A stretch of DNA of 64,000 nt from a phage: the sequence record PZ445432.1; one strand, given 5' to 3'. Positions 1 to 64,000 of the stretch are shown one piece after another. The notes under the pieces were generated by a model. That model did not search any database, was not told the origin of the DNA, and was given only the letters and a program-made list of their open reading frames with translations. The position numbers and the translations under genes are program-made. How positions within the stretch are numbered: position 1 is the stretch's first letter; the number at the start of each line of letters is the position of its first letter.

Positions 1-215
1 ATTACTAAACGTGGTATCCATACTGGAACATATTGTATGTCCAAACTAGGATCGTTTGTAAACTTGTATTCGGCATAATTTCGTAGACTTAAAATTCCTA
101 GATATTCTGCCAGTTGTCTATTAGACAATTTATTTGGATTATCAACTATTGTTGATTCGTTCAAAATGAATGAGGAACCGACCAATAATTGGTGAGCATC
201 AGGCTCTGTAAGCAT
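1..215 (-). CDS. hypothetical protein, N-terminal part only (gene runs off window start)
   Basis: Minus-strand ATG at 215 opens a frame with no stop before position 1; preceded by a promoter-leader cassette at about 300-345. Start codon uncertain. Confidence 0.3.
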   Translation of the reverse strand, partial: MLTEPDAHQLLVGSSFILNESTIVDNPNKLSNRQLAEYLGILSLRNYAEYKFTNDPSLDIQYVPVWIPRLV

Positions 216-303
216 TCTTTTGAATAGCTTAATAATTAGGTCGGAATTTCCTCTAGCTAGTAAGTATAGCTTTTCATAATCGAAGAATTTAATTTTTGTT
301 TTC

Positions 304-333
304 TCCTCGAATTTATGTATATATTATACTAGA
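304..333 (-). promoter_or_regulatory. sigma70-like early promoter (approximate)
   Basis: Reverse complement reads TTGCTA-like -35, about 17 nt spacer, TATAAT, then the ATAAATTCGAGGAG leader shared by other cassettes in the window. Confidence 0.4.
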
Positions 334-435
334 TTTCGAGAGAATTTAGCAACTAAAATTTTTATTTTTCTGCTTCGGACTTTCTTATCAATCCGAAACT
401 TTCTCTCTCAAATTTATGTGTATATTATACATCAT

Positions 436-1788
436 TTATAAGCTGTTGCCAAATGCAATTTTAGCTAATTGAACTGCTTTCTCCGGAGTCATAGTAATAG
501 TTTTCCACCCGTTGTTACGATATACTGCCATACGTCCAGAAGCCTGTCTTAGTCCAGTGCCACCTTTCATAATTAGATCTACAACAATAGGGTCGAGTTT
601 ACCATCGACAATACGTTGAACACGACCTGCAAGCTGTTCAATGAGAGATTCATTATTAATAAGACTCCCAGTTATTAAACAAGACAGCTCGTTAAGTGAA
701 ATACCTTCAGAGAAGATGCTTTGAGCTGCTGCAAGCACACACGGCCCGCCTTTTGCTATATCTTCCTGAATTTTTAATCGGTCATCTAAGTGGGTTGCTC
801 CTATAATTTCATATGTTGTAACACCACGCTGTGTAAGAGCTTCTAGTACTATTTGGATTAACTCTGTTCTATCACTTACAATGAGTACTTTATGCCCCAT
901 ATTCACATATAAATGCGCTAGGTTTATAATAGTCTCTCGATATTCGGGGTGATTATACACATCGTTAGCACGTAATGCCCACGGTACGTTTTGATTTCCT
1001 GATAGCTCAACAGGCACGGAGTACCTATGAATTGTAGGTGCAACAGTATTATTAACAGGCGGGCTAAAGATCTTATATCCAAAGAAATCTTTGAACATAA
1101 CTTGTAGACCATCTTTACGTTTTAATGTTCCAGATAGTCCAATTTTATAGCGCGCACAGGATATTTCTAGGAAATTAGTGAAAGTTGTAGCCACACAATG
1201 GTGAACTTCATCAACTATAACAGTGCCGAATACTTTAGAAAGATTATTCGCATGTTTATTCACTGTTTGAATATTACTAACTACAATTGGTGGATCAATA
1301 TTGTATTTCCCAGAACCTATGATGCCCGGTTCAAACCCAAACCATTTACGAACTTCTGCCGCCCACATCTCACGAATAGATGTGTTAGTACAAATTACCA
1401 GGGTTTTCTGGCCAAATTTATACGCAAGTGCGAGGGCTAGGATAGTTTTGCCAAATCCAGGCTTACCATTAATAATACAGGTATCATCACACTCTTCATA
1501 TATTGGGAGCTGGTCTTCTTCACGCAGCTTGAACTTAGGTTTTGGTATATCTACCGGAGCTAATGTGCGTTTATCGACTAATTCGTATTTTATTCCTTTA
1601 GCATCTAATAAGTCCAGACGCGTAATAGGAATCCACTTAATCTCTTTGGCAACAACACCACTATTCTTATACATAATAGGGTATTTACTGGTCATTGTCT
1701 CTATGTGATAAGTGGTTTGCTTACTACAATAATCCCAAAGTTCATCATCGGGCTTGAAATAGGCTTTATTAGATATAACAACCTTCAT
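436..1788 (-). CDS. SF2 DExH-box ATP-dependent DNA helicase (T5 D10-like)
   Basis: Walker A GKPGFGKT and DEVHH box in a 450-aa ORF, sitting directly downstream (as transcribed) of the DNA polymerase. Confidence 0.75.
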   Translation of the reverse strand: MKVVISNKAYFKPDDELWDYCSKQTTYHIETMTSKYPIMYKNSGVVAKEIKWIPITRLDLLDAKGIKYELVDKRTLAPVDIPKPKFKLREEDQLPIYEECDDTCIINGKPGFGKTILALALAYKFGQKTLVICTNTSIREMWAAEVRKWFGFEPGIIGSGKYNIDPPIVVSNIQTVNKHANNLSKVFGTVIVDEVHHCVATTFTNFLEISCARYKIGLSGTLKRKDGLQVMFKDFFGYKIFSPPVNNTVAPTIHRYSVPVELSGNQNVPWALRANDVYNHPEYRETIINLAHLYVNMGHKVLIVSDRTELIQIVLEALTQRGVTTYEIIGATHLDDRLKIQEDIAKGGPCVLAAAQSIFSEGISLNELSCLITGSLINNESLIEQLAGRVQRIVDGKLDPIVVDLIMKGGTGLRQASGRMAVYRNNGWKTITMTPEKAVQLAKIAFGNSL

Positions 1789-2282
1789 AATTTTATTCTA
1801 AGTCTAGGAATTTCAGGCTCCTCTTGATGGACTTGATAAATAACAGGGCTATTATTTACCAGAATATAGCTTATATAAGCTGGAACATAGGATAATACAA
1901 ATGGATAAGGGACTTTAGCCACATAGCATTGGTATTTTCCATTATAAATTCTAGCTGAATGCAAAACTTTAGAGGTGACAACATCATAAAACGTAGTTTT
2001 CTTCCAATTAATAAGATTTCCATCAGAATCTATAAACTGGTTACGCTTTGACCCAACTAATTGAGACAACATTGATATTCTACCCCTAATAGGATAGAGC
2101 TTGTATGGTAATTCTTTCCGTTTCTCAAATAGAATAAGCCTACGTTGAGAAAACGTGCCAGGCAACTTCCTGTTATCTAGCACATATTTATTATATCTTG
2201 TTGTAATTACGGAATAATCACCTTCTTGCTCAATTGATACAAACGCCCGTAACGCATAGACGGGCAATTTGAAATTAAGCAC
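1785..2282 (-). CDS. hypothetical protein
   Basis: 165-aa ORF whose start overlaps the polymerase stop and whose stop overlaps the helicase start; no recognisable motif. Confidence 0.5.
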   Translation of the reverse strand: MLNFKLPVYALRAFVSIEQEGDYSVITTRYNKYVLDNRKLPGTFSQRRLILFEKRKELPYKLYPIRGRISMLSQLVGSKRNQFIDSDGNLINWKKTTFYDVVTSKVLHSARIYNGKYQCYVAKVPYPFVLSYVPAYISYILVNNSPVIYQVHQEEPEIPRLRIKL

Positions 2283-4842
2283 CGAGAATCCTTTTCACGT
2301 TATCCAGATCTTTACATATAGCAATAAACTTATCGTCCTTGTACTTGCTATGATCTGGATGCTCTTTATCCATTGCAGCTAATTTCTTATACTCGAACTC
2401 TGCATCAAGTAATACACCCTTGACATAGCGAGTATATTCATCATCATCAATACAAGCGATTGATGGGTGCTGTTTCTTCATCTTACCACAAGAATAGTCA
2501 CGAGAACCTCCAGCTTCAGAATCTGAATCAATACCAATCGGACAGCCAGGAATACTGATACCACGGTCTTTCTGAATATTACGAATCAGGATTTCATTGT
2601 ATTGGTCGATTAAGTCTTCACGAACAATAGCAACTACGGAGTCATGAACCAGCATAACAATCTTCATCTCTTGCTCTAGGCCAAGAGAAATGATCTCATT
2701 ATCTGCATCTACAGCACCTAAAAGGAGACTATCAGAAGAAGCAGACTGAATGATTGCGTTAAATCCAGAACGAATTTCTTCCCCCTGAACGCCACGATCT
2801 TCAGAATGGATATTATGCAGACGACGTTTACGACCAAAGTGACTATAGATAAATCCATGATTCTTGATCTGATCGTGGCACTTATCGATCCAACGCTTAA
2901 GCTGTGGGAATTGACCAAAGTAAGTCTCAATGTACTCTTTAGCATCTGCAACAGTACACTCTACAAACGGTTCCCCAGTTTTAGCTGCTTGTTCGAGCAA
3001 TGCTTCGTTAACAGAATGTGCTACTTTAGCTGGGCCAGAACCATACAGAATACCAAAGGTGATTGCTTTAGCTGCTTGACGCAGAGCTGGGAATAACTTT
3101 TTAACATCACGAGGTTCGCATTGGAGCTTAAATACCATGTGTGCGATGTTAGAGTGGAAGTCAGGGTATTTATCAGGTTCATTTCTCATGTTGATAAATA
3201 CTTGTTGCATATTTCTATCACCAGATAGAGCAGCAGCATAATAAACTTCCGCAGTTGTTAAGTCCCACGCGATTACACGATACCCAGGAGGAGCTACTAC
3301 ACAACCCTTGATAATAGATTCATCACGAGGTAACTGTTGCAGGTTCAGTTTACCAGAAGAACTCAGACGACCAGAAGTGGTCATATGTTCATGGAAACCA
3401 GTACGAATGCACCCATCTGCATCAATACTCAGAAGAATCTTCTCAACATAAGTAGAGATTAGCTTAGTCAGCTTACGAATCTCTAGCAGAGTTTTAGCAA
3501 TTGGATGCTGCGTAGCCAGTTCATTCAGAGCTTCTGCATCCGTAGAATCTGCACCAGTATCTGTTAACTTACCAGTTGGAGTCAAACCAACATAATCGAA
3601 CAGAAGAACACGAAGTTGTTTAACAGAGTTCGGGTTAAATGCTTCATTCTGATCTTGTTCTAGCTGTTTAACTTCTGGATAAGTGTACAGTTTCTCACGG
3701 GCTTTATTCAGGTTATGGGTTAACTGATACTGAGCTTCTTTCAAACGATCAATAGAGATAGGTACGCCACGATCTTCGACACGTTGTAAGAATACGCAAC
3801 CAGGCATCAAAACATCGTAATACAGACTACAAAGTTTTTCATTCTTCTCAATCTTTGGTAAGAAGAAGTTGTGTAAACGTAGGGTAGCATCTGTATCTTT
3901 CGCAGCATATGGCCACATAATATCAAATGGAATTAAATCATAGGTGAAATCTTCTTTCTTGATTTTATGTGCTTTGCAGTAATCATCTTTGAACTTATCT
4001 AGTTCGAAGTCATAGTCACCCATATCGGTATACTTCATTGCTAGGGATTTCAAGCCATGAGTACCCCGACGTTCGTCTAGAACATAGTGCTGCAACATGG
4101 TATCATGGAGCCTGCGTTCTTTATGTGCTTTATCAAAAGTAAGCCCCAGATGGTACTTATAAAAGTGCATATCAAACTTTAAGTTGTGAAAAACAATAGT
4201 GTGGTTTTCACTATCTAGAATTTTCTGGAGATAATATACTGCAACCTCTGTGAGACAATCAGAATCGATATATACACCCTGATATTCTTGGTGAGATATA
4301 GAAACACCAAGCAGATAACCATCTCGACAGTATAGTGCTGAGGTTTCGGAGTCGAATGCGACGGGTCCGATAACCATATTATACACCATCTTGATATATT
4401 CTTCCGCCTCGTCAGGGTCAGTAATAGGACGGTAATCACCAGCTTTTGCAATCTTCTCACGACCATTGATAATATCGTGGATATTCTCTACTGTTGCATC
4501 AAAAACTGGTTTCATTTCAGGCTTAAAGTGTAACTGGGCTGGGCTGATACTCGCAATCCAGTTAGCATATCCATTATATTCTACACGTTTACCAGTATAG
4601 TCACCAATGCCTTTCTTACCTGCGAAATACAGGAAAGGTTCAGCACCTACTAGTATAACAAAATCATAATCATTCGGATCAAACGGGTTTTCTGGTGTTC
4701 CAATAGTAATGTGCTTTTTAAGCAAACGACCAGATAACTTCTCGTTACACATATGGAATACATCAACTTCCTCGCCGTATAGCTGGAAATGTTTATCGTA
4801 ACGAGTGTTACTTAGAGCTTTATCAACTACTGCGATTTTCAA
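2275..4842 (-). CDS. DNA polymerase, family A, with 3'-5' exonuclease domain
   Basis: 855-aa ORF with Pol A motif B (RQAAKAITFGILYGSG) and motif C (LVHDSVV); N-terminal exonuclease-like region. Confidence 0.95.
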   Translation of the reverse strand: MKIAVVDKALSNTRYDKHFQLYGEEVDVFHMCNEKLSGRLLKKHITIGTPENPFDPNDYDFVILVGAEPFLYFAGKKGIGDYTGKRVEYNGYANWIASISPAQLHFKPEMKPVFDATVENIHDIINGREKIAKAGDYRPITDPDEAEEYIKMVYNMVIGPVAFDSETSALYCRDGYLLGVSISHQEYQGVYIDSDCLTEVAVYYLQKILDSENHTIVFHNLKFDMHFYKYHLGLTFDKAHKERRLHDTMLQHYVLDERRGTHGLKSLAMKYTDMGDYDFELDKFKDDYCKAHKIKKEDFTYDLIPFDIMWPYAAKDTDATLRLHNFFLPKIEKNEKLCSLYYDVLMPGCVFLQRVEDRGVPISIDRLKEAQYQLTHNLNKAREKLYTYPEVKQLEQDQNEAFNPNSVKQLRVLLFDYVGLTPTGKLTDTGADSTDAEALNELATQHPIAKTLLEIRKLTKLISTYVEKILLSIDADGCIRTGFHEHMTTSGRLSSSGKLNLQQLPRDESIIKGCVVAPPGYRVIAWDLTTAEVYYAAALSGDRNMQQVFINMRNEPDKYPDFHSNIAHMVFKLQCEPRDVKKLFPALRQAAKAITFGILYGSGPAKVAHSVNEALLEQAAKTGEPFVECTVADAKEYIETYFGQFPQLKRWIDKCHDQIKNHGFIYSHFGRKRRLHNIHSEDRGVQGEEIRSGFNAIIQSASSDSLLLGAVDADNEIISLGLEQEMKIVMLVHDSVVAIVREDLIDQYNEILIRNIQKDRGISIPGCPIGIDSDSEAGGSRDYSCGKMKKQHPSIACIDDDEYTRYVKGVLLDAEFEYKKLAAMDKEHPDHSKYKDDKFIAICKDLDNVKRILGA

Positions 4843-4903
4843 ATTTAATCTCCTCTTGGTAAGTAAGTATAACTTCAGTGTTTCTTCTCTAACTTACCAA
4901 TAT

Positions 4904-4933
4904 ATTATACCAAATCTTTAAGCGATTCAGCAA
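4904..4933 (-). promoter_or_regulatory. sigma70-like promoter upstream of the DNA polymerase gene
   Basis: Reverse complement gives TTGCTG, 18 nt, TATAAT; lies inside the 3' end of the primase ORF. Confidence 0.45.
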
Positions 4934-5795
4934 CTAAAATTTCAATACGTTTTGCTAACATATCAATTTCATCTTTGTTTAAATCACCTGGATCCTTGCC
5001 TTCTGGCAGAAGAAAGTTAGCCACTACAGGTGTTAAACGCGTTTTTGTACGAATTAGCTTGGCCAATGCTTGTGCAGCTTTATTACCAGAAGCATCATTA
5101 TCTAGTAAGATAACAACAACTTTTACACCGGCAATAATATAAGGACTGAACTTATCTGCAATGTTATCCGAAGTAAACTGATGGGTACCAAAGCAGCAAG
5201 AAGCATAGTCTATACCATTATCCTCTAGGTTCAGCATATCAAAGATGCCTTCAACTAGAATAAGAACTGGAGTATTATATCGTACAGGAAAAATTGGCGG
5301 TGAAACTTGTTTTGGTTTTACTAAGTATTTAGGAGGGGCAGAACTGTTTATAGAACGACCCAAAAATAGGATATTGCGTCCAACAGCATCTGTGATTGGG
5401 AATACAATTCTGCCTTCCCAGCTCTCTTGGTGTTGGAAAGCAAAATATTTCTTCAAGGTCTTAGAACTGATACCTCGGAAATCACCTTCGAAAAGGCAGG
5501 CAGACTCAGGTATTGCAAGATTCATAGATCCATTTCTAATTTCTGAAATCTTTTTTCGTACCTGTGATAGTCTTGGGGACTGTCGGTACTGAGCCTCATT
5601 AAAATAATGGTAAATGCTCGGTATACCTTTACCGAAGCCACAACTCAAGCAGTGCATGACCCCTGACTCGGGGTCAATACGTAGACTTGGATGTTTATCA
5701 TCATGTTCAGGATTCAGGCAGCATATAAGAATATCCCCGCCTGTATCCTTGTACTCAATTCCTTTTAGATCAAGTAGTTCTGTTATTCTACTCAT
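4905..5795 (-). CDS. DNA primase (CHC2 zinc finger plus TOPRIM)
   Basis: CCLNPEHDDKHPSLRIDPESGVMHCLSCGFGKG zinc finger, then a TOPRIM-like acidic region (VEGIFD ... LLDNDASG). Confidence 0.85.
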   Translation of the reverse strand: MSRITELLDLKGIEYKDTGGDILICCLNPEHDDKHPSLRIDPESGVMHCLSCGFGKGIPSIYHYFNEAQYRQSPRLSQVRKKISEIRNGSMNLAIPESACLFEGDFRGISSKTLKKYFAFQHQESWEGRIVFPITDAVGRNILFLGRSINSSAPPKYLVKPKQVSPPIFPVRYNTPVLILVEGIFDMLNLEDNGIDYASCCFGTHQFTSDNIADKFSPYIIAGVKVVVILLDNDASGNKAAQALAKLIRTKTRLTPVVANFLLPEGKDPGDLNKDEIDMLAKRIEILVAESLKDLV

Positions 5796-7258
5796 ATATC
5801 GCTGGCCTGTTCACCTGTTGAATTTTCAGTTTTATCTTTCTTAGCACGTTTAGATTGAGCTGGCTTATCCTTTTCAATAGGGATAATGAACTCAGCTTCC
5901 ATTTGAGATATATCTTCCATTGCTAGGTTGGTAGTGTTATCCATCCGCAGAGTTTCCCAGTTCATCTTAGGCATAAACTTCACGCTACCAGAAGAACGGG
6001 TCTTAACGAAGTCAAACATAATAGCACCTTGACCATTATCAGCTTTTGCAGCATTAAGATTAGCAGCCATGTCTGCGGAATCAAGAATCCCCTTTGACAT
6101 ACGTGTTCTACCATCTTGATCGATCTGGTAAGGAGCTACGCCAGCCACGTTATGTTTCTGGCAGATAGATTTGAAAGACGAGCTAACAACCATCTGTTCT
6201 TTCCAGTCATACATATCAATGGTTTTAGAATCTGGAAGTCGGGTTTGGTTAATATAGTCAAGTAAAGCTACTGTAACCTTATCCCCATATCTAGCAACTA
6301 ATTTATTTAACTCTACGTCAACTGTTGTAATAGACAGCTCAGGGTCATAAACAATAATCATAGGAGTATGTAGCTCATATCCTTCTATTAGCTTACTTTC
6401 CATATCGTAGAAATCACTCATCTTAGCCATTGTGTACTGTTTAACGAAGTTATCGAAAAGCTCTTCACCACCATTAAACATTCTAGCTCTAGTTCTGGCT
6501 AATCTCAACAGAGCTGCACCTTCTAGAGTATTATTACGCATTGCTAATGCTGATACACCAGCTAACATGGCTAGATTACGTCTAAATACTTCATGTTCTT
6601 TCATCTCAATTGAGAAGTATGGAGCAATATCCCCATTCAAATATTGCTGAACCTGTATGTTTGAACAGATAATGGATTTACCAGTACCACGCCAACCACC
6701 AAGCAGTAACGTTTCTGTGCGAGCTAAACCAATTTGAGCGTCGAACTCATTACAAATACCAAGAGCGATTAAATTCAGTTTGGTATCTTCTTCTCTCTGG
6801 AAAATACGCATGTTATCTGCGTTGAATACTTTCCCAGTATTCGTTACTTTCTCTTCTAATTTTAAGTGAAGGGAGGCAACTCGGTTAAGAATTTCTCCCT
6901 GATCCAGCATTGTTAAATCTTGAAGCACGTCTGTTTCTAGAAGCTTCAGGAATAAATCCTGTGTATACTCGGCCTCTAGGACTTCAAGTGCCTGTTCCAT
7001 GCTAACTTCTGGAATTTGAGTGTTAGCTAAAACGACTAGAGCTTGAGAAAGGCGGGCGTTCCTATTAGCCTCAAGCATCAGTGCGTCAATGGACGGCATT
7101 GTGTTATATTTTTTATAATAATTCTGGACGGCTTGGTAAATTGAGGAGAAAGCGTCATTAAAATGATCTTTATGCAGTTTTGAGAATGTTTCCAATGCTA
7201 TTTGCTTCTGTTCGGAAGCTAGAAGCATCTTCAACACTACAGCTTGCACGTTAAACAT
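5792..7258 (-). CDS. DnaB-like replicative helicase / RecA-fold ATPase
   Basis: 488-aa ORF with Walker A GGWRGTGKS; translationally coupled to the primase ORF. Confidence 0.65.
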   Translation of the reverse strand: MFNVQAVVLKMLLASEQKQIALETFSKLHKDHFNDAFSSIYQAVQNYYKKYNTMPSIDALMLEANRNARLSQALVVLANTQIPEVSMEQALEVLEAEYTQDLFLKLLETDVLQDLTMLDQGEILNRVASLHLKLEEKVTNTGKVFNADNMRIFQREEDTKLNLIALGICNEFDAQIGLARTETLLLGGWRGTGKSIICSNIQVQQYLNGDIAPYFSIEMKEHEVFRRNLAMLAGVSALAMRNNTLEGAALLRLARTRARMFNGGEELFDNFVKQYTMAKMSDFYDMESKLIEGYELHTPMIIVYDPELSITTVDVELNKLVARYGDKVTVALLDYINQTRLPDSKTIDMYDWKEQMVVSSSFKSICQKHNVAGVAPYQIDQDGRTRMSKGILDSADMAANLNAAKADNGQGAIMFDFVKTRSSGSVKFMPKMNWETLRMDNTTNLAMEDISQMEAEFIIPIEKDKPAQSKRAKKDKTENSTGEQASDI

Positions 7259-7832
7259 TATTTAGCAACTCCTCTGTAAAGTTATCCGCTATATTCTGCG
7301 GTTTAACCCTCTCTATATCTAGAGCATCTAGGGCTGCGAAATCTCCGTACAAGGCTAAAAGCAGCTTATCTCTATACCACAGAGCTTCTCCTAGAGTTTT
7401 TAGGGTTTTTCTAAATACTTTGGAGTTTTTAGATATGGTTACTTTAAATGTGTTATTTTTTGTTACTTCTATGTTACGAATGCCTAGCTTGTTACCTATA
7501 AAGCTATTAGCGGAATTTTGAGAGGAAGTAACTTCACGTAAGTTATTCCAAGTATTATCAGTTTTAATTCTATTTTTATGATCAACCTTGTCAGGGATTT
7601 CTCCTTCCATATATAGAAAGGCCCACCTATGCGCTCCCATAGATTTTTGTATACCTGACTCTAAGGTTATCTTTATGTAAATATAGCCTGATGAATGCAT
7701 ATAGCCTGCAGGTTTGTTAGCGTGCTTAGCATTGAACGCAGGATTATTTTCTCTAGGTAGCCAGTAGAAATTTCCAGTATCAGGCTCATATCTTAATAAT
7801 GTTTTAAGATACTGCTGGGTAATCTCCCCCAT
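7251..7832 (-). CDS. HNH homing endonuclease
   Basis: VDHKNRIKTDNTWNNLREVTSSQNS HNH motif; one of four paralogs (also 26080, 33761, 54277). Confidence 0.8.
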   Translation of the reverse strand: MGEITQQYLKTLLRYEPDTGNFYWLPRENNPAFNAKHANKPAGYMHSSGYIYIKITLESGIQKSMGAHRWAFLYMEGEIPDKVDHKNRIKTDNTWNNLREVTSSQNSANSFIGNKLGIRNIEVTKNNTFKVTISKNSKVFRKTLKTLGEALWYRDKLLLALYGDFAALDALDIERVKPQNIADNFTEELLNNV

Positions 7833-7844
7833 TATGTAGCCTTC

Positions 7845-7878
7845 TAATATACAAGAAAGGAGAACCGAAGTTCTCCTT
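7845..7878 (-). terminator. rho-independent terminator (minus strand)
   Basis: GGAGAAC-CGAA-GTTCTCC hairpin followed by a T-run on the minus strand, downstream of the 7892-8659 ORF. Confidence 0.5.
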
Positions 7879-7891
7879 ATCTGCCTTCTAA

Positions 7892-8659
7892 TTATTCAGC
7901 AGCCGCAGCTTTTGCATCCAGTTTAGCACGCTTAGCGGCACCATCATAGTCCTTAGCAACCAGACCACGACGAGACAGCATAGATTTAACACCGCGCTCA
8001 GACTTACCAGTTTTCTCAGCGATCTCAGCAACAGTCATGTTAACCAGATCCAGACCTTCTAACAGATCTTCACGAGTTTTAGCACTTGAGGTTTCCTGTA
8101 CCGGCATAGCAGCGATACGACCTTCACGAAGCAGACTCAGAGCTTTACCACGGATCTGTTTGATATTACGACCGAAGTGAGCAGCGATAGCTTCAATAGT
8201 AGCCCCAGCAACAACCTGATTAACAAAGTCAGTTTCTTCATCCGGAGTGAAGGAACGAACAGCAGCAGTTTTTTCGGTTGGTTTAACAGAAGCGGTCATT
8301 TCCAGACTCAGGATCTTACCCTGTACCTGTTTAGCACCGAACTGACCACCAGCCACAGCAGCAGCGATTTCAGCATAAGTATACTGACCAGCATGAGCGT
8401 TCAGGAAATCAACCAGTTCAGCTTCCTGCTCAGGAGTCCACGGGGATTTCTGTACTTCGTTAGCTTTCTGTACTTCAAAACCTTCTTTACGCAGTTTAGA
8501 GCCAACAGAGCGAGCAGTAACATCTTTGCCAGTTTCAGCAGCCAGTTCAGCGGCGATAGCAGCTACTTGTTCTTGAGAGATTACATCAACACCCAGAGCA
8601 GTGGCTTTTGCTTTCAGAGACTCGGTTACACCTTCTACGTTCCAGTTCAGTTTAGACAT
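7892..8659 (-). CDS. putative abundant DNA-binding protein (T5 D5-like)
   Basis: 255-aa Ala/Lys/Glu-rich ORF with host-optimal codon bias; assignment is by position and composition only. Confidence 0.45.
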   Translation of the reverse strand: MSKLNWNVEGVTESLKAKATALGVDVISQEQVAAIAAELAAETGKDVTARSVGSKLRKEGFEVQKANEVQKSPWTPEQEAELVDFLNAHAGQYTYAEIAAAVAGGQFGAKQVQGKILSLEMTASVKPTEKTAAVRSFTPDEETDFVNQVVAGATIEAIAAHFGRNIKQIRGKALSLLREGRIAAMPVQETSSAKTREDLLEGLDLVNMTVAEIAEKTGKSERGVKSMLSRRGLVAKDYDGAAKRAKLDAKAAAAE

Positions 8660-9434
8660 TATTATTTTTCTCCAATAGTTCTTTAATCGACAGGATTTCT
8701 ATCCCATTCGTTTCGGCTTTCTTATAAGATGAGGAAGAACGCTTCGATTCATCCTCACAGATTAGGTATTTGACGTCTTTGGTAACGGATTTCTTAACCG
8801 TATATCCTAGACCTTCTAAATAGTTTGTTGCATCCGTTCTATTTGCAAAATCTTGCAAAGATCCGGTAATACATACCGCGATTCCATTTGGCTGGGCAGC
8901 TAATTCATCCGTAGTGATAATATTAGCTTTAGTGCCCTTAATACCAGTTGAGAATTTCCACGGTAGTTCGATAACATCCTTGCCTTGTGGGGAATTTAGC
9001 CAGGCTTTGTAATTTTCTCCAGCCTTGCCGTCAGCCTTCACATCATGGAAGCTAGTGCAATTTTGGGATAATTTCTTTGCTGCAACCTCTCCAATTAGAG
9101 GGATTCCTAAAGAACCGAGAACTGAACCAAAGTCAATGTCTCCGCGAACTTTAGTATTTAATTCGCTAGTTAACTTAGCGGCAACCTTGCTACCCACGGC
9201 TCTAACCAAATCTTCTTCGGTTAGGTAAAATAGTTCTGAAATCTTCGTCAGCTCCAGCTTCTCAATAGTTTTTGGGCCAAAGCCCTTTAACTTCATTTTT
9301 GAACAGAAGTTCTCAATTAACTTGCTTGATTGCGCTGGACAGTTGGACTTATTACGACAGAATAATTGTCCGTTGACAAGATCTAGCTTAGAACCACAAG
9401 AGGGACATTGTGTTGGAATTTCGATTTTCATCAA
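8652..9434 (-). CDS. ligB: NAD-dependent DNA ligase, C-terminal subunit (Zn finger, HhH, BRCT)
   Basis: CPSCGS ... C ... CPAQ zinc-finger pattern typical of LigA, HhH-like region, BRCT-like AVCITGSL. Confidence 0.8.
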   Translation of the reverse strand: MMKIEIPTQCPSCGSKLDLVNGQLFCRNKSNCPAQSSKLIENFCSKMKLKGFGPKTIEKLELTKISELFYLTEEDLVRAVGSKVAAKLTSELNTKVRGDIDFGSVLGSLGIPLIGEVAAKKLSQNCTSFHDVKADGKAGENYKAWLNSPQGKDVIELPWKFSTGIKGTKANIITTDELAAQPNGIAVCITGSLQDFANRTDATNYLEGLGYTVKKSVTKDVKYLICEDESKRSSSSYKKAETNGIEILSIKELLEKNNNV

Positions 9435-9461
9435 ATTTCTTCCTTATCAATTTATATAAAT

Positions 9462-9490
9462 ATTATAGCAAGTATTTAAGCATTTAGCAA
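9462..9490 (-). promoter_or_regulatory. sigma70-like promoter between the two ligase ORFs
   Basis: Reverse complement gives TTGCTA, 17 nt, TATAAT, followed by the leader cassette. Confidence 0.5.
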
Positions 9491-9633
9491 CTACAATTTT
9501 AATTAACTTTGCTTACCCTCGCCATAACTTTCTATCCCTCAACTGAATGATAATAGTATATACCTAAGCGGCGAAAATGTCAATAACCACTTTATAATTC
9601 CGATATGGTAGATGGGTAGCAAAGGGTTATGTA

Positions 9634-10605
9634 TTAATCGTATACTCGCTCTACTATGCACGGGATTACACCACCAGCACGAATCACTCGAATCTGGCAA
9701 CCGATCTCTAGATCGAGAGAGTTAATATAATCAACGTTATTAAGAGTTGCTTTAACAATTGTAGCATCATCAATAATTACCGGTTCAAAATAACCAACTG
9801 GAGTTACTTTACCCGAAGCCCCCACCTGCCATTCAACTTTAGTAAGAGTTGTAATCTCGCCTTCTTCATCCTCTTTAATAGCGAATGCTCCACGAGGGAA
9901 TTTATTAGTCCAGCCTTCACGGAAGAATTTGTTGTTATCATTAATACGAACAACTTTACCGTCCGTCGGAATCCATTTAAAGAAGGAACGCACATTAACA
10001 ACTGTTAAGAAGTTCTCATTCTCCAGCCAAAGCATATCTTTTAAGTATGATTCTGTAATACCTACAGATTCAGCAGAACACTGGATACCATATGCAACGA
10101 AGATTAAACCACCTTCCCCAATGCGTTGTACGAAATCATCACTATCTTTGAGGTTAATAGCACCAGAGGCAAAGTTACGTTTATTTTCTACTTCTTTTGT
10201 AATTAGAACTTCACCAGTTATTTGAGTAGGTACTTTTTGGGAAATCTTTTTAGGAATATTCAGCAATCTTACGTTGCTTGTGACATCATTCCCTAGAATA
10301 CCGTTACCACGAGTTAGTGCTTGAACAAATTCGCCGTTAATATACAGCAGAGAAATTGCACAACCATCTAACTTATCGGTTTCCACCTGACCTAAAGGAT
10401 TGAATGGTGGTTTATCACCACGGTTATAGTAAACTTTCTGTAAAGAATACATACGATATAGATGTGGAATATCACCCTTAGGCCCGATCTCTTCCTCTAA
10501 TGGGAAGCGTTTTACCAGACGATCATATTCTTCATCAGAGATTAAAGACATTCCCTGGTAATATGCTTCTTGGCAACGTTTAATAAAGTCTTTTACATTA
10601 GTCAT
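9634..10605 (-). CDS. ligA: NAD-dependent DNA ligase, N-terminal adenylation/OB subunit
   Basis: KLDG adenylation motif (KLDGCAISLLY) and an OB-fold-like C-terminus (IRVIRAGGVIP). Confidence 0.8.
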   Translation of the reverse strand: MTNVKDFIKRCQEAYYQGMSLISDEEYDRLVKRFPLEEEIGPKGDIPHLYRMYSLQKVYYNRGDKPPFNPLGQVETDKLDGCAISLLYINGEFVQALTRGNGILGNDVTSNVRLLNIPKKISQKVPTQITGEVLITKEVENKRNFASGAINLKDSDDFVQRIGEGGLIFVAYGIQCSAESVGITESYLKDMLWLENENFLTVVNVRSFFKWIPTDGKVVRINDNNKFFREGWTNKFPRGAFAIKEDEEGEITTLTKVEWQVGASGKVTPVGYFEPVIIDDATIVKATLNNVDYINSLDLEIGCQIRVIRAGGVIPCIVERVYD

Positions 10606-10878
10606 TTATTCTGCCTCATAGTACGTGGGTTGTCTGGTAGATCCGTGCCACGTATAATTTTTGCAAAGATGCAAATATGTAGTTTTTACTAGCCTATCCG
10701 ATAATGGAGAGTATATTTCAGCTATTAATACTTCTTTTTCGTAATAAAGTGAAATCAGTTTATACCCAGCTCTAGTTTTAGTATACTTTTCCCCATTAAT
10801 CTTTTCCTCCCACATGAGTATGAGAGGCTGTCCGATATATGGAAAAGGTTTAAGTGTACTTATATGTATCTTTTTCAC
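10606..10878 (-). CDS. hypothetical protein
   Basis: 90-aa ORF immediately upstream of, and co-directional with, the ligase adenylation ORF. Confidence 0.45.
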   Translation of the reverse strand: MKKIHISTLKPFPYIGQPLILMWEEKINGEKYTKTRAGYKLISLYYEKEVLIAEIYSPLSDRLVKTTYLHLCKNYTWHGSTRQPTYYEAE

Positions 10879-10908
10879 TTTGCAACCCTCTCATTAATTT
10901 ATATAAAT

Positions 10909-10937
10909 ATTATATAACAAAACTGAGTTGAAAGCAA
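10909..10937 (-). promoter_or_regulatory. sigma70-like promoter
   Basis: Reverse complement gives TTGCTT, 17 nt, TATAAT, then the ATAAATTAATGAGAGG leader. Confidence 0.5.
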
Positions 10938-10964
10938 ATACATTTATAAAGAAAAAGCCAAGAA

Positions 10965-11273
10965 CTAGGCATTCTTGGCTTTGAGTTCTTCAGCTCGTTT
11001 CTGTACTTCATGTAAAACCTCAGATTCGCTAAGAATCTGTGTAAACGCATAGAAAAGCTGTGATGTTGTTTCTAGGGTGTAAGGAAAAGAGAAGCCAGAT
11101 TTCGTTGGAAACCATTCATCATTAATATCAAGAAGCCAGTAACGAATACCCATGTATAGATTCCCACGAAATTCAGATACTGTTAATCTTACTTGTTCCC
11201 CCTCCCTCTCCCAAAGTATGATGGACTGGTCATCAACGTGTCCTTCATAGTTTTGATTTACCTGTTCGCTCAT
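10965..11273 (-). CDS. hypothetical protein
   Basis: 102-aa ORF; a terminator-like hairpin overlaps its 3' end. Confidence 0.45.
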   Translation of the reverse strand: MSEQVNQNYEGHVDDQSIILWEREGEQVRLTVSEFRGNLYMGIRYWLLDINDEWFPTKSGFSFPYTLETTSQLFYAFTQILSESEVLHEVQKRAEELKAKNA

Positions 11274-11289
11274 TTACATATCCCAAATA

Positions 11290-11315
11290 CACAAAAAGCC
11301 CCATATAGGGGCTAA
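11290..11315 (-). terminator. rho-independent terminator (minus strand)
   Basis: AGCCCC-TATAT-GGGGCT hairpin followed by a T-run on the minus strand. Confidence 0.5.
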
Positions 11316-11323
11316 TTGTTTTC

Positions 11324-11620
11324 TTATCGGCCTACTGGAGAAGCACGATCTAACTCTGATTGGAGGCTAGTCACACGACGAACTTTCTCAACAGGAATAA
11401 AACGGAAGCTATCATTAGTACGAGAGAAGACAAGGATTTCGTCATCTTTTGGTTGACGGATACGTTCGCGTTTAATACGCTCCGCCAGATATTTATCTTG
11501 GGCCGGATCAAATTCCATTGTACCCTGAAGATATGTGGTTCCTTTCTGACGAAGTTTCTCGTAATGAAGATAAAACTCACCAAATTTTTCACACTGTGCA
11601 ATAATTTCAGCTTTAGTCAT
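11324..11620 (-). CDS. hypothetical protein
   Basis: 98-aa ORF. Confidence 0.45.
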   Translation of the reverse strand: MTKAEIIAQCEKFGEFYLHYEKLRQKGTTYLQGTMEFDPAQDKYLAERIKRERIRQPKDDEILVFSRTNDSFRFIPVEKVRRVTSLQSELDRASPVGR

Positions 11621-11656
11621 AGCTATAGTTCCTTTTGTTGGTGGATTTATCTAAAA

Positions 11657-12067
11657 TTATTTAGTGATGGCTCGAATTGCTTCTGCCAGATGAGCAGCCG
11701 CTTTACCGGTCAGTTTGTCGATAATTGCATCATCCAGAAAATCTGGTGCTAAGCCAGCGTCAGAGAATGCTGAGCGAAGGTCAGCATGAGCTTGGGCTTT
11801 GGAGGTACGAGAACCACCAGAGGCTTTTTCTGCAGTAGATGCGCTAGATTTAGAAGCAGAGCCAGCAGCTTTCTTGATATACACACCTGCTTTAGTCAGC
11901 TTCATACGAAAACCGTTCGGAGTTACACCATTTTCCTGGGCAATTTCGCTAACAATTTCCATGCTAACATTCGGACGTTCATCCTCTGGGAATTGCTCCA
12001 TACGAGCAACGTATTCGGAAGACATTTTTTCGAACAGTTCATCAGTCCACTGAGTTGGAGTAGTCAT
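11657..12067 (-). CDS. hypothetical protein (Ala/Ser-rich C-terminus)
   Basis: 136-aa ORF downstream of the promoter at 12125-12153. Confidence 0.45.
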   Translation of the reverse strand: MTTPTQWTDELFEKMSSEYVARMEQFPEDERPNVSMEIVSEIAQENGVTPNGFRMKLTKAGVYIKKAAGSASKSSASTAEKASGGSRTSKAQAHADLRSAFSDAGLAPDFLDDAIIDKLTGKAAAHLAEAIRAITK

Positions 12068-12124
12068 ATTTTATATTTCCTTAATTAAGAATTAAACAGA
12101 ATAGTTCTTTCAAACTATGAGAAT

Positions 12125-12153
12125 ATTATATCAAGAATTATAGGATTAAGCAA
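12125..12153 (-). promoter_or_regulatory. sigma70-like promoter
   Basis: Reverse complement gives TTGCTT, 17 nt, TATAAT. Confidence 0.5.
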
Positions 12154-12170
12154 CTGAAATTTTTAAGTAG

Positions 12171-12446
12171 TTACTCCACCAGGCCAACAGCGAGCATATC
12201 ATCAATGCTGGCAACCTCCCAATCGTCCGCAATAGCTTCGCATACTGTTAATGAAACAACCTCGCTATATGGATAGTTACCGGCTACCCAGGTATGCTGA
12301 GTAGCTACATCTGAGTCAGCATCTAAAGTTAATAACACTAAGCCGTTATTATCGTTATCCCAGCTTCTACGATATAGCGTTTTTACTTCCCCATCTTTAA
12401 GTAAATCAGTTAGTCTACTCACTACGTTTTCCTTTTTCTTTATCAA
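12171..12446 (-). CDS. hypothetical protein
   Basis: 91-aa acidic ORF. Confidence 0.45.
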   Translation of the reverse strand: MIKKKENVVSRLTDLLKDGEVKTLYRRSWDNDNNGLVLLTLDADSDVATQHTWVAGNYPYSEVVSLTVCEAIADDWEVASIDDMLAVGLVE

Positions 12447-13119
12447 GTTTCAAGGCAGCCTTAACAGCTTCGTTAATCAGTGTGATAACTTCTTCCCGGG
12501 ACCATTTATACCCCAGAGATTTTACGTCTACCCCCAGCTTTTCCAGATGCTTTACAGAAGCCAATTCATAATTCATATAATGAACGTTCTGTTGTTTGCC
12601 TTCTGATAGAAGCCATACACGGTAGCAACCAACAGGATTATCCATTGCTTTTTTGATTTCACCGATACACTGGTATCCAGGAACCCAAACAAGCTCACCT
12701 ACCTCAAATTCTTCTGCTACAGCATCATCAGGAATAATTGGTGGATTCAATGGATCTACAATATCATTCAAACGAAGCAGAGCACCATATCGTTCCAGAA
12801 CAGATTTAACCATTGCTACAGAGCGGTAATTACGATCGGCAATCTCTTCAAAAGAATCGCCAGATAGATACTGTTCAATAACGTTGGCTAACTCAATACC
12901 TTCAATGAGTGTACCACGTTTCTTTTTCTTCATTTCGGCAACTTGAATCTGGCGGTCTTGCCACTCTTCAATCATCCTTTCCATAGTTGGATTGGATGAT
13001 ACACCGAGCATTTCACATGCTGCTTTCTTAGTACCACCGTTCTCCAGATGCTCTATAACTTTTTTAAAGACTTCATCCGGGATTTCATGGATGTGTTTCT
13101 TTCTGCGAGAACCAGCCAT
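12415..13119 (-). CDS. HTH-domain DNA-binding protein
   Basis: N-terminal helix-turn-helix-like segment (GGTKKAACEMLGVS); 234 aa. Confidence 0.5.
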   Translation of the reverse strand: MAGSRRKKHIHEIPDEVFKKVIEHLENGGTKKAACEMLGVSSNPTMERMIEEWQDRQIQVAEMKKKKRGTLIEGIELANVIEQYLSGDSFEEIADRNYRSVAMVKSVLERYGALLRLNDIVDPLNPPIIPDDAVAEEFEVGELVWVPGYQCIGEIKKAMDNPVGCYRVWLLSEGKQQNVHYMNYELASVKHLEKLGVDVKSLGYKWSREEVITLINEAVKAALKLDKEKGKRSE

Positions 13120-13150
13120 ATTTAAACTCCTCTCTCAAATTTATGAATCT

Positions 13151-13179
13151 ATTATACAGAAAAATTTTCCTGAAAGCAA
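13151..13179 (-). promoter_or_regulatory. sigma70-like promoter
   Basis: Reverse complement gives TTGCTT, 17 nt, TATAAT. Confidence 0.5.
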
Positions 13180-13188
13180 ATAAATTTT

Positions 13189-13431
13189 TTATGATTCTTT
13201 GAGCAAAGAAGAAAGTTCAGCATATACTTTATCTAACTCAAACCCTATGCGAAGAGATACGTTAGTCCTCCGTTGTTTAAGTAACCACTCGGATATGTTA
13301 GGGATGCCAGCTAGTCTAGCAGGAACCACCCTACATAGCTTCTCCGAAGTATCATAAACAGGGACTTTACGTTCTTTTACTGGAAACTTCCTTGTTTCCC
13401 ATTTTTTATTCTTCACTGTCATTTCTAGCAC
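13189..13431 (-). CDS. hypothetical protein
   Basis: 80-aa ORF overlapping the stop of the large ATPase gene. Confidence 0.4.
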   Translation of the reverse strand: MLEMTVKNKKWETRKFPVKERKVPVYDTSEKLCRVVPARLAGIPNISEWLLKQRRTNVSLRIGFELDKVYAELSSLLKES

Positions 13432-16195
13432 CTAGCTCTGACATTGCTTCTTCTGCCATAGCCTTCTCTTCCTCTGTCATGAATTTGAAAGGAATTGGCA
13501 TACACTCGATTTTACAATAGGTTCTGTACCAGTCTACGATATTCTCCGTGTTCATATCTTTACCAATACCCATCATACCAAGATACATTCTAGCATATTT
13601 TGGGTTAGCACTCTGGCCTGTTTTAAGGAAGAAATCCTTTTTCTTACCTTTTAGAGCTTCTATGAATGGTTTAATGGTTACATTTGAACACTTCTTAATG
13701 TCTTCCCAGAACATCTCGTGCATCTTATGAAAGAATGCAGCTCGATCATTTGGTTTATCTTTGATATATTGTTCAACATGCTCAACTGTTACATCTTTAA
13801 TAGACTCAAGATGATAATAGCGAACAATAAGTAGTTTAGCTTCATACGCATCAGCATGACGTGGAGCACAATAATCCGGAGTTGAATGTAGAATAGCTTT
13901 GATTCGCTCTTCTGTGTACTCTTTACCAGCACCTTCAATAGTTCCCCAGCTTTCACTGAAAATATCAATAGTTGCACCCTGATCAAGCAAGTAATAACGT
14001 AAAGTACTAGTATAGTTCCTAGATTCCAGCTCCCTGCGACGTGCGTATAATTGCTGTGCTAACTCCAGCCAACCCTCATCAATGTTATACTGTTCAGAAC
14101 CTGCGGAGAATCCACTCGTAGATTTATCAATAAAATAATAAATGTTCTGAGCGCCACGGTCGCGCCTGATTGCTTGGAAACGCATGTTTGGCGCTTGATT
14201 ACTGGTTCTAGTAATAACAAATACGTTATCAAAATAGTTGAAGTCAACTCCACTCGTTACGGATGGACTACATAATAAGCAATCAATTTGTTGATCAATT
14301 AGCTCATTAGTTGTGTAATCCAGAATACGTCTAATATCCACATCTGATGTGGAGTTTGAGTGGATTTCCTTAACTAACGCACCAGTATTACGACGTAGTG
14401 CCATGCCCTTCTCATTCAGCTCATCAGGGCCACAATCAGATACTAGAATAGATTTCTCACCCATCTCTAGAGAAGTCTGAAGTGCAACCCAAATACTGGA
14501 TTCATCGGGGAACTCATAAGCGTGAGCTTTTGACAGCATTTTACGGTGATGATTATAAAATGCTACTGGTTTATCGAACTCAATCAAAGAACCATATGCT
14601 TCAATTGTTTCAGCACTAATATCACCATCGGATAGTATAATGATTTTTGCAGTTGCAAGAATATCACGAAGAACCTGAATACACTCGCGACGTTGCTTAA
14701 CAACTGGGGCGAATAATAGGTCATTCATTACTGCATCACATTCATCGATAAAGATTGCATCAATTTGACCAATAAAACTCTTAAACTTATGTAAAGAGTG
14801 GATAGTTGTGGACATACGGTCAATAGCACCACGCTTAAAATTAAGCATATCTACAGACTTATCATATTGTCCTGCACTAAATTTCTTGGCATTTGAAGAC
14901 ACCAGTGCCCTAGTATTGGTAATTGCTAAGAAATTACCTTTAATAACTCCTGAATCTAACCAACGCACAACTGCCGTGGTTTTACCTGTACCTAGACTTG
15001 CTTTTACAAAAGTCATATAACCTTCTGGTGGTACAGTGTTTAATTTCAAGAAGTTATCAGTTTCTAGAGAATTAGTTTCTAATTTTTTAAGTGGAACACC
15101 TTTTAATACTTCTGGGATCTCACGCTTAGAGTTATTAACAAAGGCTTTTAATGCCTGTTTTCGACCGTTATTAAAATAATCTTGAATATTACGACTATTA
15201 TCTTTAGTTGCAATATACTCAGATAAAGCTGGGCGGATCTCCTTCTCTAGCCAACCAAAATCTACACCATCCTCTAACGCTCGGTGATATAGCTTTGGAA
15301 TAATACGTAGATATACACCATCCTCAGCCTCTTCTAACTCGCTAATGGTTTCTTCTACTTTATCAGAAGCAATCTTTTTGCCTTTAATTTGATCGAGTAA
15401 AGAGTAGAATTCCTCTTTAAACTCCCCTCTAGTTGTTTCATAGTCAACCAGATTATTAGGTAAATTTACTTTAGAACCCTTAACAAATACCAGACGTGAA
15501 GCACCCTCCGCTTTAAACGGATCAACTATACCATCAGTAAATAAAGGATCTGCAAAGTAATGGAGCTGTACGGAAGAGTAATAAGCTAAGTCGGCAATAT
15601 CAAAGCCATACTTTTGTCTACTACTTTCATTGATAGATGTAAATAAGAACTTGATCTGACCCTGTGTAACTTTAACATTAGATTCTAGTATTAAGTGCAT
15701 TCGGATACCTGGTTTTAGTCCAGCCGAAGACGATGCATGAGCAATAAACCCTGCATCAAGAGGAAACATATCCTCACTAATACTATTCAACATTCTAATA
15801 ATATGACGCGCCATGCCAACAAGATCAAACTTGTTACAACCTCCTGTATCTACAATACCATCCACGTCCATTGCAATTATATGACTTGGGTTAGATACAT
15901 TAAAGTTGTCCTTCTTACGCCGCACATTATTTTTAGGTGCAAGACATCGACCTCGTACCGCAACGATATGGGGGTCAGACGTTAAACGTCTCATAAGAGG
16001 GAGCATTTCTACTAGGGTTTGAGGATCAACTTCATCAATTACATCAAACTTGAAGGGCATTGAAGCTGGTTTACCTTCAGGATGCTTTGAGGAAAATCTT
16101 TTAGCAAAAAGATAATCTTCTGCTTTAACTTCTCGCCAATTGCCCGTGGCTAAATCGCGATGAAATCCTGCATGACCTTGTAGGATTGAGAACAC
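13406..16195 (-). CDS. large P-loop ATPase, putative replication-initiation/helicase-like protein
   Basis: Walker A ASLGTGKTT and Walker B FIDECD. Start set at a GTG preceded by AGGAG; the track ORF extends to 16393 and an internal ATG lies at 16060. Confidence 0.6.
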   Translation of the reverse strand: MFSILQGHAGFHRDLATGNWREVKAEDYLFAKRFSSKHPEGKPASMPFKFDVIDEVDPQTLVEMLPLMRRLTSDPHIVAVRGRCLAPKNNVRRKKDNFNVSNPSHIIAMDVDGIVDTGGCNKFDLVGMARHIIRMLNSISEDMFPLDAGFIAHASSSAGLKPGIRMHLILESNVKVTQGQIKFLFTSINESSRQKYGFDIADLAYYSSVQLHYFADPLFTDGIVDPFKAEGASRLVFVKGSKVNLPNNLVDYETTRGEFKEEFYSLLDQIKGKKIASDKVEETISELEEAEDGVYLRIIPKLYHRALEDGVDFGWLEKEIRPALSEYIATKDNSRNIQDYFNNGRKQALKAFVNNSKREIPEVLKGVPLKKLETNSLETDNFLKLNTVPPEGYMTFVKASLGTGKTTAVVRWLDSGVIKGNFLAITNTRALVSSNAKKFSAGQYDKSVDMLNFKRGAIDRMSTTIHSLHKFKSFIGQIDAIFIDECDAVMNDLLFAPVVKQRRECIQVLRDILATAKIIILSDGDISAETIEAYGSLIEFDKPVAFYNHHRKMLSKAHAYEFPDESSIWVALQTSLEMGEKSILVSDCGPDELNEKGMALRRNTGALVKEIHSNSTSDVDIRRILDYTTNELIDQQIDCLLCSPSVTSGVDFNYFDNVFVITRTSNQAPNMRFQAIRRDRGAQNIYYFIDKSTSGFSAGSEQYNIDEGWLELAQQLYARRRELESRNYTSTLRYYLLDQGATIDIFSESWGTIEGAGKEYTEERIKAILHSTPDYCAPRHADAYEAKLLIVRYYHLESIKDVTVEHVEQYIKDKPNDRAAFFHKMHEMFWEDIKKCSNVTIKPFIEALKGKKKDFFLKTGQSANPKYARMYLGMMGIGKDMNTENIVDWYRTYCKIECMPIPFKFMTEEEKAMAEEAMSELGARNDSEE

Positions 16196-16791
16196 AACAA
16201 TACTCCTGTGTTGGAAATGAAATAAGTTTTCTTTAGGACTATTCAGAAAGAATAGAACAACTGTTACTGTCAATTTCTCAACAATTAATCGCAAATACTG
16301 AAGTGGGGTGGCAACTTCCACTTTCACGCTGCGCTGCTGCCTCATTATACCGCACAAATCCTTGAGGATGGCCGCTAAGCCGGATTTGCTCACCTAATGC
16401 TTCATATACTAGCTCATACTAGATGCAATATAACTTACAGAATCACGTCTCGGTAGTTTTTCACTCCTCCCATCTCACTTCACAACCACCTCATACTAGG
16501 TTGCTTCGAGGCCTTACCAGGGTTCCTATGGGACGCAGATCGCTAAGTATTCTATTAACTATTTGTTTAAAAACTAACACGTAACAGTTAAAACAACCCT
16601 TAATGGGGCAGCCTAACTGTTCCGTATCGCGGATTGTAAACAAGAAAAAACTTTTTCGTAAAGCTCTAGCAACGTACCTTATGCAGCTATTTACGGGTCA
16701 TCGATTCCTCTCGCCGTAAATCCATTGTCAGCTTCACTAAGAAAAATTAGCAAAATCAATTTTTACTAATGTCTCTCAATTCAATATAAAT

Positions 16792-16820
16792 ATTATAGCA
16801 AGATTTTGAGCATCATGCAA
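16792..16820 (-). promoter_or_regulatory. sigma70-like promoter
   Basis: Reverse complement gives TTGCAT, 17 nt, TATAAT; would give a leader of roughly 400-600 nt before the large ATPase gene. Confidence 0.45.
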
Positions 16821-16896
16821 GTAAATTTTTAAGGAGAATGCTATCAGTGTCTTTGAGCACAGTGAAAACCGAGCCAAAATGACTCGGTTATGTGGA

Positions 16897-17091
16897 TTAG
16901 ACACTTAAAATACTTCTAATCTCTTCTATATACTTATCTACTTTTTTAGCATCTATTTTACTTAGTTTTCCTATATCAAAATCAGGATCAGTCAAATATC
17001 TTGCCATAAATTTTACTTGTTTAGCTGAAAGTTGACCCTTATTCCACTTTTTAATTTTACCATAACATACCCAATATTCTTTATTCATCAT
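16897..17091 (-). CDS. hypothetical protein
   Basis: 64-aa basic ORF. Confidence 0.4.
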   Translation of the reverse strand: MMNKEYWVCYGKIKKWNKGQLSAKQVKFMARYLTDPDFDIGKLSKIDAKKVDKYIEEIRSILSV

Positions 17092-17473
17092 TTAGTCCCG
17101 AAACATAAATCCCAACACGGTTTAATTGTTCTTTGGCTTCTTTGAGAATATCTGGAGTGTACTCCCAAATATCATCTTCCACCTGTAAAAGATGGGGCGA
17201 ACAACCGTCATCGGGCACACGACATATGGCCAAACCACGTGGATGGAACAAAGAGAAATTTAGTGCAACAATTAAACCCATAGCAGACAACTCATTCCAA
17301 TCCAATTCCCATTCCCTAGCGTAGCCTGATAGGAAAACACCAATACAGGGATCGTCTATTTGCTGCTCCGGAAAAGTAAAGGAGGCTTGTCTTACCCCCA
17401 ACCAACGTTGTAGCAGCTTCTCCGCACGCTTCACCAAACTAGGATCAATCTGACGCCAATATACTTGTTCCAT
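17081..17473 (-). CDS. hypothetical protein, paralog A of a tandem pair
   Basis: Shares PCIG ... W.ELD.MGL..ALN..LF.P with the adjacent 17483-17911 ORF. Confidence 0.5.
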   Translation of the reverse strand: MEQVYWRQIDPSLVKRAEKLLQRWLGVRQASFTFPEQQIDDPCIGVFLSGYAREWELDWNELSAMGLIVALNFSLFHPRGLAICRVPDDGCSPHLLQVEDDIWEYTPDILKEAKEQLNRVGIYVSGLNDE

Positions 17474-17482
17474 TGTGCCACC

Positions 17483-17911
17483 TTAGGCAGTTAAACCAGG
17501 AATTTGATAACCAAAACGACGAAGTTTCTGGATACCATCATTTACTTCTTCCGGTGAGTAAGACCAACCGTAATGTTCATCAACTTGAAAGCCAGGAGAT
17601 TCACTGGTTTTATAGTTAACAACAATACGGTGTTTATTGGGCATAAATAGCTTATAGTTTAATGCAAAAACCAACCCCATTTCATCCAGCTCTTTCCAGC
17701 CGACAATCTCTTCCAGACCATCCTCTACCTGCACAACTAGACCAATACACGGGGCCTCATCAATATCATCTTTAAAAGCAAAGGAGATTTCATTATTTTC
17801 ACACCATATTTTCAAGGAGTTAATAGTCTCATTATACAGGCTAGCTGGGAGAGTACGCCAGAAGTTAACCAAAATTGGATTAGCTTCTTTAGAGAATACA
17901 TTATTGAACAT
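17483..17911 (-). CDS. hypothetical protein, paralog B of a tandem pair
   Basis: Same conserved blocks as the 17081-17473 ORF. Confidence 0.5.
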   Translation of the reverse strand: MFNNVFSKEANPILVNFWRTLPASLYNETINSLKIWCENNEISFAFKDDIDEAPCIGLVVQVEDGLEEIVGWKELDEMGLVFALNYKLFMPNKHRIVVNYKTSESPGFQVDEHYGWSYSPEEVNDGIQKLRRFGYQIPGLTA

Positions 17912-17913
17912 AT

Positions 17914-18420
17914 TTACACCTTAAGTTGTTGTAGGGCTTTACACATTTCAAGATCTGGACTAAATTCTAGCATATAGCTAACAGCCATTAAATCTTGAAG
18001 GTTTATTCCAGTTCTACCGTTGACTATAACCGTTGGATACTGGTACATCATAGCACCAGCGTCATCCAGCACACACCAATGTTTGAGCTTATGCTTTTCA
18101 ACGAAGCGAAGAACAGAATTACCCCTAGATAGCCCACCACCAGTAAAATCCGTTGTACCAAGAAAACGATCAATAAGATCTAATCTGGTCATAATCTGAA
18201 CGTTCTCCATCTCATTCCTGACAGAGAACCATGAAGATACCCCAACAATCATTATTGGAGAAGGACGAATAAAGTCCTGAAAAGCCTTGAGAAGCGGCTT
18301 AAAAACCCAGTCACTTCCAAAGAAAATCTTTTCATCATCAGGTGCATGATGGTGGGAGATGCTCGAATTAAGCACCCCATCGATGTCTAGAAAAATAATT
18401 GGAGTATTACTTATTTCCAT
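17914..18420 (-). CDS. HAD-superfamily phosphatase-like protein
   Basis: N-terminal FLDIDGVL (HAD motif I, DxDx[TV]) and a later LDDAG segment. Confidence 0.55.
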   Translation of the reverse strand: MEISNTPIIFLDIDGVLNSSISHHHAPDDEKIFFGSDWVFKPLLKAFQDFIRPSPIMIVGVSSWFSVRNEMENVQIMTRLDLIDRFLGTTDFTGGGLSRGNSVLRFVEKHKLKHWCVLDDAGAMMYQYPTVIVNGRTGINLQDLMAVSYMLEFSPDLEMCKALQQLKV

Positions 18421-18589
18421 TTCTGTTCCTTTCTAAGAACGTATCATACTCAACCGTATCAACATATATGACACCATAGTCATCGGATTTATAGTCCATT
18501 TCCCATAGCTCACATCGATAGCACCAACTACCATCCGCCCATACAAATATATCATCGGGATGTGTATACACAGATTTAACTATGGACAT
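18407..18589 (-). CDS. hypothetical protein
   Basis: 60-aa ORF overlapping both neighbours. Confidence 0.35.
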   Translation of the reverse strand: MSIVKSVYTHPDDIFVWADGSWCYRCELWEMDYKSDDYGVIYVDTVEYDTFLERNRNGNK

Positions 18590-19404
18590 ATTTGTTTTCC
18601 CGGCATATAAGGTCTACCCTCTAGATGAGCTTCTACACGAGCAATAAAACCAGGATCACTGAAAGCATCTACTGCACCTTTACTCCAGTAAGGAATACCA
18701 CGATCTTCCAGTTGGTACATATCACTACGAGTCATACCTTGATAGCCTGGTTTCGACGCTAGGGCACTATCATAGTAGTTAACTACCATAAGTTTCGCAG
18801 CAGTCCGATTAAGAACAGGGAATAGTTCCCAGTAGAAGTTAATTACTTGGTTAGAGCAACCAACTACAACGATCATATCTTGACTGGTAATACCATCAAA
18901 AATATTGTACATTTCTGCGTACGCTGGAGCATGCTCACCAAAAAAGATTACATTAGGTTTAACCCATTTATAATCATCTGGGTCAATAGAGTTATACCCA
19001 ACATCAATAACCCGTTTATTACTACTATTGTAGCTATCAGCTACAACAACCTCTTTTAAATATCCGTGAATGTGCAGAATATCACTATGTGGAACGCCAG
19101 CACGCTCAATAAGGTCATCAACGTTGGTAGTCAAGTTTACTACTTGACCCGGATATTTCTTATACCATTCACCAATACGCAAGTGTGCAAGATTAGGTTC
19201 AACAGTTTCTAACTCTTCACGCCGCTTGTTGTAAAACATATGGGTTTTATGATAAAAGTTACCACGAAAGGCGTGAATATTACATACTTCTTCTAGATCA
19301 TAATCATCCCACAGTGCTTTACCACTAGCAGTATCGGTACGAAAAGCTCGTACACCACTTTCAACGCTCAAACCTGCACCGCTAATAATAATTAATCTAC
19401 GCAC
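18580..19404 (-). CDS. Sir2 (sirtuin)-family NAD-dependent enzyme
   Basis: SGAGLSVESGVRAFR, TTNVDDL, HG and PNVIFFGE sirtuin motifs; no zinc-ribbon CxxC pairs seen. Confidence 0.7.
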   Translation of the reverse strand: MRRLIIISGAGLSVESGVRAFRTDTASGKALWDDYDLEEVCNIHAFRGNFYHKTHMFYNKRREELETVEPNLAHLRIGEWYKKYPGQVVNLTTNVDDLIERAGVPHSDILHIHGYLKEVVVADSYNSSNKRVIDVGYNSIDPDDYKWVKPNVIFFGEHAPAYAEMYNIFDGITSQDMIVVVGCSNQVINFYWELFPVLNRTAAKLMVVNYYDSALASKPGYQGMTRSDMYQLEDRGIPYWSKGAVDAFSDPGFIARVEAHLEGRPYMPGKQICP

Positions 19405-19598
19405 TATACGATTCCTCGCTTAAATCCTTCGATAATATTTCGGAGTAAAATTGCTTCCTCCGGGCGTACCTTCTCTTGCTTAATAAGCATATCCAATCCA
19501 GCAATACAACTAGTTACACCAGCATTATAACCAGAGTTCCATTGCTCAATGAGCATGTTTTCTAGATTACTTTTTAGATTCTGATTCAAGAAGTCCAT
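19404..19598 (-). CDS. hypothetical protein
   Basis: 64-aa ORF. Confidence 0.4.
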   Translation of the reverse strand: MDFLNQNLKSNLENMLIEQWNSGYNAGVTSCIAGLDMLIKQEKVRPEEAILLRNIIEGFKRGIV

Positions 19599-19791
19599 AA
19601 AGTTTCTCCTCTAGTCCCATAATACGATTTTCATAAGAAGCACGCAACTTTTCAATTGCCAGCGCACGCACTGTAACCTCATTAGAATTAATAGCTAACT
19701 GGGCCAGATCTTCTGTTTCCATACGTCCGTTGTAAATTAAGCGATATTTAAGGTGTTTCACATTCTTGGTCATTATTAAACTCCACTGCAA
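19567..19791 (-). CDS. hypothetical protein
   Basis: 74-aa ORF. Confidence 0.4.
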   Translation of the reverse strand: MQWSLIMTKNVKHLKYRLIYNGRMETEDLAQLAINSNEVTVRALAIEKLRASYENRIMGLEEKLYGLLESESKK

Positions 19792-20146
19792 CTGTTTCTA
19801 GGTCTTCGTCAAAAAAACTAGAGTATGTATCTTTAAGATACTGTTTAATACTCCAAGTAATATCTTCGTATCCATCTGGACTACGTTGGTATACTTTTAA
19901 CACTCTATTATACACAAATTCAAGATTACATTTTACTTCATCTCTGTCTTCATCAAACAAGCAATATGGGTTATATGGCGATACATCTAGATTTGTTTCC
20001 ACCCAATCACCAATAACGGTGGGGTATCCAGCACCATCTATATGAGAGTAATCACCTGTGGCAGCAAAGACAGCCTCAGCAATATCATCCACGCCCAGAT
20101 GGAAATCACCACATGTAGATTCAACTATATAGGGCTTTAATTCCAT
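19748..20146 (-). CDS. hypothetical protein
   Basis: 132-aa acidic ORF downstream of the promoter at 20175-20203. Confidence 0.45.
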   Translation of the reverse strand: MELKPYIVESTCGDFHLGVDDIAEAVFAATGDYSHIDGAGYPTVIGDWVETNLDVSPYNPYCLFDEDRDEVKCNLEFVYNRVLKVYQRSPDGYEDITWSIKQYLKDTYSSFFDEDLETVAVEFNNDQECETP

Positions 20147-20174
20147 ATCTTTCTCCTCTCAAATTTATAAATCT

Positions 20175-20203
20175 ATTATACATAAATTTTTAGCTGAAAG
20201 CAA
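20175..20203 (-). promoter_or_regulatory. sigma70-like promoter
   Basis: Reverse complement gives TTGCTT, 17 nt, TATAAT. Confidence 0.5.
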
Positions 20204-20211
20204 ATAAAATA

Positions 20212-20242
20212 AAAGCCAGGTCGACTAGCAACCCGGCTGATT
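20212..20242 (-). terminator. rho-independent terminator downstream of nrdD
   Basis: GCCGGG ... CCTGGC hairpin followed by TTTTATTTT on the minus strand. Confidence 0.5.
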
Positions 20243-20245
20243 AGC

Positions 20246-22072
20246 TTACTTAAGATTTAAGTGTTTTACTCTACCAAGAACTTCTTTTTGTTTCCCAGAA
20301 TTGAAAGGCCTACTGCTAGGGGATCCCAAGTACCCGCAAACCCTACGTGTAACCTCTATTTCTTCAGACCCACAACTCGGACATACAAACCCACGTTCAG
20401 AGGCAACAGATTCACCCATATACCCACAGTTGAAGCACTCATCAATTGGTATATTAACACCAATATAATGGCTACATTCTAGCCCCTTATCCACCACATA
20501 CTCAAGAGCTTTGTGGAACTTTTTCATTTGAGGTAGTTCCACAAATGATATATTACCACCATTAGCTATTTTGGTAAAATGAGCCTCGTACTCAAATTTA
20601 GTATCTGGGGCTACCTTCTCTCTTACGTCCAAATGGTGACTATTAGTGAGATAGCCTTTATCTGTTAGCCAAGAATACTCTGGGAATCTACGTTCTAGTA
20701 ATTTATTAAAACGATTACATAGAGACTCACTAGGAGTAGCGTATAAGCTAAATCCAAGATTAGTCTCATTAGCTTTAACTTCGCAACGATTTTTTAGGTG
20801 AGTAAGAACTTCTTCTGTAAATTCAATACAATCCCTATGGGTTTGTGGTAGACCAAACATTATTTGGCACATCTCATAGACCCCAATGTATCCAAGAGAT
20901 ACAGAAGATCTACCCTCAAAAATAGGCCATACATACTCTTCCCCATCTAAACGCACACCAAAACCACCGTGCATATAAAGAATAGGGGCTTGTTTAGCCT
21001 TAACTTTCTTCAGTCTGTTTAAGAAGAAGTCATGCGCTTCAAAAGCCTCATCCACATATTTGTCTAGAATATCCCAGAAATCTTCAAAAACCCCATCTGC
21101 CTCAGCAGCAACCATAGGTAGATTAATAGACACTACACCTAAATTATTGCGCCCTGCAATTTCTCCGGAGGGGATAGCAGATAAAAAGCTACGACAACCC
21201 ATAGGTGCTTTAAAATCACCAGTAACAGCTACAACTTTCTCATAGCTTAAATAGTCCGGGTACATACGGGTAGCAGAACACTCAAGTGCTAGCTGTTTTA
21301 TATCGTAGTTAGGATCGCCTGGATTTTTATTTAACCCTTCTTTAACTGAGAATACTAGTTTAGGGAAGATAGGGGTTGACTCAGCAGCACCTAAACCTTT
21401 AATACGGTTTTGGAGGATGGCTTTCTGAATCATCCTTTCCTCCCACTCCTGTCCTAGCCCAAAGCCAAGCGTAACAAAAGGAGTCTGTCCATTAGAGTTA
21501 AATAATGAATTAGTTTCATACTCTAGGGCTTGGAATGCGTCATAACACTCTTTTTCAGTGAGTTCAGTAGCATATACAGCAGCTTTCCTTTCATCCTTGA
21601 GCCAACGTAGACCACGACCCAGGTGCTTATCATAAGACTTTCTGACATAAGGGGCTAAAACCTCATCGATACGATCAATAGAAGTGCCACCATACTGAGC
21701 ACCAGATACTTGGGCAATAATCTGAGCAGTGATTGCACATGCAGTAGTTATGGATTTAGGAGTTTCAATATTTGCATTACCAATTTTAGTACCATTCTTC
21801 AGCATGCCACCAAGGTCTACTAAACAACAGTTAGTGTATCCCTGTGCCCTGTAATCCATATCATGGATGTGTATTTTACCTAGATTATGGGAGTCTAATA
21901 GATGTTTAGGTAATTCTTGTGCTACTAAATACTTGTTGATTTCTCCAGCTAATAAGTCTCTTTGGGTATGGAACATCTCACTAGGCTTATTAGCATTATT
22001 ATGTTGTAAGTCCTTATCAGCAGTTAGAGTGAGCAGGCCTTTGCAATTCTCAATTAATTCATTCTCTGTCAT
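20246..22072 (-). CDS. nrdD: anaerobic ribonucleoside-triphosphate reductase
   Basis: 608-aa ORF with a C-terminal glycyl-radical motif (RVCGYLG) and C-terminal CxxC zinc site. Confidence 0.85.
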   Translation of the reverse strand: MTENELIENCKGLLTLTADKDLQHNNANKPSEMFHTQRDLLAGEINKYLVAQELPKHLLDSHNLGKIHIHDMDYRAQGYTNCCLVDLGGMLKNGTKIGNANIETPKSITTACAITAQIIAQVSGAQYGGTSIDRIDEVLAPYVRKSYDKHLGRGLRWLKDERKAAVYATELTEKECYDAFQALEYETNSLFNSNGQTPFVTLGFGLGQEWEERMIQKAILQNRIKGLGAAESTPIFPKLVFSVKEGLNKNPGDPNYDIKQLALECSATRMYPDYLSYEKVVAVTGDFKAPMGCRSFLSAIPSGEIAGRNNLGVVSINLPMVAAEADGVFEDFWDILDKYVDEAFEAHDFFLNRLKKVKAKQAPILYMHGGFGVRLDGEEYVWPIFEGRSSVSLGYIGVYEMCQIMFGLPQTHRDCIEFTEEVLTHLKNRCEVKANETNLGFSLYATPSESLCNRFNKLLERRFPEYSWLTDKGYLTNSHHLDVREKVAPDTKFEYEAHFTKIANGGNISFVELPQMKKFHKALEYVVDKGLECSHYIGVNIPIDECFNCGYMGESVASERGFVCPSCGSEEIEVTRRVCGYLGSPSSRPFNSGKQKEVLGRVKHLNLK

Positions 22073-22262
22073 TGATTATTTCCTCAATAAACTTTATAGC
22101 TACTTTTGGTTCAATATTGAAGAATTCCGTAGCGCCGTCAAAATCTTTGTACTGGCAATTCTGCTCTTTAAAGTAGTTATGGGCTAATTTTTCTATTCGA
22201 ACTGCACTACTATATTCTCCAATTTCAAATACTTTAATTTTTTCGGCATTACTCTTCTCCAC
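22059..22262 (-). CDS. hypothetical protein
   Basis: 67-aa ORF overlapping the nrdD start. Confidence 0.4.
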   Translation of the reverse strand: MEKSNAEKIKVFEIGEYSSAVRIEKLAHNYFKEQNCQYKDFDGATEFFNIEPKVAIKFIEEIINDRE

Positions 22263-22443
22263 AGAATTTTCACACCTATTATACTAAACATTATCCACTA
22301 TGTCAATTAAAATTTTCTTTCGCCACCTAATACTGTAATATTCCGCGTATAAATAAATGATTATCTAATACCATACATTTCCCGTTAAAAGCAAGCAAAT
22401 TTTTTATTTAAATGCAATATCATAGGCTTATTTAAAATTGTAG

Positions 22444-22472
22444 TTGCTTTTTACTGCATATACTGGTATAAT
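22444..22472 (+). promoter_or_regulatory. sigma70-like promoter upstream of phoH
   Basis: TTGCTT, 17 nt, TATAAT. Confidence 0.5.
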
Positions 22473-22548
22473 ATATTTGTAAGTTGATAAACAAGATCTC
22501 TTTGTTGATCCTCTGTTAGAAGCGAAGTACACTATAGGAGTGTTATGT

Positions 22549-23301
22549 ATGGGAAAAGCACGTCAAAAAAGAGAGAACCGCAATGGTTCAAGAAAGCGTG
22601 GCAACAAATATGAGAATAACGTAATTCAGGCTGATTTTTCTAATGATTACGCTAACCCAGTTGCTAAATCCCTAGTAGGTAAAAACCGAGAGCAAAAATC
22701 ATATATCAATATGATCAAGAACAACACAGTGACTGTGGGTATCGGTGAGCCAGGTACAGGTAAAACCTTTATCCCGTCTGTTCTTGCAGCTCAGGAACTC
22801 GTAGACATTCACTCAGATATTGAGCAAGTGATCCTCGTACGTCCTAATGAACCTCTAGGTAAGTCTCTTGGTATGCTTCCTGGTGATCTAGCAGAAAAGC
22901 TAGAGCCTTGGTTGGAGCCAATAGCTGATGGTATGAAATGGGCCATCGGTGATCATGCCTATAGGGGATACGTCGAACGTCAGAAAATTAAATTTTTGGC
23001 TATCGAACATGCTCGTGGCAGAACTTTCAACAACTCCTATGTAATTGTCGATGAAGCTCAGAATATTTCCGTTGAGGCAATGATTTGTCTCCTAACTCGT
23101 GTAGGACAAGACTGCCGTTTAATTATCTGCGGAGATATAGCTCAGAAAGACATTAAAGGTGACTCAGGTCTAGCACTCCTTATGGAAGTCTATGAGAAAT
23201 ACGAAAATGCCCCCTTCTCAATGATCGAATTGATTGATAACGTTCGTTCTGCTGAGTCTAAAGCATTCTACGATATTTTTAAAGACATGGGGAAGGTGTA
23301 A
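22549..23301 (+). CDS. phoH: PhoH-like ATPase
   Basis: Walker A GEPGTGKTF; ATG at 22549 preceded by AGGAG (the track ORF starts at a GTG at 22540). Confidence 0.8.
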   Translation: MGKARQKRENRNGSRKRGNKYENNVIQADFSNDYANPVAKSLVGKNREQKSYINMIKNNTVTVGIGEPGTGKTFIPSVLAAQELVDIHSDIEQVILVRPNEPLGKSLGMLPGDLAEKLEPWLEPIADGMKWAIGDHAYRGYVERQKIKFLAIEHARGRTFNNSYVIVDEAQNISVEAMICLLTRVGQDCRLIICGDIAQKDIKGDSGLALLMEVYEKYENAPFSMIELIDNVRSAESKAFYDIFKDMGKV

Positions 23302-23302
23302 T

Positions 23303-23500
23303 ATGGGAGACGTTGTACATCTACACCGAAAAACTAAAATACATCGTACTTCACTGAGTGCTGCTAATATGATTACACGTAAGGAAGGGGAAGAAAGTCC
23401 TAAGACTACCCTAGCGTGGAAAATTGTAACCTCAAATCCAAATCGGCCCTTCAATTATAACGAACTAAGTACCTCAATAGATATTCTGCTGAGAACTTAA
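23303..23500 (+). CDS. hypothetical protein
   Basis: ATG preceded by GGAAGGTG, directly after the phoH stop. Confidence 0.4.
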   Translation: MGDVVHLHRKTKIHRTSLSAANMITRKEGEESPKTTLAWKIVTSNPNRPFNYNELSTSIDILLRT

Positions 23501-23644
23501 GTGGCCAAAAACTAGACTGACAACACAGAAGGCCTGGGTATGAAAGTACTCGGGCCTTTTCTATCAGAAAATTTTATTTGCCAAATGACTGAGAATAAAG
23601 TAAACTATTTCCTAAATCCTGATAACTATAAAAAGGAAAGCCAA

Positions 23645-25978
23645 ATGAGCCATCGCATTGAAAAGGTAATTAAACGTGACGGTACTGTAGAAGACTTTGC
23701 TCCTGAAAAACTCAATGGTTGGGCAGAGTATGGTTGCAAAACAGTTGATGTAAGTTGGTCTGCCATTACTATGGCTGCTCAAAAAACTCTGCCTAAAGGG
23801 GTTGTAGATTCCGACACTCTGATGGATGCGTTAATTAAAGCTGCTGAAAGTCTTATCAAAGATAATCCAGCATACGACGTGCCAGCAAAGGAATTACGTC
23901 TTGCGCAGATGCGTAAACGCCTTTATGATTCCTTTGAACCACCTTCTCTACGCTTCTTCCACGATCATATGGTTAGTGTAGGTGCATGGGAAGACATGAG
24001 TGCATGGATTACCGATGAGCAATTTGAAGCTCTGAATCAGGTTATCGACCATGATCGTGACCGTCTTTTCACTAGTGGAGGACTGAAACAATTCTTTGAT
24101 AAGTATTCCCGTCGTAACATAGCCACCGGTGAAATTTATGAAACCCCGCAGTTTGCCTACATGGGTATGGCAATGGCGATGCTATCTCAACCTAACTGGA
24201 CAATTCTCGATGCAATCGACCTATACAACGCAATGTCACTCCACAAAATCAACGTTCCTACGCCGCCACTGGTTGGTCTGCGCTCTAGTGATCGTGGATT
24301 TGCTAGTTGTTGCCTCGTTGATTCCACTGACACATTGGATTCAATCGACACAGCCGAGCACATCGTTTTTAAAATGGTCGCAGCCAGAGCGGGAATCGGG
24401 TATCATCTTGAAAGCAGATCAATTGCTGATCCGGTGCGAAATGGGGCATTCCCGCATTCCGGAAAACTGCCATATTATCGACACATTGACCGCTCAGTAA
24501 AGGCCAACACTCAGCAAACTCGTGGTGGTTCTGCTACAGTGTCTTATCCATACTTTGATCCTGAAATCATTCAGTTGATGCAGGTTAAGCAACAACGTGC
24601 TACAGACGAGAATAAAATCGATAAGATGGATTATTCTCTGAGCTTCAACAATCTTTTGTTAAAACGTTATCTTAAAAATGAAGATATTACGCTAATGTCA
24701 TACTTCTATGCTCCGGAAGTTCATGAAGCGTTTTATAGTGATGACGAGGCTAAATTTGAAGAAATCTATGTGGCAGCGGAGAAACGTGTGGCATCTCTTA
24801 CAAAGATCGACCACGAAGGAAAAACAGTTCCAGCAGCTCCTAAAGTCTCTGCAAAAGAAATCCTAGATACTTGGCTGCGTATCCGAATGGAAACAGGACG
24901 TATGTATGCCCACCACATTGGGGAATCTAATCGTCACGGTAACTTCCTTGATCCGATCCGTATGACAAACCTTTGTGTTGAAATTACTCAGCCTACACGC
25001 CCGTTCCATCATATCACGGAACTGTATAAAACGAAAGAGCAGCTTGACCAAATGAAGCCGGAGGATATTGGGGAAGTATCTCTATGTAACTTAGGTGGTG
25101 TTGTACTAGGACGCATGGAATCTCTAGCTGAGTGGGAAAAAACTTGCTACATCCTCCTGAAATTCGTTGATACAATTATTGAAATTCAGGATTATCCGTT
25201 CCCAACTATGGAATATACGGCTAAGAAACGTCGTAATGTTGGTATTGGCCTGATGAACGCAGCAGGTGCAATGGCAGCAGAAGGTCTGGCTTATGAAGGT
25301 ATTGAAGCCCGTAACTGGATTCACCGTGAGGCTGAAAAACTGTCTTACTTCCTGCATAAAGCCTCTGTACGCCTAGCTAAAGAACAGGGTGCATGTGAGT
25401 GGTTTGATCGTACTAAACCATCTAAAGGAATTCTGGTAATCGACACATACAAGAAAACTGTTGATGAGCTGGTATCCGTAGGTCTAGAAATGGATTGGGA
25501 ATCTCTGCGTGCAGATATTCTGAAATACGGTATGCGTAACTCTGTTCTGACTGCGCAGATGCCTGGAGAAAGTTCCTCTGTACTATTGGGTGTTACCAAC
25601 TCAATTGAGCCACCTCGTAGGATTGTATCTATCAAGGGTAGTGCAGTGAATAAAGTAATTGCAATTGCTCCGGGTGCAACTGATTGGGATACTCTCATGA
25701 GCTATAAACTGGCCTATGATATTGATCGCACTGAGTGGATCAAATGGAACGCCGTTTACCAAAAATTCTTGAGCCAGTCATCAAGTTTCCAGATGTATTA
25801 TGATTACTCTAAATTCGAGAATGAAATCATTCCTGGCCCAGTAGTAGTTCGTGACTTTATGACTGCGGTTAAGTATGGTATAAAGACCTGGTATTATGCT
25901 AACTTTAACACTGCGAATGGTGGAGGAGCTGGTGAAGAGGCGGCAACAGGTTGTGCATCAGGCGGTTGTCAGTTATAA
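23645..25978 (+). CDS. nrdA: ribonucleoside-diphosphate reductase, large subunit
   Basis: ATP-cone N-terminus (KVIKRDGTVEDF) and class I RNR core; start at an internal ATG with RBS (track ORF starts at 23540). Confidence 0.85.
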   Translation: MSHRIEKVIKRDGTVEDFAPEKLNGWAEYGCKTVDVSWSAITMAAQKTLPKGVVDSDTLMDALIKAAESLIKDNPAYDVPAKELRLAQMRKRLYDSFEPPSLRFFHDHMVSVGAWEDMSAWITDEQFEALNQVIDHDRDRLFTSGGLKQFFDKYSRRNIATGEIYETPQFAYMGMAMAMLSQPNWTILDAIDLYNAMSLHKINVPTPPLVGLRSSDRGFASCCLVDSTDTLDSIDTAEHIVFKMVAARAGIGYHLESRSIADPVRNGAFPHSGKLPYYRHIDRSVKANTQQTRGGSATVSYPYFDPEIIQLMQVKQQRATDENKIDKMDYSLSFNNLLLKRYLKNEDITLMSYFYAPEVHEAFYSDDEAKFEEIYVAAEKRVASLTKIDHEGKTVPAAPKVSAKEILDTWLRIRMETGRMYAHHIGESNRHGNFLDPIRMTNLCVEITQPTRPFHHITELYKTKEQLDQMKPEDIGEVSLCNLGGVVLGRMESLAEWEKTCYILLKFVDTIIEIQDYPFPTMEYTAKKRRNVGIGLMNAAGAMAAEGLAYEGIEARNWIHREAEKLSYFLHKASVRLAKEQGACEWFDRTKPSKGILVIDTYKKTVDELVSVGLEMDWESLRADILKYGMRNSVLTAQMPGESSSVLLGVTNSIEPPRRIVSIKGSAVNKVIAIAPGATDWDTLMSYKLAYDIDRTEWIKWNAVYQKFLSQSSSFQMYYDYSKFENEIIPGPVVVRDFMTAVKYGIKTWYYANFNTANGGGAGEEAATGCASGGCQL

Positions 25979-25987
25979 TAAAAACAA

Positions 25988-26010
25988 GGAGATCTTCGGG
26001 TCTCCTTTTT
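25988..26010 (+). terminator. rho-independent terminator after nrdA
   Basis: GGAGATC-TTCG-GGTCTCC hairpin followed by TTTTT. Confidence 0.6.
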
Positions 26011-26024
26011 CTTTGAAATTTTAC

Positions 26025-26053
26025 TTGCTAATCGCTACCAGATTTGCTATAAT
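26025..26053 (+). promoter_or_regulatory. sigma70-like promoter
   Basis: TTGCTA, 17 nt, TATAAT. Confidence 0.5.
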
Positions 26054-26079
26054 ATCTCCATTAGTTAAGGAGATTAGTT

Positions 26080-26595
26080 TTGATAACACAAGATGAATTA
26101 AAAAGGATTCTGGAGTATAATCCAGATGAAGGAACATTTACTTGGTTAAATAACCAGGAAGTACACAATAAAGTAAGGGGACTACCTGCTGGCTGTTTAA
26201 AACCCCACTCAGTAGATCCTAACCGAAAAGACTTAGTAATACAAATCAAGGGTAAGAAGTATCCCGCACAAAATATTGCTTTCCTGTACATGACAGGAAA
26301 CTTACCTAAAGTTATGGTTGACCATATAGATGGAGATTCACTAAACTATAAGTGGGCTAATCTAAGAGAAGCAGACTGGCAGTTAAATAGTCAAAATAGA
26401 AAAACTAGTAAAAACAATATATTGGGTACTAAGAATATTCGGAAGAAAGGGTCTGGATTTCAAGTTAGAAAATCCATTAACGGAAAAGAATATGTGAAAA
26501 CTCTCCCAACTCTAGAAGAGGCGATAGAGTATCGAGATTCTTTAATCCTCTCTATAACCAAAGATCCAACACTACTTAGAAACACAGATAAATAG
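26080..26595 (+). CDS. HNH homing endonuclease (between nrdA and nrdB)
   Basis: VDHIDGDSLNYKWANLREADWQLNSQN HNH motif; TTG start preceded by AAGGAG. Confidence 0.75.
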   Translation: MITQDELKRILEYNPDEGTFTWLNNQEVHNKVRGLPAGCLKPHSVDPNRKDLVIQIKGKKYPAQNIAFLYMTGNLPKVMVDHIDGDSLNYKWANLREADWQLNSQNRKTSKNNILGTKNIRKKGSGFQVRKSINGKEYVKTLPTLEEAIEYRDSLILSITKDPTLLRNTDK

Positions 26596-26603
26596 GAGAA
26601 CTA

Positions 26604-27749
26604 ATGACAACTTTACTTAACTTAAACTGGGATCATACCAATAAAGATCTATTTCTCGGTGATTCTCTTGGTATTGCAGATTATGTACGAGTAGCCCATC
26701 CAGAGCTGGAAAGGCTGGCGTTATTAGCTCGCTCTCAATTCTGGACTGAAACTGAAATCAGTCTGGAAGCAGATAAGAAACAATGGCCTAATCTCCCACG
26801 AGAAATTCAGGAAATTACCCTCCTGAATTTAGCATGGCAGACTCAAACTGATTCCTTTATCAGTCGAGCGCCTGAAGCAGCTATTATGCCACTTGTAAGT
26901 CGTCCAGAATTGGAAGGTATGCTAAAGCAGTGGAGCTACTTCGAAGACCTGCATAGTCGCGCCTATAGCAATATTATTCGTAATGTGCTGACTGATCCAG
27001 CAGAATTTATTGATTCTGTAACCAAAAACCAGGAAGCATTCGCACGCATCGCTGATTCTGTTGAACTGTTCGATGAACTGTATCAGTTAGGTCAGTATTT
27101 CCTCGCAGTACGCGATCATCGTGGTGACAATACATATCCAGAAACTGAGTTCCCTGAAGTTAAACGTGAAACTCAGGCTAAACTATTAGACGCTTACTTT
27201 GCGATCTATGGTCTGGAAGCAATGCAGTTTTACGCATCCTTTGCATGTACTTTTGCTCTAGCAGAGAACGATATTCTGCAAGGTATTGCTAAGAACCTGC
27301 AATTAATCGCTAAAGATGAGGCTCTGCACACCCAGATGTCTAAAGCAATCATCCAGATTATGTTCCAGCAGTTTGACAAAGATCTGGTAGATGAAGCAGT
27401 GGCTAAAGCACCAGCACAGCTCCTGAAAACTCTGAAAACTGAAATTGAATGGGGTCATTTCATTTTCAAAGGTCGTAGTCTGATTGGCTTGAATGCAGAA
27501 CTTCTAGAAGAATATCTGTACTTTGTGGGGCGTAATGCATTTATGCACATCGGTGTAGAATGGCCTAGTCATTTACCAGTAATCACTAAGAACCCCATTC
27601 CGTGGATCATGAACTGGCTGGATACCACTTCTTTACAGCCTGCTCCACAAGAAATCCAGATTGGTGCAGCCTACCGTGTAGGTCAGGTAACTGAGACCTC
27701 TACTGATACTCTGAAAGATCTGGGTAATGAATTTGGAGATTTCTTATGA
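26604..27749 (+). CDS. nrdB: ribonucleoside-diphosphate reductase, small subunit
   Basis: 381-aa ORF with ferritin-like E..H segments, immediately following nrdA and the HNH ORF. Confidence 0.8.
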   Translation: MTTLLNLNWDHTNKDLFLGDSLGIADYVRVAHPELERLALLARSQFWTETEISLEADKKQWPNLPREIQEITLLNLAWQTQTDSFISRAPEAAIMPLVSRPELEGMLKQWSYFEDLHSRAYSNIIRNVLTDPAEFIDSVTKNQEAFARIADSVELFDELYQLGQYFLAVRDHRGDNTYPETEFPEVKRETQAKLLDAYFAIYGLEAMQFYASFACTFALAENDILQGIAKNLQLIAKDEALHTQMSKAIIQIMFQQFDKDLVDEAVAKAPAQLLKTLKTEIEWGHFIFKGRSLIGLNAELLEEYLYFVGRNAFMHIGVEWPSHLPVITKNPIPWIMNWLDTTSLQPAPQEIQIGAAYRVGQVTETSTDTLKDLGNEFGDFL

Positions 27750-28276
27750 TTACAGCAATGTATGCAGTTGGGCCGAATGGAGAGTTCGGCCTCCGAGGTA
27801 AACTTCCCTGGGGTTCCTTCAAAGAAGAGTTAGATGCTTTCTATTCTCAACTGGACGTGTTGAATCCAGATAACATCATCATTGGTGCGGGTACTTATTT
27901 AGCACTTCCAGAAGTTGTTAGGCAACGTATGATTGGAGAATCCGACCTCTTTATTCGTGCTGACCGACCTCTGGCTGATAGCATCAAAGAAACTTACACT
28001 GCCATATCAAGGATAGGTGATACACTACCTACTTTCCTAAAAGATCAGCAAACAGTAGTTCTAGGCGGAGCTAATCTTCTCCTAGAAATGTATCAGCATG
28101 GGCATATAGAAAGTGCTTTTGTATCTACAATCTTTAGTGAGCAGAAGCTAGAGGCAGATACATACCTAGATAGTATGATACTGGATTATAACTATGAATC
28201 CACTCGATTAGTCTATGCAGTTGGCGCAAACAGTGATAACAGCCTGCGATTTGTACAGGAATTGGTTACTTATTAA
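27746..28276 (+). CDS. dihydrofolate reductase
   Basis: N-terminal MYAVGPNGEFG..GKLPW DHFR-like motif; overlaps nrdB stop and thyA start. Confidence 0.7.
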   Translation: MITAMYAVGPNGEFGLRGKLPWGSFKEELDAFYSQLDVLNPDNIIIGAGTYLALPEVVRQRMIGESDLFIRADRPLADSIKETYTAISRIGDTLPTFLKDQQTVVLGGANLLLEMYQHGHIESAFVSTIFSEQKLEADTYLDSMILDYNYESTRLVYAVGANSDNSLRFVQELVTY

Positions 28277-29115
28277 TGCAACAATACTTAAAAATTTTGA
28301 CAGATGTAATTTTACTAGGTGAACCCCGTAATGACCGTACAGGAACAGGCACAGTTTCAATTTTTGATTCCTATGCTAAGTTCGATCTACGTGAGGGATT
28401 CCCTGCCGTAACCACTAAACGTCTAGCCTGGAAATCAGTAGTAGGAGAACTTTTATGGTTCTTGTCTGGTTCCACAAATCTTCATGATCTACGTGTATTC
28501 ACATTTGGGCGTGACGAAGGACAGTGGACCATCTGGACTCCAAATTATGAAGACCAAGCTATAAGTATGGGGTATGATAAGGGTAATCTAGGACCGGTAT
28601 ATGGTAAACAGTGGCGTAACTTTGGTGGGCGAGATCAGATTCTAGAACTTATTGAAGGACTCAAGAATAATCCTCATGGCCGCAGACATCTAGTTTCTGC
28701 ATGGAACGTAGCTGAACTTGATAAAATGGCATTACCGCCCTGCCACTACGGCTTCCAGTGCTATGTAAGTAACGATGGATACCTAGATCTTAAATGGACA
28801 CAACGTTCTGTAGATTGTTTCCTCGGTTTACCCTTCAATATTGCTAGTTATGCTTTATTAACGCATATATTAGCAAAACTGACAGGATTAAAACCTCGTT
28901 ATCTCATCTTTAGTGGTGGAGATACTCATATCTATAATGACCACATGGAACAGGTAGAAGAACAGGTAAAACGCAAGCCACGCCCTCTACCAACTCTAGT
29001 AATGCCAGAGTTTGTAGATCTTTACGATTTATTAGAAAATAATACGGCAGCTTGGTCCTTCCAGCTTGAAGGATATGATCCGCATCCGGCTCTTAAAGCT
29101 AAAATGTCTTCCTAA
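28276..29115 (+). CDS. thyA: thymidylate synthase
   Basis: Active-site PPCHYGFQCYV and a DRTGTGT-type N-terminal motif. Confidence 0.9.
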   Translation: MQQYLKILTDVILLGEPRNDRTGTGTVSIFDSYAKFDLREGFPAVTTKRLAWKSVVGELLWFLSGSTNLHDLRVFTFGRDEGQWTIWTPNYEDQAISMGYDKGNLGPVYGKQWRNFGGRDQILELIEGLKNNPHGRRHLVSAWNVAELDKMALPPCHYGFQCYVSNDGYLDLKWTQRSVDCFLGLPFNIASYALLTHILAKLTGLKPRYLIFSGGDTHIYNDHMEQVEEQVKRKPRPLPTLVMPEFVDLYDLLENNTAAWSFQLEGYDPHPALKAKMSS

Positions 29116-29121
29116 CTCAAA

Positions 29122-29145
29122 TAGCCCTTCGGGGCTATTATATTT
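29122..29145 (+). terminator. rho-independent terminator after thyA
   Basis: TAGCCC-TTCG-GGGCTA hairpin followed by a T-rich tract. Confidence 0.6.
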
Positions 29146-29154
29146 AAATTTCAT

Positions 29155-29183
29155 TTGCTTATTTAGTGAAATTTAAATATAAT
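29155..29183 (+). promoter_or_regulatory. sigma70-like promoter
   Basis: TTGCTT, 17 nt, TATAAT. Confidence 0.5.
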
Positions 29184-29208
29184 ATATTTTATAAATTGGA
29201 GGTATATA

Positions 29209-29490
29209 ATGATTTCAGCCAAAGAAGCTCAAGAACTTGCAGGATTAACAGAAGTACCCGCATTCCTAAAGTTTATAGAAGAAAAGATTGTAGAAGCTGC
29301 TAAGTCTGGAAATACAGAAGTAATTATTCGAGATAATCCTTACGCTAGGTGGCTATATAATCCTAGAGAAATGCCAGGAGCAGCTAAATCGGTACTAAAA
29401 ACCTTATCGGATAAGGGGTATCACCTCTCACAATACTACCGAGAAGCCGCCTTTGTAGACATGGGTCTTAAAATTAGTTGGGAGGTATAA
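29209..29490 (+). CDS. hypothetical protein
   Basis: 93-aa ORF with RBS GGAGG upstream. Confidence 0.5.
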   Translation: MISAKEAQELAGLTEVPAFLKFIEEKIVEAAKSGNTEVIIRDNPYARWLYNPREMPGAAKSVLKTLSDKGYHLSQYYREAAFVDMGLKISWEV

Positions 29491-29966
29491 TGTCGGTTTT
29501 CCACATTTACACAGATGGTGCTTGTAAGTCTAACCCAGGTCCAGGTGCTTGGGGTTTTATTGTCTATAATGATAACGACGATCGTTTAGGTTCTAAATCT
29601 GGTTATAATCCTAAAACTACAAATAATGAGATGGAACTCACAGCTATTGTAGAAGCTCTACGTTGGTCTGTTAAAAAAGATAATAGACCAATTGCTATCT
29701 ATACTGATTCTGCTTATTGCAAAAATGGCATGGAAAGTTGGATGTTTTCTTGGCAAAGGAAAGGCTGGAAGAAAGCAGATGGTGAAGTTCCCCTTAATCT
29801 AGAACTTTGGCAGGAAGCATTTAAATTAACACAGCAGTATATCAACTTTCATAATATTAACCCTACTTTTATTAAGGTTAAAGGACATTCTGGTATTAGT
29901 GGTAATGAAGCTGTAGACGCCTTATGTAACACAGTTATTACTGAGCAAGAACTTGCCGAGATGTGA
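29490..29966 (+). CDS. rnhA: ribonuclease H
   Basis: HIYTDGAC ... E ... IYTDS ... GHSG..GNE..D RNase HI pattern; ATG overlaps the upstream stop (TAATG). Confidence 0.8.
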   Translation: MSVFHIYTDGACKSNPGPGAWGFIVYNDNDDRLGSKSGYNPKTTNNEMELTAIVEALRWSVKKDNRPIAIYTDSAYCKNGMESWMFSWQRKGWKKADGEVPLNLELWQEAFKLTQQYINFHNINPTFIKVKGHSGISGNEAVDALCNTVITEQELAEM

Positions 29967-29986
29967 TAAGTAAATTAAAAATTCAA

Positions 29987-30015
29987 TTGCTTAAAGCCCT
30001 CTAATTTAGTATAAT
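29987..30015 (+). promoter_or_regulatory. sigma70-like promoter
   Basis: TTGCTT, 17 nt, TATAAT. Confidence 0.5.
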
Positions 30016-30042
30016 ATTCGTATTGAAAGTGAGGAGGGCTTT

Positions 30043-30327
30043 ATGAGAATTTATAACTCAAATTCATTAGGATTTAAACCATTGAGAAAACGTGCACAAT
30101 CACCTCGTCAAATAAGAAAGGCTAATATTGGTGAACCAGAAACACGTCTTCCACCTCCTCCAGAACAACGTTTAGTTTATCTGGACGAAGAATTAGCGGA
30201 ACGCGAAAGAAAAGCTCAAGAAGAGATTAAGCATAAGAAAATGTGTACTGCTCCAGCCTACTCCAAAGGGGCTTATCAATATATCTATACAGCCGAGGAG
30301 GCTAAAGATGCGGGGCGTAAAAAATGA
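30043..30327 (+). CDS. hypothetical protein
   Basis: 94-aa basic ORF with RBS GAGGAGGG. Confidence 0.5.
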   Translation: MRIYNSNSLGFKPLRKRAQSPRQIRKANIGEPETRLPPPPEQRLVYLDEELAERERKAQEEIKHKKMCTAPAYSKGAYQYIYTAEEAKDAGRKK

Positions 30328-30773
30328 AGATTACTGAATTTAAAGGTACTTATAGTTTTTTATCTAACTTTTATTTATCACCAATTACTTTCGAATATCT
30401 AAATGAGATATGGCATGCTGATACTGTAGAACATGCTTTTCAGGCTATGAAATCCGACCAAAAAGATGATGTAGCTCATGTGCTGCGCTCCCTAAATGCA
30501 GGAGTTGCCAAACGTAGAGGACGTAAATTAACTCTGCGCTCTGACTGGGATAAGGTAAAAGATGATGTAATGTTAGAGCTTTTACGGTTAAAGTTTGCAA
30601 TCCCTGATTTGAGGGACAAACTGTTAGCAACAAAAAATGCAACTTTGATCGAAGGAAATACCTGGGGAGATACATACTGGGGTGTTTGCCGAGGCATCGG
30701 GGATAATACTTTAGGAGTTCTTTTGATGCAGGTAAGGTCTGAAATTAAAAGAAGTTTACAGTTAATAAATTAA
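30324..30773 (+). CDS. NADAR-domain (YbiA/DUF1768-like) protein
   Basis: FLSNFY, HAFQAMK, GN.WGD..WG and LG..LM..R blocks as in YbiA/NADAR proteins. Confidence 0.65.
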   Translation: MKITEFKGTYSFLSNFYLSPITFEYLNEIWHADTVEHAFQAMKSDQKDDVAHVLRSLNAGVAKRRGRKLTLRSDWDKVKDDVMLELLRLKFAIPDLRDKLLATKNATLIEGNTWGDTYWGVCRGIGDNTLGVLLMQVRSEIKRSLQLIN

Positions 30774-30781
30774 AAATTCAT

Positions 30782-30810
30782 TTGCTAAACGCTTCAAATT
30801 CTAGTATAAT
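30782..30810 (+). promoter_or_regulatory. sigma70-like promoter
   Basis: TTGCTA, 17 nt, TATAAT. Confidence 0.5.
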
Positions 30811-30848
30811 ATACTTCATAAATTGATAAACAAAAAGGAAAATAAATA

Positions 30849-31364
30849 ATGGCTAAGCAGAAAAACGCAAAAACTCAAGCAGCAACTACAGTTAAAACTT
30901 TCCCTCAGACTGAGGCTAACCGCAAAGCTCGTCTGGAACGCCACCTGCGCAAGCATCCTACTGATGCTCAAGCTGCACAGGCACTGAATCGTCCGGCTCC
31001 GATTCGTCAAAAGCCGAAGGCTAAGAATGCTACTCGTTCTGTAACCCGCCTTGTGACCTATGTACAGGGTTATGGCCACAAATCTGTTCCAGTAACACTG
31101 AGTTTCAATGCTGGAGCTGAATTGTTCCCTCGTAATGGCATGGCCATGAAAGATTACGAGAAAGCAGTTAACCAGAAACGCAAGCCAACGGCAGATGTGC
31201 TTCGTGACACTCATGGACAGTTTGGCTCTGTTAAGCCAAATATCTTTGGCGTAGAGTATAGTAAAGATAGTGTTCGTGCTCTGTGTTACGGTGTAGGCAT
31301 TAAGTTCACTGGTGATTCTGCTCGTAAATCTGCTAAACCAGCTCGTAAACGTAAAGCGAAGTAA
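30849..31364 (+). CDS. hypothetical basic protein
   Basis: 171-aa Lys/Arg/Ala-rich ORF with host-optimal codon usage (CGT, CTG). Confidence 0.5.
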   Translation: MAKQKNAKTQAATTVKTFPQTEANRKARLERHLRKHPTDAQAAQALNRPAPIRQKPKAKNATRSVTRLVTYVQGYGHKSVPVTLSFNAGAELFPRNGMAMKDYEKAVNQKRKPTADVLRDTHGQFGSVKPNIFGVEYSKDSVRALCYGVGIKFTGDSARKSAKPARKRKAK

Positions 31365-31405
31365 TAGATAGGAGGGGCGAAAGCCCCTCATATTTTGGAG
31401 AAACT

Positions 31406-31642
31406 ATGCGTAATTTTGTAGTAAAGAATGATTTTAACCGTGCTAGCACCCATAAGTCCGCTAGAGATTATACACGACTTTCTAGTCATGAGGTAATGGA
31501 TACCTGTTATGAAGAGCTGGAAGATAACTGGAATGAATGGCCAGACTTTTCTATGGAAGAAAACTGGGATGTTAGTGAAGATATGCTTCCTGGTTTTAAA
31601 GACCCCAAGAAGTGGGAGTCTATTAAAGAGACAGCTCTTTAA
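31406..31642 (+). CDS. hypothetical acidic protein
   Basis: 78-aa ORF. Confidence 0.45.
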   Translation: MRNFVVKNDFNRASTHKSARDYTRLSSHEVMDTCYEELEDNWNEWPDFSMEENWDVSEDMLPGFKDPKKWESIKETAL

Positions 31643-31670
31643 TAGTTTTCTACACAATAAAGGATAAGTT

Positions 31671-32372
31671 ATGAAAGTAAAACCATTTGGTATGCTAGAT
31701 ATTGAATCTCTAGGAACTCCGGGGGATTGTGGTACTACTCATATCGCAATGCCTTCTTTCGCTTTTGTGGCTATGCATGGGATTGATAAAGACCCTGACT
31801 TAGTATTTGCTACTTTGGATGTGCAGGATCAGCTTAATTCTGGTGCCAAAGTTACAGCATCTACTCTAGCATTCTGGATGGATCAAGCTAAAAATAGCCC
31901 GTCTGCTATTCACATTATGGAAGCTATGAAGGAACGTAATCCAAAACTGATTGCCTTCCAAAATGGTAAACATCATTGCACTACTAAATTAGGCTCAAAC
32001 TATGCTGCCTTCTCTATGGCTCAAAATATTATGGAGTTGGCTCTAGGCGAAAATGCTTTGTATTATGGCAATGGCCCAGAGTTTGATATGACTATCTACT
32101 CTGCAAACACGTTCCATGCTGGAACCAATGAAGAGGTAGTTCCGTGGAAATTCTGGAATTTAGGCAATGTTCGATCTCTTCGTAATCTCTGGATGCAAGC
32201 GGGTTATAGTTACAAAGATCTAGAGGCTGAAGGTATTAGCTGGGCAAAAGCTAAAATGGAGAAGATGGACACCATTCGTTATGGGATCTATCCGGTTAAG
32301 CACGACCCAGCATTCGATGCCCTAGTTGAGGGCTATTGTGTTGCAGCTATGATCGAAAAAATGAAAATTTGA
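31671..32372 (+). CDS. hypothetical protein
   Basis: 233-aa ORF; an N-terminal LDIES segment resembles a DEDD exonuclease motif but this is unsupported. Confidence 0.45.
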   Translation: MKVKPFGMLDIESLGTPGDCGTTHIAMPSFAFVAMHGIDKDPDLVFATLDVQDQLNSGAKVTASTLAFWMDQAKNSPSAIHIMEAMKERNPKLIAFQNGKHHCTTKLGSNYAAFSMAQNIMELALGENALYYGNGPEFDMTIYSANTFHAGTNEEVVPWKFWNLGNVRSLRNLWMQAGYSYKDLEAEGISWAKAKMEKMDTIRYGIYPVKHDPAFDALVEGYCVAAMIEKMKI

Positions 32373-32443
32373 TTTGCTTCCGGCTCCAAAATTCTGTATA
32401 ATATATTTATAAATTTGAGAAAACAATAAAAGGAAAAACAAAT

Positions 32444-32626
32444 ATGCCAGTATCTAAAAATGTTCGTAAAAATGGTAAGAAAGCTACTCGTAATCTGGGT
32501 ATCCGTCGTATGGCCGAACGTCAATCAGGTGTCCAGAAAATCTTTGATCTGTTAAATCGTGCTAATCCTAAAATTGATAACAGTAATGATACTGTTCTGC
32601 GCACTCTGCTGGCAATTGGTCTGTAA
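32444..32626 (+). CDS. hypothetical small basic protein
   Basis: 60-aa ORF downstream of a promoter-leader cassette. Confidence 0.45.
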   Translation: MPVSKNVRKNGKKATRNLGIRRMAERQSGVQKIFDLLNRANPKIDNSNDTVLRTLLAIGL

Positions 32627-32679
32627 TAGATCAAATTTAAACAAATTCAAATCTCAAACTTCATATAAGGAAGCAAATA

Positions 32680-33318
32680 ATGACTACTCGTATTTCTAAA
32701 ACTCGCGCTCTGGCAACTATCAAATCTCTGGAAGCTAAAATCCGTAAAGCTGCTGAACAGCAGGTTCTGATCGCTGTTGGTGAAGGTAAGGATAAAAATA
32801 AGGTTGTAGTTGGCGCTGCAATCGAAGTAGACGATCTGTCCGCCCGTATTAAGGCAGATTTCCAATCTCTCCTGGATATGATGTCCCAGCGTGATCGTAT
32901 CAAAGCTGCTCTGATTAAGAGCAATGCGGAAACAATCGTTGAGATTGGCTCTCGTAAGATGACTGTTGCGGAAGCAATTGAAGCTAAGCGTTCTATGGAA
33001 CTTAAAGCCCAACTGCTGGCTAACATGCGTAAGCAGTTCCAAGCCGCTACGGCTAAGTTTAATACGCAGAAAGCACAGTTTGATGCTAAATATGAGCGTT
33101 TGCAGGATAGCATGGCTACCCGCGATAAGAAAACTTCCGAAGATGAAGTTAAAATGCAGCTCAACCTGCTGGAACTCAAGAATACTCCATTCTTGATTGA
33201 TCCGCTGGAACTGGAGAAGCTGATTAAGCAGCATGACGAGGAATACCAGGACTTTGCAACAAATGTTGACTTTGTTCTGTCCGAGTCTAACGCCTCTACC
33301 TTCATTGAAGTAGAGTAA
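32680..33318 (+). CDS. hypothetical coiled-coil protein
   Basis: 212-aa ORF with host-optimal codon usage and heptad-like Ala/Lys/Glu/Gln-rich sequence. Confidence 0.5.
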   Translation: MTTRISKTRALATIKSLEAKIRKAAEQQVLIAVGEGKDKNKVVVGAAIEVDDLSARIKADFQSLLDMMSQRDRIKAALIKSNAETIVEIGSRKMTVAEAIEAKRSMELKAQLLANMRKQFQAATAKFNTQKAQFDAKYERLQDSMATRDKKTSEDEVKMQLNLLELKNTPFLIDPLELEKLIKQHDEEYQDFATNVDFVLSESNASTFIEVE

Positions 33319-33760
33319 TAATTTAAAAGCTAGTAAATCGGTAGACGAAAGCCCAAGCATCTTACCTCGCAGCAGCGGTTGAAATACGAGGTTAAATAAG
33401 ACCGCTGACCATACTATAAAGTATAATCTATTGGAGATTATGTTTATTACATCAGACATTTAATCTGACACGTAAAAACAAAGCGTCGTTGATATTACCG
33501 ACACAACTTCAAAGATCAACATTTAAGTATGAAAGCTGAAAAGTTTAAAGAACTCAAACTTCTAAACTTCTAAAGCTAAAAGATGCAAAGTATTCGTTGA
33601 TGATTCAAACCCTAGATCAAAGGTACATGGCTCATAAGATATGGCCTGTGGCGCCTCTAGGCTGTTTATCGGTTTACTAGTTTCACAATTTAAAAATGTA
33701 TTTGCTAATTTATTAAGTTATCTGTATAATATATTTTTAAATTGATGAAACGAGGCTATT

Positions 33761-34582
33761 ATGGGTAAATTACAAAAACAAATACTACCATATATAGATT
33801 ATATCCGAGAAATTATAGAGTATAATCCCTATACTGGTAAATTATTCTATAAGCCTAATAAATATAAGAATAAAACTTGGCATACTTTATATGCTGGGAG
33901 AGAAATATGTAGTAAGAACTCTGATGGGTACATCAGAGTTAGTTTGCTCTTAGATAATAAACCCACAATTATTTATGGACACCGAATAGCGTGGCTCCTT
34001 CACTATGGGGAGGAACCACCTGCTATGATTGATCATATAAATACTATACCGTGGGATAATAGAATTATTAACCTAAGAGAGACAAATTTTAAGTTAAACA
34101 GACTTAATACTAACAAAACGGTAGGTGTAGAGCTGCTGCCAGAAGGATTTGTGTACAGCATTACATTAGGTGAAAAGTTTTTTGTATCCCCCGGCTTCCC
34201 CACTTTCGAACAAGCTAAAGTGGAAAGAGAAAAACTAGTAAATGGTTTATGTAATGCAGAAATTGGGAAGCAGACCAATATTCTAATAGACGATGTTAGA
34301 GATTTACCTGAAATGTCCATTATTTGTCGTACAGTTATAGGTGCGCTGGAACTATCAGATGTGTTTAGTTTCACAGGATCCTATTTATTTATGGACTCAG
34401 ATTTAGGAGATTCAGAGGTACAAGGAAAAGATTTATTAGATCATATACTATTATTAGGTCAAAGACCCCTAAAAGTGATTCTAGTAACATCTAATCCTGT
34501 TGACGCAGAGTACATGAGAGGTACTCTTACGTCTTATGGATACCGAGAAAATCCCAATAGATTAGAATATGATCTATTTTAA
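33761..34582 (+). CDS. HNH homing endonuclease
   Basis: GHRIAWLLHYGEEPPAMIDHINTIPWDNRIINLRETN HNH motif. Confidence 0.7.
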   Translation: MGKLQKQILPYIDYIREIIEYNPYTGKLFYKPNKYKNKTWHTLYAGREICSKNSDGYIRVSLLLDNKPTIIYGHRIAWLLHYGEEPPAMIDHINTIPWDNRIINLRETNFKLNRLNTNKTVGVELLPEGFVYSITLGEKFFVSPGFPTFEQAKVEREKLVNGLCNAEIGKQTNILIDDVRDLPEMSIICRTVIGALELSDVFSFTGSYLFMDSDLGDSEVQGKDLLDHILLLGQRPLKVILVTSNPVDAEYMRGTLTSYGYRENPNRLEYDLF

Positions 34583-34594
34583 GGAGTAAAAAGA

Positions 34595-35044
34595 ATGAAG
34601 GCAGCTTTGCTTTTAGTAGCTGCCCTTACCTTCAGCTTCAATAGTCATGCGACCTACGACTCAAAGCAGATTGATTGCATTGCAAAAAATATCTACTTCG
34701 AAGCACGAGGTGAGGGCATAAAGGGAATGACGGCGATTGCACACGTTACTAAAAACCGTGTTAACTCTGGTACTTTTCCTGATTCTTACTGTAAAGTAGT
34801 ATATCAGTCTAACCAGTTCTCTTGGGTATCTAAGAGACCAAAAGTTGATAAAACTGATGAGGCTTGGAAAACCGCCAAGAATTTAGCTAGAGTGATATAC
34901 TACGTTGATTCACCACAAGATCCTACACATGGAGCGTTATACTTCCATAGTGGTAAAGATAAACCGCGCTGGACAAAGAAGTTTAAGAAAACAACTAAGA
35001 TTGAGGGACATACATTTTATAAGCCTGTTGTCACTAAAACTTAA
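34595..35044 (+). CDS. secreted cell-wall hydrolase (SleB/Hydrolase_2-like)
   Basis: Signal peptide MKAALLLVAALTFSFNSHA, then NIYFEARGEG ... AHVTKNR ... YCKVVYQ.NQFSW blocks. Confidence 0.55.
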   Translation: MKAALLLVAALTFSFNSHATYDSKQIDCIAKNIYFEARGEGIKGMTAIAHVTKNRVNSGTFPDSYCKVVYQSNQFSWVSKRPKVDKTDEAWKTAKNLARVIYYVDSPQDPTHGALYFHSGKDKPRWTKKFKKTTKIEGHTFYKPVVTKT

Positions 35045-35052
35045 AAATTTAT

Positions 35053-35081
35053 TTGCTTAAATACTTAAACTTCTGTATAAT
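35053..35081 (+). promoter_or_regulatory. sigma70-like promoter
   Basis: TTGCTT, 17 nt, TATAAT. Confidence 0.5.
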
Positions 35082-35112
35082 ACTTTCATAAATTAATGAG
35101 AGGAAGCGAAAT

Positions 35113-35283
35113 ATGAAAAACTTGATCGTCATTGGTGTTAACACTCGCGGTATTCGTACTACGAAAACTGTTAAAACTTCTAACGTTGCTGAGATCACTA
35201 CGAACCCTAAAAAGTTTGATTTCGCCAAAGTCTCAGCAGTTATGACAGAACAATCTTTTAACCAAGCGTTAGGAATGAAATAA
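35113..35283 (+). CDS. hypothetical small protein (56 aa)
   Basis: ATG preceded by GAGAGGAAG; stop overlaps the next start (TAATG). Below the track's size cut-off. Confidence 0.4.
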   Translation: MKNLIVIGVNTRGIRTTKTVKTSNVAEITTNPKKFDFAKVSAVMTEQSFNQALGMK

Positions 35284-35726
35284 TGGGAGAGAATATTTTA
35301 GATGTTTTGCGTAGAGCTTTGCAGGATTCTAAGTTTAATGGTTCTGATAAAGAAGTCGCTAAAAGCTATCAGACCATAATCGGGGATCTTCAGCGTATTG
35401 ATAAAGATTTCATCACTTCTGAACAATTTGTGTCTTATCTCAAAGCTCAACTAAAAAGCATTAACCAGATGAAAGCTAAACTTCATGGTCAAGATCTTGA
35501 TAGTTATAGCTTGCAGTCCGCTCAGTATGAATACATTCTAAATAAGTGGTTGCAGGAGTATCTGCCTCCTCAGTTATCTGATACTGAGATTCGTAAATAC
35601 TTTGCAGAATTAGTTAAGCTAAACCCTGGAATTACAAAAGGTATGCTGATGAAAGCGATTAAGGAAGAATTTCCTGGGCGTTATGATGGTGGTACTGCTG
35701 CTCAGATTGCTGGCGAATTTAATTAA
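35283..35726 (+). CDS. GatB/YqeY-domain protein
   Basis: 147-aa ORF with the YqeY-like pattern (YLP..LS..E ... G..KG..M ... DG..A) next to the tRNA cluster. Confidence 0.55.
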   Translation: MGENILDVLRRALQDSKFNGSDKEVAKSYQTIIGDLQRIDKDFITSEQFVSYLKAQLKSINQMKAKLHGQDLDSYSLQSAQYEYILNKWLQEYLPPQLSDTEIRKYFAELVKLNPGITKGMLMKAIKEEFPGRYDGGTAAQIAGEFN

Positions 35727-35734
35727 AAATTTAT

Positions 35735-35763
35735 TTGCTAAATGCCTATAAATTCTGTATAAT
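35735..35763 (+). promoter_or_regulatory. sigma70-like promoter facing an ORF-free RNA region
   Basis: TTGCTA, 17 nt, TATAAT. Confidence 0.5.
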
Positions 35764-35769
35764 ATATTA

Positions 35770-36559
35770 ATAAATTAGAGAACAGCGGGCCGATTACGCT
35801 GAGTGCAGAATCCAAACCGGAGTGCATTGAATAGAGTCGGTGGGTTAGTTGTAAAACTAGTACACAGTGGGCGGCAATCCCGGTTAGTGGCTAGAACGTG
35901 TAAAATGGGGCGTCTGAAACCTCTCCCCTAAACTCTTCTCTAGTTTATAAATAGTGGGGTGTGGAAATCACTTATGTAGTAACACTGCCGATCTAGTATA
36001 AACGGTATTATCAAGCCGTAACTGGTGGAAGATGTAGGTTCGAATCCTACGATCGGTAAGAACTGGATAACTGGTGCTTTTAACGTAAAAGCTTCCGAGG
36101 TTAGTTGCGCACTGCCTAAACCACGCGGTAGTTGGTTCCAGACTAACCAACCAGTCTGCTGAATAGTTTTATTACGATTTAACTATGTCCAGGCTAAAGA
36201 AGAACTTTAGAAGGTATTCTAGGTGGTGAAGTTTTTCCTCCATATCGGAGTAGTTTTTCAAGCTACCAACAAAGTGGGAAATGCTGACATGAGAGATGTC
36301 ACTAATGGTGCACAATAGCACAGGTAATTCGCGATAACTCCTGTTGAGTAGCAGCAAAAGGCGGGAAGTCATGACCCCAAGCCTAACCGAGTCCTCAATA
36401 TACCGCAGGACATAACCACTAAGTCACCCTGACTTAAACTGGAAAATAATAGACGTTACTGTATTTTGTCTTGAAATACTTAATGAGTGAGACTTATGAC
36501 TCTCCCGGTATCGTCTGTATTTTTAAGAGTTTTTACGAGAGTTCTTAAAAATACTTAAA
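35770..36559 (+). ncRNA. ORF-free transcribed region, possible stable small RNAs
   Basis: About 800 nt with no plus-strand ORF, downstream of a consensus promoter; contains several hairpins and tRNA-like fragments. Confidence 0.3.
35987..36058 (+). tRNA. tRNA-like element (possible pseudo-tRNA)
   Basis: Acceptor stem GCCGATC/GATCGGT and T-arm GTAGG-TTCGAAT-CCTAC are intact, but no canonical D or anticodon stem could be folded by hand. Confidence 0.3.
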
Positions 36560-36634
36560 CGGGGTGTAGTCTAAGGGAGAGGCAGGAGTCTTCTAAATTC
36601 CTTTATGCAGGTTCGAATCCTGTCACCTCGGCCA
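36560..36634 (+). tRNA. tRNA-Arg (anticodon TCT)
   Basis: Acceptor CGGGGTG/CACCTCG, anticodon stem GGAGT/ATTCC with loop CTTCTAA, T-arm GCAGG-TTCGAAT-CCTGT, encoded CCA. Confidence 0.6.
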
Positions 36635-36668
36635 ATTTTATTAACTGTAACTAAAACAAAGGAAATAT

Positions 36669-37616
36669 ATGTTTAATACTAAAAATATGAAAGAACTGAC
36701 TTCTGAGCAAAAAGTAATTCGCACTATTAAACGTTGGGGTATTGGTTCTGTAGTTGGTTTAGCAGGTTTAATCCTAGCTTTTAATTCATATACTATTGTT
36801 TCTGATGGTACAGTTAAAACCCAAACATTTCTGGGTAAAGTAGATCCTAACCCAGTATTACCTGGTTTCCATCTTGTAAACCCATTTGCATCTTTCGATA
36901 CTTTTAGTACAAAAGATATTGCTGTAAAATTAGATAAACTTCAGGTTCCTAGCCAGGATAAGTTTAAATCCACTGTTGACCTGACTGTTATGTTGCAGTT
37001 TGATGGTTCTAAGGCACCGATCAACCGTATTAATGCAGGTACTCAGGATCAGGCGTTAGACAAATATGTTACTGAAAAATTACTGTCTACCATCCGTGAG
37101 TTTGGTAAGTCTGTACCTAAAGCACAAGATTTGTTTGATGCTAAAATTCAAGCACAATTACAAACTGCAATTCAACAGGAAGTTGAAGAGTATGCACGCC
37201 CTTATGGTTACACAGTTAAGCAAGTGTTCCTTCAGGATATTACATTGCCACCGGTAATTATGGAACAGGTACAGAATACCAAAGTTCGTGAAGAACAAGT
37301 TAATGCTGCGAAAGCTGAATTGGCTCGTGTTGAACAAGAAGCACAGCAGAAGGTTAAACAAGCAGAAGCAGATCGTGAAGCTCGTAACAACCAAGCTATT
37401 GCAAACGAACGTGATGCAGATGCTAAACTGTATGCAGCTAAGAAAGAAGCCGAAGCTAACGCCGCTCTGCAACGTACTATTACTCCTGAGATGATTCGCT
37501 GGAAACAACTAGAAGTTGAAATGACTCGTGCTCAGAAGTATCAAGGTGGTGTGCCTCAGACTGTAGTAGGTACTGGTTACGATGGTCAAATGATCATGGA
37601 TATGCGTAACAAGTAA
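36669..37616 (+). CDS. SPFH/band-7 (prohibitin/HflC-like) membrane protein
   Basis: N-terminal transmembrane segment, then a long Ala/Glu/Gln-rich coiled coil typical of SPFH proteins. Confidence 0.5.
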   Translation: MFNTKNMKELTSEQKVIRTIKRWGIGSVVGLAGLILAFNSYTIVSDGTVKTQTFLGKVDPNPVLPGFHLVNPFASFDTFSTKDIAVKLDKLQVPSQDKFKSTVDLTVMLQFDGSKAPINRINAGTQDQALDKYVTEKLLSTIREFGKSVPKAQDLFDAKIQAQLQTAIQQEVEEYARPYGYTVKQVFLQDITLPPVIMEQVQNTKVREEQVNAAKAELARVEQEAQQKVKQAEADREARNNQAIANERDADAKLYAAKKEAEANAALQRTITPEMIRWKQLEVEMTRAQKYQGGVPQTVVGTGYDGQMIMDMRNK

Positions 37617-37639
37617 TAGTTACACGTAATCTTCGAAGT

Positions 37640-37680
37640 AAGCCCTGTGTTCCCTGGAGAGCGCAGGGCTTTTCTGTTTT
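37640..37680 (+). terminator. rho-independent terminator
   Basis: AGCCCTG ... CAGGGCT hairpin followed by TTTTCTGTTTT. Confidence 0.55.
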
Positions 37681-37842
37681 AAGGTAGAGGATAAGTGTGT
37701 CTCTTTGGTCACTCAGCTATGACAAATACTTTACACTATATCACATTGAAAATCAAGTGGGGATAACAATTTTGGGGTCTATCCACTTACCTGCTACCCT
37801 TAAGCATCCTGTTATTTTCCTCTAAAAAGTTAAAAAATTCAA

Positions 37843-37871
37843 TTGCTTGAATGCTAAATTCTCTGTATAAT
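37843..37871 (+). promoter_or_regulatory. sigma70-like promoter
   Basis: TTGCTT, 17 nt, TATAAT. Confidence 0.5.
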
Positions 37872-37903
37872 ATACTTATAAATTTGAGAGAGAGGAATCT
37901 AGT

Positions 37904-38422
37904 ATGACTGTTGATGAACTAACAGAACATCTCTTATCTAGAGGGTTTGATACAGATAAGTATCATTGCTGGTTAAGTCCGGAAGGATGGCTAACAGTCC
38001 CGTTGTATGACTTCTCTGGGATGTTGAGAGGCTATCAGACTTATAATCCTTCTGCTCCAAAAGGTCATGGTAAGTGCCCCTTTGAAGCTAAATATTTTAC
38101 TTATTCAACTACACAGTGTGTATGGGGATTAGAAACTCTCAATGGAGATGAAAAAGTAGTATTGATTGCTGAATCTGTATTTAAGGCAGTTGCGTTACAT
38201 AACGCTGGTTATCCAGCCCTGGCAATGTTGGGTTCTTCCCCCGGAAAAGCATTGTTAAAGCAATTGAAATTATTACCTTTTAAATTGGTAGCTGTCGGAG
38301 ATAATGATCCTGCGGGTGAAAAATTTGCTAGAAAATTAAACGGCTTTGTTTCTCCTGTAGATGTAGATGAGATGTCTACCGAAAACTTGAAAAATTTTCT
38401 TGCTATGAAGCTAAATTTCTAA
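37904..38422 (+). CDS. Toprim-like domain protein
   Basis: VVLIAESVFKAVALHNAGYPALAMLG ... VAVGDNDPAGEKFARKL resembles a TOPRIM fold. Confidence 0.45.
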   Translation: MTVDELTEHLLSRGFDTDKYHCWLSPEGWLTVPLYDFSGMLRGYQTYNPSAPKGHGKCPFEAKYFTYSTTQCVWGLETLNGDEKVVLIAESVFKAVALHNAGYPALAMLGSSPGKALLKQLKLLPFKLVAVGDNDPAGEKFARKLNGFVSPVDVDEMSTENLKNFLAMKLNF

Positions 38423-38442
38423 TATAATATATTTATAAATTC

Positions 38443-38531
38443 GGAAGAATAGCATAACGGTATTGCAGCAGATTGCTAATCTGTCGGTTTGAAATATAGC
38501 CTTGTGGGTTCGATTCCCACTTCTTCCGCCA
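38443..38531 (+). tRNA. tRNA-Ser (anticodon GCT), type II
   Basis: Acceptor GGAAGAA/TTCTTCC, 3-bp D stem, anticodon loop TTGCTAA, long variable arm, T-arm GTGGG-TTCGATT-CCCAC, encoded CCA. Confidence 0.7.
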
Positions 38532-38537
38532 AATTCT

Positions 38538-38615
38538 GGTTCTCAAGCTCATATGGTATGAGCACCCAGCTCATAACTGGAAGGTACGTAGGTTCGAATC
38601 CTCGGGGAGCCACCA
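38538..38615 (+). tRNA. tRNA-Met/Ile2 (anticodon CAT)
   Basis: Acceptor GGTTCTC/GGGAGCC with G-U pairs, D stem GCTC/GAGC, anticodon loop CTCATAA, TTCGAAT T-loop, encoded CCA; T stem has mismatches. Confidence 0.5.
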
Positions 38616-38634
38616 AATTAAATAAGGACAACTA

Positions 38635-38823
38635 ATGGAATTATTCATAGTTTCTGTTAAATTTGCACAAGATAGAGAACGTTCGGATGAGTTTAAACAA
38701 GGGTACAGACTAGTAAAGGCTACATCTGAACTCCATGCTATGGACAAAGTAGTAGACTATATGTATAATGTAGAAGATGTTTACTACGTCAATGCTTTAG
38801 AAGCCTCAAAAGTAATTGACTAA
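38635..38823 (+). CDS. hypothetical protein
   Basis: 62-aa ORF with RBS AAGGA. Confidence 0.45.
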   Translation: MELFIVSVKFAQDRERSDEFKQGYRLVKATSELHAMDKVVDYMYNVEDVYYVNALEASKVID

Positions 38824-38832
38824 GGAGACTAT

Positions 38833-39018
38833 ATGTCTAAGTTTCAAGAACTCAAGCAAGAGCTAGAAGAATGTGCCTGCCCTGAGTGTAGAGGAATTGG
38901 TGAAAGTTCTGATGCAGAAGCAGTGGATACTTTTTGCAATATCTGGGTTTGCCCAAATTGCAAGGGTACAGGTATTAATCCTAACTGTGGTATTTCTCTA
39001 GATATTGAAAGAGGATAA
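38833..39018 (+). CDS. hypothetical zinc-ribbon protein
   Basis: CPECRG ... CPNCKG double CxxC; RBS AAGGAG. Confidence 0.45.
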   Translation: MSKFQELKQELEECACPECRGIGESSDAEAVDTFCNIWVCPNCKGTGINPNCGISLDIERG

Positions 39019-39120
39019 TACCTGTGAAACTAAAAGATTATTATATTGGTTGGTTTGTGGGACTAGTAGTAGGATTTTCACTAGGCTATAATATGTATCA
39101 ACTAATAAACTGATTACATG

Positions 39121-39193
39121 GGGGTGTAATCGAATTGGCATAGGTACTGTACTTAAAATTCAGGTTTTGTGGGTTCGAATCCCAGCGAGGCGT
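39121..39193 (+). tRNA. tRNA-like element (anticodon-like loop TAA; acceptor stem does not pair)
   Basis: Good T-arm (GTGGG-TTCGAAT-CCCAG) and anticodon-like hairpin CTGTA-CTTAAAA-TTCAG, but no 5'/3' acceptor pairing found; a -10 TATAAT lies upstream. Confidence 0.25.
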
Positions 39194-39241
39194 AACTGCC
39201 TGGTGTGATAGAGGCATCATTCCACTAATATTGGAAAACTA

Positions 39242-39472
39242 ATGAAACGAAAATTAAAAAAATCTTATATAATTAAGATAAATAAGCTAAGAAGTAGGGC
39301 AAAAGGATGGCCACTTCGGATATTAATTGCGGATAACCATATTAGATACCATGCGGAACAACGTCATTATAAACAGTGGGAGTCATACTGCCGCTCAAAA
39401 GCAGGTCGTTTAGATGGATCTTATGAGTTTCTATTTGGTAAGAAGCCTACTAGAGTAGCTTTAGGTAATTAA
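39242..39472 (+). CDS. hypothetical basic protein
   Basis: 76-aa ORF. Confidence 0.4.
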   Translation: MKRKLKKSYIIKINKLRSRAKGWPLRILIADNHIRYHAEQRHYKQWESYCRSKAGRLDGSYEFLFGKKPTRVALGN

Positions 39473-39477
39473 TACTT

Positions 39478-39568
39478 GGAAGAGCAAATCGAATTGGCGA
39501 CGAAAACCGCTTGGAAAGTGGCTGACCGGTAAAACGGCTTGAGAGTTCAAATCTCTCCTCTTCCGCCA
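39478..39568 (+). tRNA. tRNA-Ser (anticodon GGA), type II
   Basis: Acceptor GGAAGAG/CTCTTCC, anticodon loop TTGGAAA, long variable arm, T-arm GAGAG-TTCAAAT-CTCTC, encoded CCA. Confidence 0.6.
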
Positions 39569-39580
39569 AACAATTTATAT

Positions 39581-39675
39581 GGTAGGTCAATCCAACGGCT
39601 GGCGCTGGACTCCGACTTGAAATCGGTTGATCGTAGTGATACGGTGTAAGGGTTCGATCCCCTTACCTACCTCCA
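39581..39675 (+). tRNA. tRNA-Ser (anticodon TGA), type II
   Basis: Perfect acceptor GGTAGGT/ACCTACC, anticodon loop CTTGAAA, variable-arm hairpin CGTA-GTGA-TACG, T-arm AAGGG-TTCGATC-CCCTT, encoded CCA; D-loop unusually long. Confidence 0.5.
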
Positions 39676-39812
39676 AATCTTGAAGTATGCCGGAATCGGT
39701 AGACGGGGCTGCCTAAAAGGTTTATAGGGAACATCCACTCCCTGCAACATACCTCATAAAGCGGCTGAGATAAATGGTCTATCTCGTGAAGGTTCAAGTC
39801 CTTCTGCTTCTT
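39676..39812 (+). other. tRNA-like or structured RNA region, unresolved
   Basis: Contains a T-arm-like hairpin GAAGG-TTCAAGT-CCTTC and D-loop-like AATCGGTAGA, but no acceptor pairing could be found. Confidence 0.2.
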
Positions 39813-39927
39813 GATACATCTATGGCTCAAAGTGTAACGGTGCTATTTGATGCTCTTGGTAAGACTTCCCCGACATGCGTTCGGGAGTAAGCTGCTAAGA
39901 CTAGAGTAGAAGAGTTTCTGAGAGCCG

Positions 39928-40046
39928 CCACAATTGAAAATTCGTACTCGTCTTGAGCTGCGTGCAATAGGAGATAACTTGATTAGTATTCTAGAACATG
40001 CTAATTGAGGATGGTTTCGCTAACCCTGCGAGTTTTCAATTGTGGC
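39928..40046 (+). repeat. 13-bp perfect inverted repeat bracketing a 93-nt spacer
   Basis: CCACAATTGAAAA at 39928-39940 and TTTTCAATTGTGG at 40034-40046; the right arm overlaps the tRNA-His 5' end. Confidence 0.6.
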
Positions 40047-40117
40047 TATATCATAATTGGTTAATGATCCTGATTGTGAATCAGGCCTATGTGGATTCGA
40101 ATTCCACTAGCCACCCC
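40042..40117 (+). tRNA. tRNA-His (anticodon GTG)
   Basis: Acceptor GTGGCTA/TAGCCAC, D stem TCAT/ATGA, anticodon stem CCTGA/TCAGG with loop TTGTGAA, T-arm GTGGA-TTCGAAT-TCCAC, encoded CCA. Confidence 0.7.
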
Positions 40118-40143
40118 AAATTAACTTAAATAGGAAATAAAAT

Positions 40144-40341
40144 ATGGCTGATTTCTGCAAACAATGCTCCATTGATATGTGGGGCAGAGATACTGGTGAT
40201 CTTTCTGGTTTGATTACAGAAGCCGAAGTCAAAGAAGGTTATGGTGCAGTTGTGGTTTGCGAAGGATGCGGAGTTATTCGAGTAGATCATGAAGGCAAAC
40301 GTTTAGAAGAACCGGAAAATTTAGGAGAAACAAATGAGTAA
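40144..40341 (+). CDS. hypothetical zinc-ribbon protein
   Basis: CKQC ... CEGCG motif; RBS AGGAAA. Confidence 0.45.
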   Translation: MADFCKQCSIDMWGRDTGDLSGLITEAEVKEGYGAVVVCEGCGVIRVDHEGKRLEEPENLGETNE

Positions 40342-40570
40342 TGCTTTAATTAGTGAAATTATGTTAACACGTCTTGCAGAACTGCAAACTCTTCGAGATG
40401 AATCTCAGAATAACTTATCCTACCATAAACAGATGGTAGATACTCTTACTACTCGTATTGAAACTTACGAGCGTGATATTGCAGCATTACAAGCTCTTTT
40501 CTCCGTATCAGCACCAGATACGTTAGAACAGCCTGCTGTATCTCAGCCAGTAGAGACAGCATCTAGTTAA
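40334..40570 (+). CDS. hypothetical protein
   Basis: 78-aa ORF with RBS AGGAGA. Confidence 0.45.
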   Translation: MSNALISEIMLTRLAELQTLRDESQNNLSYHKQMVDTLTTRIETYERDIAALQALFSVSAPDTLEQPAVSQPVETASS

Positions 40571-40579
40571 TAGCATTTT

Positions 40580-40655
40580 TGGAGTGTAGATCAATTGGCA
40601 GATCGTCGGCCTCTGACTCCGAAGGTTCCTGGTTCGATCCCAGGCACTCCAGCCA
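40580..40655 (+). tRNA. tRNA-Gln (anticodon CTG)
   Basis: Acceptor TGGAGTG/CACTCCA, D stem GATC/GATC, anticodon loop CTCTGAC, T-arm CCTGG-TTCGATC-CCAGG, encoded CCA. Confidence 0.6.
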
Positions 40656-40661
40656 AATAAT

Positions 40662-40737
40662 TGGAGAGTAGTGTAACGGTTAGCACAACGGCCTTTGACT
40701 CCGTTAATGGTAGGTTCGATTCCTCCTTCTCCAGCCA
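40662..40737 (+). tRNA. tRNA-Gln (anticodon TTG)
   Basis: Acceptor TGGAGAG/TTCTCCA, anticodon loop CTTTGAC, T-arm GTAGG-TTCGATT-CCTCC, encoded CCA. Confidence 0.6.
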
Positions 40738-40744
40738 AAATAAT

Positions 40745-40819
40745 GCGTGATTAGTTCAGTGGCTAGAACAACTGGCTTCCAACCAGTAGACACGAGTTCG
40801 ACTCTCGTATCCCGCACCA
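40745..40819 (+). tRNA. tRNA-Gly (anticodon TCC)
   Basis: Acceptor GCGTGAT/ATCCCGC (one mismatch), D stem GTTC/GAAC, anticodon stem ACTGG/CCAGT with loop CTTCCAA, T-arm ACGAG-TTCGACT-CTCGT, encoded CCA. Confidence 0.65.
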
Positions 40820-40833
40820 AATAAGGAATCTCT

Positions 40834-41085
40834 ATGCACGTTTTTGAGTTTCGTAATAAAAGTACCAATAAACGAGTTATTGTTATTGGGGAAACATATC
40901 GAGCATATGAACAAACTGACGGCTCTGTTATCTTGAATGATGAGAAAGGGGGTTTTAGCTTTTATCCAGAAGAACCTTATGAAGAGTTTCGAAAACAATT
41001 TAACCTAGACTGGAGAAAGCATTTAAACACTGTTGCTTCATCTGTAGTACTGCCAACTACCAGTACTGTACTATCTAATGGCTGA
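40834..41085 (+). CDS. hypothetical protein
   Basis: 83-aa ORF with RBS AAGGAA. Confidence 0.45.
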   Translation: MHVFEFRNKSTNKRVIVIGETYRAYEQTDGSVILNDEKGGFSFYPEEPYEEFRKQFNLDWRKHLNTVASSVVLPTTSTVLSNG

Positions 41086-41242
41086 TAACCTAAAAGTCAA
41101 GATCGACAAACAAAAGAAACGTGTAGAAGTAGAGATTGGTGAAGAACGTGTAGCCTTCACCTTTGAATTTCTACAACAAATGGCAATGACAGTTATGACT
41201 GATAAGTCTCCTGTTATTGAAAAAGAAATCCCGTTGAAATAA
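41078..41242 (+). CDS. hypothetical small protein (54 aa)
   Basis: ATG overlapping the upstream stop; below the track's size cut-off. Confidence 0.3.
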   Translation: MADNLKVKIDKQKKRVEVEIGEERVAFTFEFLQQMAMTVMTDKSPVIEKEIPLK

Positions 41243-41250
41243 CGGGTTCT

Positions 41251-41337
41251 GCTGGGTTGGCAGAATGGTTGAATGCACCTGATTTGTAATCAGGAGGAGT
41301 AATCCCGTTGCAGGTTCGAATCCTGTGCCCAGCACCA
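41251..41337 (+). tRNA. type II (long variable arm) tRNA, anticodon reads TGT (Thr?)
   Basis: Acceptor GCTGGGT/GCCCAGC, 3-bp D stem, perfect anticodon stem CCTGA/TCAGG with loop TTTGTAA, variable-arm hairpin GGA-GTAA-TCC, TTCGAAT T-loop, encoded CCA. Confidence 0.5.
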
Positions 41338-41351
41338 ATTTAAGGACTATT

Positions 41352-41519
41352 ATGTTTAAACTGTTAGTAGTTATCTGGTATAGTCAATCAAATAGAGCGA
41401 ATACCTCCCACGTTATAGACTTTACTACTAAAAATGAAGCTGAAAAAGCATATGCTAATTTAATAGAACGCAATAAAGAATCTCGTAGTATAGTTTATGA
41501 AGTGACTAAACTTTATTAA
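41352..41519 (+). CDS. hypothetical protein
   Basis: ATG with RBS AAGGAC just after the tRNA; the track ORF begins earlier, inside the tRNA. Confidence 0.4.
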   Translation: MFKLLVVIWYSQSNRANTSHVIDFTTKNEAEKAYANLIERNKESRSIVYEVTKLY

Positions 41520-41527
41520 AAATTCAT

Positions 41528-41556
41528 TTGCTTTCCCTCTTATTTATTGTTATAAT
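41528..41556 (+). promoter_or_regulatory. sigma70-like promoter
   Basis: TTGCTT, 17 nt, TATAAT. Confidence 0.5.
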
Positions 41557-41586
41557 ATTTATATAAATTAATGAGAGGGAAACCAA

Positions 41587-41877
41587 ATGAAACGTTATCT
41601 TTCTGTTATGTTCCAAACCGGCGGCCAAAGATACACCTATGAATTTCCACCTTCCTGGAAAATCAGGGAAGGTGATCAAATAGTTGTGTTGACACCGCGT
41701 GAAGAATATAAAGTAGTGACGGTTAAACAAGTATTTCCAAAAGATCATGAACCAGCTATAGGCATCCGATATAAGATGATTCATGGCGTGGTTCGTCAAG
41801 TACCACGAACTGAGGTAGAAGTAGATAATACTGGAGAAACTAAATTCCATTATACTTCTTACTTAGACAGTGTGTGA
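41587..41877 (+). CDS. hypothetical protein
   Basis: 96-aa ORF directly after a promoter-leader cassette. Confidence 0.5.
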   Translation: MKRYLSVMFQTGGQRYTYEFPPSWKIREGDQIVVLTPREEYKVVTVKQVFPKDHEPAIGIRYKMIHGVVRQVPRTEVEVDNTGETKFHYTSYLDSV

Positions 41878-41892
41878 TGTAAATATTTTAAT

Positions 41893-41969
41893 GCTTCGGT
41901 AGCTTAGCGATCTAAAGCACTCGGCTGATAACCGAGAGATCAGGGGTTTAAATCCCTCCCGGAGTACCA
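41893..41969 (+). tRNA. tRNA-Ile (anticodon GAT)
   Basis: Acceptor GCTTCGG/CCGGAGT, D stem GCTT/AAGC, anticodon stem CTCGG/CCGAG with loop CTGATAA, T-loop TTTAAAT, encoded CCA. Confidence 0.65.
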
Positions 41970-42065
41970 AATCTAGGAATTAAGACTATGCGTCCAGGAA
42001 AGTTTAAAAAAGCTAGTTGGTCTAAAGAGTACAAAGAATACTTACTTAGCCTAGTAAAACGTAAT

Positions 42066-42141
42066 AGTTAGTTGGCAGAGTGGTTATGCGCCTCCTTCAT
42101 ACGGAGCGACTACAGTGGTTCAAATCCACTACTAACTACCA
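42066..42141 (+). tRNA. tRNA-Met/Ile2 (anticodon CAT)
   Basis: Acceptor AGTTAGT/ACTAACT, anticodon loop TTCATAC, T-arm AGTGG-TTCAAAT-CCACT, encoded CCA. Confidence 0.6.
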
Positions 42142-42154
42142 AACAGGAGATCTA

Positions 42155-42523
42155 ATGAAAGCGTATCAAAATCTTAAATCTGGCGTAATTAATATTGTTC
42201 ATAATAATCAGATTATTCAACTGTACTCTAAAGATGGTGAACTTAAACAAAAGGTTCTAGTTGAAGATCTAGATGGTATCACACCTCATTTTGACCCAGA
42301 ATCCTTTCGTGAAGTCAAAGTGGAAGTCGCCCCTCAAATTGAAGGTGGTCAACACCTAAATGTCAATGTGTTAAGTCGTGATCAGCTTTTGGATGCGCAG
42401 AAACATCCTGAAAAATACCCTCAATTAACTATCCGTGTTTCAGGGTACGCTGTGCGTTTTAACGCACTGACGCGTGAACAGCAGAACGACGTTATTAGTC
42501 GTACATTTACTCAGGCGATGTAA
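42155..42523 (+). CDS. grcA: autonomous glycyl-radical cofactor (GrcA/YfiD-like)
   Basis: C-terminus [12 protein letters not shown] ... [37 protein letters not shown] closely matches the GrcA/pyruvate formate-lyase glycyl-radical domain; RBS AGGAGA. Confidence 0.8.
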
Positions 42524-42604
42524 TGGGGCTTGGATACGGTTTCTACGAACTACGTAAGGTAGTCGAGCAAACTCCATTTATCTCCCAAGTTTTAGGAGAA
42601 ATGT

Positions 42605-42919
42605 GTGGATCGAGCATTAAGACGTCATCACCGGCAACGTGTAAAGAACAACCGCAAGAAGTATTGGACAGTCTTCCCACATGAAGAAAGCCCTAAACGG
42701 TTAGGTATTATCACTACTACTCCTTGTATCTGTTCTTGTTGGATGTGCGGGAACCCTCGCAAACACTTTAAGAATAGTAAAGCAGGGATGAAAACCTCGG
42801 AGATTAGGAAAATGGAAGCAATGATTACGGATATTTCAAATGATGAATTTGATGGCTTCGTAGGATTCGGGGAAGATATTAGCTCGGACTGTTTCGAAGA
42901 TGAGCTCCCAGGTCTATGA
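42605..42919 (+). CDS. hypothetical protein
   Basis: GTG start 6 nt after AGGAG; basic N-terminus and a CxCxC segment. Confidence 0.4.
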   Translation: MDRALRRHHRQRVKNNRKKYWTVFPHEESPKRLGIITTTPCICSCWMCGNPRKHFKNSKAGMKTSEIRKMEAMITDISNDEFDGFVGFGEDISSDCFEDELPGL

Positions 42920-42928
42920 TTAATAACA

Positions 42929-42966
42929 AACCCCAGCTATTGAATAAGTAGTCTGGGGTTTTTCTG
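42929..42966 (+). terminator. rho-independent terminator
   Basis: ACCCCAG ... CTGGGGT hairpin followed by TTTTTCTG. Confidence 0.55.
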
Positions 42967-43040
42967 TATACAGGTAGATAATTTATGTATAATAAAATTC
43001 ATCCACATTAGGTTAATTCAAAAGACTTAATGGAGGTAAT

Positions 43041-43388
43041 ATGAGCCGTACTTATCGTAGACAAACTGGTGATCAGTGGTGGAAGTCTAAAGCTAATTAC
43101 ACCCAGGGATATACTTTCCTCAAAGCAAGTGACTACTACATTCGTGTTACTTATGCTAAATCCTGGGATGAGGTAGAACAGGAAATGGAAGAAGCAACCA
43201 TTCGTAATGAGAAAAAGGATGGTTATAGCTGGAATTCTGTTAGTAAGAATGTTAAGTGGCATTCTAATAAAATGGTTCGTCAAGGAAATCGTCAAGAACT
43301 CCACCGCGTGATGAAAGACCCAGAAAATTACGACTATAATCGCGATCATGACATGCGTAAGCGTGGGTTACGGTGGTGCTATGACTAA
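43041..43388 (+). CDS. hypothetical protein
   Basis: 115-aa ORF with RBS GGAGG. Confidence 0.45.
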   Translation: MSRTYRRQTGDQWWKSKANYTQGYTFLKASDYYIRVTYAKSWDEVEQEMEEATIRNEKKDGYSWNSVSKNVKWHSNKMVRQGNRQELHRVMKDPENYDYNRDHDMRKRGLRWCYD

Positions 43389-43405
43389 ATTCTGAAATAA
43401 TTCAT

Positions 43406-43434
43406 TTGCTAAACCTCTCTTTTCTTGCTATAAT
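43406..43434 (+). promoter_or_regulatory. sigma70-like promoter
   Basis: TTGCTA, 17 nt, TATAAT. Confidence 0.5.
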
Positions 43435-43464
43435 ATATTTATAAATTGATGAGAGAGGTTTGAA

Positions 43465-43746
43465 ATGAAAACTCGTCTAGACTGTGCTGTTCATGTTCTT
43501 GAACATGATGTTGTGGGAACCTGTATGTCTTATCACGAAGCAGGTCGTTTAATTAAAGAACGTGTGGCAGATGTATGTGGGTTGAAGATTACTGCTGAGG
43601 AAGCTGATGATCTTCTAGACCAGGCACTGGGGAAAACAGAAATATTCCTCTGCGATTCCTGCTCCTGGTGGTGTGAAGCTCACGAACATTCCTTCAACGA
43701 TTATGATGTATGCCGTGACTGTAATGAGGGGGACCATGATGAATAA
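43465..43746 (+). CDS. hypothetical Cys-rich protein
   Basis: 93-aa ORF with CDSCSWWCEAH and CRDCNEGDH segments. Confidence 0.45.
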   Translation: MKTRLDCAVHVLEHDVVGTCMSYHEAGRLIKERVADVCGLKITAEEADDLLDQALGKTEIFLCDSCSWWCEAHEHSFNDYDVCRDCNEGDHDE

Positions 43747-44038
43747 GTTTATTGTTGCACTGATGGTTTCAGCAGTTAGTTTCGGTTCTCTAGCATCTAC
43801 CAAAGTTTTTATGAAAAACGGTAATGTTAGGGTACAACAGAATGGTATTATTACCGAGTATGGTAAAGTGCGTGATATTAAAGAACGTAATGGCAAAGTA
43901 GAAATATATACTAATAAAAACTTCTCTACTCCAGCCGTTACTGTTAGCAAACGCGGTGAAATAACCACTCAACGTACTAATAGCTCTAGTTCTTTTACTT
44001 GTCGTTATGATTGCGACTTTGAAGGTGAAGATGAATAA
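43736..44038 (+). CDS. hypothetical secreted protein
   Basis: Internal ATG after GAGGGGGA followed by a signal peptide (MMNKFIVALMVSAVSFGSLAS); the track ORF starts earlier. Confidence 0.45.
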   Translation: MMNKFIVALMVSAVSFGSLASTKVFMKNGNVRVQQNGIITEYGKVRDIKERNGKVEIYTNKNFSTPAVTVSKRGEITTQRTNSSSSFTCRYDCDFEGEDE

Positions 44039-44381
44039 TTTAGATCCTAGAATTAAATTTGCAATTACAGAAATCCAAGATCAAATTGATGAAGACTTCA
44101 CTGTTTGGTCAAGGTCCGGTAACGGGGAATACTGCCAGCTTTATAGCATGAAAATGGGTATCTCAATTGAGCTTAATATCAACTCTGAAGGTAGAGTAGA
44201 AGCCCAACCCATGTTCAGTGTTCCAGGCTTCTCTGGATTTGTTGCAGGTATGAAATTGTGTCTACCAAATAACCATCTTCATCGAGTTATTTGTCAACTA
44301 GAGACTATTAAACACTTCTTGCCAGAAGGTAATATTAATGACTACTACCATGAAGTTGTAGCAGCTCATATGATGAAATAA
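44031..44381 (+). CDS. hypothetical protein
   Basis: ATG preceded by GAAGGTGAAG and overlapping the upstream stop. Confidence 0.4.
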   Translation: MNNLDPRIKFAITEIQDQIDEDFTVWSRSGNGEYCQLYSMKMGISIELNINSEGRVEAQPMFSVPGFSGFVAGMKLCLPNNHLHRVICQLETIKHFLPEGNINDYYHEVVAAHMMK

Positions 44382-44403
44382 TGCAAACGTCGGAGAGAAG
44401 AAC

Positions 44404-44700
44404 GTGAAAAGACTAAACATCAACAGCACAGTGCAGATTCCAGCAACTAAGGATATTTTAACCTTCCTACGGAGTGAAAACGCTCAGTTTTGGCATGATC
44501 ATGTTGTAAAGAACGGTAGTACTCCAGATGTAGTTGCCTTTGCTAAAAAACGTATCGAGGAGTACAAAGATCCAGAGATTAAAGATGGTATGATTACTAT
44601 GCAGTTGTGGGTAGCTATGCAAACCTTTGGCCCCACCATGTGTTTAGGAAATACTCCATTATTTACAAATATTTTAATTAATGAAAAGGATTTGAAATGA
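44404..44700 (+). CDS. hypothetical protein
   Basis: GTG start preceded by GGAGAGAAG. Confidence 0.4.
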   Translation: MKRLNINSTVQIPATKDILTFLRSENAQFWHDHVVKNGSTPDVVAFAKKRIEEYKDPEIKDGMITMQLWVAMQTFGPTMCLGNTPLFTNILINEKDLK

Positions 44701-44981
44701 TTGTTTCTCCATTTGCTCTTTGGTTCGTCATTGGGTCTATAGTTGCTATTTATAGTCTAATAGATGATTTATTCATCTCCAAGAATAAAGATGTGTTCTT
44801 ATATGTTGCACACAAAACACGCCCATCAGACCTAGCACCTCTTGATGATAAAACGCTACTAAGATGTGCTAGAGCTGCAATATTTATTATGGATATTCTG
44901 CTAGGACCAGCATCTGTATTTTTCTATTACCGAAAAACTCGTAATATGAAAAAATTTAAAGCAGAAATGCAGAATAACTAA
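44697..44981 (+). CDS. hypothetical membrane protein
   Basis: 94-aa ORF with two hydrophobic segments. Confidence 0.4.
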   Translation: MIVSPFALWFVIGSIVAIYSLIDDLFISKNKDVFLYVAHKTRPSDLAPLDDKTLLRCARAAIFIMDILLGPASVFFYYRKTRNMKKFKAEMQNN

Positions 44982-45091
44982 AGAACTCGCGTAGGACCGA
45001 GTTGCGTCACCTGCAACTGTTACGGATAAGGGAGTCGTGCCCCTTAGTGCGGTAAGTGGTGAGTTGGTCGCTGACCCTAACTGGAGATGAT

Positions 45092-45436
45092 ATGACTATA
45101 TTACTAATTCTTGTTACTACCTGGTTTTTAATCGGTGCTGGATATGCAATAGCTATTATTAGACATTTGGATGAACATTCTGCTGAATGGTTTGTTAAAT
45201 ATCTACGTATAGACAACAAGGATCACGAGTTTAAAGATGAAAAGCAGAAAAAAGCAGTTGAAGAAATGACAGGCGAAGAATGTTTATTCTATATGCGTGC
45301 AATAGGATTCTTAGGATTATTTAGTGCTGGCCCACTAGGTTTTACCATAGCTCCTTATAAAGAAACAGTAGACGATATTAAGTTATGGAGAAATGCAGGG
45401 GTACTACGCAAAGCTAGAGAAACTAATATTACATAA
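45092..45436 (+). CDS. hypothetical membrane protein
   Basis: ATG after GGAGATGA; N-terminal transmembrane helix (ILLILVTTWFLIGAGYAIAII). Confidence 0.4.
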   Translation: MTILLILVTTWFLIGAGYAIAIIRHLDEHSAEWFVKYLRIDNKDHEFKDEKQKKAVEEMTGEECLFYMRAIGFLGLFSAGPLGFTIAPYKETVDDIKLWRNAGVLRKARETNIT

Positions 45437-45480
45437 GATTGACACTAAGTCAGCTTACTAGCAAAAGCAAATAATGACAA

Positions 45481-45516
45481 AGCCCAGCCTGCACTTTTGC
45501 AACTGGGCTATTTTTA
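45481..45516 (+). terminator. rho-independent terminator
   Basis: AGCCCAG ... CTGGGCT hairpin followed by ATTTTT. Confidence 0.55.
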
Positions 45517-45590
45517 TAATAAAATTTTAGTTGCTTAGATGCCCAAACTTTTGTATAATATGTTTATAGATTGAGGCAAGAGGATTAAAT

Positions 45591-46271
45591 ATGAGGATTA
45601 TTTCTAAGTTCGCCGATGTGTATGATCTGCAGAACAGTTTGTTTGACCCAGATCGTGTGTGGGAACGTAAAACTGAAGAGCTAACAATAAAAGCCCCAGA
45701 TGATGACAACTATACGATCATGCAAGAACGTAGGATTGCTCGTATTGAGGGAAAGATTGGTTACTTTAAAATTTTGCCTTTCTTCCTAGCTGGGGAGATT
45801 TACTGGTTATACCACATTGATGTACTGGATACCCAAGTAAAAACCTTCAGTTTGGACGAGGCGTTAGAAATTTTGGAGGAGAAGGGATGGTCAACAGGGT
45901 TTTCTTTGCTAGACATAAATAGGGGGAAGCCAAAAGAGTCTATCTTAGCATGGCAAGAAGAAGTTACCCCCAAAGCTAAAGAAGCCTTAACTGAGTTAAG
46001 AGTACCCTTAGCAATTCTAGACTCAGTAGTTCCAAATGATAAAGATAACAATAAATACTTCAAGGTTATAACTAATCCACGCCTACACCTATCAGGAATA
46101 CCGTGGCAGAGTGTGGAACCTAACTTATATCGACTGCACCAAAGAATCGAGCAGTATATTTGGGGTGTACTAGGAACTGGTGAGCCTGATATGATTACTG
46201 TGTCAGATAAAGACCGCCTAGCAGCACATGGATTTGATACGGTTACGTCATTCAGGAATATGAAAAGATGA
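45591..46271 (+). CDS. hypothetical protein
   Basis: 226-aa ORF downstream of a promoter-leader cassette. Confidence 0.5.
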   Translation: MRIISKFADVYDLQNSLFDPDRVWERKTEELTIKAPDDDNYTIMQERRIARIEGKIGYFKILPFFLAGEIYWLYHIDVLDTQVKTFSLDEALEILEEKGWSTGFSLLDINRGKPKESILAWQEEVTPKAKEALTELRVPLAILDSVVPNDKDNNKYFKVITNPRLHLSGIPWQSVEPNLYRLHQRIEQYIWGVLGTGEPDMITVSDKDRLAAHGFDTVTSFRNMKR

Positions 46272-46711
46272 TAAAAAACTTTATTAGTTCTCTATGGCAA
46301 GGTAAATGGTATATCCTGGGAGCAGGTCTAGCGATAGGCATCGGATTCGGTGCTTATCACTTAGTAGATAAAGTGGAGACTTTAGCAGGAGATCTTGCGG
46401 TAGCTACTAAAAAGATTTCTTCCCTAGAAACTTCCCTCAATAAGGTGAAAGCTGAAAGCGAACTTCGTGAGACTAGAATGAATCAGTATTTCACAATGAA
46501 TAATATTTCGCAAGCAGATCTAGACAAAAAGATTAAGCAGTTAGATAAAGCTCTTAGTCGCCAAGATATTATAGCTGCAAAGCCTGGATTGGTAACATTA
46601 ATTGCTAAAAAGCAGAGTAAAGAATTTGAGGAGAGATTAGCATGTCTTTCTGGAAGTGTGGAATACTGCTCGCAGCCGCAATCACAATCACAGGCTGTGC
46701 ACAAGAAATAA
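46268..46711 (+). CDS. putative i-spanin
   Basis: N-terminal transmembrane helix then a coiled-coil periplasmic domain; the next ORF is embedded in its 3' end in another frame. Confidence 0.45.
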   Translation: MIKNFISSLWQGKWYILGAGLAIGIGFGAYHLVDKVETLAGDLAVATKKISSLETSLNKVKAESELRETRMNQYFTMNNISQADLDKKIKQLDKALSRQDIIAAKPGLVTLIAKKQSKEFEERLACLSGSVEYCSQPQSQSQAVHKK

Positions 46712-46995
46712 AGCCAGAGCCCTCTCATGAGCTACCAACAGCTCACGTAGATTGGCCTAAAGGACTTCAACCTTGTAGCTTTGACTTTAAGTTTGAAAAG
46801 AAAGTAGCTACAAATGGAGAAGAGGGCGTAGTAGTTGTTGTACCATATAAAGATTGGAATATGTTGGCAAAATGCCGTGAGGCAGAATATTCCTTTATTT
46901 CACGACTGACTAGTATGGTTTGCTTCTATCGCCAAGATTTACAAGAAAAACGTTGCTTAATTTACTATCCACCCATTAACAGTAGGAAAGATTAA
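46642..46995 (+). CDS. putative o-spanin (lipoprotein)
   Basis: Signal peptide with lipobox ITGC (MSFWKCGILLAAAITITGCAQE); overlaps the preceding ORF. Confidence 0.45.
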   Translation: MSFWKCGILLAAAITITGCAQEIKPEPSHELPTAHVDWPKGLQPCSFDFKFEKKVATNGEEGVVVVVPYKDWNMLAKCREAEYSFISRLTSMVCFYRQDLQEKRCLIYYPPINSRKD

Positions 46996-47747
46996 TGTCA
47001 GTATTAGTAGGTTTACATGGCGAGGCAGGTGCAGGAAAAGATACCGTTGCAAAATTAATTATCGATTGGTGTAATGACACGTATCCAACGTGTTTACCAC
47101 GTCGTTACAGTTTTGCTAAACCAGTTTATGAGCTTGCATCCGTAATCCTCGGGGTAACTCCAGAGTTTCTAGGAGAGCGCAGGGGAAAAGAAATTGACCA
47201 ATGGTTTACGGTCACACAATCTCAATTGGAGCGAGCTAGAGACGTATGGTTTAAATATGGTATCGATAAGTTTGAAGACTTCTCGTACGTTTGGCCGATT
47301 TTTGAGGAAAAATATCTTAATCCTCAACAACTTATCTCAGAGAATAAAGAAGACGGACTTTATAGTTTATTTATTTCTCCGAGAAAAATGTTACAGCTCG
47401 TAGGAACAGAGCTAGGAAGGCAGCTGGTACATGAACGCATTTGGCTCATAATTCTGGAGCAATCCATCGCTAAAGACGACCCAGATGTCGCCGTAATAAC
47501 AGATGTGAGATTCCCCAATGAAGGAGAGTTACTCAGAGAAACGAACCATTTAGATATGGATTCTTTACTAATAAATGTAGTGCCCGCTGAGCAGAAGTTC
47601 ACTATTAAATCAGATCATCCATCTGAAAGTGGTATTCCTACAAAATATATCACTCACGAATTAGTTAATAAATTCGATGGTATCAATAACCTTAAACTAG
47701 AAGTGTATAACTTCTGTGACTTAGAGCTAGAACCACTAGTTGGATAA
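46995..47747 (+). CDS. dnk: deoxynucleoside monophosphate kinase
   Basis: N-terminal P-loop GLHGEAGAGKDT in a 250-aa ORF; family assignment is an inference. Confidence 0.6.
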   Translation: MSVLVGLHGEAGAGKDTVAKLIIDWCNDTYPTCLPRRYSFAKPVYELASVILGVTPEFLGERRGKEIDQWFTVTQSQLERARDVWFKYGIDKFEDFSYVWPIFEEKYLNPQQLISENKEDGLYSLFISPRKMLQLVGTELGRQLVHERIWLIILEQSIAKDDPDVAVITDVRFPNEGELLRETNHLDMDSLLINVVPAEQKFTIKSDHPSESGIPTKYITHELVNKFDGINNLKLEVYNFCDLELEPLVG

Positions 47748-47759
47748 TCAAGGATTGCT

Positions 47760-48353
47760 ATGGCTAATAAAAAAGAAGAAAAGACTAACCTGTTTCACTC
47801 CATTCGCCAATCTAACGAGTATACCTTTTTCTTTGATGAAGAACTTGGTCCGCCTGATGAATACCGTGATTTATCAATGGTACTTATGCAGGCAAATGAG
47901 GACGACGAAATTAATCTGATGATTAATGGCCCTGGTGGCTATGTTGATACCGCTGCACAGTTATCTAACTTAATTGCCAATTGCCGTGGAACAGTTATAG
48001 GACATCTGATTGGTCCTAGTGCTTCTGCTTATTGCACAATTTTCCTATCCTGTCATAGATGGGTAGTACATCCACATGCTACGCTAATGGGACACACGTT
48101 CTCTGGCGGATTCTGTGAGAAAGGTCAAGAAATCAAGAAAGCCTATGAATCTTACAACAAGTTTGTAGAAGATATGATGCTAGATGTCTACTATCCGTTC
48201 TTCTCAATAGATGAAATCGACGAGATGGTAAAAGACAACAAAAATATCTATCTAGATAGCAAGGAAATTCATAAGCGTATTGAAATCTTGGCAAAATATC
48301 GATCTGAGCAATATAATAAAGCCCAGTTACCTCAATCCTGGGGGCACAACTAA
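47760..48353 (+). CDS. ClpP-like serine peptidase
   Basis: LMINGPGGYVDTAAQL resembles the ClpP INSPGG segment; catalytic triad not confirmed. Confidence 0.45.
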   Translation: MANKKEEKTNLFHSIRQSNEYTFFFDEELGPPDEYRDLSMVLMQANEDDEINLMINGPGGYVDTAAQLSNLIANCRGTVIGHLIGPSASAYCTIFLSCHRWVVHPHATLMGHTFSGGFCEKGQEIKKAYESYNKFVEDMMLDVYYPFFSIDEIDEMVKDNKNIYLDSKEIHKRIEILAKYRSEQYNKAQLPQSWGHN

Positions 48354-48369
48354 GAGTAAGTAGTTTTAA

Positions 48370-48400
48370 GCCAGGGTTTAACGACCCTGGCCTTTCTTTT
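48370..48400 (+). terminator. rho-independent terminator
   Basis: GCCAGGGT-TTAACGA-CCCTGGC hairpin followed by CTTTCTTTT. Confidence 0.6.
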
Positions 48401-48516
48401 ATCTAAAATTCTTCTTGACAACGACATAATTTTGTGCTCCAAGTGTAACGTTTAAAAACCAATTGAAATTTTCCTCCAAAATTAGTATAATGGTACTGGT
48501 TAGAGGAGGTTACAAA

Positions 48517-49173
48517 TTGGAAAAGTTCTTACAATTATTAACAGTACTGCTCCAAGAAGCGAAAGACCCAGCATCGCTTCTTAAACGTCTGCTAACTATC
48601 TTAGTTGCTGTCATTATTTTCTTATTTGTTAGTAATACTAGTGAGGTGATGTCATTCTTAAAGACTTTCTCCACGTCTGCGGTTCTACAGGATGTTCAAA
48701 CTCAAAGGATAAGTAATTTTCCTAACGTAGCTAGAGAAAAGAGCATGGTGCTTTTTTCCCAAACGGGTGCGGATGCTGTTTTTGTAGTCAAGTATAAACC
48801 CGATGCCATTAATGATTATTCTAACATTATTGCATGGGAAAGCAATGCGCAATTAGATAGGGCTGACTTGGCTGATAAAGCGGTAAATAAGACGTCTGAG
48901 CTATATAGACGTCACTTAGACGGCTTTAACTACGCATCGGATTTAAGTGTAAAAGTAAATAAATACATGGGGTTAAATATACCTGCGTTTAAGAACGTTA
49001 CTTTTAATTACATATACACTTGTCCGTATTTCAATCTAAACAATATCTATGCTGGATATATTGGTATTGCTTGGAAAGATAATCCTGTAGATACAGCTGA
49101 TTCTGAACAGTTCAAGGAATATTTAGCAAAGCTCTGTTCCCCACAACAGAGATCTTTAGGTAGGTCAATATGA
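48517..49173 (+). CDS. putative holin
   Basis: TTG start 7 nt after GAGGAGG (the track's ATG at 48463 lies upstream of the -10 at 48486-48491); one transmembrane segment; immediately precedes the endolysin. Confidence 0.55.
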   Translation: MEKFLQLLTVLLQEAKDPASLLKRLLTILVAVIIFLFVSNTSEVMSFLKTFSTSAVLQDVQTQRISNFPNVAREKSMVLFSQTGADAVFVVKYKPDAINDYSNIIAWESNAQLDRADLADKAVNKTSELYRRHLDGFNYASDLSVKVNKYMGLNIPAFKNVTFNYIYTCPYFNLNNIYAGYIGIAWKDNPVDTADSEQFKEYLAKLCSPQQRSLGRSI

Positions 49174-49583
49174 GTTTTAAATTTAGTAAAAGAAGTTTAG
49201 ATAGATTAAAGGGTGTTCATCCAGATTTAGTAAAAGTAACTCATAGAGCTTTAGAATTAAGCCCATATGATTTTACTATTACAGAAGGATTACGTTCCTT
49301 AGAACAAAGCGCCCAAAATATTAAGAATGGAACCTCGTTTTTAAAAGACCCGAGCAAGTCAAAACACGTACAAGGGCTGGCTGTTGACTTTGCTCCTCTT
49401 AAAAATGGGGAGATTGATTGGAATGATTTAGAATCATTCAAATTAGTGGCAGATGCCTTCTTTAAGGCAGCAGAAGAGCTAGGAGTAAAGATTAGATGGG
49501 GTGGTGATTGGAACCAGAACGGAAGTTATAAGGATGAAATCCAACGTGGTACTTTTGATGGCCCACATATAGAATTGATTTAA
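49170..49583 (+). CDS. endolysin, L-alanyl-D-glutamate peptidase (M15-like)
   Basis: 137-aa ORF with H ... D ... H zinc-peptidase-like residues (KHVQGLAVDF ... GPHIEL); assignment by resemblance to T5-type endolysin. Confidence 0.75.
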   Translation: MSFKFSKRSLDRLKGVHPDLVKVTHRALELSPYDFTITEGLRSLEQSAQNIKNGTSFLKDPSKSKHVQGLAVDFAPLKNGEIDWNDLESFKLVADAFFKAAEELGVKIRWGGDWNQNGSYKDEIQRGTFDGPHIELI

Positions 49584-49592
49584 GTAAAATAC

Positions 49593-49615
49593 GGCGGGAA
49601 TACTCCCGCCTTTTT
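49593..49615 (+). terminator. rho-independent terminator after the endolysin
   Basis: GGCGGGA-ATACT-CCCGCC hairpin followed by TTTTT. Confidence 0.65.
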
Positions 49616-49658
49616 AGGCAAAGGGGGCTTTAATAACTTTTGAAGATAGGAGAAAGCC

Positions 49659-50075
49659 ATGTTTGCAGAACTATTCACTACGATGCTGCTAGGTATCTGG
49701 AAAATAAGTCTAGTAGTATTCGTTTTAATAATAGTCTTTACTATCCTTGCACTAACTACCAGAAATATCTTATTAATAAAGATTACTCATGGACTAGAGT
49801 ATATAATTATGGGTTCATTCGGCGTTTGTAAATGCAATTGCCATAGAGATACGAAATATTGTTGGTTATGGATGGAACTAGAGAATCCTATATCCATAGC
49901 TTTGGCTGTTTCATTCGGTATGATTCTTATGGCCCTTACTCTAGCATTAATACCTTTGATGTTAGCTGGGGGAGTTACAGCGTATTTCACCCTTTTATCC
50001 CCGATACTTATGTACTCAATTTACCCAATAACTATGTATCTAGTTAGGAAAAGATTTATACATGCAGTAGATTAA
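49659..50075 (+). CDS. hypothetical multi-pass membrane protein
   Basis: 138-aa ORF with three or four hydrophobic helices; RBS AGGAGA. Confidence 0.5.
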   Translation: MFAELFTTMLLGIWKISLVVFVLIIVFTILALTTRNILLIKITHGLEYIIMGSFGVCKCNCHRDTKYCWLWMELENPISIALAVSFGMILMALTLALIPLMLAGGVTAYFTLLSPILMYSIYPITMYLVRKRFIHAVD

Positions 50076-50088
50076 GATAAAAAAGTAG

Positions 50089-50117
50089 TTGACTTTTAGC
50101 CCTAGTTATTATATAAT
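50089..50117 (+). promoter_or_regulatory. sigma70-like promoter (TTGACT -35)
   Basis: TTGACT, 17 nt, TATAAT. Confidence 0.5.
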
Positions 50118-50150
50118 ATATACATAAATTAGTTAAGAGAGGTATATATT

Positions 50151-50558
50151 ATGTCTGATCGTTTCTATACTCAAATGGCGGAACATTATAACATGGCTCC
50201 ATATGAGTTGAACATCGCATTACGTGACCTCGATTCACCAGAGCGTAAAAAACTTGAGAAGAAGGCAGGAACTACTATGTCTAAAGGCAAAAAGTTAACT
50301 CGTCTTGATCTTAATAAAATTTTAACTGAACTTTTGGGTACTGATATTGAAGGTGCTAAATTACCGCTTCTTGTACTAGAGACTATGATTAAAAAGGTCA
50401 AAAATAAAGAATATAAGAAGGTAGAAGTCCCAGAAGGCAGATTAAAGGCTCCTTATCAGGAAGCATTAACCGAGTGTTTGGGTGTAAATCTTGATCTGAG
50501 CACCGCAACCGTAAAAACTATGAAAAACTTCTTAGAGGCCATTAATAACTATGAGTAA
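50151..50558 (+). CDS. hypothetical protein
   Basis: 135-aa ORF after a promoter-leader cassette. Confidence 0.5.
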   Translation: MSDRFYTQMAEHYNMAPYELNIALRDLDSPERKKLEKKAGTTMSKGKKLTRLDLNKILTELLGTDIEGAKLPLLVLETMIKKVKNKEYKKVEVPEGRLKAPYQEALTECLGVNLDLSTATVKTMKNFLEAINNYE

Positions 50559-50841
50559 ATTAGTATATCTATTAAAAGGTTCCACGTGTCGTCCTTGTGC
50601 TCTTTTCGAGCCAGTATTTGATAAAGTAGTCAATGAGTATAATTTGGAAGTCCATAAAGAGACTGATAATACAGAATTAATGCAGAAATTTGGCGTACGC
50701 CAAGTTCCTGTAGTAGTTCTGGCGGATCGCTTACCTAATGGTCGAGTAGAAGCTAATCATATTTTGATTGGACGTCAGCTTCGTAAAGAAACTATGCACG
50801 AAGCTATTAAAAATTTCCTGGATGATAATCCAGAAGGTTAA
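50551..50841 (+). CDS. thioredoxin/glutaredoxin-like protein
   Basis: CRPC (CxxC) motif near the N-terminus of a 96-aa ORF. Confidence 0.45.
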   Translation: MSKLVYLLKGSTCRPCALFEPVFDKVVNEYNLEVHKETDNTELMQKFGVRQVPVVVLADRLPNGRVEANHILIGRQLRKETMHEAIKNFLDDNPEG

Positions 50842-50846
50842 TAAAC

Positions 50847-50880
50847 CAAGCCTGATCTTAGCGGATCAGGCTTTTATTTT
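50847..50880 (+). terminator. rho-independent terminator
   Basis: AAGCCTGATC-TTAGCG-GATCAGGCTT hairpin followed by TTATTTT. Confidence 0.6.
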
Positions 50881-50968
50881 ACTTGCTTTTTGCTAAAAAT
50901 TTTGGTATAATACTTATATAAATTGATAAGAAGGCTATCTACGCACTACAAAAAATAGGAGTATTCCA

Positions 50969-51346
50969 ATGAACTATGCATATCTAATTATTAATAATAA
51001 CGTAGTTTGTGGTACTCGCGCTGTTGAGATGGGTATTACAGAAGAAGAGTATAAGTCACTTCCAGAAAAGGAACAACAATATTATGTTGAAGAAGCTGCT
51101 TGGGAGTATGCTGAGGTTTATCCCGAACAACGTGAAGATCGCGTTACTATTGTTGTTTCTTTGGGGCTGGTTGGCTGTGATACCGAAGTTGATACAGACC
51201 TAGAGACTTTAGAGGAGTGGGAAGAGTTAGATATTTCAGCTAAAAACTCCTTAATCCGTGAAGCCTTTTGGGAAGCTGTAGATTGCCACGTAGTATTTGA
51301 GCCTAATGATGAAGAGGCTGAAAAACATACTAACCATTGGAGATAA
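50969..51346 (+). CDS. hypothetical acidic protein
   Basis: 125-aa ORF with RBS AGGAG. Confidence 0.45.
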   Translation: MNYAYLIINNNVVCGTRAVEMGITEEEYKSLPEKEQQYYVEEAAWEYAEVYPEQREDRVTIVVSLGLVGCDTEVDTDLETLEEWEELDISAKNSLIREAFWEAVDCHVVFEPNDEEAEKHTNHWR

Positions 51347-51350
51347 TTAA

Positions 51351-51596
51351 ATGTTAGCAGAGCGAGCAAAACGTTTAGCTAGGGTTAATAGAGCTGCTCT
51401 TCTCAAGAGCAGGAAGAAATCATATAAGTATGTTAAAAGACGGATTATAGCTTCTGTAGAGGCTGGAGGTTCTTATGTGCAGTTTAACCGTGACGAAATT
51501 AGTTATGAAGCTATAAAAGCCCTCAATAAAGATGGTTATACTCTCAAACTATCTAATGAGTATGGCACAACTATTTTAACTGTTATTTGGGAATAA
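51351..51596 (+). CDS. hypothetical protein
   Basis: 81-aa ORF with RBS GGAGA. Confidence 0.45.
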   Translation: MLAERAKRLARVNRAALLKSRKKSYKYVKRRIIASVEAGGSYVQFNRDEISYEAIKALNKDGYTLKLSNEYGTTILTVIWE

Positions 51597-51598
51597 TT

Positions 51599-52450
51599 AT
51601 GAAAAAAGAATTTAATGTACATAAAACTCTAGTAGTGCCAGATGATGCCAACTTGTTTTTCGTTGGTGATATTCATGGGTGCAACGATTTGCTAGAAGAT
51701 GCACTACAATTAGCTGGCTATAACGGCAAGAAAGATTGCGTTGTATGCGTAGGGGATTTAATTGACCGAGGCACGCAGAACCTACAAGTTTTAGCCAAAT
51801 TCCTGTATAATCCACGCTTTATCAGTGTCCGTGGTAATCATGACCAATTTATGATTGTGGGAGATTGGGCTAACTGGATGTATAACGGTGGTATGTGGGC
51901 TATGAATGAACTAGATGCAGATACCATTAAAAATATTGCCGAAGACATGGCTGAAAAAATGCCAGTATTCCTAACTGTTAAACATCGTGGCAAGAAGTAT
52001 GGTGTTGTTCACGGTGCGGTTCCCTACAGGCATAAAGGGGATAATAACATATCTAAAATCCCAAATTGGGACACTCTTATTCTGGAGGCAGAGCAGGCCA
52101 AAGGGCTTGATTTAGCAGATATTATAGACGATGCTCTATGGGATAGGGATGTGATCCAAGATGTATTTTCCCATATGTCTGAGGATGCTGACCACCCGTA
52201 TTTTCAAAGATATGCTGGACTTCCAGAAAACTTAATTAATCACATTCCTAAGGTAGAAGGAGTAGAATTCGTATTTCACGGGCATACTGGAGTTCCTTAC
52301 CCAATATTATATAAGAACCGTGTCTATCTTGATACTGGCGGTGTTTTCAACGGGCAGTTGACGGTTGCGCAGGTTAATGATGAAACTGGCAAAATCACCA
52401 CATTTACCACAGACAAAAATGATAGCTGCGGTGTACAGAGGGTTCTTTAA
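51599..52450 (+). CDS. PPP-family Ser/Thr protein phosphatase (lambda-PPase-like)
   Basis: GDIHG, GDLIDRG and GNHD metallophosphatase motifs; ATG directly after the upstream stop. Confidence 0.75.
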   Translation: MKKEFNVHKTLVVPDDANLFFVGDIHGCNDLLEDALQLAGYNGKKDCVVCVGDLIDRGTQNLQVLAKFLYNPRFISVRGNHDQFMIVGDWANWMYNGGMWAMNELDADTIKNIAEDMAEKMPVFLTVKHRGKKYGVVHGAVPYRHKGDNNISKIPNWDTLILEAEQAKGLDLADIIDDALWDRDVIQDVFSHMSEDADHPYFQRYAGLPENLINHIPKVEGVEFVFHGHTGVPYPILYKNRVYLDTGGVFNGQLTVAQVNDETGKITTFTTDKNDSCGVQRVL

Positions 52451-52737
52451 TGAATGATAGAATGAAAGAAGTACAAGAAGAGTTACGAGCAATGCGTATT
52501 GATGCCCTTCGTTGGAGGGCATTAGTTAATGCTTTCGTAAAAGGAGATACCGGAGTAATATATTCTGGAATAGCAGTCAATTTTTGTTTTAATTCTCCTG
52601 CTGAAATAGAGATAGAAACAAGGCTTACTACCTTCCTTAATGAGGTAGACCTTAAGGAAGGAGAGACTCCCGAGGAGTTTAAAACTAGAGTATTAACTAC
52701 CTGGGTTGATAATTTAATACAAAAAAGGAGTAAGTGA
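52450..52737 (+). CDS. hypothetical protein
   Basis: 95-aa ORF. Confidence 0.4.
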   Translation: MNDRMKEVQEELRAMRIDALRWRALVNAFVKGDTGVIYSGIAVNFCFNSPAEIEIETRLTTFLNEVDLKEGETPEEFKTRVLTTWVDNLIQKRSK

Positions 52738-53327
52738 TGAGGGTTAAATTCTGGTCAGACTTGCACTTAGACCACCCTGGAGCACTACGTTTCCGTCCGT
52801 GGTTTAAGAACATGAAAGAGCACGATGAGTATATTCTAGATACTTTGTCCAAGCATATTGGTAAACGAACAAAACTTATTTTGCTAGGAGATATTGCAGT
52901 AGGTCGTGAAGGTCTGGCCAAATTAAAGTCGGTTATCCACAATGTCCCTAATCAACTCATTATGGGTAATCATGATGCGGAGCGTCAAGGACTGAGTATT
53001 AGGGACTTAGCGGAAGTTTATGACGATATTCAAGCTCTAGGCAAACAGACTGGAGGTGGCAAAAAGTTTTGGCTATCTCATTGCCCTTTGCACCCCAATG
53101 AGCTTCGGGGCAAATTAAATATTCACGGACACGTACATGCTACTTCTATACGTGACCCTCGTTACATCAATGTCTCATTTGAAATGAGCAAAACTCCTAT
53201 TCCTCTAGAAGATATTGTATCAGGTAAGTTTACTAGCTATGATAGAGTAGTTAATTGTACTACTGGCGAAGTATTACAAATAGGGGAAGATGTAGCTGCT
53301 GTATTACGTGGCGATATAAATGTCTAA
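52737..53327 (+). CDS. calcineurin-like metallophosphoesterase
   Basis: SDLHLD, GD, GNHD and HGHVH motifs; ATG 6 nt after AAGGAG. Confidence 0.6.
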   Translation: MRVKFWSDLHLDHPGALRFRPWFKNMKEHDEYILDTLSKHIGKRTKLILLGDIAVGREGLAKLKSVIHNVPNQLIMGNHDAERQGLSIRDLAEVYDDIQALGKQTGGGKKFWLSHCPLHPNELRGKLNIHGHVHATSIRDPRYINVSFEMSKTPIPLEDIVSGKFTSYDRVVNCTTGEVLQIGEDVAAVLRGDINV

Positions 53328-53435
53328 GTATATAGCTGGGGCTATAATTAAACGAGTCATACAAGCAGTAGCAATACTTATAATCATTTGTATTGCTATT
53401 GGTACAGGACTAGGCATTTTAATTAAAAGTTTTAT

Positions 53436-53464
53436 TTGCTAAAATGCCTAAGTTTCTGTATAAT
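53436..53464 (+). promoter_or_regulatory. sigma70-like promoter
   Basis: TTGCTA, 17 nt, TATAAT. Confidence 0.5.
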
Positions 53465-53494
53465 TACTTTATAAATTGATGAGAGGGAAACAAA

Positions 53495-53926
53495 ATGAAC
53501 AAAGTAGATAAAGCTCTAGTTTTTGCAGCAGCAGATAAGTTTGAACAAGTTAAAGCTACTTTCCGAACCCTGTTCCAGTCTTACGTTCAGGATAAGTCTA
53601 ATCCTATTTCTGAACGCTTGATGGTTTGGGAGTGTCATGCTTGCAATGCCTTGCTAATTGCTGATTACCGTAGTGATATAGATAAAGATCTTTGTGAAAT
53701 CCTTATCCCCGAGGAAGCAGAACGTTATCAGTTAATCTCTTTTCAAGATTTAGCAGAACAGATCATCCCTGATGATCTTTGGGACAAGTATTATGGTGAT
53801 CCTGAAGACGAAGGAATGACTCCAGAAGCATGTATTGAACTGATCTGCAAAGATCATCCTGAAATTGCAGAAAAATTTGAGAAAGTTTTTGTTTCTGAGT
53901 TCTCCGGTGTTGTTAACGATTGGTAA
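53495..53926 (+). CDS. hypothetical protein
   Basis: 143-aa ORF after a promoter-leader cassette. Confidence 0.5.
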   Translation: MNKVDKALVFAAADKFEQVKATFRTLFQSYVQDKSNPISERLMVWECHACNALLIADYRSDIDKDLCEILIPEEAERYQLISFQDLAEQIIPDDLWDKYYGDPEDEGMTPEACIELICKDHPEIAEKFEKVFVSEFSGVVNDW

Positions 53927-54004
53927 GTAATTAAAAAATTCAGTTGCTTCAAGCCTTAAAATTCTGTATAATAAGTTCATAAATTAATGAGAGAGGAAAT
54001 TCTA

Positions 54005-54283
54005 ATGGAAAACATGACTAAAGACTTCGACGCCTCTAACCTTACCAAGACTGAAATGGCCAATGTATTAGCAATTCTCCTCGACATGCAAGGATTTGAG
54101 GGGCAACTGATGAAAATGTCTATTCCGGCGATGAAGAAGATGTATGATTCTCTTAACAAGAACGCCATGGCCTTTAACTTAGCAAAACAAGAGGCACGCT
54201 TTGCTAAGGAGCACCAAGCAGTGGCAGAACGCCGAGCAGCTAGCTTTGAGCGTGAAGTTAAGCAATTAAAGAAAAAATGCTAA
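54005..54283 (+). CDS. hypothetical protein
   Basis: Start moved to the ATG after the GAGAGG leader; the track's ATG at 53987 lies inside the conserved leader. Confidence 0.45.
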   Translation: MENMTKDFDASNLTKTEMANVLAILLDMQGFEGQLMKMSIPAMKKMYDSLNKNAMAFNLAKQEARFAKEHQAVAERRAASFEREVKQLKKKC

Positions 54284-54813
54284 CACAAGAAAGATTAAAA
54301 GAGCTATTTGAATACCGCCCGGAAACGGGCGAGTTTATTAGATTAGTAAGTATAGGTAATCAAAAAGCTGGTAGTACTGCTGGCTGTCTAAGAAAGACTG
54401 GGTATATAGAAATAAGAGTAGATAAAGTAGGCTACAAAGCACATCGACTAGCCTTCCTCTATATGGAAGGTTATATTCCCGAAGTAATAGACCACGTAAA
54501 TCGTATACGGAGTGATAATAGGTGGGCTAACCTTAGAGAATCTAATAACCAAGAAAATTCTAGAAATAGAACAGCAAGGAGCAAATCATGGTATTTGGGA
54601 ATCTTTTGGCATAAACAAAAGCAAAAATGGGAAGTAAGGGTTGTAGATTCGTACAAAAAGTTAGTGCATGGTGGGTATTTTGATTTTCTAGATCTAGAAT
54701 TAGCGGTTCAAAGAGCTAATGAACTACGTTTAGAACTACATGGGCCTAACGCTGTTATAGAAACTTTTGATCATACAAAACCCTTACCTACTTTAGAGGA
54801 ATTAAATAAATGA
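54277..54813 (+). CDS. HNH homing endonuclease
   Basis: IDHVNRIRSDNRWANLRESNNQENS HNH motif. Confidence 0.75.
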   Translation: MLTQERLKELFEYRPETGEFIRLVSIGNQKAGSTAGCLRKTGYIEIRVDKVGYKAHRLAFLYMEGYIPEVIDHVNRIRSDNRWANLRESNNQENSRNRTARSKSWYLGIFWHKQKQKWEVRVVDSYKKLVHGGYFDFLDLELAVQRANELRLELHGPNAVIETFDHTKPLPTLEELNK

Positions 54814-55091
54814 TTACAGAAATTCTTATTGGGTTACTAGTTCTTACTACACTAGTAGCGATTGGCGGAGTTATTGGGATTGTGAATGCACGAAAAAACA
54901 TGGAAAATATGCTCATTACTAATGATGGGCTACACCACCGCTTGCTAGAGCAAGAGCAGGATATTGAACTAGCACAGAGACGCTCAGATATTCTTAAAGA
55001 AAAATTAAATAATATAGAAGCAATAGTTGGGAATAATAAATTACCTGCTAAAGTAATGCGTACACAGATAATTACGGAGATTAAAAAATGA
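54810..55091 (+). CDS. hypothetical membrane protein
   Basis: 93-aa ORF with an N-terminal transmembrane helix. Confidence 0.4.
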   Translation: MITEILIGLLVLTTLVAIGGVIGIVNARKNMENMLITNDGLHHRLLEQEQDIELAQRRSDILKEKLNNIEAIVGNNKLPAKVMRTQIITEIKK

Positions 55092-55330
55092 TGTTTATTC
55101 TAGCGTTTTATTTGATTGTGGTAGGAGTTCTGGTTACTAAGTACCATACATGGGCACCAAAGAATGTAGCTAAGGTAGCACTATTTGTTATCCCAGTTCC
55201 ACTTATTATACTTTCTATGTTACTGGTGATGTTAATCGGTAAAGTGACGAAGACCGATATTAAGCGCATTGCTGACGAATTGCAACAGTCCTGTGATATG
55301 ATTGAGGATATTATTAAAGATGAAACTTAA
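55088..55330 (+). CDS. hypothetical membrane protein
   Basis: 80-aa ORF with two hydrophobic helices. Confidence 0.4.
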   Translation: MMFILAFYLIVVGVLVTKYHTWAPKNVAKVALFVIPVPLIILSMLLVMLIGKVTKTDIKRIADELQQSCDMIEDIIKDET

Positions 55331-55646
55331 TTTCAATGAGTTAAATACCTTGCATGAGCTGTTACAGTTTGTAAATAATAATATTAGTATTCCAGCTGAC
55401 ACACTAGAAGTTCTCACGGTAATCGAGAAAAAGGTAGGAATTGAAATTGAGGACTCTTGGAAACCACTTTCTGTATTAACGCCACTCAATATGAAAGTGA
55501 TTGTTAAAAATATCAATACCGGAGAAGAACGTGAGATGGTTCGTACAGAACTGGCTGATAGTTACTCTCCAACGTCTGTAGTGATGCAACATGATGGTGT
55601 TTCTGAAGTTCTACAGACAGCTAATTACGTATGGCGTCTCCCATGA
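55302..55646 (+). CDS. hypothetical protein
   Basis: 114-aa ORF with a non-ATG start. Confidence 0.35.
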   Translation: MRILLKMKLNFNELNTLHELLQFVNNNISIPADTLEVLTVIEKKVGIEIEDSWKPLSVLTPLNMKVIVKNINTGEEREMVRTELADSYSPTSVVMQHDGVSEVLQTANYVWRLP

Positions 55647-55745
55647 TTGATCTAGTACCAATTACTGCGGGACTAATAGCACTATTAGTGCTCGCAGTTT
55701 TCATTATTGTGGAGCAGGCCAAAGTAATAAGGAGACTTAAAAACA

Positions 55746-55946
55746 ATGATAAAACGTCTTGTTTATCAGACACCAAAGATTGTAACTGAGTATTTTGTAT
55801 TACTGCCTCAAATTGTATTTCTAACAGCATTATTTAATATACTTTTTCGACATCTAGGAATAACAGAAAATATATTCTATACTTCTGGGTTACTTCCTTT
55901 TATGTACGAAGGCATCATTATGGCGATTAACGGGGTTCGTAAATGA
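55746..55946 (+). CDS. hypothetical membrane protein
   Basis: 66-aa ORF with RBS AGGAGA. Confidence 0.4.
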   Translation: MIKRLVYQTPKIVTEYFVLLPQIVFLTALFNILFRHLGITENIFYTSGLLPFMYEGIIMAINGVRK

Positions 55947-56410
55947 CAGCGCTACAACAACTACAGAATTACTGGTTTGATAACCAATTTAACGATCTTT
56001 TCATCCAGTTGTTTGTCGAAACGAACGGACGCTTCAACTACCGATTCTTTAATAAGTTTCATGAAACAAAATTCTCACATACAGAAATTAATGCAGCGAT
56101 CCAAGACCTAACTGGTTCTAAAGTAATTCAATATCGCGAAGTAGACTTTACACCAGATTGTTTTGGGTTTGAATTGTTTAAGAAAGCATATAAGTTTGGT
56201 AAGTTTGAAGATGCTCGTCAATGGGTTCACGATTTTTGGTATAACACCGATATTGTTCCTAGTCGCGTGCTGATTCTTAACTGGATTGCTAAGCAACATC
56301 CACCTAAAATGCAATCATCCTTCTTACCGACTGCCACAGGAAACCTCTACCATGACAGAAAAGAAGAATCCATTATTGGAGCAGATGAAGGAGTGGGAGA
56401 GCAATATTGA
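55943..56410 (+). CDS. hypothetical protein
   Basis: 155-aa ORF. Confidence 0.45.
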   Translation: MTALQQLQNYWFDNQFNDLFIQLFVETNGRFNYRFFNKFHETKFSHTEINAAIQDLTGSKVIQYREVDFTPDCFGFELFKKAYKFGKFEDARQWVHDFWYNTDIVPSRVLILNWIAKQHPPKMQSSFLPTATGNLYHDRKEESIIGADEGVGEQY

Positions 56411-56723
56411 ATCTGGTCTAATAGACGGTGAAGATATTGTTAATTCCATGTTAGAAGTAACAGTAGATAATATTAATCCTATTTTGGAGGGAGAAACCTC
56501 AGATCTTATAGGACTCTCTAGCACATTTGATTCTTTGGCTAAATTAGCTTTAGACGATGAAGAGATAACCAAAGAAGATCTCGCTACAGCTATGAATATG
56601 GCTATTAATGCTTACATCGGTAAACGTACTGATGAACTTGGTAAACAGATCAAAAAGCGTGATGCTACGCTAGGTCTTATGGAAACGGCCACTATGTTAC
56701 GAAGTGGTAAACAACTTCATTAA
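56352..56723 (+). CDS. hypothetical acidic protein
   Basis: Internal ATG with RBS AGGAAA; the track ORF starts at 56286 and overlaps its upstream neighbour. Confidence 0.4.
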   Translation: MTEKKNPLLEQMKEWESNIESGLIDGEDIVNSMLEVTVDNINPILEGETSDLIGLSSTFDSLAKLALDDEEITKEDLATAMNMAINAYIGKRTDELGKQIKKRDATLGLMETATMLRSGKQLH

Positions 56724-56731
56724 TTTTAGGG

Positions 56732-56765
56732 GGCCAGGGCTTAACTGTTCTGGCCTTTTATGTTT
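56732..56765 (+). terminator. rho-independent terminator
   Basis: GGCCAG ... CTGGCC hairpin followed by TTTTATGTTTT. Confidence 0.5.
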
Positions 56766-56779
56766 TCAAGGAAATTCAA

Positions 56780-56983
56780 ATGCAAGTATATGTCCTTACT
56801 AGAGATATAAATGAGTATAATCAGGATGGTGAGTATTTTGTAAAAGTATTCGCTGAAAAGCCAAGTAAACAACAATTATTAGATGTTGGAGTACCGGAAG
56901 ACCAGGCTAAGTGTTTATTACAGGATAAAGAGTTTACTGGAGATGCTTACGAATGTTTCCACCTTAGCTGTGAGACTATTTAG
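56780..56983 (+). CDS. hypothetical protein
   Basis: 67-aa ORF. Confidence 0.4.
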   Translation: MQVYVLTRDINEYNQDGEYFVKVFAEKPSKQQLLDVGVPEDQAKCLLQDKEFTGDAYECFHLSCETI

Positions 56984-56984
56984 T

Positions 56985-57431
56985 ATGAGAGAAAAAGTAA
57001 ATGAATTATTAATCGAGGAAGCTAACAACTTTCCAATAAATAGGTTCGTCAAATCAGATGGGTCTATTAATAGAACTAAGATTAAGCAGCTACACCCCGA
57101 CTTCCAGCAAGAAGCGCTAAACCTTATCTTTATCAAGAAAGCCATTGCAGCTCACGGGGCTTTCTTTGGGTATGAGCGTGTAAATTATAAAACAATGCAG
57201 CAGCAAGTCGAGATCTATTGTCCAGACCATGATGGTTATTACTGGCAAACTGCTAGATCTCATTTAGAAGGGCATGGATGTCGACTGTGCGCACACAAGG
57301 TTGTGCAGCGTGTCACGGATTATGGAACTTATACCGTACCAGCATGTTACCATAAATTTGTAATTGACGATAATCACATAGTTTGGTATAATAAGTTTTC
57401 AAAGTTAAGAATGGAGATAAGTAGTGAGTAG
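56985..57431 (+). CDS. hypothetical protein
   Basis: ATG directly after the upstream stop; the track ORF starts at 56883 in overlap. Confidence 0.4.
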   Translation: MREKVNELLIEEANNFPINRFVKSDGSINRTKIKQLHPDFQQEALNLIFIKKAIAAHGAFFGYERVNYKTMQQQVEIYCPDHDGYYWQTARSHLEGHGCRLCAHKVVQRVTDYGTYTVPACYHKFVIDDNHIVWYNKFSKLRMEISSE

Positions 57432-57714
57432 CTATATTGTATGGTCAAACCCACTAGCAGCACTTAGTAACAAACTATTTAAAACAACGTGGGGGTATAA
57501 TGAAATAGACTTAGGTAGTCACCCAATACCAAACAAACATCCCTTAGTTCCAGAGCTGTATAGGGTAGTGATAAATGGCGCGGAGTATTTGGTTGATAAA
57601 TTTGACAGAAAACGTTTACTAGAGGGTATCTACGATAATTCTACATCAATAAATGAATTAGTAGAACATGCCCAAATATATGATAAAAGCTGGATGTTAA
57701 TATGGAGATCATAG
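57424..57714 (+). CDS. hypothetical protein
   Basis: 96-aa ORF. Confidence 0.4.
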   Translation: MSSYIVWSNPLAALSNKLFKTTWGYNEIDLGSHPIPNKHPLVPELYRVVINGAEYLVDKFDRKRLLEGIYDNSTSINELVEHAQIYDKSWMLIWRS

Positions 57715-57926
57715 TAATTATTTTAGCAGTTATGTTGTTTATTGTAACATTTGTATCATTTGCTATTATGCGCAGAGCTAGAGAACTAGCGGAAGATATA
57801 ACAAAATTACGTGGTGAGTTGGCTGCCCTTAAACTACAGCGCGAGGCTTTAAAGTTATTTGTGGTTCAAGTAGCGTGGAGCATACAACAGAAGACTTCAT
57901 CACGTATCTCAAACATTACATGGTAA
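57702..57926 (+). CDS. hypothetical membrane protein
   Basis: 74-aa ORF with an N-terminal transmembrane helix. Confidence 0.4.
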   Translation: MEIIVIILAVMLFIVTFVSFAIMRRARELAEDITKLRGELAALKLQREALKLFVVQVAWSIQQKTSSRISNITW

Positions 57927-57933
57927 TTAAATA

Positions 57934-58119
57934 ATGGAAACTCTTTTTCTTTTAATGCTTGTAGGTTCCCTGCTAGTCATATTAGCACTTCTACTAATCT
58001 GCAATATTCTTAATAATAAGAATTTAGAGTTAAAGTGTGAGAACCAAATCCTTAATCGTGAACTTAAACAATATAATCTAGCAGCTCATAAACTGCTAGA
58101 CAAACTGGAGAATAAATAA
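57934..58119 (+). CDS. hypothetical membrane protein
   Basis: 61-aa ORF with an N-terminal transmembrane helix. Confidence 0.4.
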   Translation: METLFLLMLVGSLLVILALLLICNILNNKNLELKCENQILNRELKQYNLAAHKLLDKLENK

Positions 58120-58727
58120 TGTTTACACAACAACCTATTCAAGTAGTACCAGATCATGAACTGAATACATGGGATTATAGCTTTAAAGATTTAACTGCTA
58201 CTGTACAATTCAAATCTATGAAGCTAACCTTTGCACACACTAATATTAAAGCATGTAAAGATTTTGAAGGTAGGCTCAACAACGCTCGTAAGATTTTTGG
58301 TACGGCTCGGATTCCAGCTGATAACCTTATTAACGCATTAATAGATGCGGGCTATAAACTCGTGAAGGCTGAGGTGAACCGCCCTAGTACTCCAGTAACT
58401 GTTAGTGATCCGTGGCAGTCAGGGCCAATTATAAGGTGGAACAGTCCTAAAATAACGTCGGATTTGCACAATGTTCCATGCGGTGGTGCGCTGTCGTCTA
58501 ATCAGTCCTATCGAGTTGGGGAAGATTATGGGCCTTCTGCACAGTTGAAACATACTCAAGAAGCTTTTGAATCTGACATGAAAAGCGTAGCACCTGCAGA
58601 TGCTGGAGTTTCTAGGAGTTCTGTTTGTACTATTCATTTTAATAATCCTAGTAAACATGGAAGTCTAGAAGATGCTATTATGGGGGCGTTGGGAGCTGCT
58701 CTTAATGAAGATAAGAGAGGTAATTAA
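58119..58727 (+). CDS. hypothetical protein
   Basis: 202-aa ORF. Confidence 0.45.
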   Translation: MFTQQPIQVVPDHELNTWDYSFKDLTATVQFKSMKLTFAHTNIKACKDFEGRLNNARKIFGTARIPADNLINALIDAGYKLVKAEVNRPSTPVTVSDPWQSGPIIRWNSPKITSDLHNVPCGGALSSNQSYRVGEDYGPSAQLKHTQEAFESDMKSVAPADAGVSRSSVCTIHFNNPSKHGSLEDAIMGALGAALNEDKRGN

Positions 58728-59452
58728 TGAGTATTAAAAAGAATTTAGCAGAGATTATTAAATTAGCTAGAGCTTGTAATGGAAAATGTGTTTCTCAACT
58801 TAATGAACTAGAGGCACATGCAGTAGCGTTTTGTGCAGAGTTTTATCCTGCATATATTAACGCTAGTGGACAGCCGAAATATAATAAAGATGCAGAAGAA
58901 GTTACGTTAGCTCCTTCGTATATTAGTATACGTCGTCTGATTCAAACTGTTGACCCTAATATTAAAGGATTTTCAGCAGATTCATTCCATGTTTTTGCGG
59001 ATAAAGAACTCCCACATTTTAAAGAAGGAAGTGCAAAGACAGCCCTAGAATGTTATCCTAATATTTTGATGATTCCACCTAAGCAATGTAAGTATGATCA
59101 TCTTCCTAGACTTACAAAGAAAGTAGAACCACCTTATTCTTCTCTATCTGAATTAAAGCTAGGAATTGTATCTACACTTGCGCAGGTTCATCTAAGTATA
59201 GTTGACGACTCAACAACATCTAATCCAGTCTTAGATGCTGCACATTATGAAATTTTACGTGACCCTGAACAGGCTAGAAAAGTTGCGAAGTCTGTTAAGT
59301 TTGACATCTCAACAATTCTTGATACGATGCAAGATACGAGACCTAGAGGAAGTGTAGATTATTCTGCGCTAAATTCCGAGTCATCTTACCTAGCAACATT
59401 CCTTTTCATGGCATCGAAGGGAATCATACTCAAAGTCAATCACGATGTATAA
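58727..59452 (+). CDS. hypothetical protein
   Basis: 241-aa ORF; last plus-strand gene before the repeat-rich region. Confidence 0.45.
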   Translation: MSIKKNLAEIIKLARACNGKCVSQLNELEAHAVAFCAEFYPAYINASGQPKYNKDAEEVTLAPSYISIRRLIQTVDPNIKGFSADSFHVFADKELPHFKEGSAKTALECYPNILMIPPKQCKYDHLPRLTKKVEPPYSSLSELKLGIVSTLAQVHLSIVDDSTTSNPVLDAAHYEILRDPEQARKVAKSVKFDISTILDTMQDTRPRGSVDYSALNSESSYLATFLFMASKGIILKVNHDV

Positions 59453-59468
59453 ACGTTAACAAAATCTT

Positions 59469-59497
59469 CTTGACATTATTTGAGCTGTATGTTATAA
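59469..59497 (+). promoter_or_regulatory. consensus sigma70 promoter (TTGACA-17-TATAAT) facing the ORF-free repeat region
   Basis: Exact TTGACA at 59469-59474 and TATAAT at 59492-59497 with a 17-nt spacer. Confidence 0.6.
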
Positions 59498-59852
59498 TAA
59501 TCTCATAGATTAAAAACATCAACTTGTTTTTACCTCTAGGCCGTAGATTTACATCATTCCTCGTAGGAAAACACTTGATGACGGTTCTGTTCGCAGGTTC
59601 TCGTCAATTGTTCTTCCTCCCCGAGACTCAGGAGGATGTATCAAATCGCACGCGCCTAGAGGGGCTAACTCTCATGAAATGGGGGTATATTAACTTTTAA
59701 ATAACTGATAAATATTTAAAGGCAATATCTGTGTTCAAGATGATACACCTGTTGCCGCTCATCTGCTAGGATGGCACAACACTTTCTTCTAGACTCCTAA
59801 GTTTCTAGGAAATTGATAAGCACAAATTCTAGAGATCGCACAAAAATATTCA

Positions 59853-60631
59853 TCGGATTTGCACATATTCTAGGAAATTGATAAGTACAAAAATATTCAT
59901 CGGATTTGCACATATTCTAGGGCAGTTTCTCTCAAACGTTACACATACTAGGCGGTTAATATAGGGCGGTTATAGGGAGGGCGGTTATTTCTAGGAGACA
60001 TTTTTTGAAAACACATTTCTGGATTTTACTGTCGGATTTGCACACTGCATTTCTAGAAATTTATGGTCGGATTTGCACAAACGCCTAAGTTTTTAGGAAC
60101 ATATAATCTCTTGAAAATGGCAGCATTATTTCGGGCCGAAGGCCCATGATTGCCTGAGTTTTTAGAGCCACAGGAATTTTCACTTGTCAAGCTATTTTGC
60201 CCCATTTTGCTAATAAAATTTTACTTTTTCTGCACCTATCTCAAATTTCCCCAAATTATCTCAACTCTTCCCCAAAACCCCGCAAATCAGGTGCTCCGCA
60301 CCAATCCTGCGCCCACACCATTCTAGCCTCCCAAATTTCTCTCGCTCTCTCATCTTCTCCTCAAACCTATACAATCACACACCCTCTCATCGAAGTCACA
60401 AAAATTTCATCGGATTCGCACAAATAAACCCATGTCGGATTTGCACATATTCTAGCTAATTCCACAGGATTGATGCGCAGCATCGGATTGCTGGAGTTTT
60501 TGGGAAAATTCGTCGTCGGATTCGCACATCACAAAAGTTTTTAGGGTCGGATTTGCACACTACCAAAAATTGTCGGATTCGCACATACACGCCCGCACGT
60601 AACACCCGTGGAGCAATGTCGGATTTGCACA
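59853..60631. repeat. dispersed array of about 10 copies of TCGGATT(T/C)GCACA
   Basis: Copies start near 59853, 59900, 60032, 60067, 60410, 60435, 60516, 60547, 60573 and 60619, all in the same orientation, often followed by ATATTCTAG. Confidence 0.7.
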
Positions 60632-60636
60632 AAAGC

Positions 60637-60654
60637 GCAGGGCAATTGCCCTGC
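60637..60654. repeat. 18-bp perfect palindrome GCAGGGCAATTGCCCTGC
   Basis: Read directly; could act as an operator or form a hairpin. Confidence 0.6.
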
Positions 60655-60661
60655 GACTTTG

Positions 60662-60680
60662 AATGAGAATCATTATCATT
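60662..60680. repeat. 19-bp near-palindrome AATGAGAATCATTATCATT (left boundary element)
   Basis: Near-identical palindrome recurs at 61216-61234, so the pair brackets the iteron/DnaA/LexA block. Confidence 0.55.
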
Positions 60681-60891
60681 TAAGAAGTGGAATGCAAATG
60701 ATAATTATTCTCATTTAAGAAGTGGAATGATTCTCATTTAATAAGTGGAATGCAAATGATAATTATTCTCATTTAAGAAGTGGAATGAGAACTATTCAAG
60801 AAGTGAAACGATTCTCATTAAAGAAGCGAAACGATTCTCATCCTAGAAAGGGAATGCAAATGATAATGATTCTCATTTAAAAACGGAAGTG
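60676..60891. repeat. iteron-like direct repeats (about 8 copies of a 21-bp unit TCTCATTTAAGAAGTGGAATG)
   Basis: Copies start near 60676, 60709, 60732, 60767, 60792, 60813, 60836 and 60871; some are separated by CAAATGATAATTAT spacers. Confidence 0.7.
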
Positions 60892-60910
60892 AGAAACACT
60901 GTTATTTAAG

Positions 60911-60992
60911 TTATCCACAGACTTATTAACAGCACGATTTGACTTGACAGAATCCTAGCCATTTTGAGGCGTTATCCACAGACTTATCCACA
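60911..60992. promoter_or_regulatory. three consensus DnaA boxes (TTATCCACA)
   Basis: Exact TTATCCACA at 60911-60919, 60972-60980 and 60984-60992, all in the same orientation. Confidence 0.65.
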
Positions 60993-61000
60993 GCTTATTC

Positions 61001-61020
61001 TACTGTATAAATATACAGTA
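61001..61020. promoter_or_regulatory. LexA/SOS-box-like palindrome TACTGTATAAATATACAGTA
   Basis: Matches CTGT-N8-ACAG with flanking TA; 20-bp palindrome immediately after the DnaA boxes. Confidence 0.55.
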
Positions 61021-61215
61021 TTCCTACGCAGTGAATAATTCTAATATAGGCCTAAAACGTCCTGAATCGCATTCTAGCGCGTTTTATTTTGGCGGGGATA
61101 CTAAAACAAGGGCAAAACTGGAGGAGGCTTAGAAATTAGTTAGCTCGCTAACGATCACACAAGGCGACACGTAACACCCTAATCATTAGCAGGCTAACCA
61201 TCGCGGGCGCGGTCA

Positions 61216-61234
61216 AATGAGAATCATTCTCATT
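61216..61234. repeat. 19-bp perfect palindrome AATGAGAATCATTCTCATT (right boundary element)
   Basis: Partner of the 60662-60680 element. Confidence 0.55.
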
Positions 61235-61275
61235 TGAGGATTGGGGGCACTTCCTGATAATTGCCCCCGTGATTA

Positions 61276-61470
61276 TTAGTCCGGTAATTGATGCGTGATC
61301 TTCTCCTCTTCCCCGTAGGAATCGACTAAATGCTGATAATAACCATCATGATCATAAATGACTTTATCATATTCGCCCAGCTCGACCGCTTGCCGGTTTT
61401 CCGGAGTATCGGGCACATAAAAAACGTCAACCATTGTGGTAGTTTTGGTCACAATAATTTTATCGCTCAT
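61276..61470 (-). CDS. hypothetical protein
   Basis: 64-aa acidic ORF; first of a minus-strand block with a shared upstream motif. Confidence 0.4.
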   Translation of the reverse strand: MSDKIIVTKTTTMVDVFYVPDTPENRQAVELGEYDKVIYDHDGYYQHLVDSYGEEEKITHQLPD

Positions 61471-61485
61471 AATAACGCCCCGTTA

Positions 61486-61767
61486 TTAGTTGACTATCTC
61501 AAAGATAGCGTTCTCAAGTGTCGCCCTTAGGATCCCATCGCGCCCTACTACGGAATACTTGAGATCAGGTATTTTGTAACGCTCAATTGCTTTGAGTAAT
61601 TGATCTTTTTGGGCTTTATATTTTTGCCCTTCTCGCGCTATCGTGTCGCCTTCGGCTTTAATGCAAATCAGTGTAACCATAATAATCCCCCTAGTAAATA
61701 TATTTTTGCCAATAGCGGCGAACGTTATCGCCACCAGCGGAATCATTAGCTGCCTTACTATTACCAA
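61486..61767 (-). CDS. hypothetical protein
   Basis: 93-aa ORF. Confidence 0.4.
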   Translation of the reverse strand: MVIVRQLMIPLVAITFAAIGKNIFTRGIIMVTLICIKAEGDTIAREGQKYKAQKDQLLKAIERYKIPDLKYSVVGRDGILRATLENAIFEIVN

Positions 61768-61962
61768 CGAAAATATATAATCTCATTAGTATTATTTTCC
61801 CCGCATTAATTTATACATAACTAACATCCCGCAAAACTGACCTAAGATAGTGCAGACAACAAGGGATAACACAATATTGCCTATGGTGTTATAAGTAACC
61901 ACACCAACAATAAGGGATAATGCATACCCTAGCAGGGCAATATAAACAGCCATATTATTTAC

Positions 61963-62313
61963 CTATTTTCGAAACGCTGTTTCAATACTATCAGCCGTGG
62001 ATTGAATATACGCGCCTTTCATTATCAGGCGCTCGGTGCATACTTTGCGAAAAATATTAATAAAATCATCTTCATTTTCTGCGATTAACGCCTCCCCCAT
62101 GACCTGAATATCACACGATGCAAAGGTCAAAAATTGAAACGCTAGTTCACGGGCGACGACCGCATTAATTTTATAATGCGCCTTTCCATCGTAAATATTA
62201 ACAACGCCCTTATATTCAGGCGAAAGCTGATTTAAGTAGTTTGCTAATAATCCCGGGCGGCAATTAGTAACAAAGCGATTCCCTTCATAAATTACCATTT
62301 TATAACCTCCCAA
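61963..62313 (-). CDS. hypothetical protein
   Basis: 116-aa ORF. Confidence 0.4.
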   Translation of the reverse strand: MGGYKMVIYEGNRFVTNCRPGLLANYLNQLSPEYKGVVNIYDGKAHYKINAVVARELAFQFLTFASCDIQVMGEALIAENEDDFINIFRKVCTERLIMKGAYIQSTADSIETAFRK

Positions 62314-62421
62314 TCAGATAGCCAGATAAAAGCATAAAAATCCCCAGCGAACTAGGGTCATTCTTAAACAAGGTGGCGGTAAAACCGCCAACCATTGCAA
62401 GGATAACAACAATAACGCTTT

Positions 62422-62634
62422 TCATAGTACCCCACGAAACGCAGCGTAAAAGGTGGCAAAGTGTCTAACCGTTTCAGCTATCACGTTGCCGCGCTTATCG
62501 AATTTTTTCTCGGTAACACGAAAGGCGTTTTTATTCCGTGCTACATATTCGATTTTACAATCTTCCCGCTCGAACGTGTTAACGTCCACCAGCTTAAAGC
62601 CTTTGGAACGAGCAAGGGAAACATTACGAATCAT
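62422..62634 (-). CDS. hypothetical protein
   Basis: 70-aa ORF. Confidence 0.4.
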   Translation of the reverse strand: MIRNVSLARSKGFKLVDVNTFEREDCKIEYVARNKNAFRVTEKKFDKRGNVIAETVRHFATFYAAFRGVL

Positions 62635-62636
62635 TT

Positions 62637-62825
62637 TTATTCTCCTTTACTATTCATGCAGCCCAGCAGATAAGAAAATACAGCGACACCCGCGCCAATA
62701 ATAACCATAGGTTTAGTATTTGCTAAACTGCAATAAGAATCCTGAATACCATAAGCGGTGGCGAAAAGAGTCAAAATAGCGCCCAAGATACCTGCTAAAA
62801 AAGCCCGAAAAATAACCATTTTCAT
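62637..62825 (-). CDS. hypothetical small membrane protein
   Basis: 62-aa ORF with two hydrophobic helices; RBS AGGAGA. Confidence 0.4.
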   Translation of the reverse strand: MKMVIFRAFLAGILGAILTLFATAYGIQDSYCSLANTKPMVIIGAGVAVFSYLLGCMNSKGE

Positions 62826-62865
62826 TCTCCTAGTTAGTGGGGCGAAAGTAGCGCCCCGTTATTAC

Positions 62866-63096
62866 TTACATTAAAACGATTTTGGCGGCTTGTTTTTTGG
62901 TGCAATGTTCTGCTTTCAGGGTATCCAGCAAAAAGCCCGCCGTTTGCTGATCGATTTGATCATTATCATAAAGCGCCTGAATGGTAGTGTAAGTTTTAGC
63001 AATGCCGTATTCTTGCACCATTTCTTGAATGATCCAGCGATTTGATACCCAGCCTTTTCCAGTGAAAAGATGACTAGCAGAAGAATAAGCAACCAT
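62866..63096 (-). CDS. hypothetical protein
   Basis: 76-aa ORF. Confidence 0.4.
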   Translation of the reverse strand: MVAYSSASHLFTGKGWVSNRWIIQEMVQEYGIAKTYTTIQALYDNDQIDQQTAGFLLDTLKAEHCTKKQAAKIVLM

Positions 63097-63214
63097 TATA
63101 AGCCTCCAAAATTTTTTGGGAAATTTTCAACCGTCCTCAAACGGTGTAAGGGCATTATAACAAAAAGGCCGCCATAATCGGCGACCTTTACAAAACTTTA
63201 CATTAGATTATTTA

Positions 63215-63769
63215 TTACTCGTTTTCGGTGTTAGTGGTAAAAGTAGAAATATCGATACCTTTTACCATTTCATCAATCATCTCAGCGATGTTAAAACTTT
63301 GCACCATTTCCAACATTGCCGCTTCCATAGCCGCTCCTGCTACCGCTTTCGCTTTCTGGTTATTCGGGGCGTACTGGTCAACCGCTACACTCAGCAGGTT
63401 AGCGATCACTACTCGACCGATCGGCGTATCAATATAGCCTTTAATCATAAATGGCGCTTTTTTAGCCGCTACTTTCGTGATTTGAGTTAGTGCAATTTTA
63501 CCCGCTTCCAGTTTTGCAGCATTTACAACAGCGGATTTATTAGCGGCAACGATGTTAGCGATCTTAGTCATGGTATTTTTTCCTTTGTTTTCAGTGGTTT
63601 GAGTGTTAACGCTTTGAGTGTTAGAATTTACAGCATGTTTTTCTATATTGTCAATAGGCTGATCTTCATCTTTCCAGAAAGAAAAGCCCGCGCTTTCTAT
63701 ATCCCCATCGTATACGTATGGGTATACTTCCGACGGTAGCAAAAAATTGCCATCATCATCAAAGGCCAT
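63215..63769 (-). CDS. hypothetical protein
   Basis: 184-aa ORF, acidic N-terminus and Ala-rich C-terminus. Confidence 0.45.
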   Translation of the reverse strand: MAFDDDGNFLLPSEVYPYVYDGDIESAGFSFWKDEDQPIDNIEKHAVNSNTQSVNTQTTENKGKNTMTKIANIVAANKSAVVNAAKLEAGKIALTQITKVAAKKAPFMIKGYIDTPIGRVVIANLLSVAVDQYAPNNQKAKAVAGAAMEAAMLEMVQSFNIAEMIDEMVKGIDISTFTTNTENE

Positions 63770-64000
63770 TACAGCCGCCAGACGATACCCGTCACCGATT
63801 GACCGATTCCAGCCAACTGATAAATAACGCCAAAATGAATCAAGAAAGTTTTCAACGTCATAAAGATCCTTATCATAAGGCTCATAATTTTCTATTGAAA
63901 AAACTTCTAAGCCCGCCCCAGCATCATAGGCTTTTACTGTGCTACCTTTTACGATTATGAAATCAGTGTCCGGCCCCCTACTAGTAAGCAGGTGATTATC

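Follow-up and report, generated by a model that had tools for sequence, protein, structure and literature searches.

The NAD+-dependent DNA ligase of bacteriophage T5 is encoded by two genes, and the split enzyme was reported in the T5 genome paper of 2005 (Wang et al., as cited in a passage of PMC1684257); T5 ligA and ligB are also listed in PMC3632103. A further passage of PMC1684257 records that a LigN fragment with just the Ia, adenylation and OB domains keeps self-adenylation. Structures are available for a related enzyme as PDB entries 9hu3 and 9i5i, released in January and February 2026 under the title 'PR1 phage heterodimeric DNA ligase in complex with 21-mer nicked DNA', and chain B of these entries is 100% identical to a gene product of the T5-like Providencia phage PR1/PSTCR5 (vB_PreS_PR1). 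Our literature search found no paper for this structure or on a heterodimeric or two-subunit DNA ligase. Bacterial LigA, as exemplified by the enzymes of E. coli (PDB 2owo) and Thermus filiformis (PDB 1dgs), is in contrast one chain of about 670 residues. A precedent of a different kind is Aeh1 NrdA, which was split into NrdA-a and NrdA-b by insertion of mobE (PMC3045599). Like the T5-type ligase, it is an essential enzyme of DNA metabolism, encoded by two adjacent genes and reassembled without RNA or protein splicing; its gap, however, holds a homing endonuclease gene, and activity requires the insertion-derived tails that both fragments carry.

We have analyzed a ligase locus in a phage sequence of 64,000 nucleotides (record PZ445432.1), here called the window, which is 100% identical to MZ501074, the sequence of Escherichia phage HildyBeyeler (Bas33, Tequintavirus). 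The MZ501074 annotation names the two ORFs as the A and B subunits of the ligase, the upstream one as 'NAD-dependent DNA ligase A subunit'. The split ligase is thus real but already known, being annotated and published for T5, whose RefSeq record also names the promoters; what is added here are unsplit syntenic orthologues, a linker break without tails, a pair of nearest relatives of which one is split and the other is not, and the occasional presence of a GIY-YIG gene in the spacer. We conclude that the locus very probably encodes a heterodimeric NAD+-dependent DNA ligase typical of the T5-like phages (Demerecviridae), derived from an ancestral single chain, and that the spacer between the two genes is a regulatory module.

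An earlier note, made from the sequence alone, had described a ligase divided between two minus-strand ORFs, and both ORFs are found where it placed them, with the domains distributed as it claimed (Table 1). Its Zn/HhH/BRCT half, given as 8652–9434, does correspond to an ORF (260 aa when read from a TTG), but not to the most probable start: the ATG at 9431 is the likelier one, since it is the annotated start in the deposited record and lies 7 nt after AGGAAG. The gap, which the note put at about 200 bp, measures 202 nt. The 'cassette' promoter that it placed there does belong to a family that recurs in the window, but the minus strand carries two sites and not one.

Table 1. Coordinates of the features of the HildyBeyeler ligase locus, given as positions in the window
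Feature	Position	Strand	Description
ligA	9634..10605	-	323 aa; Ia, adenylation and OB domains; from ORF, Pfam and MZ501074 annotation
ligA-ligB spacer	9432..9633	-	202 nt, non-coding; two tandem early promoters and the ligB ribosome-binding site
P-K28b counterpart (putative)	9529..9603	-	-35 TTGACA 9583-9578; -10 TATACT 9560-9555; 17-nt spacer
P-K28a counterpart (putative)	9436..9510	-	-35 TTGCTA 9490-9485; -10 TATAAT 9467-9462, TG before the -10; 17-nt spacer
ligB Shine-Dalgarno AGGAAG	9439..9444	-	7 nt ahead of the ligB ATG (9431); read from the sequence
ligB	8652..9431	-	259 aa and stop; Cys4 Zn finger, HhH repeats, BRCT
D5 DNA-binding protein gene	7892..8659	-	ATG overlaps the end of ligB (ATGTCTAA)

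The context is the conserved one, with ligA, a spacer with tandem promoters, ligB, D5 and the replicative helicase gene in this order, and a D5 homologue comes next after the ligase in every relative examined, whether split or unsplit. Because its ATG overlaps the end of ligB, D5 is in the same transcription unit as ligB, downstream of the spacer promoters, and its translation is probably coupled to that of ligB. The T5 genes (T5.116/T5.117; AAU05253/AAU05254) are orthologues of ligA and ligB, their products being 99% (LigA) and 96% (LigB) identical to those of HildyBeyeler, and T5 has the same 202-nt spacer, the two promoters and the downstream order ligB-D5. HildyBeyeler differs from T5 in that an extra 90-aa ORF abuts the start of ligA, where T5 has an annotated promoter, and in an HNH endonuclease gene, two genes downstream of the ligase, between D5 and the helicase gene.

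The ligA product matches the Pfam families DNA_ligase_aden (PF01653; 1.2e-23, 84 bits against a cut-off of 27) and DNA_ligase_OB (PF03120; 3.8e-22), and ends 8 residues past the last OB motif (GGVIP). It aligns with chain A of 9hu3 (E = 6e-104) and, over residues 214–320, with residues 284–390 of E. coli LigA (2owo); its AF2 model (pLDDT 86.8) has 9hu3_A and 9i5i_A as best PDB matches (TM 0.82–0.84). The catalytic lysine in the KxDG motif of the adenylation domain is present, and K78, D80, G81, R99, E132 and K244 are invariant among 25 homologues with 47–100% identity. The first 33 residues are predicted to form two helices in the AF2 model, and in this region the same 25 homologues all have Y15 and Y27, and nearly all have D28. 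From an alignment by eye and from what is published on LigA, we take these three Ia residues to be the equivalents of E. coli Y22, Y35 and D36; the Ia-domain Tyr and Asp residues confer NAD+ use in ligases of the LigA type.

The ligB product begins 8 residues ahead of its CPxC motif, and C9, C12, C25 and C31 of the Zn finger are invariant in 20 homologues with 51–100% identity. A BRCT domain is recognized above the Pfam cut-off (8.3e-8), whereas the HHH_2 match (2.6e-5) reaches 24.7 bits and falls under the curated cut-off of 27 bits. Residues 3–122 nevertheless align with the Zn/HhH region of E. coli LigA (402–529 of 2owo), residues 3–251 align with residues 400–653 of 1dgs, and the protein matches 9hu3_B with an E value of 6e-81. 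Both halves are under purifying selection (dN/dS of 0.02–0.13 for ligA and 0.10–0.22 for ligB). All the domains of a LigA-type enzyme are therefore present, although across two chains, and the HildyBeyeler ligase would depart from bacterial LigA in architecture and not in chemistry. The two share domain order, the KxDG lysine motif and the Cys4 finger, but they are about 25–30% identical and the phage form, with 323 + 259 residues, is more compact. The PR1 ligase shares the two-chain architecture and is broken at the same point, with about 53% (A) and 55% (B) identity, and its LigB is 11 residues shorter than that of HildyBeyeler, in the stretch before the BRCT domain.

The ligA and ligB ORFs are in different frames, and stops occur in all three frames across the 202-nt spacer, so no single frameshift correction joins the halves. 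The spacer differs from that of T5 by one base; of 31 Tequintavirus/Epseptimavirus loci, 30 have a spacer of exactly 202 nt, and a Klebsiella phage has one of 199 nt. Across 30 relatives it is 99.0% identical, against 86% and 93% at the third codon positions of ligA and ligB, respectively. In the window, no coding-strand ORF of at least 30 aa lies wholly inside the gap, and an Rfam scan of positions 8400–10900 returned nothing at E ≤ 1, introns included. A scan for terminator-like sites found none in the spacer, so that ligB may also be read from promoters upstream of ligA. An extra segment of about 190 bp in phage ZJUN2, considered as an insert in the gap, turned out to be a small ORF upstream of ligA, outside the gap.

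The features 'promoter P-K 28b' (66366–66440) and 'promoter P-K 28a' (66459–66533) of the T5 RefSeq record NC_005859 map onto the two sites of the spacer. A consensus scan scores the P-K28b counterpart at 11/12 and the P-K28a counterpart at 10/12 plus the TG, but over the 5.5-kb region that scan shows no enrichment (14 sites, against 14.1 expected from shuffles); it is conservation and the T5 annotation, and not the scan, that speak for the reality of both sites. Klebsiella and Vibrio phages have TTGACA-17-TATACT, ending 125–126 nt short of the ligB ATG, a Proteus phage has TTGACG-17-TATAAT at the same distance, and in the phages of all three hosts a -10 site preceded by TG is kept 29–31 nt upstream of the ligB ATG. 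The window contains about 30 promoters of the TTGCT...TATAAT type. The P-K28a counterpart, which belongs to the T5 early-promoter family repeated through the window, has a -10/leader segment that recurs at several other sites there. P-K28a and P-K28b were reportedly characterized experimentally as T5 promoters by Gentz and Bujard in 1985, and our literature search found no paper on them or on the mapping of T5 transcription starts. In HildyBeyeler we regard both as putative promoters, on the strength of the T5 RefSeq feature names and of their conservation. The comparison of the gap with relatives, proposed in the earlier note as a search for footprints of an excised element, revealed a near-identical spacer in close relatives and tandem promoters that are kept even in Vibrio T5-like phages; since the spacer itself is a conserved regulatory module, no such footprint is needed to explain it. 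As a separate observation, the leader from P-K28b folds better than shuffled sequences (z = -3.6), for which we found no ground to propose a structured RNA.

More than 1000 phage records match a fused LigA-LigB query, every Demerecviridae record among the matches listed matches it in two pieces, and the best 120 homologues of each ligase half are all half-sized. Single-chain orthologues of 555–586 aa do occur, however, in environmental T5-like contigs with the order ligase, D5, DnaB, DnaG and Pol A; they include P0273 (566 aa), P0282 (557 aa) and P0310 (568 aa), and the T5-like synteny is found around the unsplit genes of L037, L038 and L043. Their total length is that of HildyBeyeler LigA plus LigB, and in a joint alignment they are 35–43% (A part) and 27–38% (B part) identical to the HildyBeyeler proteins (36–46% for the A-part match by phmmer). 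The neighborhood is also that of HildyBeyeler, with a gene for a PC4-like protein or T5_A2 upstream, and D5 (36%, E = 2e-49), DnaB, DnaG and Pol A downstream. In the unsplit genes the frame is continuous, with 17–31 residues from the OB fold to the Zn finger, and we found inside them no promoter-like site that approaches those of the spacer in strength. The break lies in this variable linker: most split forms have 14–16 residues between the motifs, with tails of 6–8 and 8 residues that are jointly no longer than the unsplit linker. Neither LigA nor LigB carries extra interaction tails like those of Aeh1 NrdA.

The two alternatives offered by the earlier note, a two-subunit enzyme and an ancestral split, are compatible and both are supported, one by the homology of the two products to chains A and B of 9hu3/9i5i and the other by the unsplit orthologues in syntenic contigs. 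As in T5, adjacent genes on the same strand are broken at the OB/Zn linker, and both chains are homologous to those of the heterodimer and of T5. In the sequence of events that we propose, an ancestral and compact single-chain ligase of the LigA type would have been broken at the linker, short and variable, that joins the OB fold to the Zn finger. The ligA product is the catalytic half (Ia, adenylation, OB), expected to self-adenylate with NAD+, and the ligB product the DNA-binding half (Zn, HhH, BRCT). By analogy with the PR1 enzyme, HildyBeyeler LigA and LigB would associate non-covalently around nicked DNA, forming a heterodimer that seals the nick. Ahead of the ligB ribosome-binding site, a tandem pair of sigma-70 early promoters corresponding to P-K28b and P-K28a would start or boost transcription not only of ligB and D5 but also of the replication genes downstream of them, and LigB may be expressed at a higher level than LigA, or with a timing of its own.

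The correct order of the halves on one strand, in different frames, is also what would be expected if a frameshift or nonsense error, either in sequencing or assembly or in a recent pseudogene, had broken a single gene. The contiguous frame that the earlier note proposed to seek after frameshift correction is nevertheless absent, and the stops in all frames, together with a spacer whose length and near-identical sequence recur in 30 of the 31 close relatives, all sequenced independently, lead us to reject an artefact, whose probability we consider negligible. Moreover, the number of phage records that match the fused query exceeds 1000, each half has its own start codon and Shine-Dalgarno sequence, dN/dS is well under 1 for both, the active-site and Zn-binding residues are invariant, and the enzyme of a relative (PR1) was crystallized as two chains. 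It is just as hard to credit that a single-chain ligase is restored by removal of an element after transcription or translation, even though introns and inteins often interrupt phage genes and ORFs do lie between the ligase halves in some relatives. Those of the Vibrio phages are a DprA-like gene and small unknown ORFs, and the distance between the halves ranges from 199 to 1374 nt. A group I or II intron was discarded on the Rfam result (no match in 8400–10900 at E ≤ 1), and a split intein because the 8 residues after the OB motif and the 8 before the Zn finger leave no space for intein halves, extra residues being absent at both termini. A bypass of the gene-60 type was set aside in view of the 202-nt spacer and of the only GAT near the ligB start, which is followed by a codon out of the ligB frame. 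The spacer, moreover, carries annotated promoters and the Shine-Dalgarno sequence and ATG of ligB, and the A and B chains are separate in 9hu3/9i5i.

How the split arose, and what maintains it, are matters on which other readings deserve more weight. Insertion of a mobile homing endonuclease, as for Aeh1 nrdA/mobE (PMC3045599), with the spacer as the remnant after endonuclease loss, seems to us unlikely. It finds some encouragement in Salmonella phage SP3, which has a 592-bp GIY-YIG ORF directly after ligA (Pfam, 1.1e-5) and whose ligA drops in identity to the window from about 0.95 to 0.69–0.76 in the last 216 nt beside that ORF, and in the HNH gene downstream of the HildyBeyeler ligase. The GIY-YIG ORF, however, is found in 3 of 50,697 phage records (SP3 and two others), upstream of an intact promoter pair, and from its rarity and position it looks like a secondary arrival. 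No homing endonuclease is present in the gap of the window, T5 or the Klebsiella, Proteus and Vibrio relatives; in the Vibrio and Proteus gaps, searches with Pfam and PHROGs detected no such gene, and what they returned was a DprA-like family (phrog_768) together with small unknown ORFs. The HildyBeyeler ligase thus differs from Aeh1 NrdA in having promoters and no endonuclease in the gap, and no added, insertion-derived tails on LigA or LigB. The promoter pair is the oldest conserved content of the gap, and a promoter-bearing insertion or the simple evolution of a stop and a start in the linker fits at least as well. Slightly better placed, although still rather improbable, is the idea that uncoupled regulation was itself selected, the promoters between the halves letting LigB, with D5, differ from LigA in amount or timing. 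Possibly, ligase would be tuned so that the site-specific nicks of T5 type persist in packaged DNA, or LigB would act independently of the ligase, by binding nicks or as a scaffold. In phages of hosts from E. coli to Vibrio, the tandem promoters keep their distances to the ligB ATG even where genes have been inserted after ligA, the conservation of the spacer exceeds that of synonymous sites, and ligB overlaps D5. A relative whose split looks independent (L042) has its own, different-looking promoter, TTGACT-17-TATAAT, 25 nt before ligB, and one PDB entry was solved with a 'phage nick sequence', which indicates that others have tied the T5-type ligase to genome nicks. On the other hand, the promoters may be there simply for D5 and the replication genes, ligB being a passenger, and the unsplit relatives cope without an internal promoter.

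The T5-type ligase is a clean natural case of an essential enzyme that tolerates a cut at a domain linker without interaction tails, which may be of some use for engineering split ligases. The early promoters inserted at the cut bear on how the regulation of phage operons can shape gene architecture, and the unsplit syntenic orthologues give a handle on when the cut happened and on whether it affects fitness.

As to the number of events, neighbor-joining trees require, in all bootstrap replicates, 5–11 changes between the split and unsplit states, where shuffled states require about 21; these trees are distance-based, and the branches concerned are all below 50% identity. The D5 identities alone fit a single fission for the cultured phages, and we have accordingly toned down a scenario of many independent fissions drawn from the trees alone. 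We tentatively entertain, as a possibility short of an even chance, that the OB-Zn linker is a recurrent point of fission, or of fission and re-fusion, at which each split lineage would house a strong promoter for the replication operon downstream. The split L042 and the unsplit L043 are mutual nearest relatives in DnaB (44% identity, against 29–35%), in the LigA part (50%, against 41–45%) and in the LigB part (45%, against 33–37%), and are equally distant from the cultured Demerecviridae; this pair hints at more than one change of the split state.

The split ligase in the window is the heterodimeric NAD+ ligase that T5-like phages encode as ligA and ligB, with the promoters P-K28b and P-K28a between the two genes, and as such is already known: the split enzyme of T5 was described along with its genome in 2005 (Wang et al., cited in PMC1684257), T5 ligA and ligB have been listed (PMC3632103), and A and B subunits are mentioned for phage Stitch (PMC4319617). 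The feature is real, and the earlier note was correct both in describing an NAD-dependent ligase split into two minus-strand ORFs, as ORF coordinates and domain matches bear out (see table), and in interpreting it as a possible two-subunit enzyme. PDB entries 9hu3 and 9i5i each hold one 339-aa chain and one 248-aa chain, the latter named 'DNA ligase subunit B', which match the window proteins with E values of 6e-104 (LigA) and 6e-81 (LigB); they are also the top PDB matches (TM 0.82–0.84) of an AlphaFold model of LigA (pLDDT 86.8). One is entitled 'PR1 phage heterodimeric DNA ligase in complex with 21-mer nicked DNA containing phage nick sequence' (2026-01-14); the other, released 2026-02-18, is the same complex with random-sequence DNA. 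Because these are heterodimers whose chain B is 100% identical to a gene of the T5-like Providencia phage vB_PreS_PR1/PSTCR5, the two-subunit reading is experimentally established in a relative, the PR1 enzyme. Our literature search found no accompanying paper. An archaeal LigN fragment with Ia, adenylation and OB domains alone retains self-adenylation (PMC1684257). Mildly new here are only the existence of unsplit orthologues in the same gene order, the finding that the promoter module is conserved throughout the family, and a hint of more than one change in the split state.

Features of the ligase region and of compared loci (window positions unless a locus of a relative, L, is named)
Feature	Coordinates	Strand	Remarks
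ligA ORF	9634-10605	minus	323 aa; adenylation domain 1.2e-23, OB domain 3.8e-22
ligB ORF	8652-9434	minus	260 aa from TTG (9434) or 259 aa from ATG at 9431; BRCT 8.3e-8; HhH, below Pfam's cut-off
Spacer	9432-9633	minus	202 nt, between ligA and ligB
First promoter-like site	9583..9555	minus	TTGACA-17-TATACT; same direction as genes
Second promoter-like site	9490..9462	minus	TTGCTA-17-TATAAT, TG before -10; same direction as genes
T5 'promoter P-K 28b', mapped	9529-9603		RefSeq feature
T5 'promoter P-K 28a', mapped	9436-9510		RefSeq feature
ligB stop/D5 start overlap	8652-8659	minus	ATGTCTAA
HNH homing-endonuclease gene	7251-7832	minus	Pfam HNH_3, 5.5e-14; between D5 and replicative helicase
90-aa ORF	10606-10878	minus	phrog_35018, 8.5e-51; function unknown; abuts ligA start codon
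PC4-like gene	10965-11273	minus	Transcriptional coactivator p15 fold, small protein; just upstream of ligase
PC4-like gene, environmental contigs	L042 3721-4008; L043 4784-5053; L037 1928-2179
GIY-YIG homing-endonuclease gene	L023 4465-5106		Salmonella phage SP3 (MG387042), ligA–ligB spacer
Inserted genes	L032 2469-3687; L033 2469-3448		Vibrio phages Cilsick and pVp-1, ligA to promoter module

Two details of the earlier observation needed correction: ligB probably starts at the ATG, and the gap holds two promoter-like sites, not one. The two ORFs lie in different reading frames and stops occur in all three frames across the spacer; therefore, the continuous frame after frameshift correction that the earlier note named as its refutation does not exist. 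Over the 2.5 kb around the ligase, the window matches Escherichia phage HildyBeyeler (Bas33, MZ501074, Tequintavirus) at 100% identity; that record names the two products 'NAD-dependent DNA ligase A subunit' and 'B subunit'. At the DNA level the stretch has matches in 492 phage records. A fused LigA+LigB protein query matched 1146 records of the phage collection; among the matches listed, it was in two pieces in every Demerecviridae record (phages of Escherichia, Salmonella, Klebsiella, Proteus, Providencia and Vibrio) and in one piece only in unrelated phages, at ≤28% identity. The best 120 homologues of LigA (47–99% identity) are all of 310–340 aa save one partial sequence, and those of LigB of 247–263 aa save two shorter entries. 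The KxDG motif (K78, D80, G81), the Ia tyrosines and further catalytic residues do not vary among 25 A subunits, nor do the four Zn-finger cysteines among 20 B subunits, and dN/dS is 0.02–0.13 for ligA and 0.10–0.22 for ligB. Conservation and selection rule out an artefact or a pseudogene; the split is functional and old. In phage ZJUN2 (vB_EcoS_HZ_ZJUN2, PP216084; L036 753-1397) the deposited LigB annotation spans just 645 nt, probably through a mis-called start; the genome nonetheless holds a full 259-aa LigB frame (98.8% identity).

The spacer reads as a conserved promoter module. Only one position separates it from that of T5, the mapped P-K28b and P-K28a stretches each enclose one of the scanned sites, and no terminator-like site was detected within the 202 nt. 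When 30 close relatives are compared, identity is 99.0% in the spacer, as against 86% (ligA) and 93% (ligB) at third codon positions. Of 31 loci, 30 have a spacer of precisely 202 nt; the exception, in a Klebsiella phage with a ligase only 71% identical, has 199 nt. Among phages of Klebsiella and Vibrio, with protein identity falling as low as 50%, TTGACA-17-TATACT ends 125–126 nt 5′ of the ligB ATG, with TTGACG-17-TATAAT at the matching distance in Proteus; in all three groups a second site, with TG before TATAAT, ends 29–31 nt 5′ of that ATG. The word 'cassette', applied earlier to the promoter, is apt, since the second site belongs to the window's family of about 30 TTGCT…TATAAT early promoters and its -10/leader segment recurs elsewhere. 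Because ligB overlaps D5, the DNA-binding protein gene, the module stands at the head of a unit comprising ligB, D5 and replication genes further downstream; the overlap also suggests that D5 is translationally coupled to LigB. The presumed P-K28b leader (9432-9548, minus) folds at -26.1 kcal/mol (z -3.6 vs shuffles) and carries an SD-like GAGGGA followed by an 8-codon mini-ORF (9499-9525, MARVSKVN). Vibrio phages share the TTGAGGGA motif that follows the first promoter, but lack the ATG.

Cluster representatives were searched exhaustively; besides half-sized proteins, the matches included single chains of 555–586 aa that match LigA end to end (36–46% identity) and then, past a linker, continue with Zn, HhH and BRCT domains. 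Three were traced to environmental T5-like contigs: P0273 reads ligase, D5 homologue (36% identity, E 2e-49), DnaB, DnaG, Pol A; P0282 reads T5_A2-like, PC4-like, ligase, a 237-aa D5 homologue (43% identical to the window's D5), DnaB, DnaG; and in P0310 T5_A2 and PC4-like genes precede the ligase. Since this is the neighbourhood seen in the window, the ancestor very probably had one compact, undivided ligase gene here. The PC4-like/ligase neighbourhood is itself very old, because the PC4-like gene lies just upstream of the ligase in split and unsplit environmental contigs alike. LigA 214–320 aligns with E. coli LigA 284–390 and LigB 3–122 with 402–529; LigA ends 8 residues past the last OB motif and LigB starts 8 residues ahead of CPxC. 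Family-wide, these tails mostly measure 6–8 and 8 residues, and their sum does not exceed the 17–31 residues that unsplit relatives have between the same motifs. The break caused no loss and added no interaction tails, in contrast to the split NrdA of phage Aeh1, where insertion-derived tails are essential (PMC3045599).

An intron (no Rfam match in 8400-10900 at E ≤ 1), a split intein (junction without additional residues) and translational bypass (spacer too long, landing codon out of frame) were ruled out. The spacer is a present-day landing site for mobile DNA: in SP3 a GIY-YIG gene directly follows ligA, its start overlapping the ligA stop, with the promoters intact downstream, and the last 216 nt of ligA beside it are only 0.69–0.76 identical to the window (about 0.95 elsewhere), a pattern suggestive of a co-conversion or target-immunity tract. 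Such a gene could have caused the original split; however, just three phage records carry it, no endonuclease occupies the gap in any other lineage examined, and the oldest shared gap content is the promoter pair, so that we consider an endonuclease origin possible but unlikely, and dispensable as an explanation. The two or three genes inserted in the Vibrio phages, a DprA-like family (phrog_768, ~1e-48) and small unknown ORFs, all lie between ligA and the promoter module, none between module and ligB. In Proteus phage PL1 a gene annotated as DprA-like is upstream of ligA.

Whether the gene was cut once or several times is a separate matter. By D5 identities the unsplit L038 lineage lies beyond every cultured split phage, consistent with a single fission. 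Split and unsplit ligases are nevertheless interleaved in a distance tree, on which parsimony counts 8 state changes (5–11 in 40 bootstraps) vs about 21 for shuffled states. Moreover, the split environmental phage L042 (ligA, 123-aa ORF, ligB; LigB 36% identical to the window's, E 2e-37) and the unsplit L043 are mutually closest on DnaB and on the LigA and LigB parts, and equally distant from the window, which would need at least two changes of split state. Because all these comparisons lie below 50% identity, we keep recurrent change as a tentative hypothesis, which we hold to be less likely than not. L042 has a promoter-like TTGACT-17-TATAAT 25 nt 5′ of ligB.

Near the ligase genes, two differences in gene content from T5 were noted: in T5, D5 is directly followed by D6, without the HNH gene, and an annotated promoter stands in place of the 90-aa ORF. 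ZJUN2 has a further 66-aa ORF inserted beside the ligA start. Across the window, about 30 sites of T5 early-promoter type (TTGCT-17-TATAAT, often with TG before; for example 30782-30810, plus) lie mostly on the plus strand beyond 22 kb and mostly on the minus strand before it; that at 13179-13151 (minus) reads TTGCTTTCAGGAAAATTTTTCTGTATAAT, which we take to be the classical T5 P-N25 core.

Follow-up and report, generated by a model that had tools for sequence, protein, structure and literature searches.

What does a sirtuin do in a lytic phage, encoded in one operon with a HAD phosphatase and a pair of small paralogous proteins? Sequenced lytic phages with a sirtuin number over one thousand (1007 records) and include T5-like, V5-like, KVP40-like and jumbo phages, and papers have termed the presence of these enzymes enigmatic. 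In the main texts of papers, no experimental report was found on any phage sirtuin, on DUF7415 or on T5.102–T5.107. In T5, the Sir2-like annotation goes back to the genome record itself. That the sirtuin lacks a zinc site was noted in 2016, and the loss was also noted for the Vibrio-phage homologues (PMC5107563). Iyer, Burroughs, Anantharaman and Aravind (2022, Viruses 14:1977; PMC9503650) described phage neighbourhoods centred on sirtuins with a predicted NAD+-dependent role in RNA repair, and the sirtuin and 'Swiss-army-knife' HAD of T5-like phages were among them, with a predicted KptA-like activity. As an object the locus is not new: its genes, the absence of the zinc site and the association of Sir2 with HAD have all been published. 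If the published prediction is true, no earlier sirtuin would have been known to act on RNA, and the phage enzymes would be a second, convergent solution to the Tpt1/KptA chemistry, with a bearing on how phages survive tRNA-cleaving defences.

Organization of the operon

The window, a stretch of 64,000 nucleotides, belongs to Escherichia phage HildyBeyeler (Bas33, T5-like) and is 100% identical to its GenBank record. HildyBeyeler is a phage of the BASEL collection that infects E. coli K-12, and it carries about 25 tRNA genes. A minus-strand operon of nine genes runs from position 20146 to 16897 and is orthologous to T5.100–T5.107. The locus is the early accessory operon of this type in T5-like coliphages, already catalogued, and not an operon with a housekeeping function in salvage. 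The ORFs of the initial annotation were all found at their coordinates and correspond to the GenBank CDS bas33_0051–0055; the three upstream genes and the 60-aa orf60 had been overlooked. The initial annotation had placed the sirtuin, the HAD phosphatase and the tandem paralogs in the same operon, and this was borne out: neighbouring genes either overlap or are separated by 2–9 bp, and the flanking promoter and terminator are annotated in T5's own record.

A putative promoter-like site (TTGCTT-17-TATAAT) was read from the sequence at 20172–20203 (minus strand), directly after the nrdD terminator at 20238–20214; at its counterpart in T5, a terminator and a promoter are annotated before T5.100. 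The first gene, orf132 (bas33_0058, T5.100 orthologue, 19748–20146, phrog_11748, E = 2e-73), encodes an extremely acidic protein (pI 4.05, net charge −21) that had no match in Pfam, NCBIfam and PADLOC searches. It is followed by orf74 (bas33_0057, annotated from 19773, T5.101 orthologue, 19567–19791, phrog_5236, E = 1.3e-45) and orf64a (bas33_0056, 19404–19598, phrog_5827), the stop of which overlaps the sirtuin start by 1 nt. The sole gene between the sirtuin and the HAD is orf60 (bas33_0054, T5.103/T5.104 type, 18407–18589, phrog_5116, 2e-29), and all three overlap. In T5-like phages and Sugarlandvirus, the small acidic orf60 protein (pI 4.35) comes after Sir2; tblastn detected it in 490 phage records, in most of them next to Sir2, and alone in Erwinia Kolesnikvirus. 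A role of orf60 as a trans-acting stand-in for the lost zinc ribbon was rejected, since the protein has a single CxxC and is encoded in the Erwinia phages with no Sir2 close by. Every protein of the operon is acidic except those of orf74 and orf64b.

The last gene, orf64b (16897–17091, phrog_29527, 2e-40), is a separate ORF of 64 aa, also overlooked in the initial annotation. It is unannotated in Bas33 and annotated in phage ESCO40, and its product is basic (pI 9.55). Comparison with T5 showed that it lies on an insertion of about 190 bp, which T5 lacks, between DUF7415_B and the operon terminator. The operon ends with a rho-independent terminator hairpin (aaccgag…ctcggtttt) at 16865–16889 on the minus strand, and the identical hairpin is annotated as a terminator in T5 at 58952–58976.

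Sirtuin without a zinc site

The sirtuin (bas33_0055, T5.102 orthologue, 18580–19404, minus strand) is a single-domain protein of 274 aa in Pfam, matching SIR2 (PF02146) with E = 1.5e-24 and 87.3 bits (cut-off 24). Its best solved homologue by sequence is E. coli CobB (1s5p, E = 1.3e-17). The AF2 model (pLDDT 87) likewise matched the fold of 1s5p best, with E = 9e-18 and a TM score of 0.70 (query-normalised) or 0.84 (target-normalised), and the best 50 PDB fold matches listed were all CobB, Sir2-Af, Sir2Tm, SIRT5 or SIRT2. The nearest solved relatives by sequence and predicted fold are deacylases, namely CobB, Sir2-Af1/Af2, Sir2Tm and SIRT5.

The initial annotation had reported a full set of sirtuin motifs and no zinc-ribbon cysteines, and both observations hold across the clade. 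Residues G9, A10, G11, S13, S16, G17, F21, R22, N94, D96, H113, G114, F154, F155 and E157 are invariant in 27 phage homologues, in which V152 and the motifs GAGxSxxSG and FFGE are also unchanged; loss of the catalytic His or Asn was not seen in these sequences. The His equivalent to H113 in sirtuins activates the ribose 2'-OH. One nuance is that TTNVDD replaces the canonical TQN(I/V)D (Gln to Thr) in every clade member. Y58 and R61 align with Y92 and R95 in the FYNARR motif of CobB, and FY[ND]xRR is present in 27/27 homologues. The Tyr-x-x-Arg pair of class III sirtuins binds an anion or acyl carboxylate. No CxxC occurs in any of the 27 members, and the segment from HG to FFGE contains 0–1 Cys; the beta-strands of the zinc module are still predicted by AF2 despite the loss of the cysteines.

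The sirtuin scored far below the NCBIfam equivalog and subfamily cut-offs for CobB (101.3 versus 243 bits for NF001753, 90.7 versus 320 bits for NF040867) and matched no PADLOC defence family at E ≤ 0.01. It shares with CobB and SIRT5 the GAGxS, F/R, N/D, HG and FGE elements and the Tyr/Arg acidic-acyl pair, and differs from them in the absent zinc-binding cysteines, the TTNVDD motif, an extra C-terminal helical region and a phage-only distribution. With the defence proteins ThsA, DSR1/2, SIR2-HerA and SIR2-APAZ/pAgo it has the Sir2 superfamily and NAD+ binding in common; unlike these NADases, it has no sensor domain and is encoded in a lytic phage instead of a host defence island. In sequence and modelled fold, the protein resembles the CobB/SIRT5 deacylases rather than the defence NADases with which it was initially compared. 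It is a genuine sirtuin with its catalytic residues in place, specific to phages, lacking the zinc ribbon and derived from enzymes of the CobB/SIRT5 type.

HAD phosphatase

The HAD protein (bas33_0053, T5.105 orthologue, 168 aa, 17914–18420, minus strand) matched Pfam HAD_SAK_2 (PF18143) with E = 1.2e-20 and 74.7 bits (cut-off 27.5) over positions 1–138 of the 139 in the profile. The motifs D12-I-D14-G-V, S62-S63-W, TGGGxSRG and D119-D120 (VLDD) are invariant relative to the homologues of Proteus phage PM2 and Aeromonas phage Aes012, and R99 in TGGGxSRG is the candidate Lys/Arg of HAD motif III. A PDB search found no sequence relative. The short motif spacing suggests that the enzyme is cap-less. 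The HAD_SAK_2 family was defined on RNA-repair fusion proteins. The phage protein belongs to this 'Swiss-army-knife' RNA-repair type and not to a nucleotide or ADP-ribose (ADPR) phosphatase family, the role of the family being a contextual prediction.

DUF7415 paralogs

DUF7415_A (bas33_0052, T5.106 orthologue, 142 aa, 17483–17911, minus strand) and DUF7415_B (bas33_0051, T5.107 orthologue with 95% identity, 130 aa, 17081–17473, minus strand; Pfam E = 1.2e-31) are 31% identical over 124 aa (E = 5e-18). Both match Pfam DUF7415 (PF24187) in two stretches each, with 116.3 and 109.1 bits (cut-off 27). DUF7415_A is the diverged paralog, and the C-terminal unit of DUF7415_B, aligned with family representatives, retains the consensus WNELSxxGL…HPxGLA…G.S…W.Y. 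The initial annotation had called the pair a candidate new domain. The family is already in Pfam; what stands is that the fold search found no known relative and that no function is assigned. In an exhaustive profile search of 1.84 billion, only 60 representatives reached E ≤ 1e-3. The proteins are duplicated beta-alpha-beta-beta modules, both acidic, and binding to nucleic acid is less probable for them than binding to a protein or a small ligand. The 'exonuclease' label on these genes (GenBank/ACLAME 70) was rejected, as Pfam, PDB and fold searches gave no nuclease domain or fold.

Beyond this operon, DUF7415 adjoins nrdD/nrdG, rnlA or Nudix genes. In two T4-like genera it is flanked by nrdD and nrdG, and it also occurs fused to thymidylate kinase. 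In a T5-like contig that has DUF7415 without Sir2, the order is NrdD, three small genes and DUF7415. DUF7415 was not found beside Sir2 in Vibrio phage phi-Grn1 or Vequintavirus.

Gene neighbourhoods in other phages

The locus is a member of the type 3 neighbourhood of Iyer et al. ('Escherichia phage SP15'), with no difference in kind, and SP15 proteins are among the closest homologues. T5-like phages lack the ligase and kinase present in the other neighbourhood types of that work. Orthologues of the sirtuin with 57–63% identity occupy RNA-end-processing clusters in other phage families. In Vequintavirus JeffSchatz, a polynucleotide kinase (PNK) and a phosphoesterase gene are followed by RNA ligase, cREC (PF20274, 1.3e-14) and Sir2 genes, abutting and co-directional. 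The Mydovirus cluster comprises a cREC-like gene, a P-loop kinase, Sir2, an ATP-dependent ligase and a MazG-like gene. In Aeromonas phage Aeh1, RNA ligase 1 (rnlA) has a homologue of the HAD (E = 7e-23) on one side and a DUF7415 gene on the other.

The four genes behave as modules and not as an obligate system. Sir2 occurs without HAD or DUF7415 in Vequintavirinae and Vibrio phages, and HAD occurs alone in the T4-like phages PM2 and Aes012. Sir2 followed by DUF7415 is retained across Demerecviridae (Tequintavirus, Epseptimavirus, Sugarlandvirus and the metagenomic contigs L010 and L012), while the HAD is absent from Sugarlandvirus and from divergent T5-like contigs in which Sir2 and DUF7415 persist. 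The HAD is the least conserved partner in this family, and DUF7415 and the small ORF are steadier neighbours of Sir2. T5-like genera with HAD proteins that are about 90% identical have swapped Sir2 alleles, at about 51% identity.

No RNA ligase or kinase is annotated in HildyBeyeler. Its whole genome gave no tblastn match better than E = 0.04, at limited sensitivity, to the JeffSchatz RNA ligase, PNK and cREC, the Mydovirus kinase and ligase, and Aeh1 RnlA. NrdG, Nudix and a 2H-type partner were also not found in the genome by tblastn.

Proposed function and rival explanations

The best-supported mechanism, which we put forward tentatively, is NAD-dependent RNA end-healing by the sirtuin and the HAD. 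The two enzymes would heal damaged RNA ends, probably of tRNA cut by host nucleases. The sirtuin would remove an RNA 2'-phosphate with NAD+: the phosphate oxygen would attack C1'' of NAD+, and the ribose 2''-OH activated by His113 would then free ADP-ribose-1'',2''-cyclic phosphate. The HAD would remove a terminal 3'-phosphate or dephosphorylate the ADPR-phosphate by-product. With no RNA ligase, PNK, cREC, 2H-type partner or Nudix detectable by tblastn in the phage genome, the pathway would be heal-only, and any sealing would have to be left to enzymes of the host. The DUF7415 pair is transcribed together with Sir2 without being obligately tied to it.

Tpt1/KptA removes the 2'-phosphate of RNA in an NAD+-dependent manner through an ADP-ribosylated intermediate, which leads to a 1'',2''-cyclic product. 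Such chemistry would here run on a sirtuin scaffold. To our knowledge, RNA activity has been shown for no sirtuin. The Tpt1/KptA product is chemically parallel to the 1',2'-cyclic intermediate of sirtuins, an analogy drawn in PMC9503650; fold and ancestry are unrelated, and the likeness lies in a possible mechanism rather than in the family. T4 Pnkp/Rnl1 offers another likeness, a HAD-fold phosphatase acting on nucleic-acid ends with which a phage counters host anticodon nucleases, and in related phages the Sir2 clade has Rnl1-like ligase and PNK genes as neighbours. The phage HAD differs in being a stand-alone protein without a kinase domain, in a genome without detectable ligase or kinase, and T4 Pnkp needs no NAD+.

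RNA end-healing is supported by the RNA ligase/cREC/PNK clusters around orthologues of the Sir2 clade, the HAD_SAK_2 partner with its intact DxDG/SSW/DD set, the Aeh1 arrangement around RNA ligase 1, the invariant NAD-reactive residues including H113 and Y58/R61, a peptide-clamping zinc module without CxxC and the tRNA genes of the phage. The published prediction for this neighbourhood type, typified by SP15, was reached independently and agrees with it (PMC9503650). RNA end-healing is weakened by the heal-only scope that the pathway would have, by the acidic operon proteins, which are unusual for RNA-binding enzymes, by the HAD absent beside Sir2 in Sugarlandvirus and alone in T4-like phages, and by the conserved acyl-lysine tunnel and FGE beta-staple, with which an ordinary deacylase is equally compatible. 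A role as protein deacylase is possible and nearly as likely. The sirtuin would then strip inhibitory acylation from lysines of host or phage proteins at takeover, as a desuccinylase/demalonylase-type enzyme, as YxxR suggests, or a CobB-like deacetylase, and HAD and DUF7415 would be merely unrelated neighbours. The closest matches (CobB, Sir2-Af1/Af2, Sir2Tm and SIRT5), the invariant F21, R22, N94, D96, H113, V152, FFGE and Y58/R61, and the modular cluster fit this role, and a homologous Vibrio-phage enzyme was proposed as a deacetylase that activates Acs (PMC5107563). It sits less well with scores far under every CobB equivalog cut-off (101 versus 243 bits), the lost zinc module that shapes the peptide cleft and the clade-wide TQN-to-TTN change, and it leaves unexplained why the clade lies by RNA/cyclic-phosphate enzymes in three phage lineages (PMC9503650).

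The initial annotation had proposed that the sirtuin and phosphatase alter host NAD+ or ADP-ribose pools, either as an NADase-driven host shut-off or by destroying an ADPR signal or by-product against NAD-based defence. This is weakly supported and improbable. Sirtuins do use up NAD+, ADPR-1''-phosphate is a conceivable substrate of the HAD, and the operon is early, non-essential on the laboratory host and rich in small acidic proteins, as host-takeover and anti-defence regions are; NAD salvage genes also occur in some phages with the same Sir2 clade (PMC5107563). Against it stand the missing PADLOC match and the best 50 PDB matches listed, among which no effector-type Sir2 appeared, and from sirtuin enzymology the retained F21 and FGE tunnel, which NADase effectors can do without, would favour transfer to a substrate over hydrolysis. 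NAD+ depletion would also be self-harming, because the T5 DNA ligase, about 7 kb away, requires NAD+. The RNA clusters and the HAD type, an RNA-end family by contextual prediction and not an ADPR or nucleotide phosphatase family, point to RNA end-healing instead. An alternative somewhat less likely than the deacylase role is that there is no four-gene system, but independently mobile accessory genes in a slot from nrdD to the origin-binding primase gene, in which HAD and DUF7415 serve nucleotide metabolism and Sir2 is an unrelated insertion. Every component is found without the others (HAD in PM2/Aes012, DUF7415 by nrdD/nrdG, Sir2 in Vequintavirinae), and the thymidylate kinase fusion, the Sir2 allele swap beside a conserved HAD, the orf64b insertion and knock-down phenotypes that vary within the operon agree with such a mosaic. 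Harder to reconcile with it are Sir2 followed by DUF7415 in very divergent Demerecviridae, the translationally overlapping genes, the renewed meeting of HAD and DUF7415 around rnlA in Aeh1, and the putatively cap-less HAD, a build that would fit macromolecular rather than mononucleotide substrates.

Evidence from the T5 knock-down screen

In the published T5 CRISPRi-ART screen on a laboratory strain (supplementary tables), T5.107, the orthologue of DUF7415_B, scored 'Fit' (p = 0.02), while T5.102 (Sir2) and T5.105 (HAD) scored 'Not Fit'. Only T5.107 was rated important. 'Not Fit' is weak evidence, because known replication genes are likewise rated Not Fit. The module is conditional, with no detectable fitness effect of Sir2 or HAD knock-down on the laboratory host, and the null results for T5.102 and T5.105 fit a conditional repair function.

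It would account for T5.107 alone scoring important if DUF7415_B regulated the sirtuin or served as its antidote, by a logic like that of toxin-antitoxin pairs, so that its loss would unleash a harmful NAD-consuming activity. DUF7415 is small and acidic and comes after Sir2 throughout Demerecviridae; it is common in phages that have no Sir2 next to it, and a lone screen call is thin evidence, so we regard this explanation as very unlikely. Returning to RNA end-healing, its fuller form would make this the first sirtuin acting on nucleic acid, by RNA 2'-phosphate removal or RNA-end ADP-ribosylation, with HAD and DUF7415 as partners and DUF7415_B important for phage fitness. We consider this combination somewhat doubtful; in it, DUF7415 may be a new fold and a specificity or regulatory partner of the sirtuin in T5-like phages. 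The question is directly testable, because the locus is present both in T5 and in a BASEL phage that grows on E. coli K-12.

Operon organization

Region 16700–19700 of the window is 100% identical to Escherichia phage HildyBeyeler (Bas33, MZ501074.1), a Tequintavirus of the BASEL collection, and is conserved in 448 phage records, nearly all of them T5-like phages of Escherichia and Salmonella. The ORFs of the initial annotation were recovered at the same positions, and the Sir2/HAD feature is real and had been correctly described; the locus and the predicted system are already known. The operon consists of nine minus-strand genes running from 20146 to 16897, which overlap or lie at most 9 bp apart. 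A strong hairpin terminator (20238–20214) closes nrdD, and a promoter-like TTGCTT-17-TATAAT and a Shine-Dalgarno sequence lie downstream of it. The genes are, in order, orf132 (19748-20146), orf74, orf64a, Sir2 (274 aa, 18580-19404), orf60, HAD (168 aa, 17914-18420), DUF7415_A, DUF7415_B (17081-17473), and orf64b (64 aa, 16897-17091), and a hairpin at 16889–16865 ends the operon. The T5 record annotates a matching layout of terminator, promoter, T5.100–T5.107, and terminator; the orf60-type gene is present twice in T5. The HildyBeyeler GenBank record labels the operon genes "Sir2-like protein" and hypothetical proteins.

The 132-aa product of orf132, the T5.100 orthologue, is extremely acidic, with a pI of 4.05 and a net charge of −21, a composition typical of DNA-mimic or anti-defence proteins, and had no match in Pfam, NCBIfam or PADLOC. 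The basic orf64b product (phrog_29527) is encoded on an insertion of about 190 bp between DUF7415_B and the operon terminator; the gene occurs in HildyBeyeler, where the record leaves it unannotated, and in ESCO40, and is absent from T5. A long untranslated region (16196-16865, minus strand) extends from the operon terminator to the start of the annotated primase/origin-binding gene. It carries a promoter-like TTGCAT-17-TATAAT and about 100 bp that T5 lacks, the inverted repeat tttacgg…cccgtaaa among them.

Sir2-like protein

The gene was annotated as a putative Sir2-like protein (T5.102) in the T5 genome record (AY543070), and its presence in T5 is credited by Skliros et al. to the T5 genome paper of Wang et al. 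2005 (PMC5107563). The 274-aa product is a sirtuin (Pfam SIR2, E = 1.5e-24), as initially proposed. Among solved structures, E. coli CobB is its best match (E = 1.3e-17), ahead of archaeal Sir2-Af1/Af2, SIRT5, and Sir2Tm. When 27 homologues from phages (48–85% identical) were aligned, the glycine-rich NAD loop, F21/R22, N94/D96, H113-G114, and the FFGE strand proved invariant, and the canonical Gln is replaced by Thr (TTNVDD) in all 27. The reported lack of zinc-ribbon cysteines was borne out across the alignment: no homologue has a CxxC, and the segment replacing the zinc module contains at most one Cys.

In the AlphaFold model (pLDDT 87), the fold most resembles those of CobB, Sir2-Af1, and SIRT5. 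The Tyr/Arg pair with which CobB and SIRT5 recognise acidic acyl groups is retained (Y58, R61). The scores of the protein fall far short of the CobB equivalog cut-offs. Its strongest homologues are either proteins of phages or encoded on contigs as large as a phage genome. Given the CobB/SIRT5-like fold, the Tyr/Arg pair, the sub-equivalog scores, and the phage distribution, Sir2 is an offshoot of the class III sirtuins that is specific to phages and lacks the zinc site. In Klebsiella phage vB_Kpn_3, the Sir2 gene is mislabelled "tail assembly protein".

HAD and DUF7415 proteins

The 168-aa ORF belongs to the HAD phosphatase family, as predicted (HAD_SAK_2, E = 1.2e-20), with motifs I, II, and IV intact. 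The gene is mislabelled Sir2 in many RefSeq records of T5-like phages; phrog_18062, labelled "Sir2 (NAD-dependent deacetylase)", really matches the C-terminal half of HAD (E = 1.5e-55).

The two ORFs downstream of HAD are indeed paralogs (31% identical, E = 5e-18), and the family, put forward as a candidate new domain, is already in Pfam as DUF7415, with two units in each T5 protein. The family consensus, WNELSxxGL…HPxGLA…G.S…W.Y, is found in the C-terminal unit. In the structural model (pLDDT 86.5), the protein folds into two beta-alpha-beta-beta modules plus a C-terminal helix. When 1.84 billion representatives were searched exhaustively with the profile, only 60 members were found, with rare fusions to thymidylate kinase or an ASCH/DUF3850 domain. 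With a pI of 4.6 and a net charge of −9, the DUF7415 proteins are acidic, which speaks against their binding nucleic acid directly. The "exonuclease" label on DUF7415 genes in several records is an annotation error.

Modularity of the gene cluster

Sir2, HAD, and the two DUF7415 genes are not obligately linked. In Klebsiella Sugarlandvirus, Sir2 is accompanied by a small ORF and two DUF7415 genes, and HAD is missing. Three metagenomic T5-like contigs carry, respectively, Sir2 and one DUF7415 (113 kb), Sir2, an 83-aa ORF, and DUF7415, and NrdD, three small ORFs, and DUF7415 without Sir2. T4-like Proteus and Aeromonas phages have HAD_SAK_2 alone. Since Sir2 and DUF7415 loci without HAD exist, DUF7415 is a more constant neighbour of Sir2 than HAD within Demerecviridae, a point not brought out in the text of PMC9503650.

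Tequintavirus Sir2 is 57–63% identical to that of Vequintavirinae and Mydovirus, versus about 51% for Epseptimavirus and about 48% for Sugarlandvirus, whereas HAD is about 90% identical between Tequintavirus and Epseptimavirus. From these identities, the contrast looks like allele replacement by recombination. The Sir2 alleles of these two T5-like genera also differ by an insertion of about 26 residues, which the long allele has after residue 50.

Possible function

Iyer et al. (2022) delineated a separate clade of viral sirtuins, found in three types of gene neighbourhood, and predicted a KptA-like, NAD-dependent removal of RNA 2′-phosphates (PMC9503650). Proteins of phage SP15 rank among the closest matches. 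In Vequintavirus JeffSchatz, an RNA ligase, a cREC cyclic-phosphate-processing protein, and a 58%-identical Sir2 are encoded by abutting, co-directional genes, with a divergent polynucleotide kinase (PNK) and phosphoesterase alongside. In a Mydovirus, the 63%-identical Sir2 is flanked by a P-loop kinase on one side and an ATP-dependent ligase on the other; cREC-like and MazG-like genes are close by. Both settings support the involvement of Sir2 in RNA-end or cyclic-phosphate chemistry, and NAD-dependent RNA end-healing is the function we tentatively favour. RNA ligase, PNK, cREC, and Nudix genes were not detectable by tblastn in the HildyBeyeler genome; with no detectable ligase or PNK, its version could heal ends and not seal them. 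The plus-strand tRNA cluster (35987-47182; 11 tRNAs at 35987-42138 by Rfam, about 25 at 36560-47182 in the record) is large, and is background relevant to any tRNA-repair or anti-anticodon-nuclease role.

An ordinary deacylase role ranks just behind RNA end-healing as a possibility. Skliros et al. (2016), who found the zinc site missing in homologous Vibrio-phage and KVP40 enzymes and listed T5 among the carriers, proposed protein deacetylation (PMC5107563). It is somewhat doubtful that the genes form only a modular, non-system cluster, a reading that suits their variable combinations and overlaps with both RNA healing and deacylation. The manipulation of NAD pools or counter-defence, as suggested in the initial annotation, is improbable. 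Sir2 is not a relative of the defence NADase effectors invoked there: all of the top 50 PDB fold matches listed were CobB, Sir2-Af, Sir2Tm, SIRT5 or SIRT2, with no defence effector among them, and no PADLOC defence model matches Sir2. The literature yielded no experiment on any phage sirtuin; T5 and Bas33 allow a straightforward one, and this is what remains worthwhile.

Knock-down of the T5 genes

The supplementary tables of the transcriptome-wide CRISPRi-ART screen of Adler et al. 2025 call T5.102 (Sir2, p 0.72), T5.103/T5.104 (orf60-type, p 0.40/0.48), T5.105 (HAD, p 0.81), and T5.106 (DUF7415_A, p 0.17) Not Fit, and T5.107 (DUF7415_B, p 0.02) Fit (PMC11879866). A Not Fit call carries little weight, since known replication genes receive it too. 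Only 17 T5 genes were Fit; the authors entered T5.107 as of unknown function and drew no connection between this gene and the Sir2 operon (PMC11879866). DUF7415_B of the window is 95% identical to T5.107. The positive call suggests that T5.107 matters independently of Sir2 and HAD.

DUF7415 in other genomes

Single-unit DUF7415 genes were located in five comparison loci (L020 3498-3716; L021 3504-3761; L022 2998-3255; L023 2998-3231; L024 2956-3351). In the T4-like genera Jiaodavirus and Gualtarvirus (Klebsiella KP179, Providencia PSTRCR_127), the gene lies between nrdD and nrdG; in Aeromonas phage Aeh1, directly 3′ of rnlA, with a HAD homologue 1.8 kb upstream; and in RB43 and Matisse, after a Nudix gene. 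The common thread of these contexts may be nucleotide and RNA-end metabolism, and a link of DUF7415 to anaerobic ribonucleotide reductase is possible. In a small integrative element, a long form (317 aa, N-terminal unit; L014 6001-6954, L015 175-1128) adjoins the integrase. The element carries a 929-aa Toprim primase in L014, and in L015 the long form also lies beside AlpA. The position of the long form would resemble that of accessory cargo of a P4-like satellite.

The T5-like operon likewise lies just downstream of nrdD (20246-22072, minus strand). The NrdG activase was not detectable by tblastn in the whole HildyBeyeler genome, and the phage NrdD presumably relies on the host activase. A small GrcA-like gene, annotated "putative formate acetyltransferase", is located at about 47196-47564 (record 79678-80046).

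Follow-up and report, generated by a model that had tools for sequence, protein, structure and literature searches.

Early promoters of T5 and comparable repeated elements

The early promoters of bacteriophage T5 were cloned and sequenced in the 1980s and form the collection of the Bujard laboratory. The commercial "T5 promoter" of expression vectors derives from one of them, PN25. The N25 promoter has been described as TTGctt and TATAAT separated by 17 bp and accompanied by an UP element; escape is governed by its AT-rich initial transcribed sequence, and replacement of the latter lowers productive synthesis about 10-fold (PMC12464699). ATATT is present in the discriminator of all known T5 early promoters (PMC7472727). 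In vivo, primer-extension products were obtained for only 11 of 19 T5 promoters tested (Klimuk et al., 2020, PMC7472727) and, as a consequence, some of the copies described below may show weak activity during infection. The literature searched yielded no map of T5 transcription start sites at genome scale.

The repeated elements known as PeSL in T4-type phages (Arbiol et al., 2010, PMC2839356; Comeau et al., 2014, PMC4122927) are also strong sigma-70 early promoters preceded by A/T-rich sequence, and they share with the T5-type copies a dense distribution among small genes of unknown function. PeSL are also characterised by indel and replacement junctions that fall inside the motif when close relatives are compared, by copies on either side of the exchanged genes and by excised mini-circles. 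The stem-loop is an integral part of the PeSL motif. Among the copies studied here, some are fused to a terminator, but no more than 5 of 27 have a terminator-like hairpin whose end falls between -85 and -35. A conserved leader that is transcribed belongs, in turn, to T5 and not to PeSL.

Promoter copies in the HildyBeyeler genome

The DNA analysed (PZ445432.1, 64,000 nucleotides, hereafter the window) belongs, with 100% identity, to Escherichia phage HildyBeyeler, a T5-like phage of the genus Tequintavirus. A position matrix built from the copies themselves gave 27 strong matches with scores of 28-74, of which 18 are plus-strand and 9 minus-strand copies, while no score in 20 Markov-shuffled windows reached 0. 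TTGCT-N18-TATAAT with at most one mismatch gave 23 matches against 3.9 expected, a number reached by none of 100 shuffles, and AAAATTCATTTGCTA with at most three mismatches gave 24 against 7.0 expected. Matches of a generic sigma-70 scan were not above chance level. A previous sequence-only reading had proposed that a promoter and leader module recurs more than 20 times, and these counts bear it out. All 12 plus-strand positions that it named (22444, 26025, 29155, 29987, 30782, 35053, 35735, 37843, 41528, 43406, 50089 and 53436) fall on the initial T of a -35 hexamer, and six further plus-strand copies were found at 32374, 33702, 38400, 45531, 50883 and 53944. The reverse-complement copies that it mentioned also exist, although the nine of them lie at 352-20203, outside the range to which it had assigned the module. 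All 27 copies are co-directional with the local genes and diverge from about 22400.

The transcription start (+1) was taken from the PN25 literature and transferred to the remaining 26 copies by register. The copies, given from -52 to +17 with their position matrix (PWM) scores, are the following:

299..368, minus strand: +1 at 316; 18-bp spacer; orthologue of T5 P31B; PWM 52.8
400..469, minus strand: +1 at 417; -35 TTGGCA, inside the end of the helicase gene; orthologue of T5 P31A; PWM 48.3
4880..4949, minus strand: +1 at 4897; 18-bp spacer; 5' of the DNA polymerase gene with a 145-nt leader; corresponds to the T5-annotated promoter upstream of pol; PWM 43.3
9438..9507, minus strand: +1 at 9455; orthologue of T5 PK28a; promoter of ligase subunit B, whose ATG is at +25; PWM 68.1
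10885..10954, minus strand: +1 at 10902; exact leader ATAAATTAATGAGAGG; terminator-like hairpin adjoining upstream; PWM 61.0
12101..12170, minus strand: +1 at 12118; orthologue of T5 PN26 (before D3); PWM 56.1
13127..13196, minus strand: +1 at 13144; equal to T5 PN25, including the initial transcribed sequence ATAAATTTGAGAGAGGAGTT; PWM 68.3
16768..16837, minus strand: +1 at 16785; -35 TTGCAT; 590-nt leader, then a large primase / origin-binding gene; PWM 45.0
20151..20220, minus strand: +1 at 20168; overlapped by upstream terminator; PWM 58.7
22427..22496, plus strand: +1 at 22479; first plus-strand copy, at the divergence point of transcription; 70-nt leader, drives PhoH-like gene; PWM 55.4
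26008..26077, plus strand: +1 at 26060; 5' of homing endonuclease gene; terminator hairpin 25986-26007 adjoining; PWM 51.3
29138..29207, plus strand: +1 at about 29190-29191; PWM 41.0
29970..30039, plus strand: +1 at 30022; spacer AAAGCCCTC complementary to leader GAGGGCTTT; PWM 52.4
30765..30834, plus strand: +1 at about 30817-30818; orthologue of T5 PH207; PWM 58.0
32357..32426, plus strand: +1 at 32409; PWM 65.4
33685..33754, plus strand: +1 at 33737; 5' of intein-containing gene; PWM 62.7
35036..35105, plus strand: +1 at 35088; orthologue of T5 PD/E33; exact leader motif; PWM 69.6
35718..35787, plus strand: +1 at 35770; orthologue of T5 P16-17, the promoter of the stable RNA 'RNAX' in that phage; leader without GAGAGG; PWM 68.2
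37826..37895, plus strand: +1 at 37878; orthologue of T5 P15a; PWM 70.8
38383..38452, plus strand: +1 at 38435; orthologue of T5 P15b; tRNA-Ser from +9; ATAAATT kept, no Shine-Dalgarno motif; PWM 58.0
41511..41580, plus strand: +1 at 41563; orthologue of T5 P11; exact leader motif; PWM 65.8
43389..43458, plus strand: +1 at 43441; PWM 65.3
45514..45583, plus strand: +1 at 45566; PWM 63.2
50072..50141, plus strand: +1 at 50124; -35 TTGACT; weakest of the 27; PWM 28.1
50866..50935, plus strand: +1 at 50918; overlapped by upstream terminator; 112-nt leader, then homing endonuclease gene; most similar copy 20203(-); PWM 58.8
53419..53488, plus strand: +1 at 53471; orthologue of T5 PF30; exact leader motif; PWM 66.0
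53927..53996, plus strand: +1 at 53979; leader ATG 53987 in frame with the likely true start 54005; PWM 74.1

The conserved block is longer than the roughly 60 bp of the previous description, covering about 70 bp from about -52 to +17. It comprises, in this order, an A/T-rich upstream part, TTGCTW, a 17-bp spacer, TATAAT, an ATATTT discriminator, ATAAATT from +1 and a purine run; the 6-bp ATATTT between TATAAT and ATAAATT was absent from that description. TATAAT is present in all 27 copies and TTGCT in 24 (the others have TTGGC, TTGCA and TTGAC), and the spacer is of 17 bp in 25 copies and of 18 bp in two. The columns AAAAATTnAT just 5' of the -35 hexamer, with 0.65-1.58 bits each, form an UP-like A/T-rich block. 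Position -6 of the discriminator is A in 21 of the 22 seed copies, and the same residue is found in 95% of 109 non-redundant cassettes. In these 109, the positions +1 to +7 are 71-97% conserved and +9 to +17 are 81-89% purine. Information content is high at -46 to -30, -12 to -6 and +1 to +7 and moderate in the purine run, and there is almost none in the 5' half of the spacer.

Comparison with the T5 genome revealed that all 27 copies coincide with 75-bp 'promoter' features of record AY543070 and are positional orthologues of them. Thirteen correspond to named T5 promoters, namely P31A, P31B, PK28a, PN26, PN25, PH207, PD/E33, P16-17, P15a, P15b, P11, PF30 and Ppol, the last being the name given by Klimuk et al. 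(PMC7472727) to the promoter before pol. The copy at 13179(-) does not differ in any letter from the published PN25, being identical to primer IM103 (PMC4447248) and to the T5 feature P-N25; it also has the same -35, -10, spacer and initial transcribed sequence as the construct of PMC9303389, in which the discriminator and the downstream linker were engineered. Support for early initiation at the predicted +1 by the sigma-70 holoenzyme of E. coli comes from the literature and concerns this copy. Architecture from -52 to +17, genome positions, orientation and downstream genes are the same in both phages, and no substantial difference was observed apart from the fact that HildyBeyeler is another Tequintavirus isolate in which a few copies precede genes absent from T5. 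All this indicates that the repeated module almost certainly consists, as judged from sequence, of the early-class promoters of a T5-like phage, read by the unmodified sigma-70 RNA polymerase of the host. The module is therefore real but long known, being made up of the classical strong early promoters already annotated in T5.

The main result is, in consequence, the re-identification of a textbook element of which the T5 GenBank record already annotates every copy. When run on T5, the matrix recovered 30 of 44 annotated promoters, PF30 (of which only the -10 is annotated) and a single unannotated site. The -52 to +17 matrix recovers this promoter class cleanly, while the generic sigma-70 scan stays at chance, and for this reason it could add promoters to the many T5-like records in which these are not annotated, including that of HildyBeyeler. 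The T5-annotated promoters P12, PK28b, PH22, PD/E20 and that of nrdD do not have the cassette, showing a TTGACA-type -35 and unrelated downstream sequence.

Proposed roles of the conserved parts

By analogy with published work on PN25 and other T5 promoters, a role can be proposed for each part. The A/T-rich block at about -52 to -38 would act in the manner of an UP element, and TTGCTW, the 17-bp spacer and the perfect TATAAT would give very tight polymerase binding. The ATATTT discriminator would be the mark of the early class, and the A/T-rich start of the transcript (ATAAATT, then purines) would help polymerase to escape from a promoter to which it is so tightly bound. Where a gene follows immediately 3', the G-rich end of the purine run (GAGAGG) would serve in addition as the Shine-Dalgarno sequence, the start codon lying at about +25. 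The likeness among copies would then be due to selection fixing functional positions and not to recent copying of a mobile element.

It could also be considered that the discriminator and the initial transcribed sequence are mainly a class-specific handle through which a phage protein, such as gpT5.026 or the D5 early-shutoff function, switches off the early set jointly, recognising either the sequences themselves or their effect on polymerase. ATATT has indeed been stated to be the main difference between early and late T5 promoters, and gpT5.026 weakens the contact of polymerase with the discriminator (PMC7472727); the TTGACA-type promoters, which lack the cassette, point in the same direction. 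Nevertheless, the effect of gpT5.026 in vitro is mild and timing is unchanged on its loss (PMC7472727), while a factor-independent role of the initial transcribed sequence in escape has already been demonstrated (PMC12464699). We consider this possibility doubtful and, in any case, it supplements the explanation as early promoters without replacing it.

The leader motif ATAAATT(G/A)ATGAGAGG, as it was first described, is exact in only four copies, but it is found at 10 places when up to three mismatches are allowed. One of these, at 61799 on the minus strand, is a chance match without a promoter. The proposal that GAGAGG doubles as ribosome-binding site suits about 16 of the 27 copies, in which a GAGG/GGAG-type motif (AGGA in one) at +9 to +16 is followed by a start codon at +20 to +28, but not the copies with long leaders nor those driving RNAs, such as tRNA-Ser (38435) and the RNAX-like region (35770). 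Because ATAAATT is retained in the tRNA-driving, RNAX-driving and long-leader copies, it probably acts at transcription level. The G content of +9 to +17 is 0.41 in short-leader cassettes against 0.26 in the others, which suggests that the G-rich part acts in translation. However, the run is still 0.81 purine where it is unused as Shine-Dalgarno sequence, so that its role would not be purely translational. Within the purine run, both roles appear to be divided.

An ATG at +9 of the leader is found in 7 of the 27 copies. It had been noted that such an ATG makes ORF finders over-extend some genes, and this occurs only at 53987, where the mechanical ORF starts at +9 whereas the homologue T5.032 starts at the downstream ATG 54005; the other six are out of frame. 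Among the 109 non-redundant cassettes, 15 of 64 with short leaders have the +9 ATG and 3 of these 15 are in frame, which is the chance level. The matrix also aids the correction of gene starts. One unannotated gene was revealed in this way.

Origin of the repeated copies

The sequence-only reading had further proposed that the cassette is portable and may mediate recombination between gene modules. According to this, homologous exchange between copies would shuffle the intervening genes, for which PeSL offers a precedent in T4-type phages. With respect to T5, a homology breakpoint falls at a cassette edge (-47 to -45 or +2 to +27) in 7 of 27 copies, and the extra genes 0043, 0067, 0147 (a homing endonuclease), 0070 and 0123 are inserted flush against a cassette. 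Among relatives, 55 cassettes keep the spacer but are followed by other DNA and 29 are preceded by other DNA. However, breakpoints per kb amount to 5.4 in cassettes and 6.1 in the remaining intergenic DNA, against 2.4 in genes, and junctions with and without a cassette do not differ significantly either against T5 (12/27 and 28/99, Fisher p = 0.16) or over all loci (18/27 and 60/99, p = 0.66). The five insertions inspected have the cassette on one side only and none at the far junction, and none of 330 cassettes joined the spacer of one window copy to the downstream sequence of another. Breakpoint excess, chimeric copies and flanking-copy deletions, by which T5-type cassettes would resemble PeSL, were accordingly not found, this being a weak negative since the sample of relatives is fragmentary. 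In addition, the stem-loop that defines PeSL adjoins few copies, conservation is never uninterrupted over more than short stretches, and variable positions largely differ among copies. A portable recombination module is therefore unlikely, and the proposal is not upheld by these data.

Descent from a mobile or recently duplicated element, the similarity reflecting common ancestry and not function, is far less credible still. Only the pair 20203(-) / 50883(+), with 63% of variable positions in common and an overlapping terminator, speaks for it. Over 300 pairs of copies the mean identity at variable positions is 0.34, which we read as probably near chance for A/T-rich DNA. Moreover, conservation is limited to positions of known promoter function, there are neither terminal repeats nor target duplications, and the positions of the copies are conserved across T5 relatives.

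Promoters possibly embedded in hairpins

In bacteriophage T4, the e, soc and I-TevI genes have a late promoter located inside a hairpin of the ribosome-binding site. In work attributed to Macdonald et al. (1984), McPheeters et al. (1986) and Gott et al. (1988), these hairpins reportedly hide the ribosome-binding site in early read-through transcripts. A comparable arrangement was observed in a few of the early promoters studied here, most clearly in the copies 41528 (the P11 orthologue) and 43406:

41523..41591, plus strand: inverted repeat over the 41528 promoter; fold -29.6 kcal/mol, z = -8.9
43401..43469, plus strand: inverted repeat over the 43406 promoter; fold -24.0 kcal/mol, z = -6.7

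At 41528, one arm of the stem is the segment from -41 to -14, which contains the -35 and the first half of the spacer, and the other is +3 to +30, which holds the Shine-Dalgarno sequence and the AUG. The arms of 43406 (AAACCTCTCT / AGAGAGGTTT) have the same geometry but different sequences, and the orthologues of this copy show changes on both arms. In both cases the -10 element and the +1 assigned by register lie in the apical loop, and the promoter's own transcript would consequently lack the 5' arm. The accessibility of the ribosome-binding site in read-through RNA is 0.07 at 41528, against 0.40 in chimeric controls, and 0.02 at 43406, against 0.33 in chimeras.

Folds of -20 kcal/mol or below were given by 11 of the 109 non-redundant cassettes, against 0.9 expected from mismatched pairs, and complementarity at 10 of 10 variable spacer positions was found in 5 of the 109, against 0.1 expected. 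In addition, the arms differ among copies in a compensating manner, the downstream proteins are unrelated and the stem is kept in orthologues. All these observations suggest that the complementarity has been selected. It is possible, and we propose it tentatively, that about 5-10% of T5-type early promoters are built into an RNA hairpin hiding their own ribosome-binding site in read-through transcripts. No terminator-like hairpin was identified upstream of 41528 and 43406, so read-through is to be expected there. In transcripts coming from promoters further upstream, the ribosome-binding site would be hidden or a long duplex would be available to RNase III, while those of the embedded promoter would be open and, as a consequence, expression of the gene would depend solely on its own promoter.

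The copies 41528 and 43406 resemble the T4 genes in having a stem over the Shine-Dalgarno sequence and the AUG, a start in the loop and a stem formed only in transcripts started upstream. Unlike in T4, the arrangement concerns only about 5-10% of the cassettes, it is predicted from sequence, and the upstream and internal promoters both belong to the early class, for which reason a temporal switch is not its obvious purpose. No description of hairpin-embedded T5 early promoters was found in the literature searched, outside which the older T5 papers lie, and this detail is possibly new; if functional, such a minority would add a small element to what is known of gene regulation in T5. A weaker hairpin was observed at 29987, with a fold of -20.4 kcal/mol and z = -3.6.

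Copies and anatomy of the cassette

The early promoter module of about 70 bp repeated in the window (the cassette, each copy of which is named by the first T of its −35 hexamer) was searched for by pattern and with a position matrix that was derived from the copies and spans −52 to +17. The pattern TTGCT-N18-TATAAT, with at most one mismatch, was matched 23 times in the window against 3.9 expected, and the upstream 15-mer occurred 24 times against 7.0 expected. The matrix scan, in which spacers of 16–18 bp were allowed, gave 27 strong copies with scores of 28–74, and the best score across 20 shuffled windows was negative, showing that the recurring module proposed by the sequence-only reading is real. 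The twelve coordinates named in that reading all corresponded to −35 hexamers, and six plus-strand and nine minus-strand copies (the latter at 352–20203) were added to them. Every copy has the orientation of its neighbouring genes. Only the extended matrix picks out these promoters; a generic sigma-70 scan of positions 22000–41999 could not single them out (49 sites vs. 51 expected).

The high-information parts of the module are AAAAATTnAT directly 5′ of the −35 element, TTGCTW, the final bases of the 17-bp spacer, a perfect TATAAT, the 6-bp ATATTT, and ATAAATT with the purine run (G/A)(A/T)(T/G)GAGAGG that follows it; information is close to zero in the 5′ half of the spacer. The block of about 70 bp occupies most of each intergenic gap. 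In most copies 2–47 bp separate the upstream stop codon from the −35 element, and 16 copies have their start codon between +20 and +28. A leader-like match at 61799–61814 on the minus strand was discarded as a chance match, the promoter being absent upstream of it. Rfam reported only tRNAs, and the leader matched none of its families.

Identity with the early promoters of T5

Over a 20-kb stretch, the window showed 100% identity with Escherichia phage HildyBeyeler (Bas33, MZ501074.1), classified in the T5 group (Demerecviridae, Tequintavirus). The window has a G+C content of about 39%, and its coding strand changes near position 22400. The GenBank record of T5 (AY543070) contains 75-bp "promoter" features annotated across its early region, and all 27 window copies aligned onto these features. 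Thirteen of the copies match the named T5 promoters P31B, P31A, PK28a, PN26, PN25, PH207, PD/E33, P16-17, P15a, P15b, P11, PF30 and Ppol, the last being the name given by Klimuk et al. to the promoter before pol. The copy at 13179 (minus strand) is base for base the PN25 sequence printed in PMC4447248, and the engineered cassette of PMC9303389 matches it in the core elements and the initial transcribed sequence; that cassette also includes the downstream gene's first codons. When applied to T5, the matrix recovered 30 of the 44 annotated promoters and also matched PF30, for which the record marks the −10 element only, and one unannotated site. The T5 promoters that it missed (P12, PK28b, PH22, PD/E20, nrdD) combine a −35 element of the TTGACA type with unrelated sequence downstream. 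The cassettes are T5 early promoters. The observation and its core promoter interpretation are confirmed, yet these promoters have long been known. No genome-wide map of T5 start sites was found in a literature search.

A perfect consensus site, TTGACA-17 bp-TATAAT, lacking the cassette leader is located at 22306–22278 (minus strand), 5′ of the gene for anaerobic ribonucleotide reductase and within the divergent region at about 22300–22480, where it faces the first plus-strand cassette. Judging by gene context rather than by alignment, it appears to match a non-cassette promoter annotated in T5.

The whole window corresponds to positions 32483–71666 of MZ501074 joined to about 76686–101523. 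The missing 5.0 kb or so (about 71667–76685 of the record, in the tRNA region) includes about 11 tRNA genes (Tyr, Glu, Trp, Phe, Cys, Asn, Asp, Lys, Pro, Ala and Leu-tag). The two segments meet at the junction 39164–39184, within a 21-bp tRNA T-arm-like repeat (GGTTTTGTGGGTTCGAATCCC) that starts inside tRNA-Leu(taa), and ARAGORN called no fused tRNA gene there. It looks like a repeat-mediated deletion, or like a different isolate or assembly. Deletion mutants of the T5 tRNA region are known, and a deletion at this junction would resemble that kind.

Probable transcriptional and translational roles of the leader

The N25 promoter is described as TTGctt / 17 bp / TATAAT; it also carries an UP element, a discriminator of 6 bp and an initial transcribed sequence rich in A and T, and replacing the last of these lowers productive synthesis about 10-fold (PMC12464699). 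Because this description can be applied to the window copies by register, what had been called the leader corresponds to the initial transcribed sequence, with +1 at the first A of ATAAATT. The ATATT discriminator is present in all known T5 early promoters and constitutes their main difference from the late ones (PMC7472727).

An exact-pattern scan of IMG/VR yielded 330 unique cassettes, 109 of them non-redundant, and matched T5-like contigs only. Among the 109, ATAAATT was conserved (71–97%) with or without an immediately following ORF, while the G content of +9 to +17 was 0.41 when a start codon was located at +19 to +31 and 0.26 otherwise. In the copies preceding tRNA-Ser (38435) and the RNAX-like region (35770), ATAAATT is retained but GAGAGG is missing. 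Since natural variation separates the two parts in both sets, ATAAATT is most probably a transcription-level feature and the G-rich end a Shine-Dalgarno sequence. The proposal that GAGAGG doubles as the ribosome-binding site holds for about 16 of the 27 copies. An in-frame ATG within the leader had also been said to over-extend predicted genes; this is so at 53987 only, where the mechanically predicted ORF begins. The leader ATGs of six other copies are out of frame. In a larger cassette set the leader ATG was in frame in 3 of 15, which is the chance rate.

Directly 3′ of the 53944 promoter there is a 92-codon ORF (54005–54283, plus strand) for which MZ501074 has no annotated CDS (gap at 91450–91799 of the record). 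With its start at the downstream ATG (54005), the protein shares 95% identity with T5.032.

The cassette as a proposed recombination module

The suggestion that the cassette is portable and mediates recombination between gene modules was unsupported in four tests and is regarded as unlikely. Breakpoints were taken as the termini of alignments obtained by BLAST against T5 and 120 related-phage fragments. Their density was 5.4 per kb in cassettes, with no excess over the 6.1 per kb of other intergenic DNA, and 2.4 per kb in genes, below both. Junctions with a cassette did not differ significantly from the others in having a breakpoint, either against T5 (12/27 vs. 28/99, Fisher p = 0.16) or at all loci (18/27 vs. 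60/99, Fisher p = 0.66). Among the 330 cassettes there were no chimeras in which the spacer of a window copy was followed by downstream sequence from a different window copy. Finally, five HildyBeyeler genes absent from T5 (0043, 0067, 0070, 0123 and the homing endonuclease 0147) have a cassette adjoining one side, and inspection of the far junction revealed no cassette remnant. Mean identity between copies at variable positions was 0.34, a value that is probably near chance for this A/T-rich DNA; therefore the copies would be kept alike by functional selection and not by recent copying. The promoter-early stem-loop (PeSL) cassettes of T4-type phages are defined by an adjacent terminator stem-loop, whereas only 5 of the 27 window copies have one.

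The most alike of 300 copy pairs (63% at variable positions) lies at 20151–20245 (minus strand) and 50841–50935 (plus strand). In each member, the T-tract of an intrinsic-terminator hairpin runs into the A/T block of the promoter, and the spacer of the T5 orthologue of copy 50883 matches that of copy 20203. This hints at a duplication or gene conversion between the two.

Promoter-spanning inverted repeats

In the window, the upstream 60 nt paired better with their own leader than with those of other copies (p = 0.0005), and the ribosome-binding site was less accessible in read-through RNA, begun at an upstream promoter, than in the promoter's own RNA. Masking of this site as a general property of the cassette was ruled out by a control in which leaders were joined to the upstream sequence of other copies (accessibility 0.42 in read-through RNA vs. 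0.43 in the chimeras, p = 0.96). The pairing is confined to a small discrete subclass, 5–10% of cassettes in T5-like phages: among the 109 non-redundant cassettes, 11 had a duplex of −20 kcal/mol or below (0.9 expected), and in five, spacer positions −29 to −20 were complementary to the leader at 10/10 positions (0.1 expected). Three members are in the window, the third a weaker one:

41523–41591, plus strand: promoter-spanning inverted repeat (fold of 41518–41597, −29.6 kcal/mol, z = −8.9)
43401–43469, plus strand: promoter-spanning inverted repeat (fold of 43396–43475, −24.0 kcal/mol, z = −6.7)
29979–30052, plus strand: promoter-spanning inverted repeat

In the predicted folds of the first two, the stem has the −35 element and spacer on one side and the Shine-Dalgarno sequence and AUG on the other, leaving the −10 element and +1 in the loop, a geometry that is also that of the T4 e, soc and I-TevI hairpins. 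According to this folding, the three repeats would pair with their own ribosome-binding sites in read-through transcripts only. Differences in arm sequence between copies compensate each other (TTTCCCTCT / AGAGGGAAA vs. AAACCTCTCT / AGAGAGGTTT), and the proteins downstream of the 41528 and 43406 hairpins are mutually unrelated. The stem is kept in orthologues, one of which is altered on both arms; for the most part, the relatives are too similar for covariation among them to be informative. A literature search for an earlier description of ribosome-binding-site hairpins in T5 found nothing relevant, and the subclass represents one modest detail, possibly new.

Genes and gaps beside particular cassettes

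The 35735 promoter is the orthologue of P16-17, from which T5 expresses the stable "RNAX" followed by tRNA-Arg. In HildyBeyeler the region 35770–36634 (plus strand) is annotated as three small hypothetical proteins (0080–0082), and an unannotated tRNA-like gene was called at 35986–36059 by ARAGORN and Rfam (39 bits). Two long regions beside cassettes have no annotated gene: 16195–16785 (minus strand), where a leader of 590 nt separates the 16820 promoter from the large primase / origin-binding gene, and 33319–33702 (plus strand), a 384-nt gap 5′ of the 33702 promoter. Comparable unannotated gaps exist in T5. Homology with T5 ends at about +27 of the 33702 cassette, approximately one codon into the gene (33761 onward, plus strand). 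This gene, bas33_0076, contains an intein from codon 3, and T5.084 is without it.
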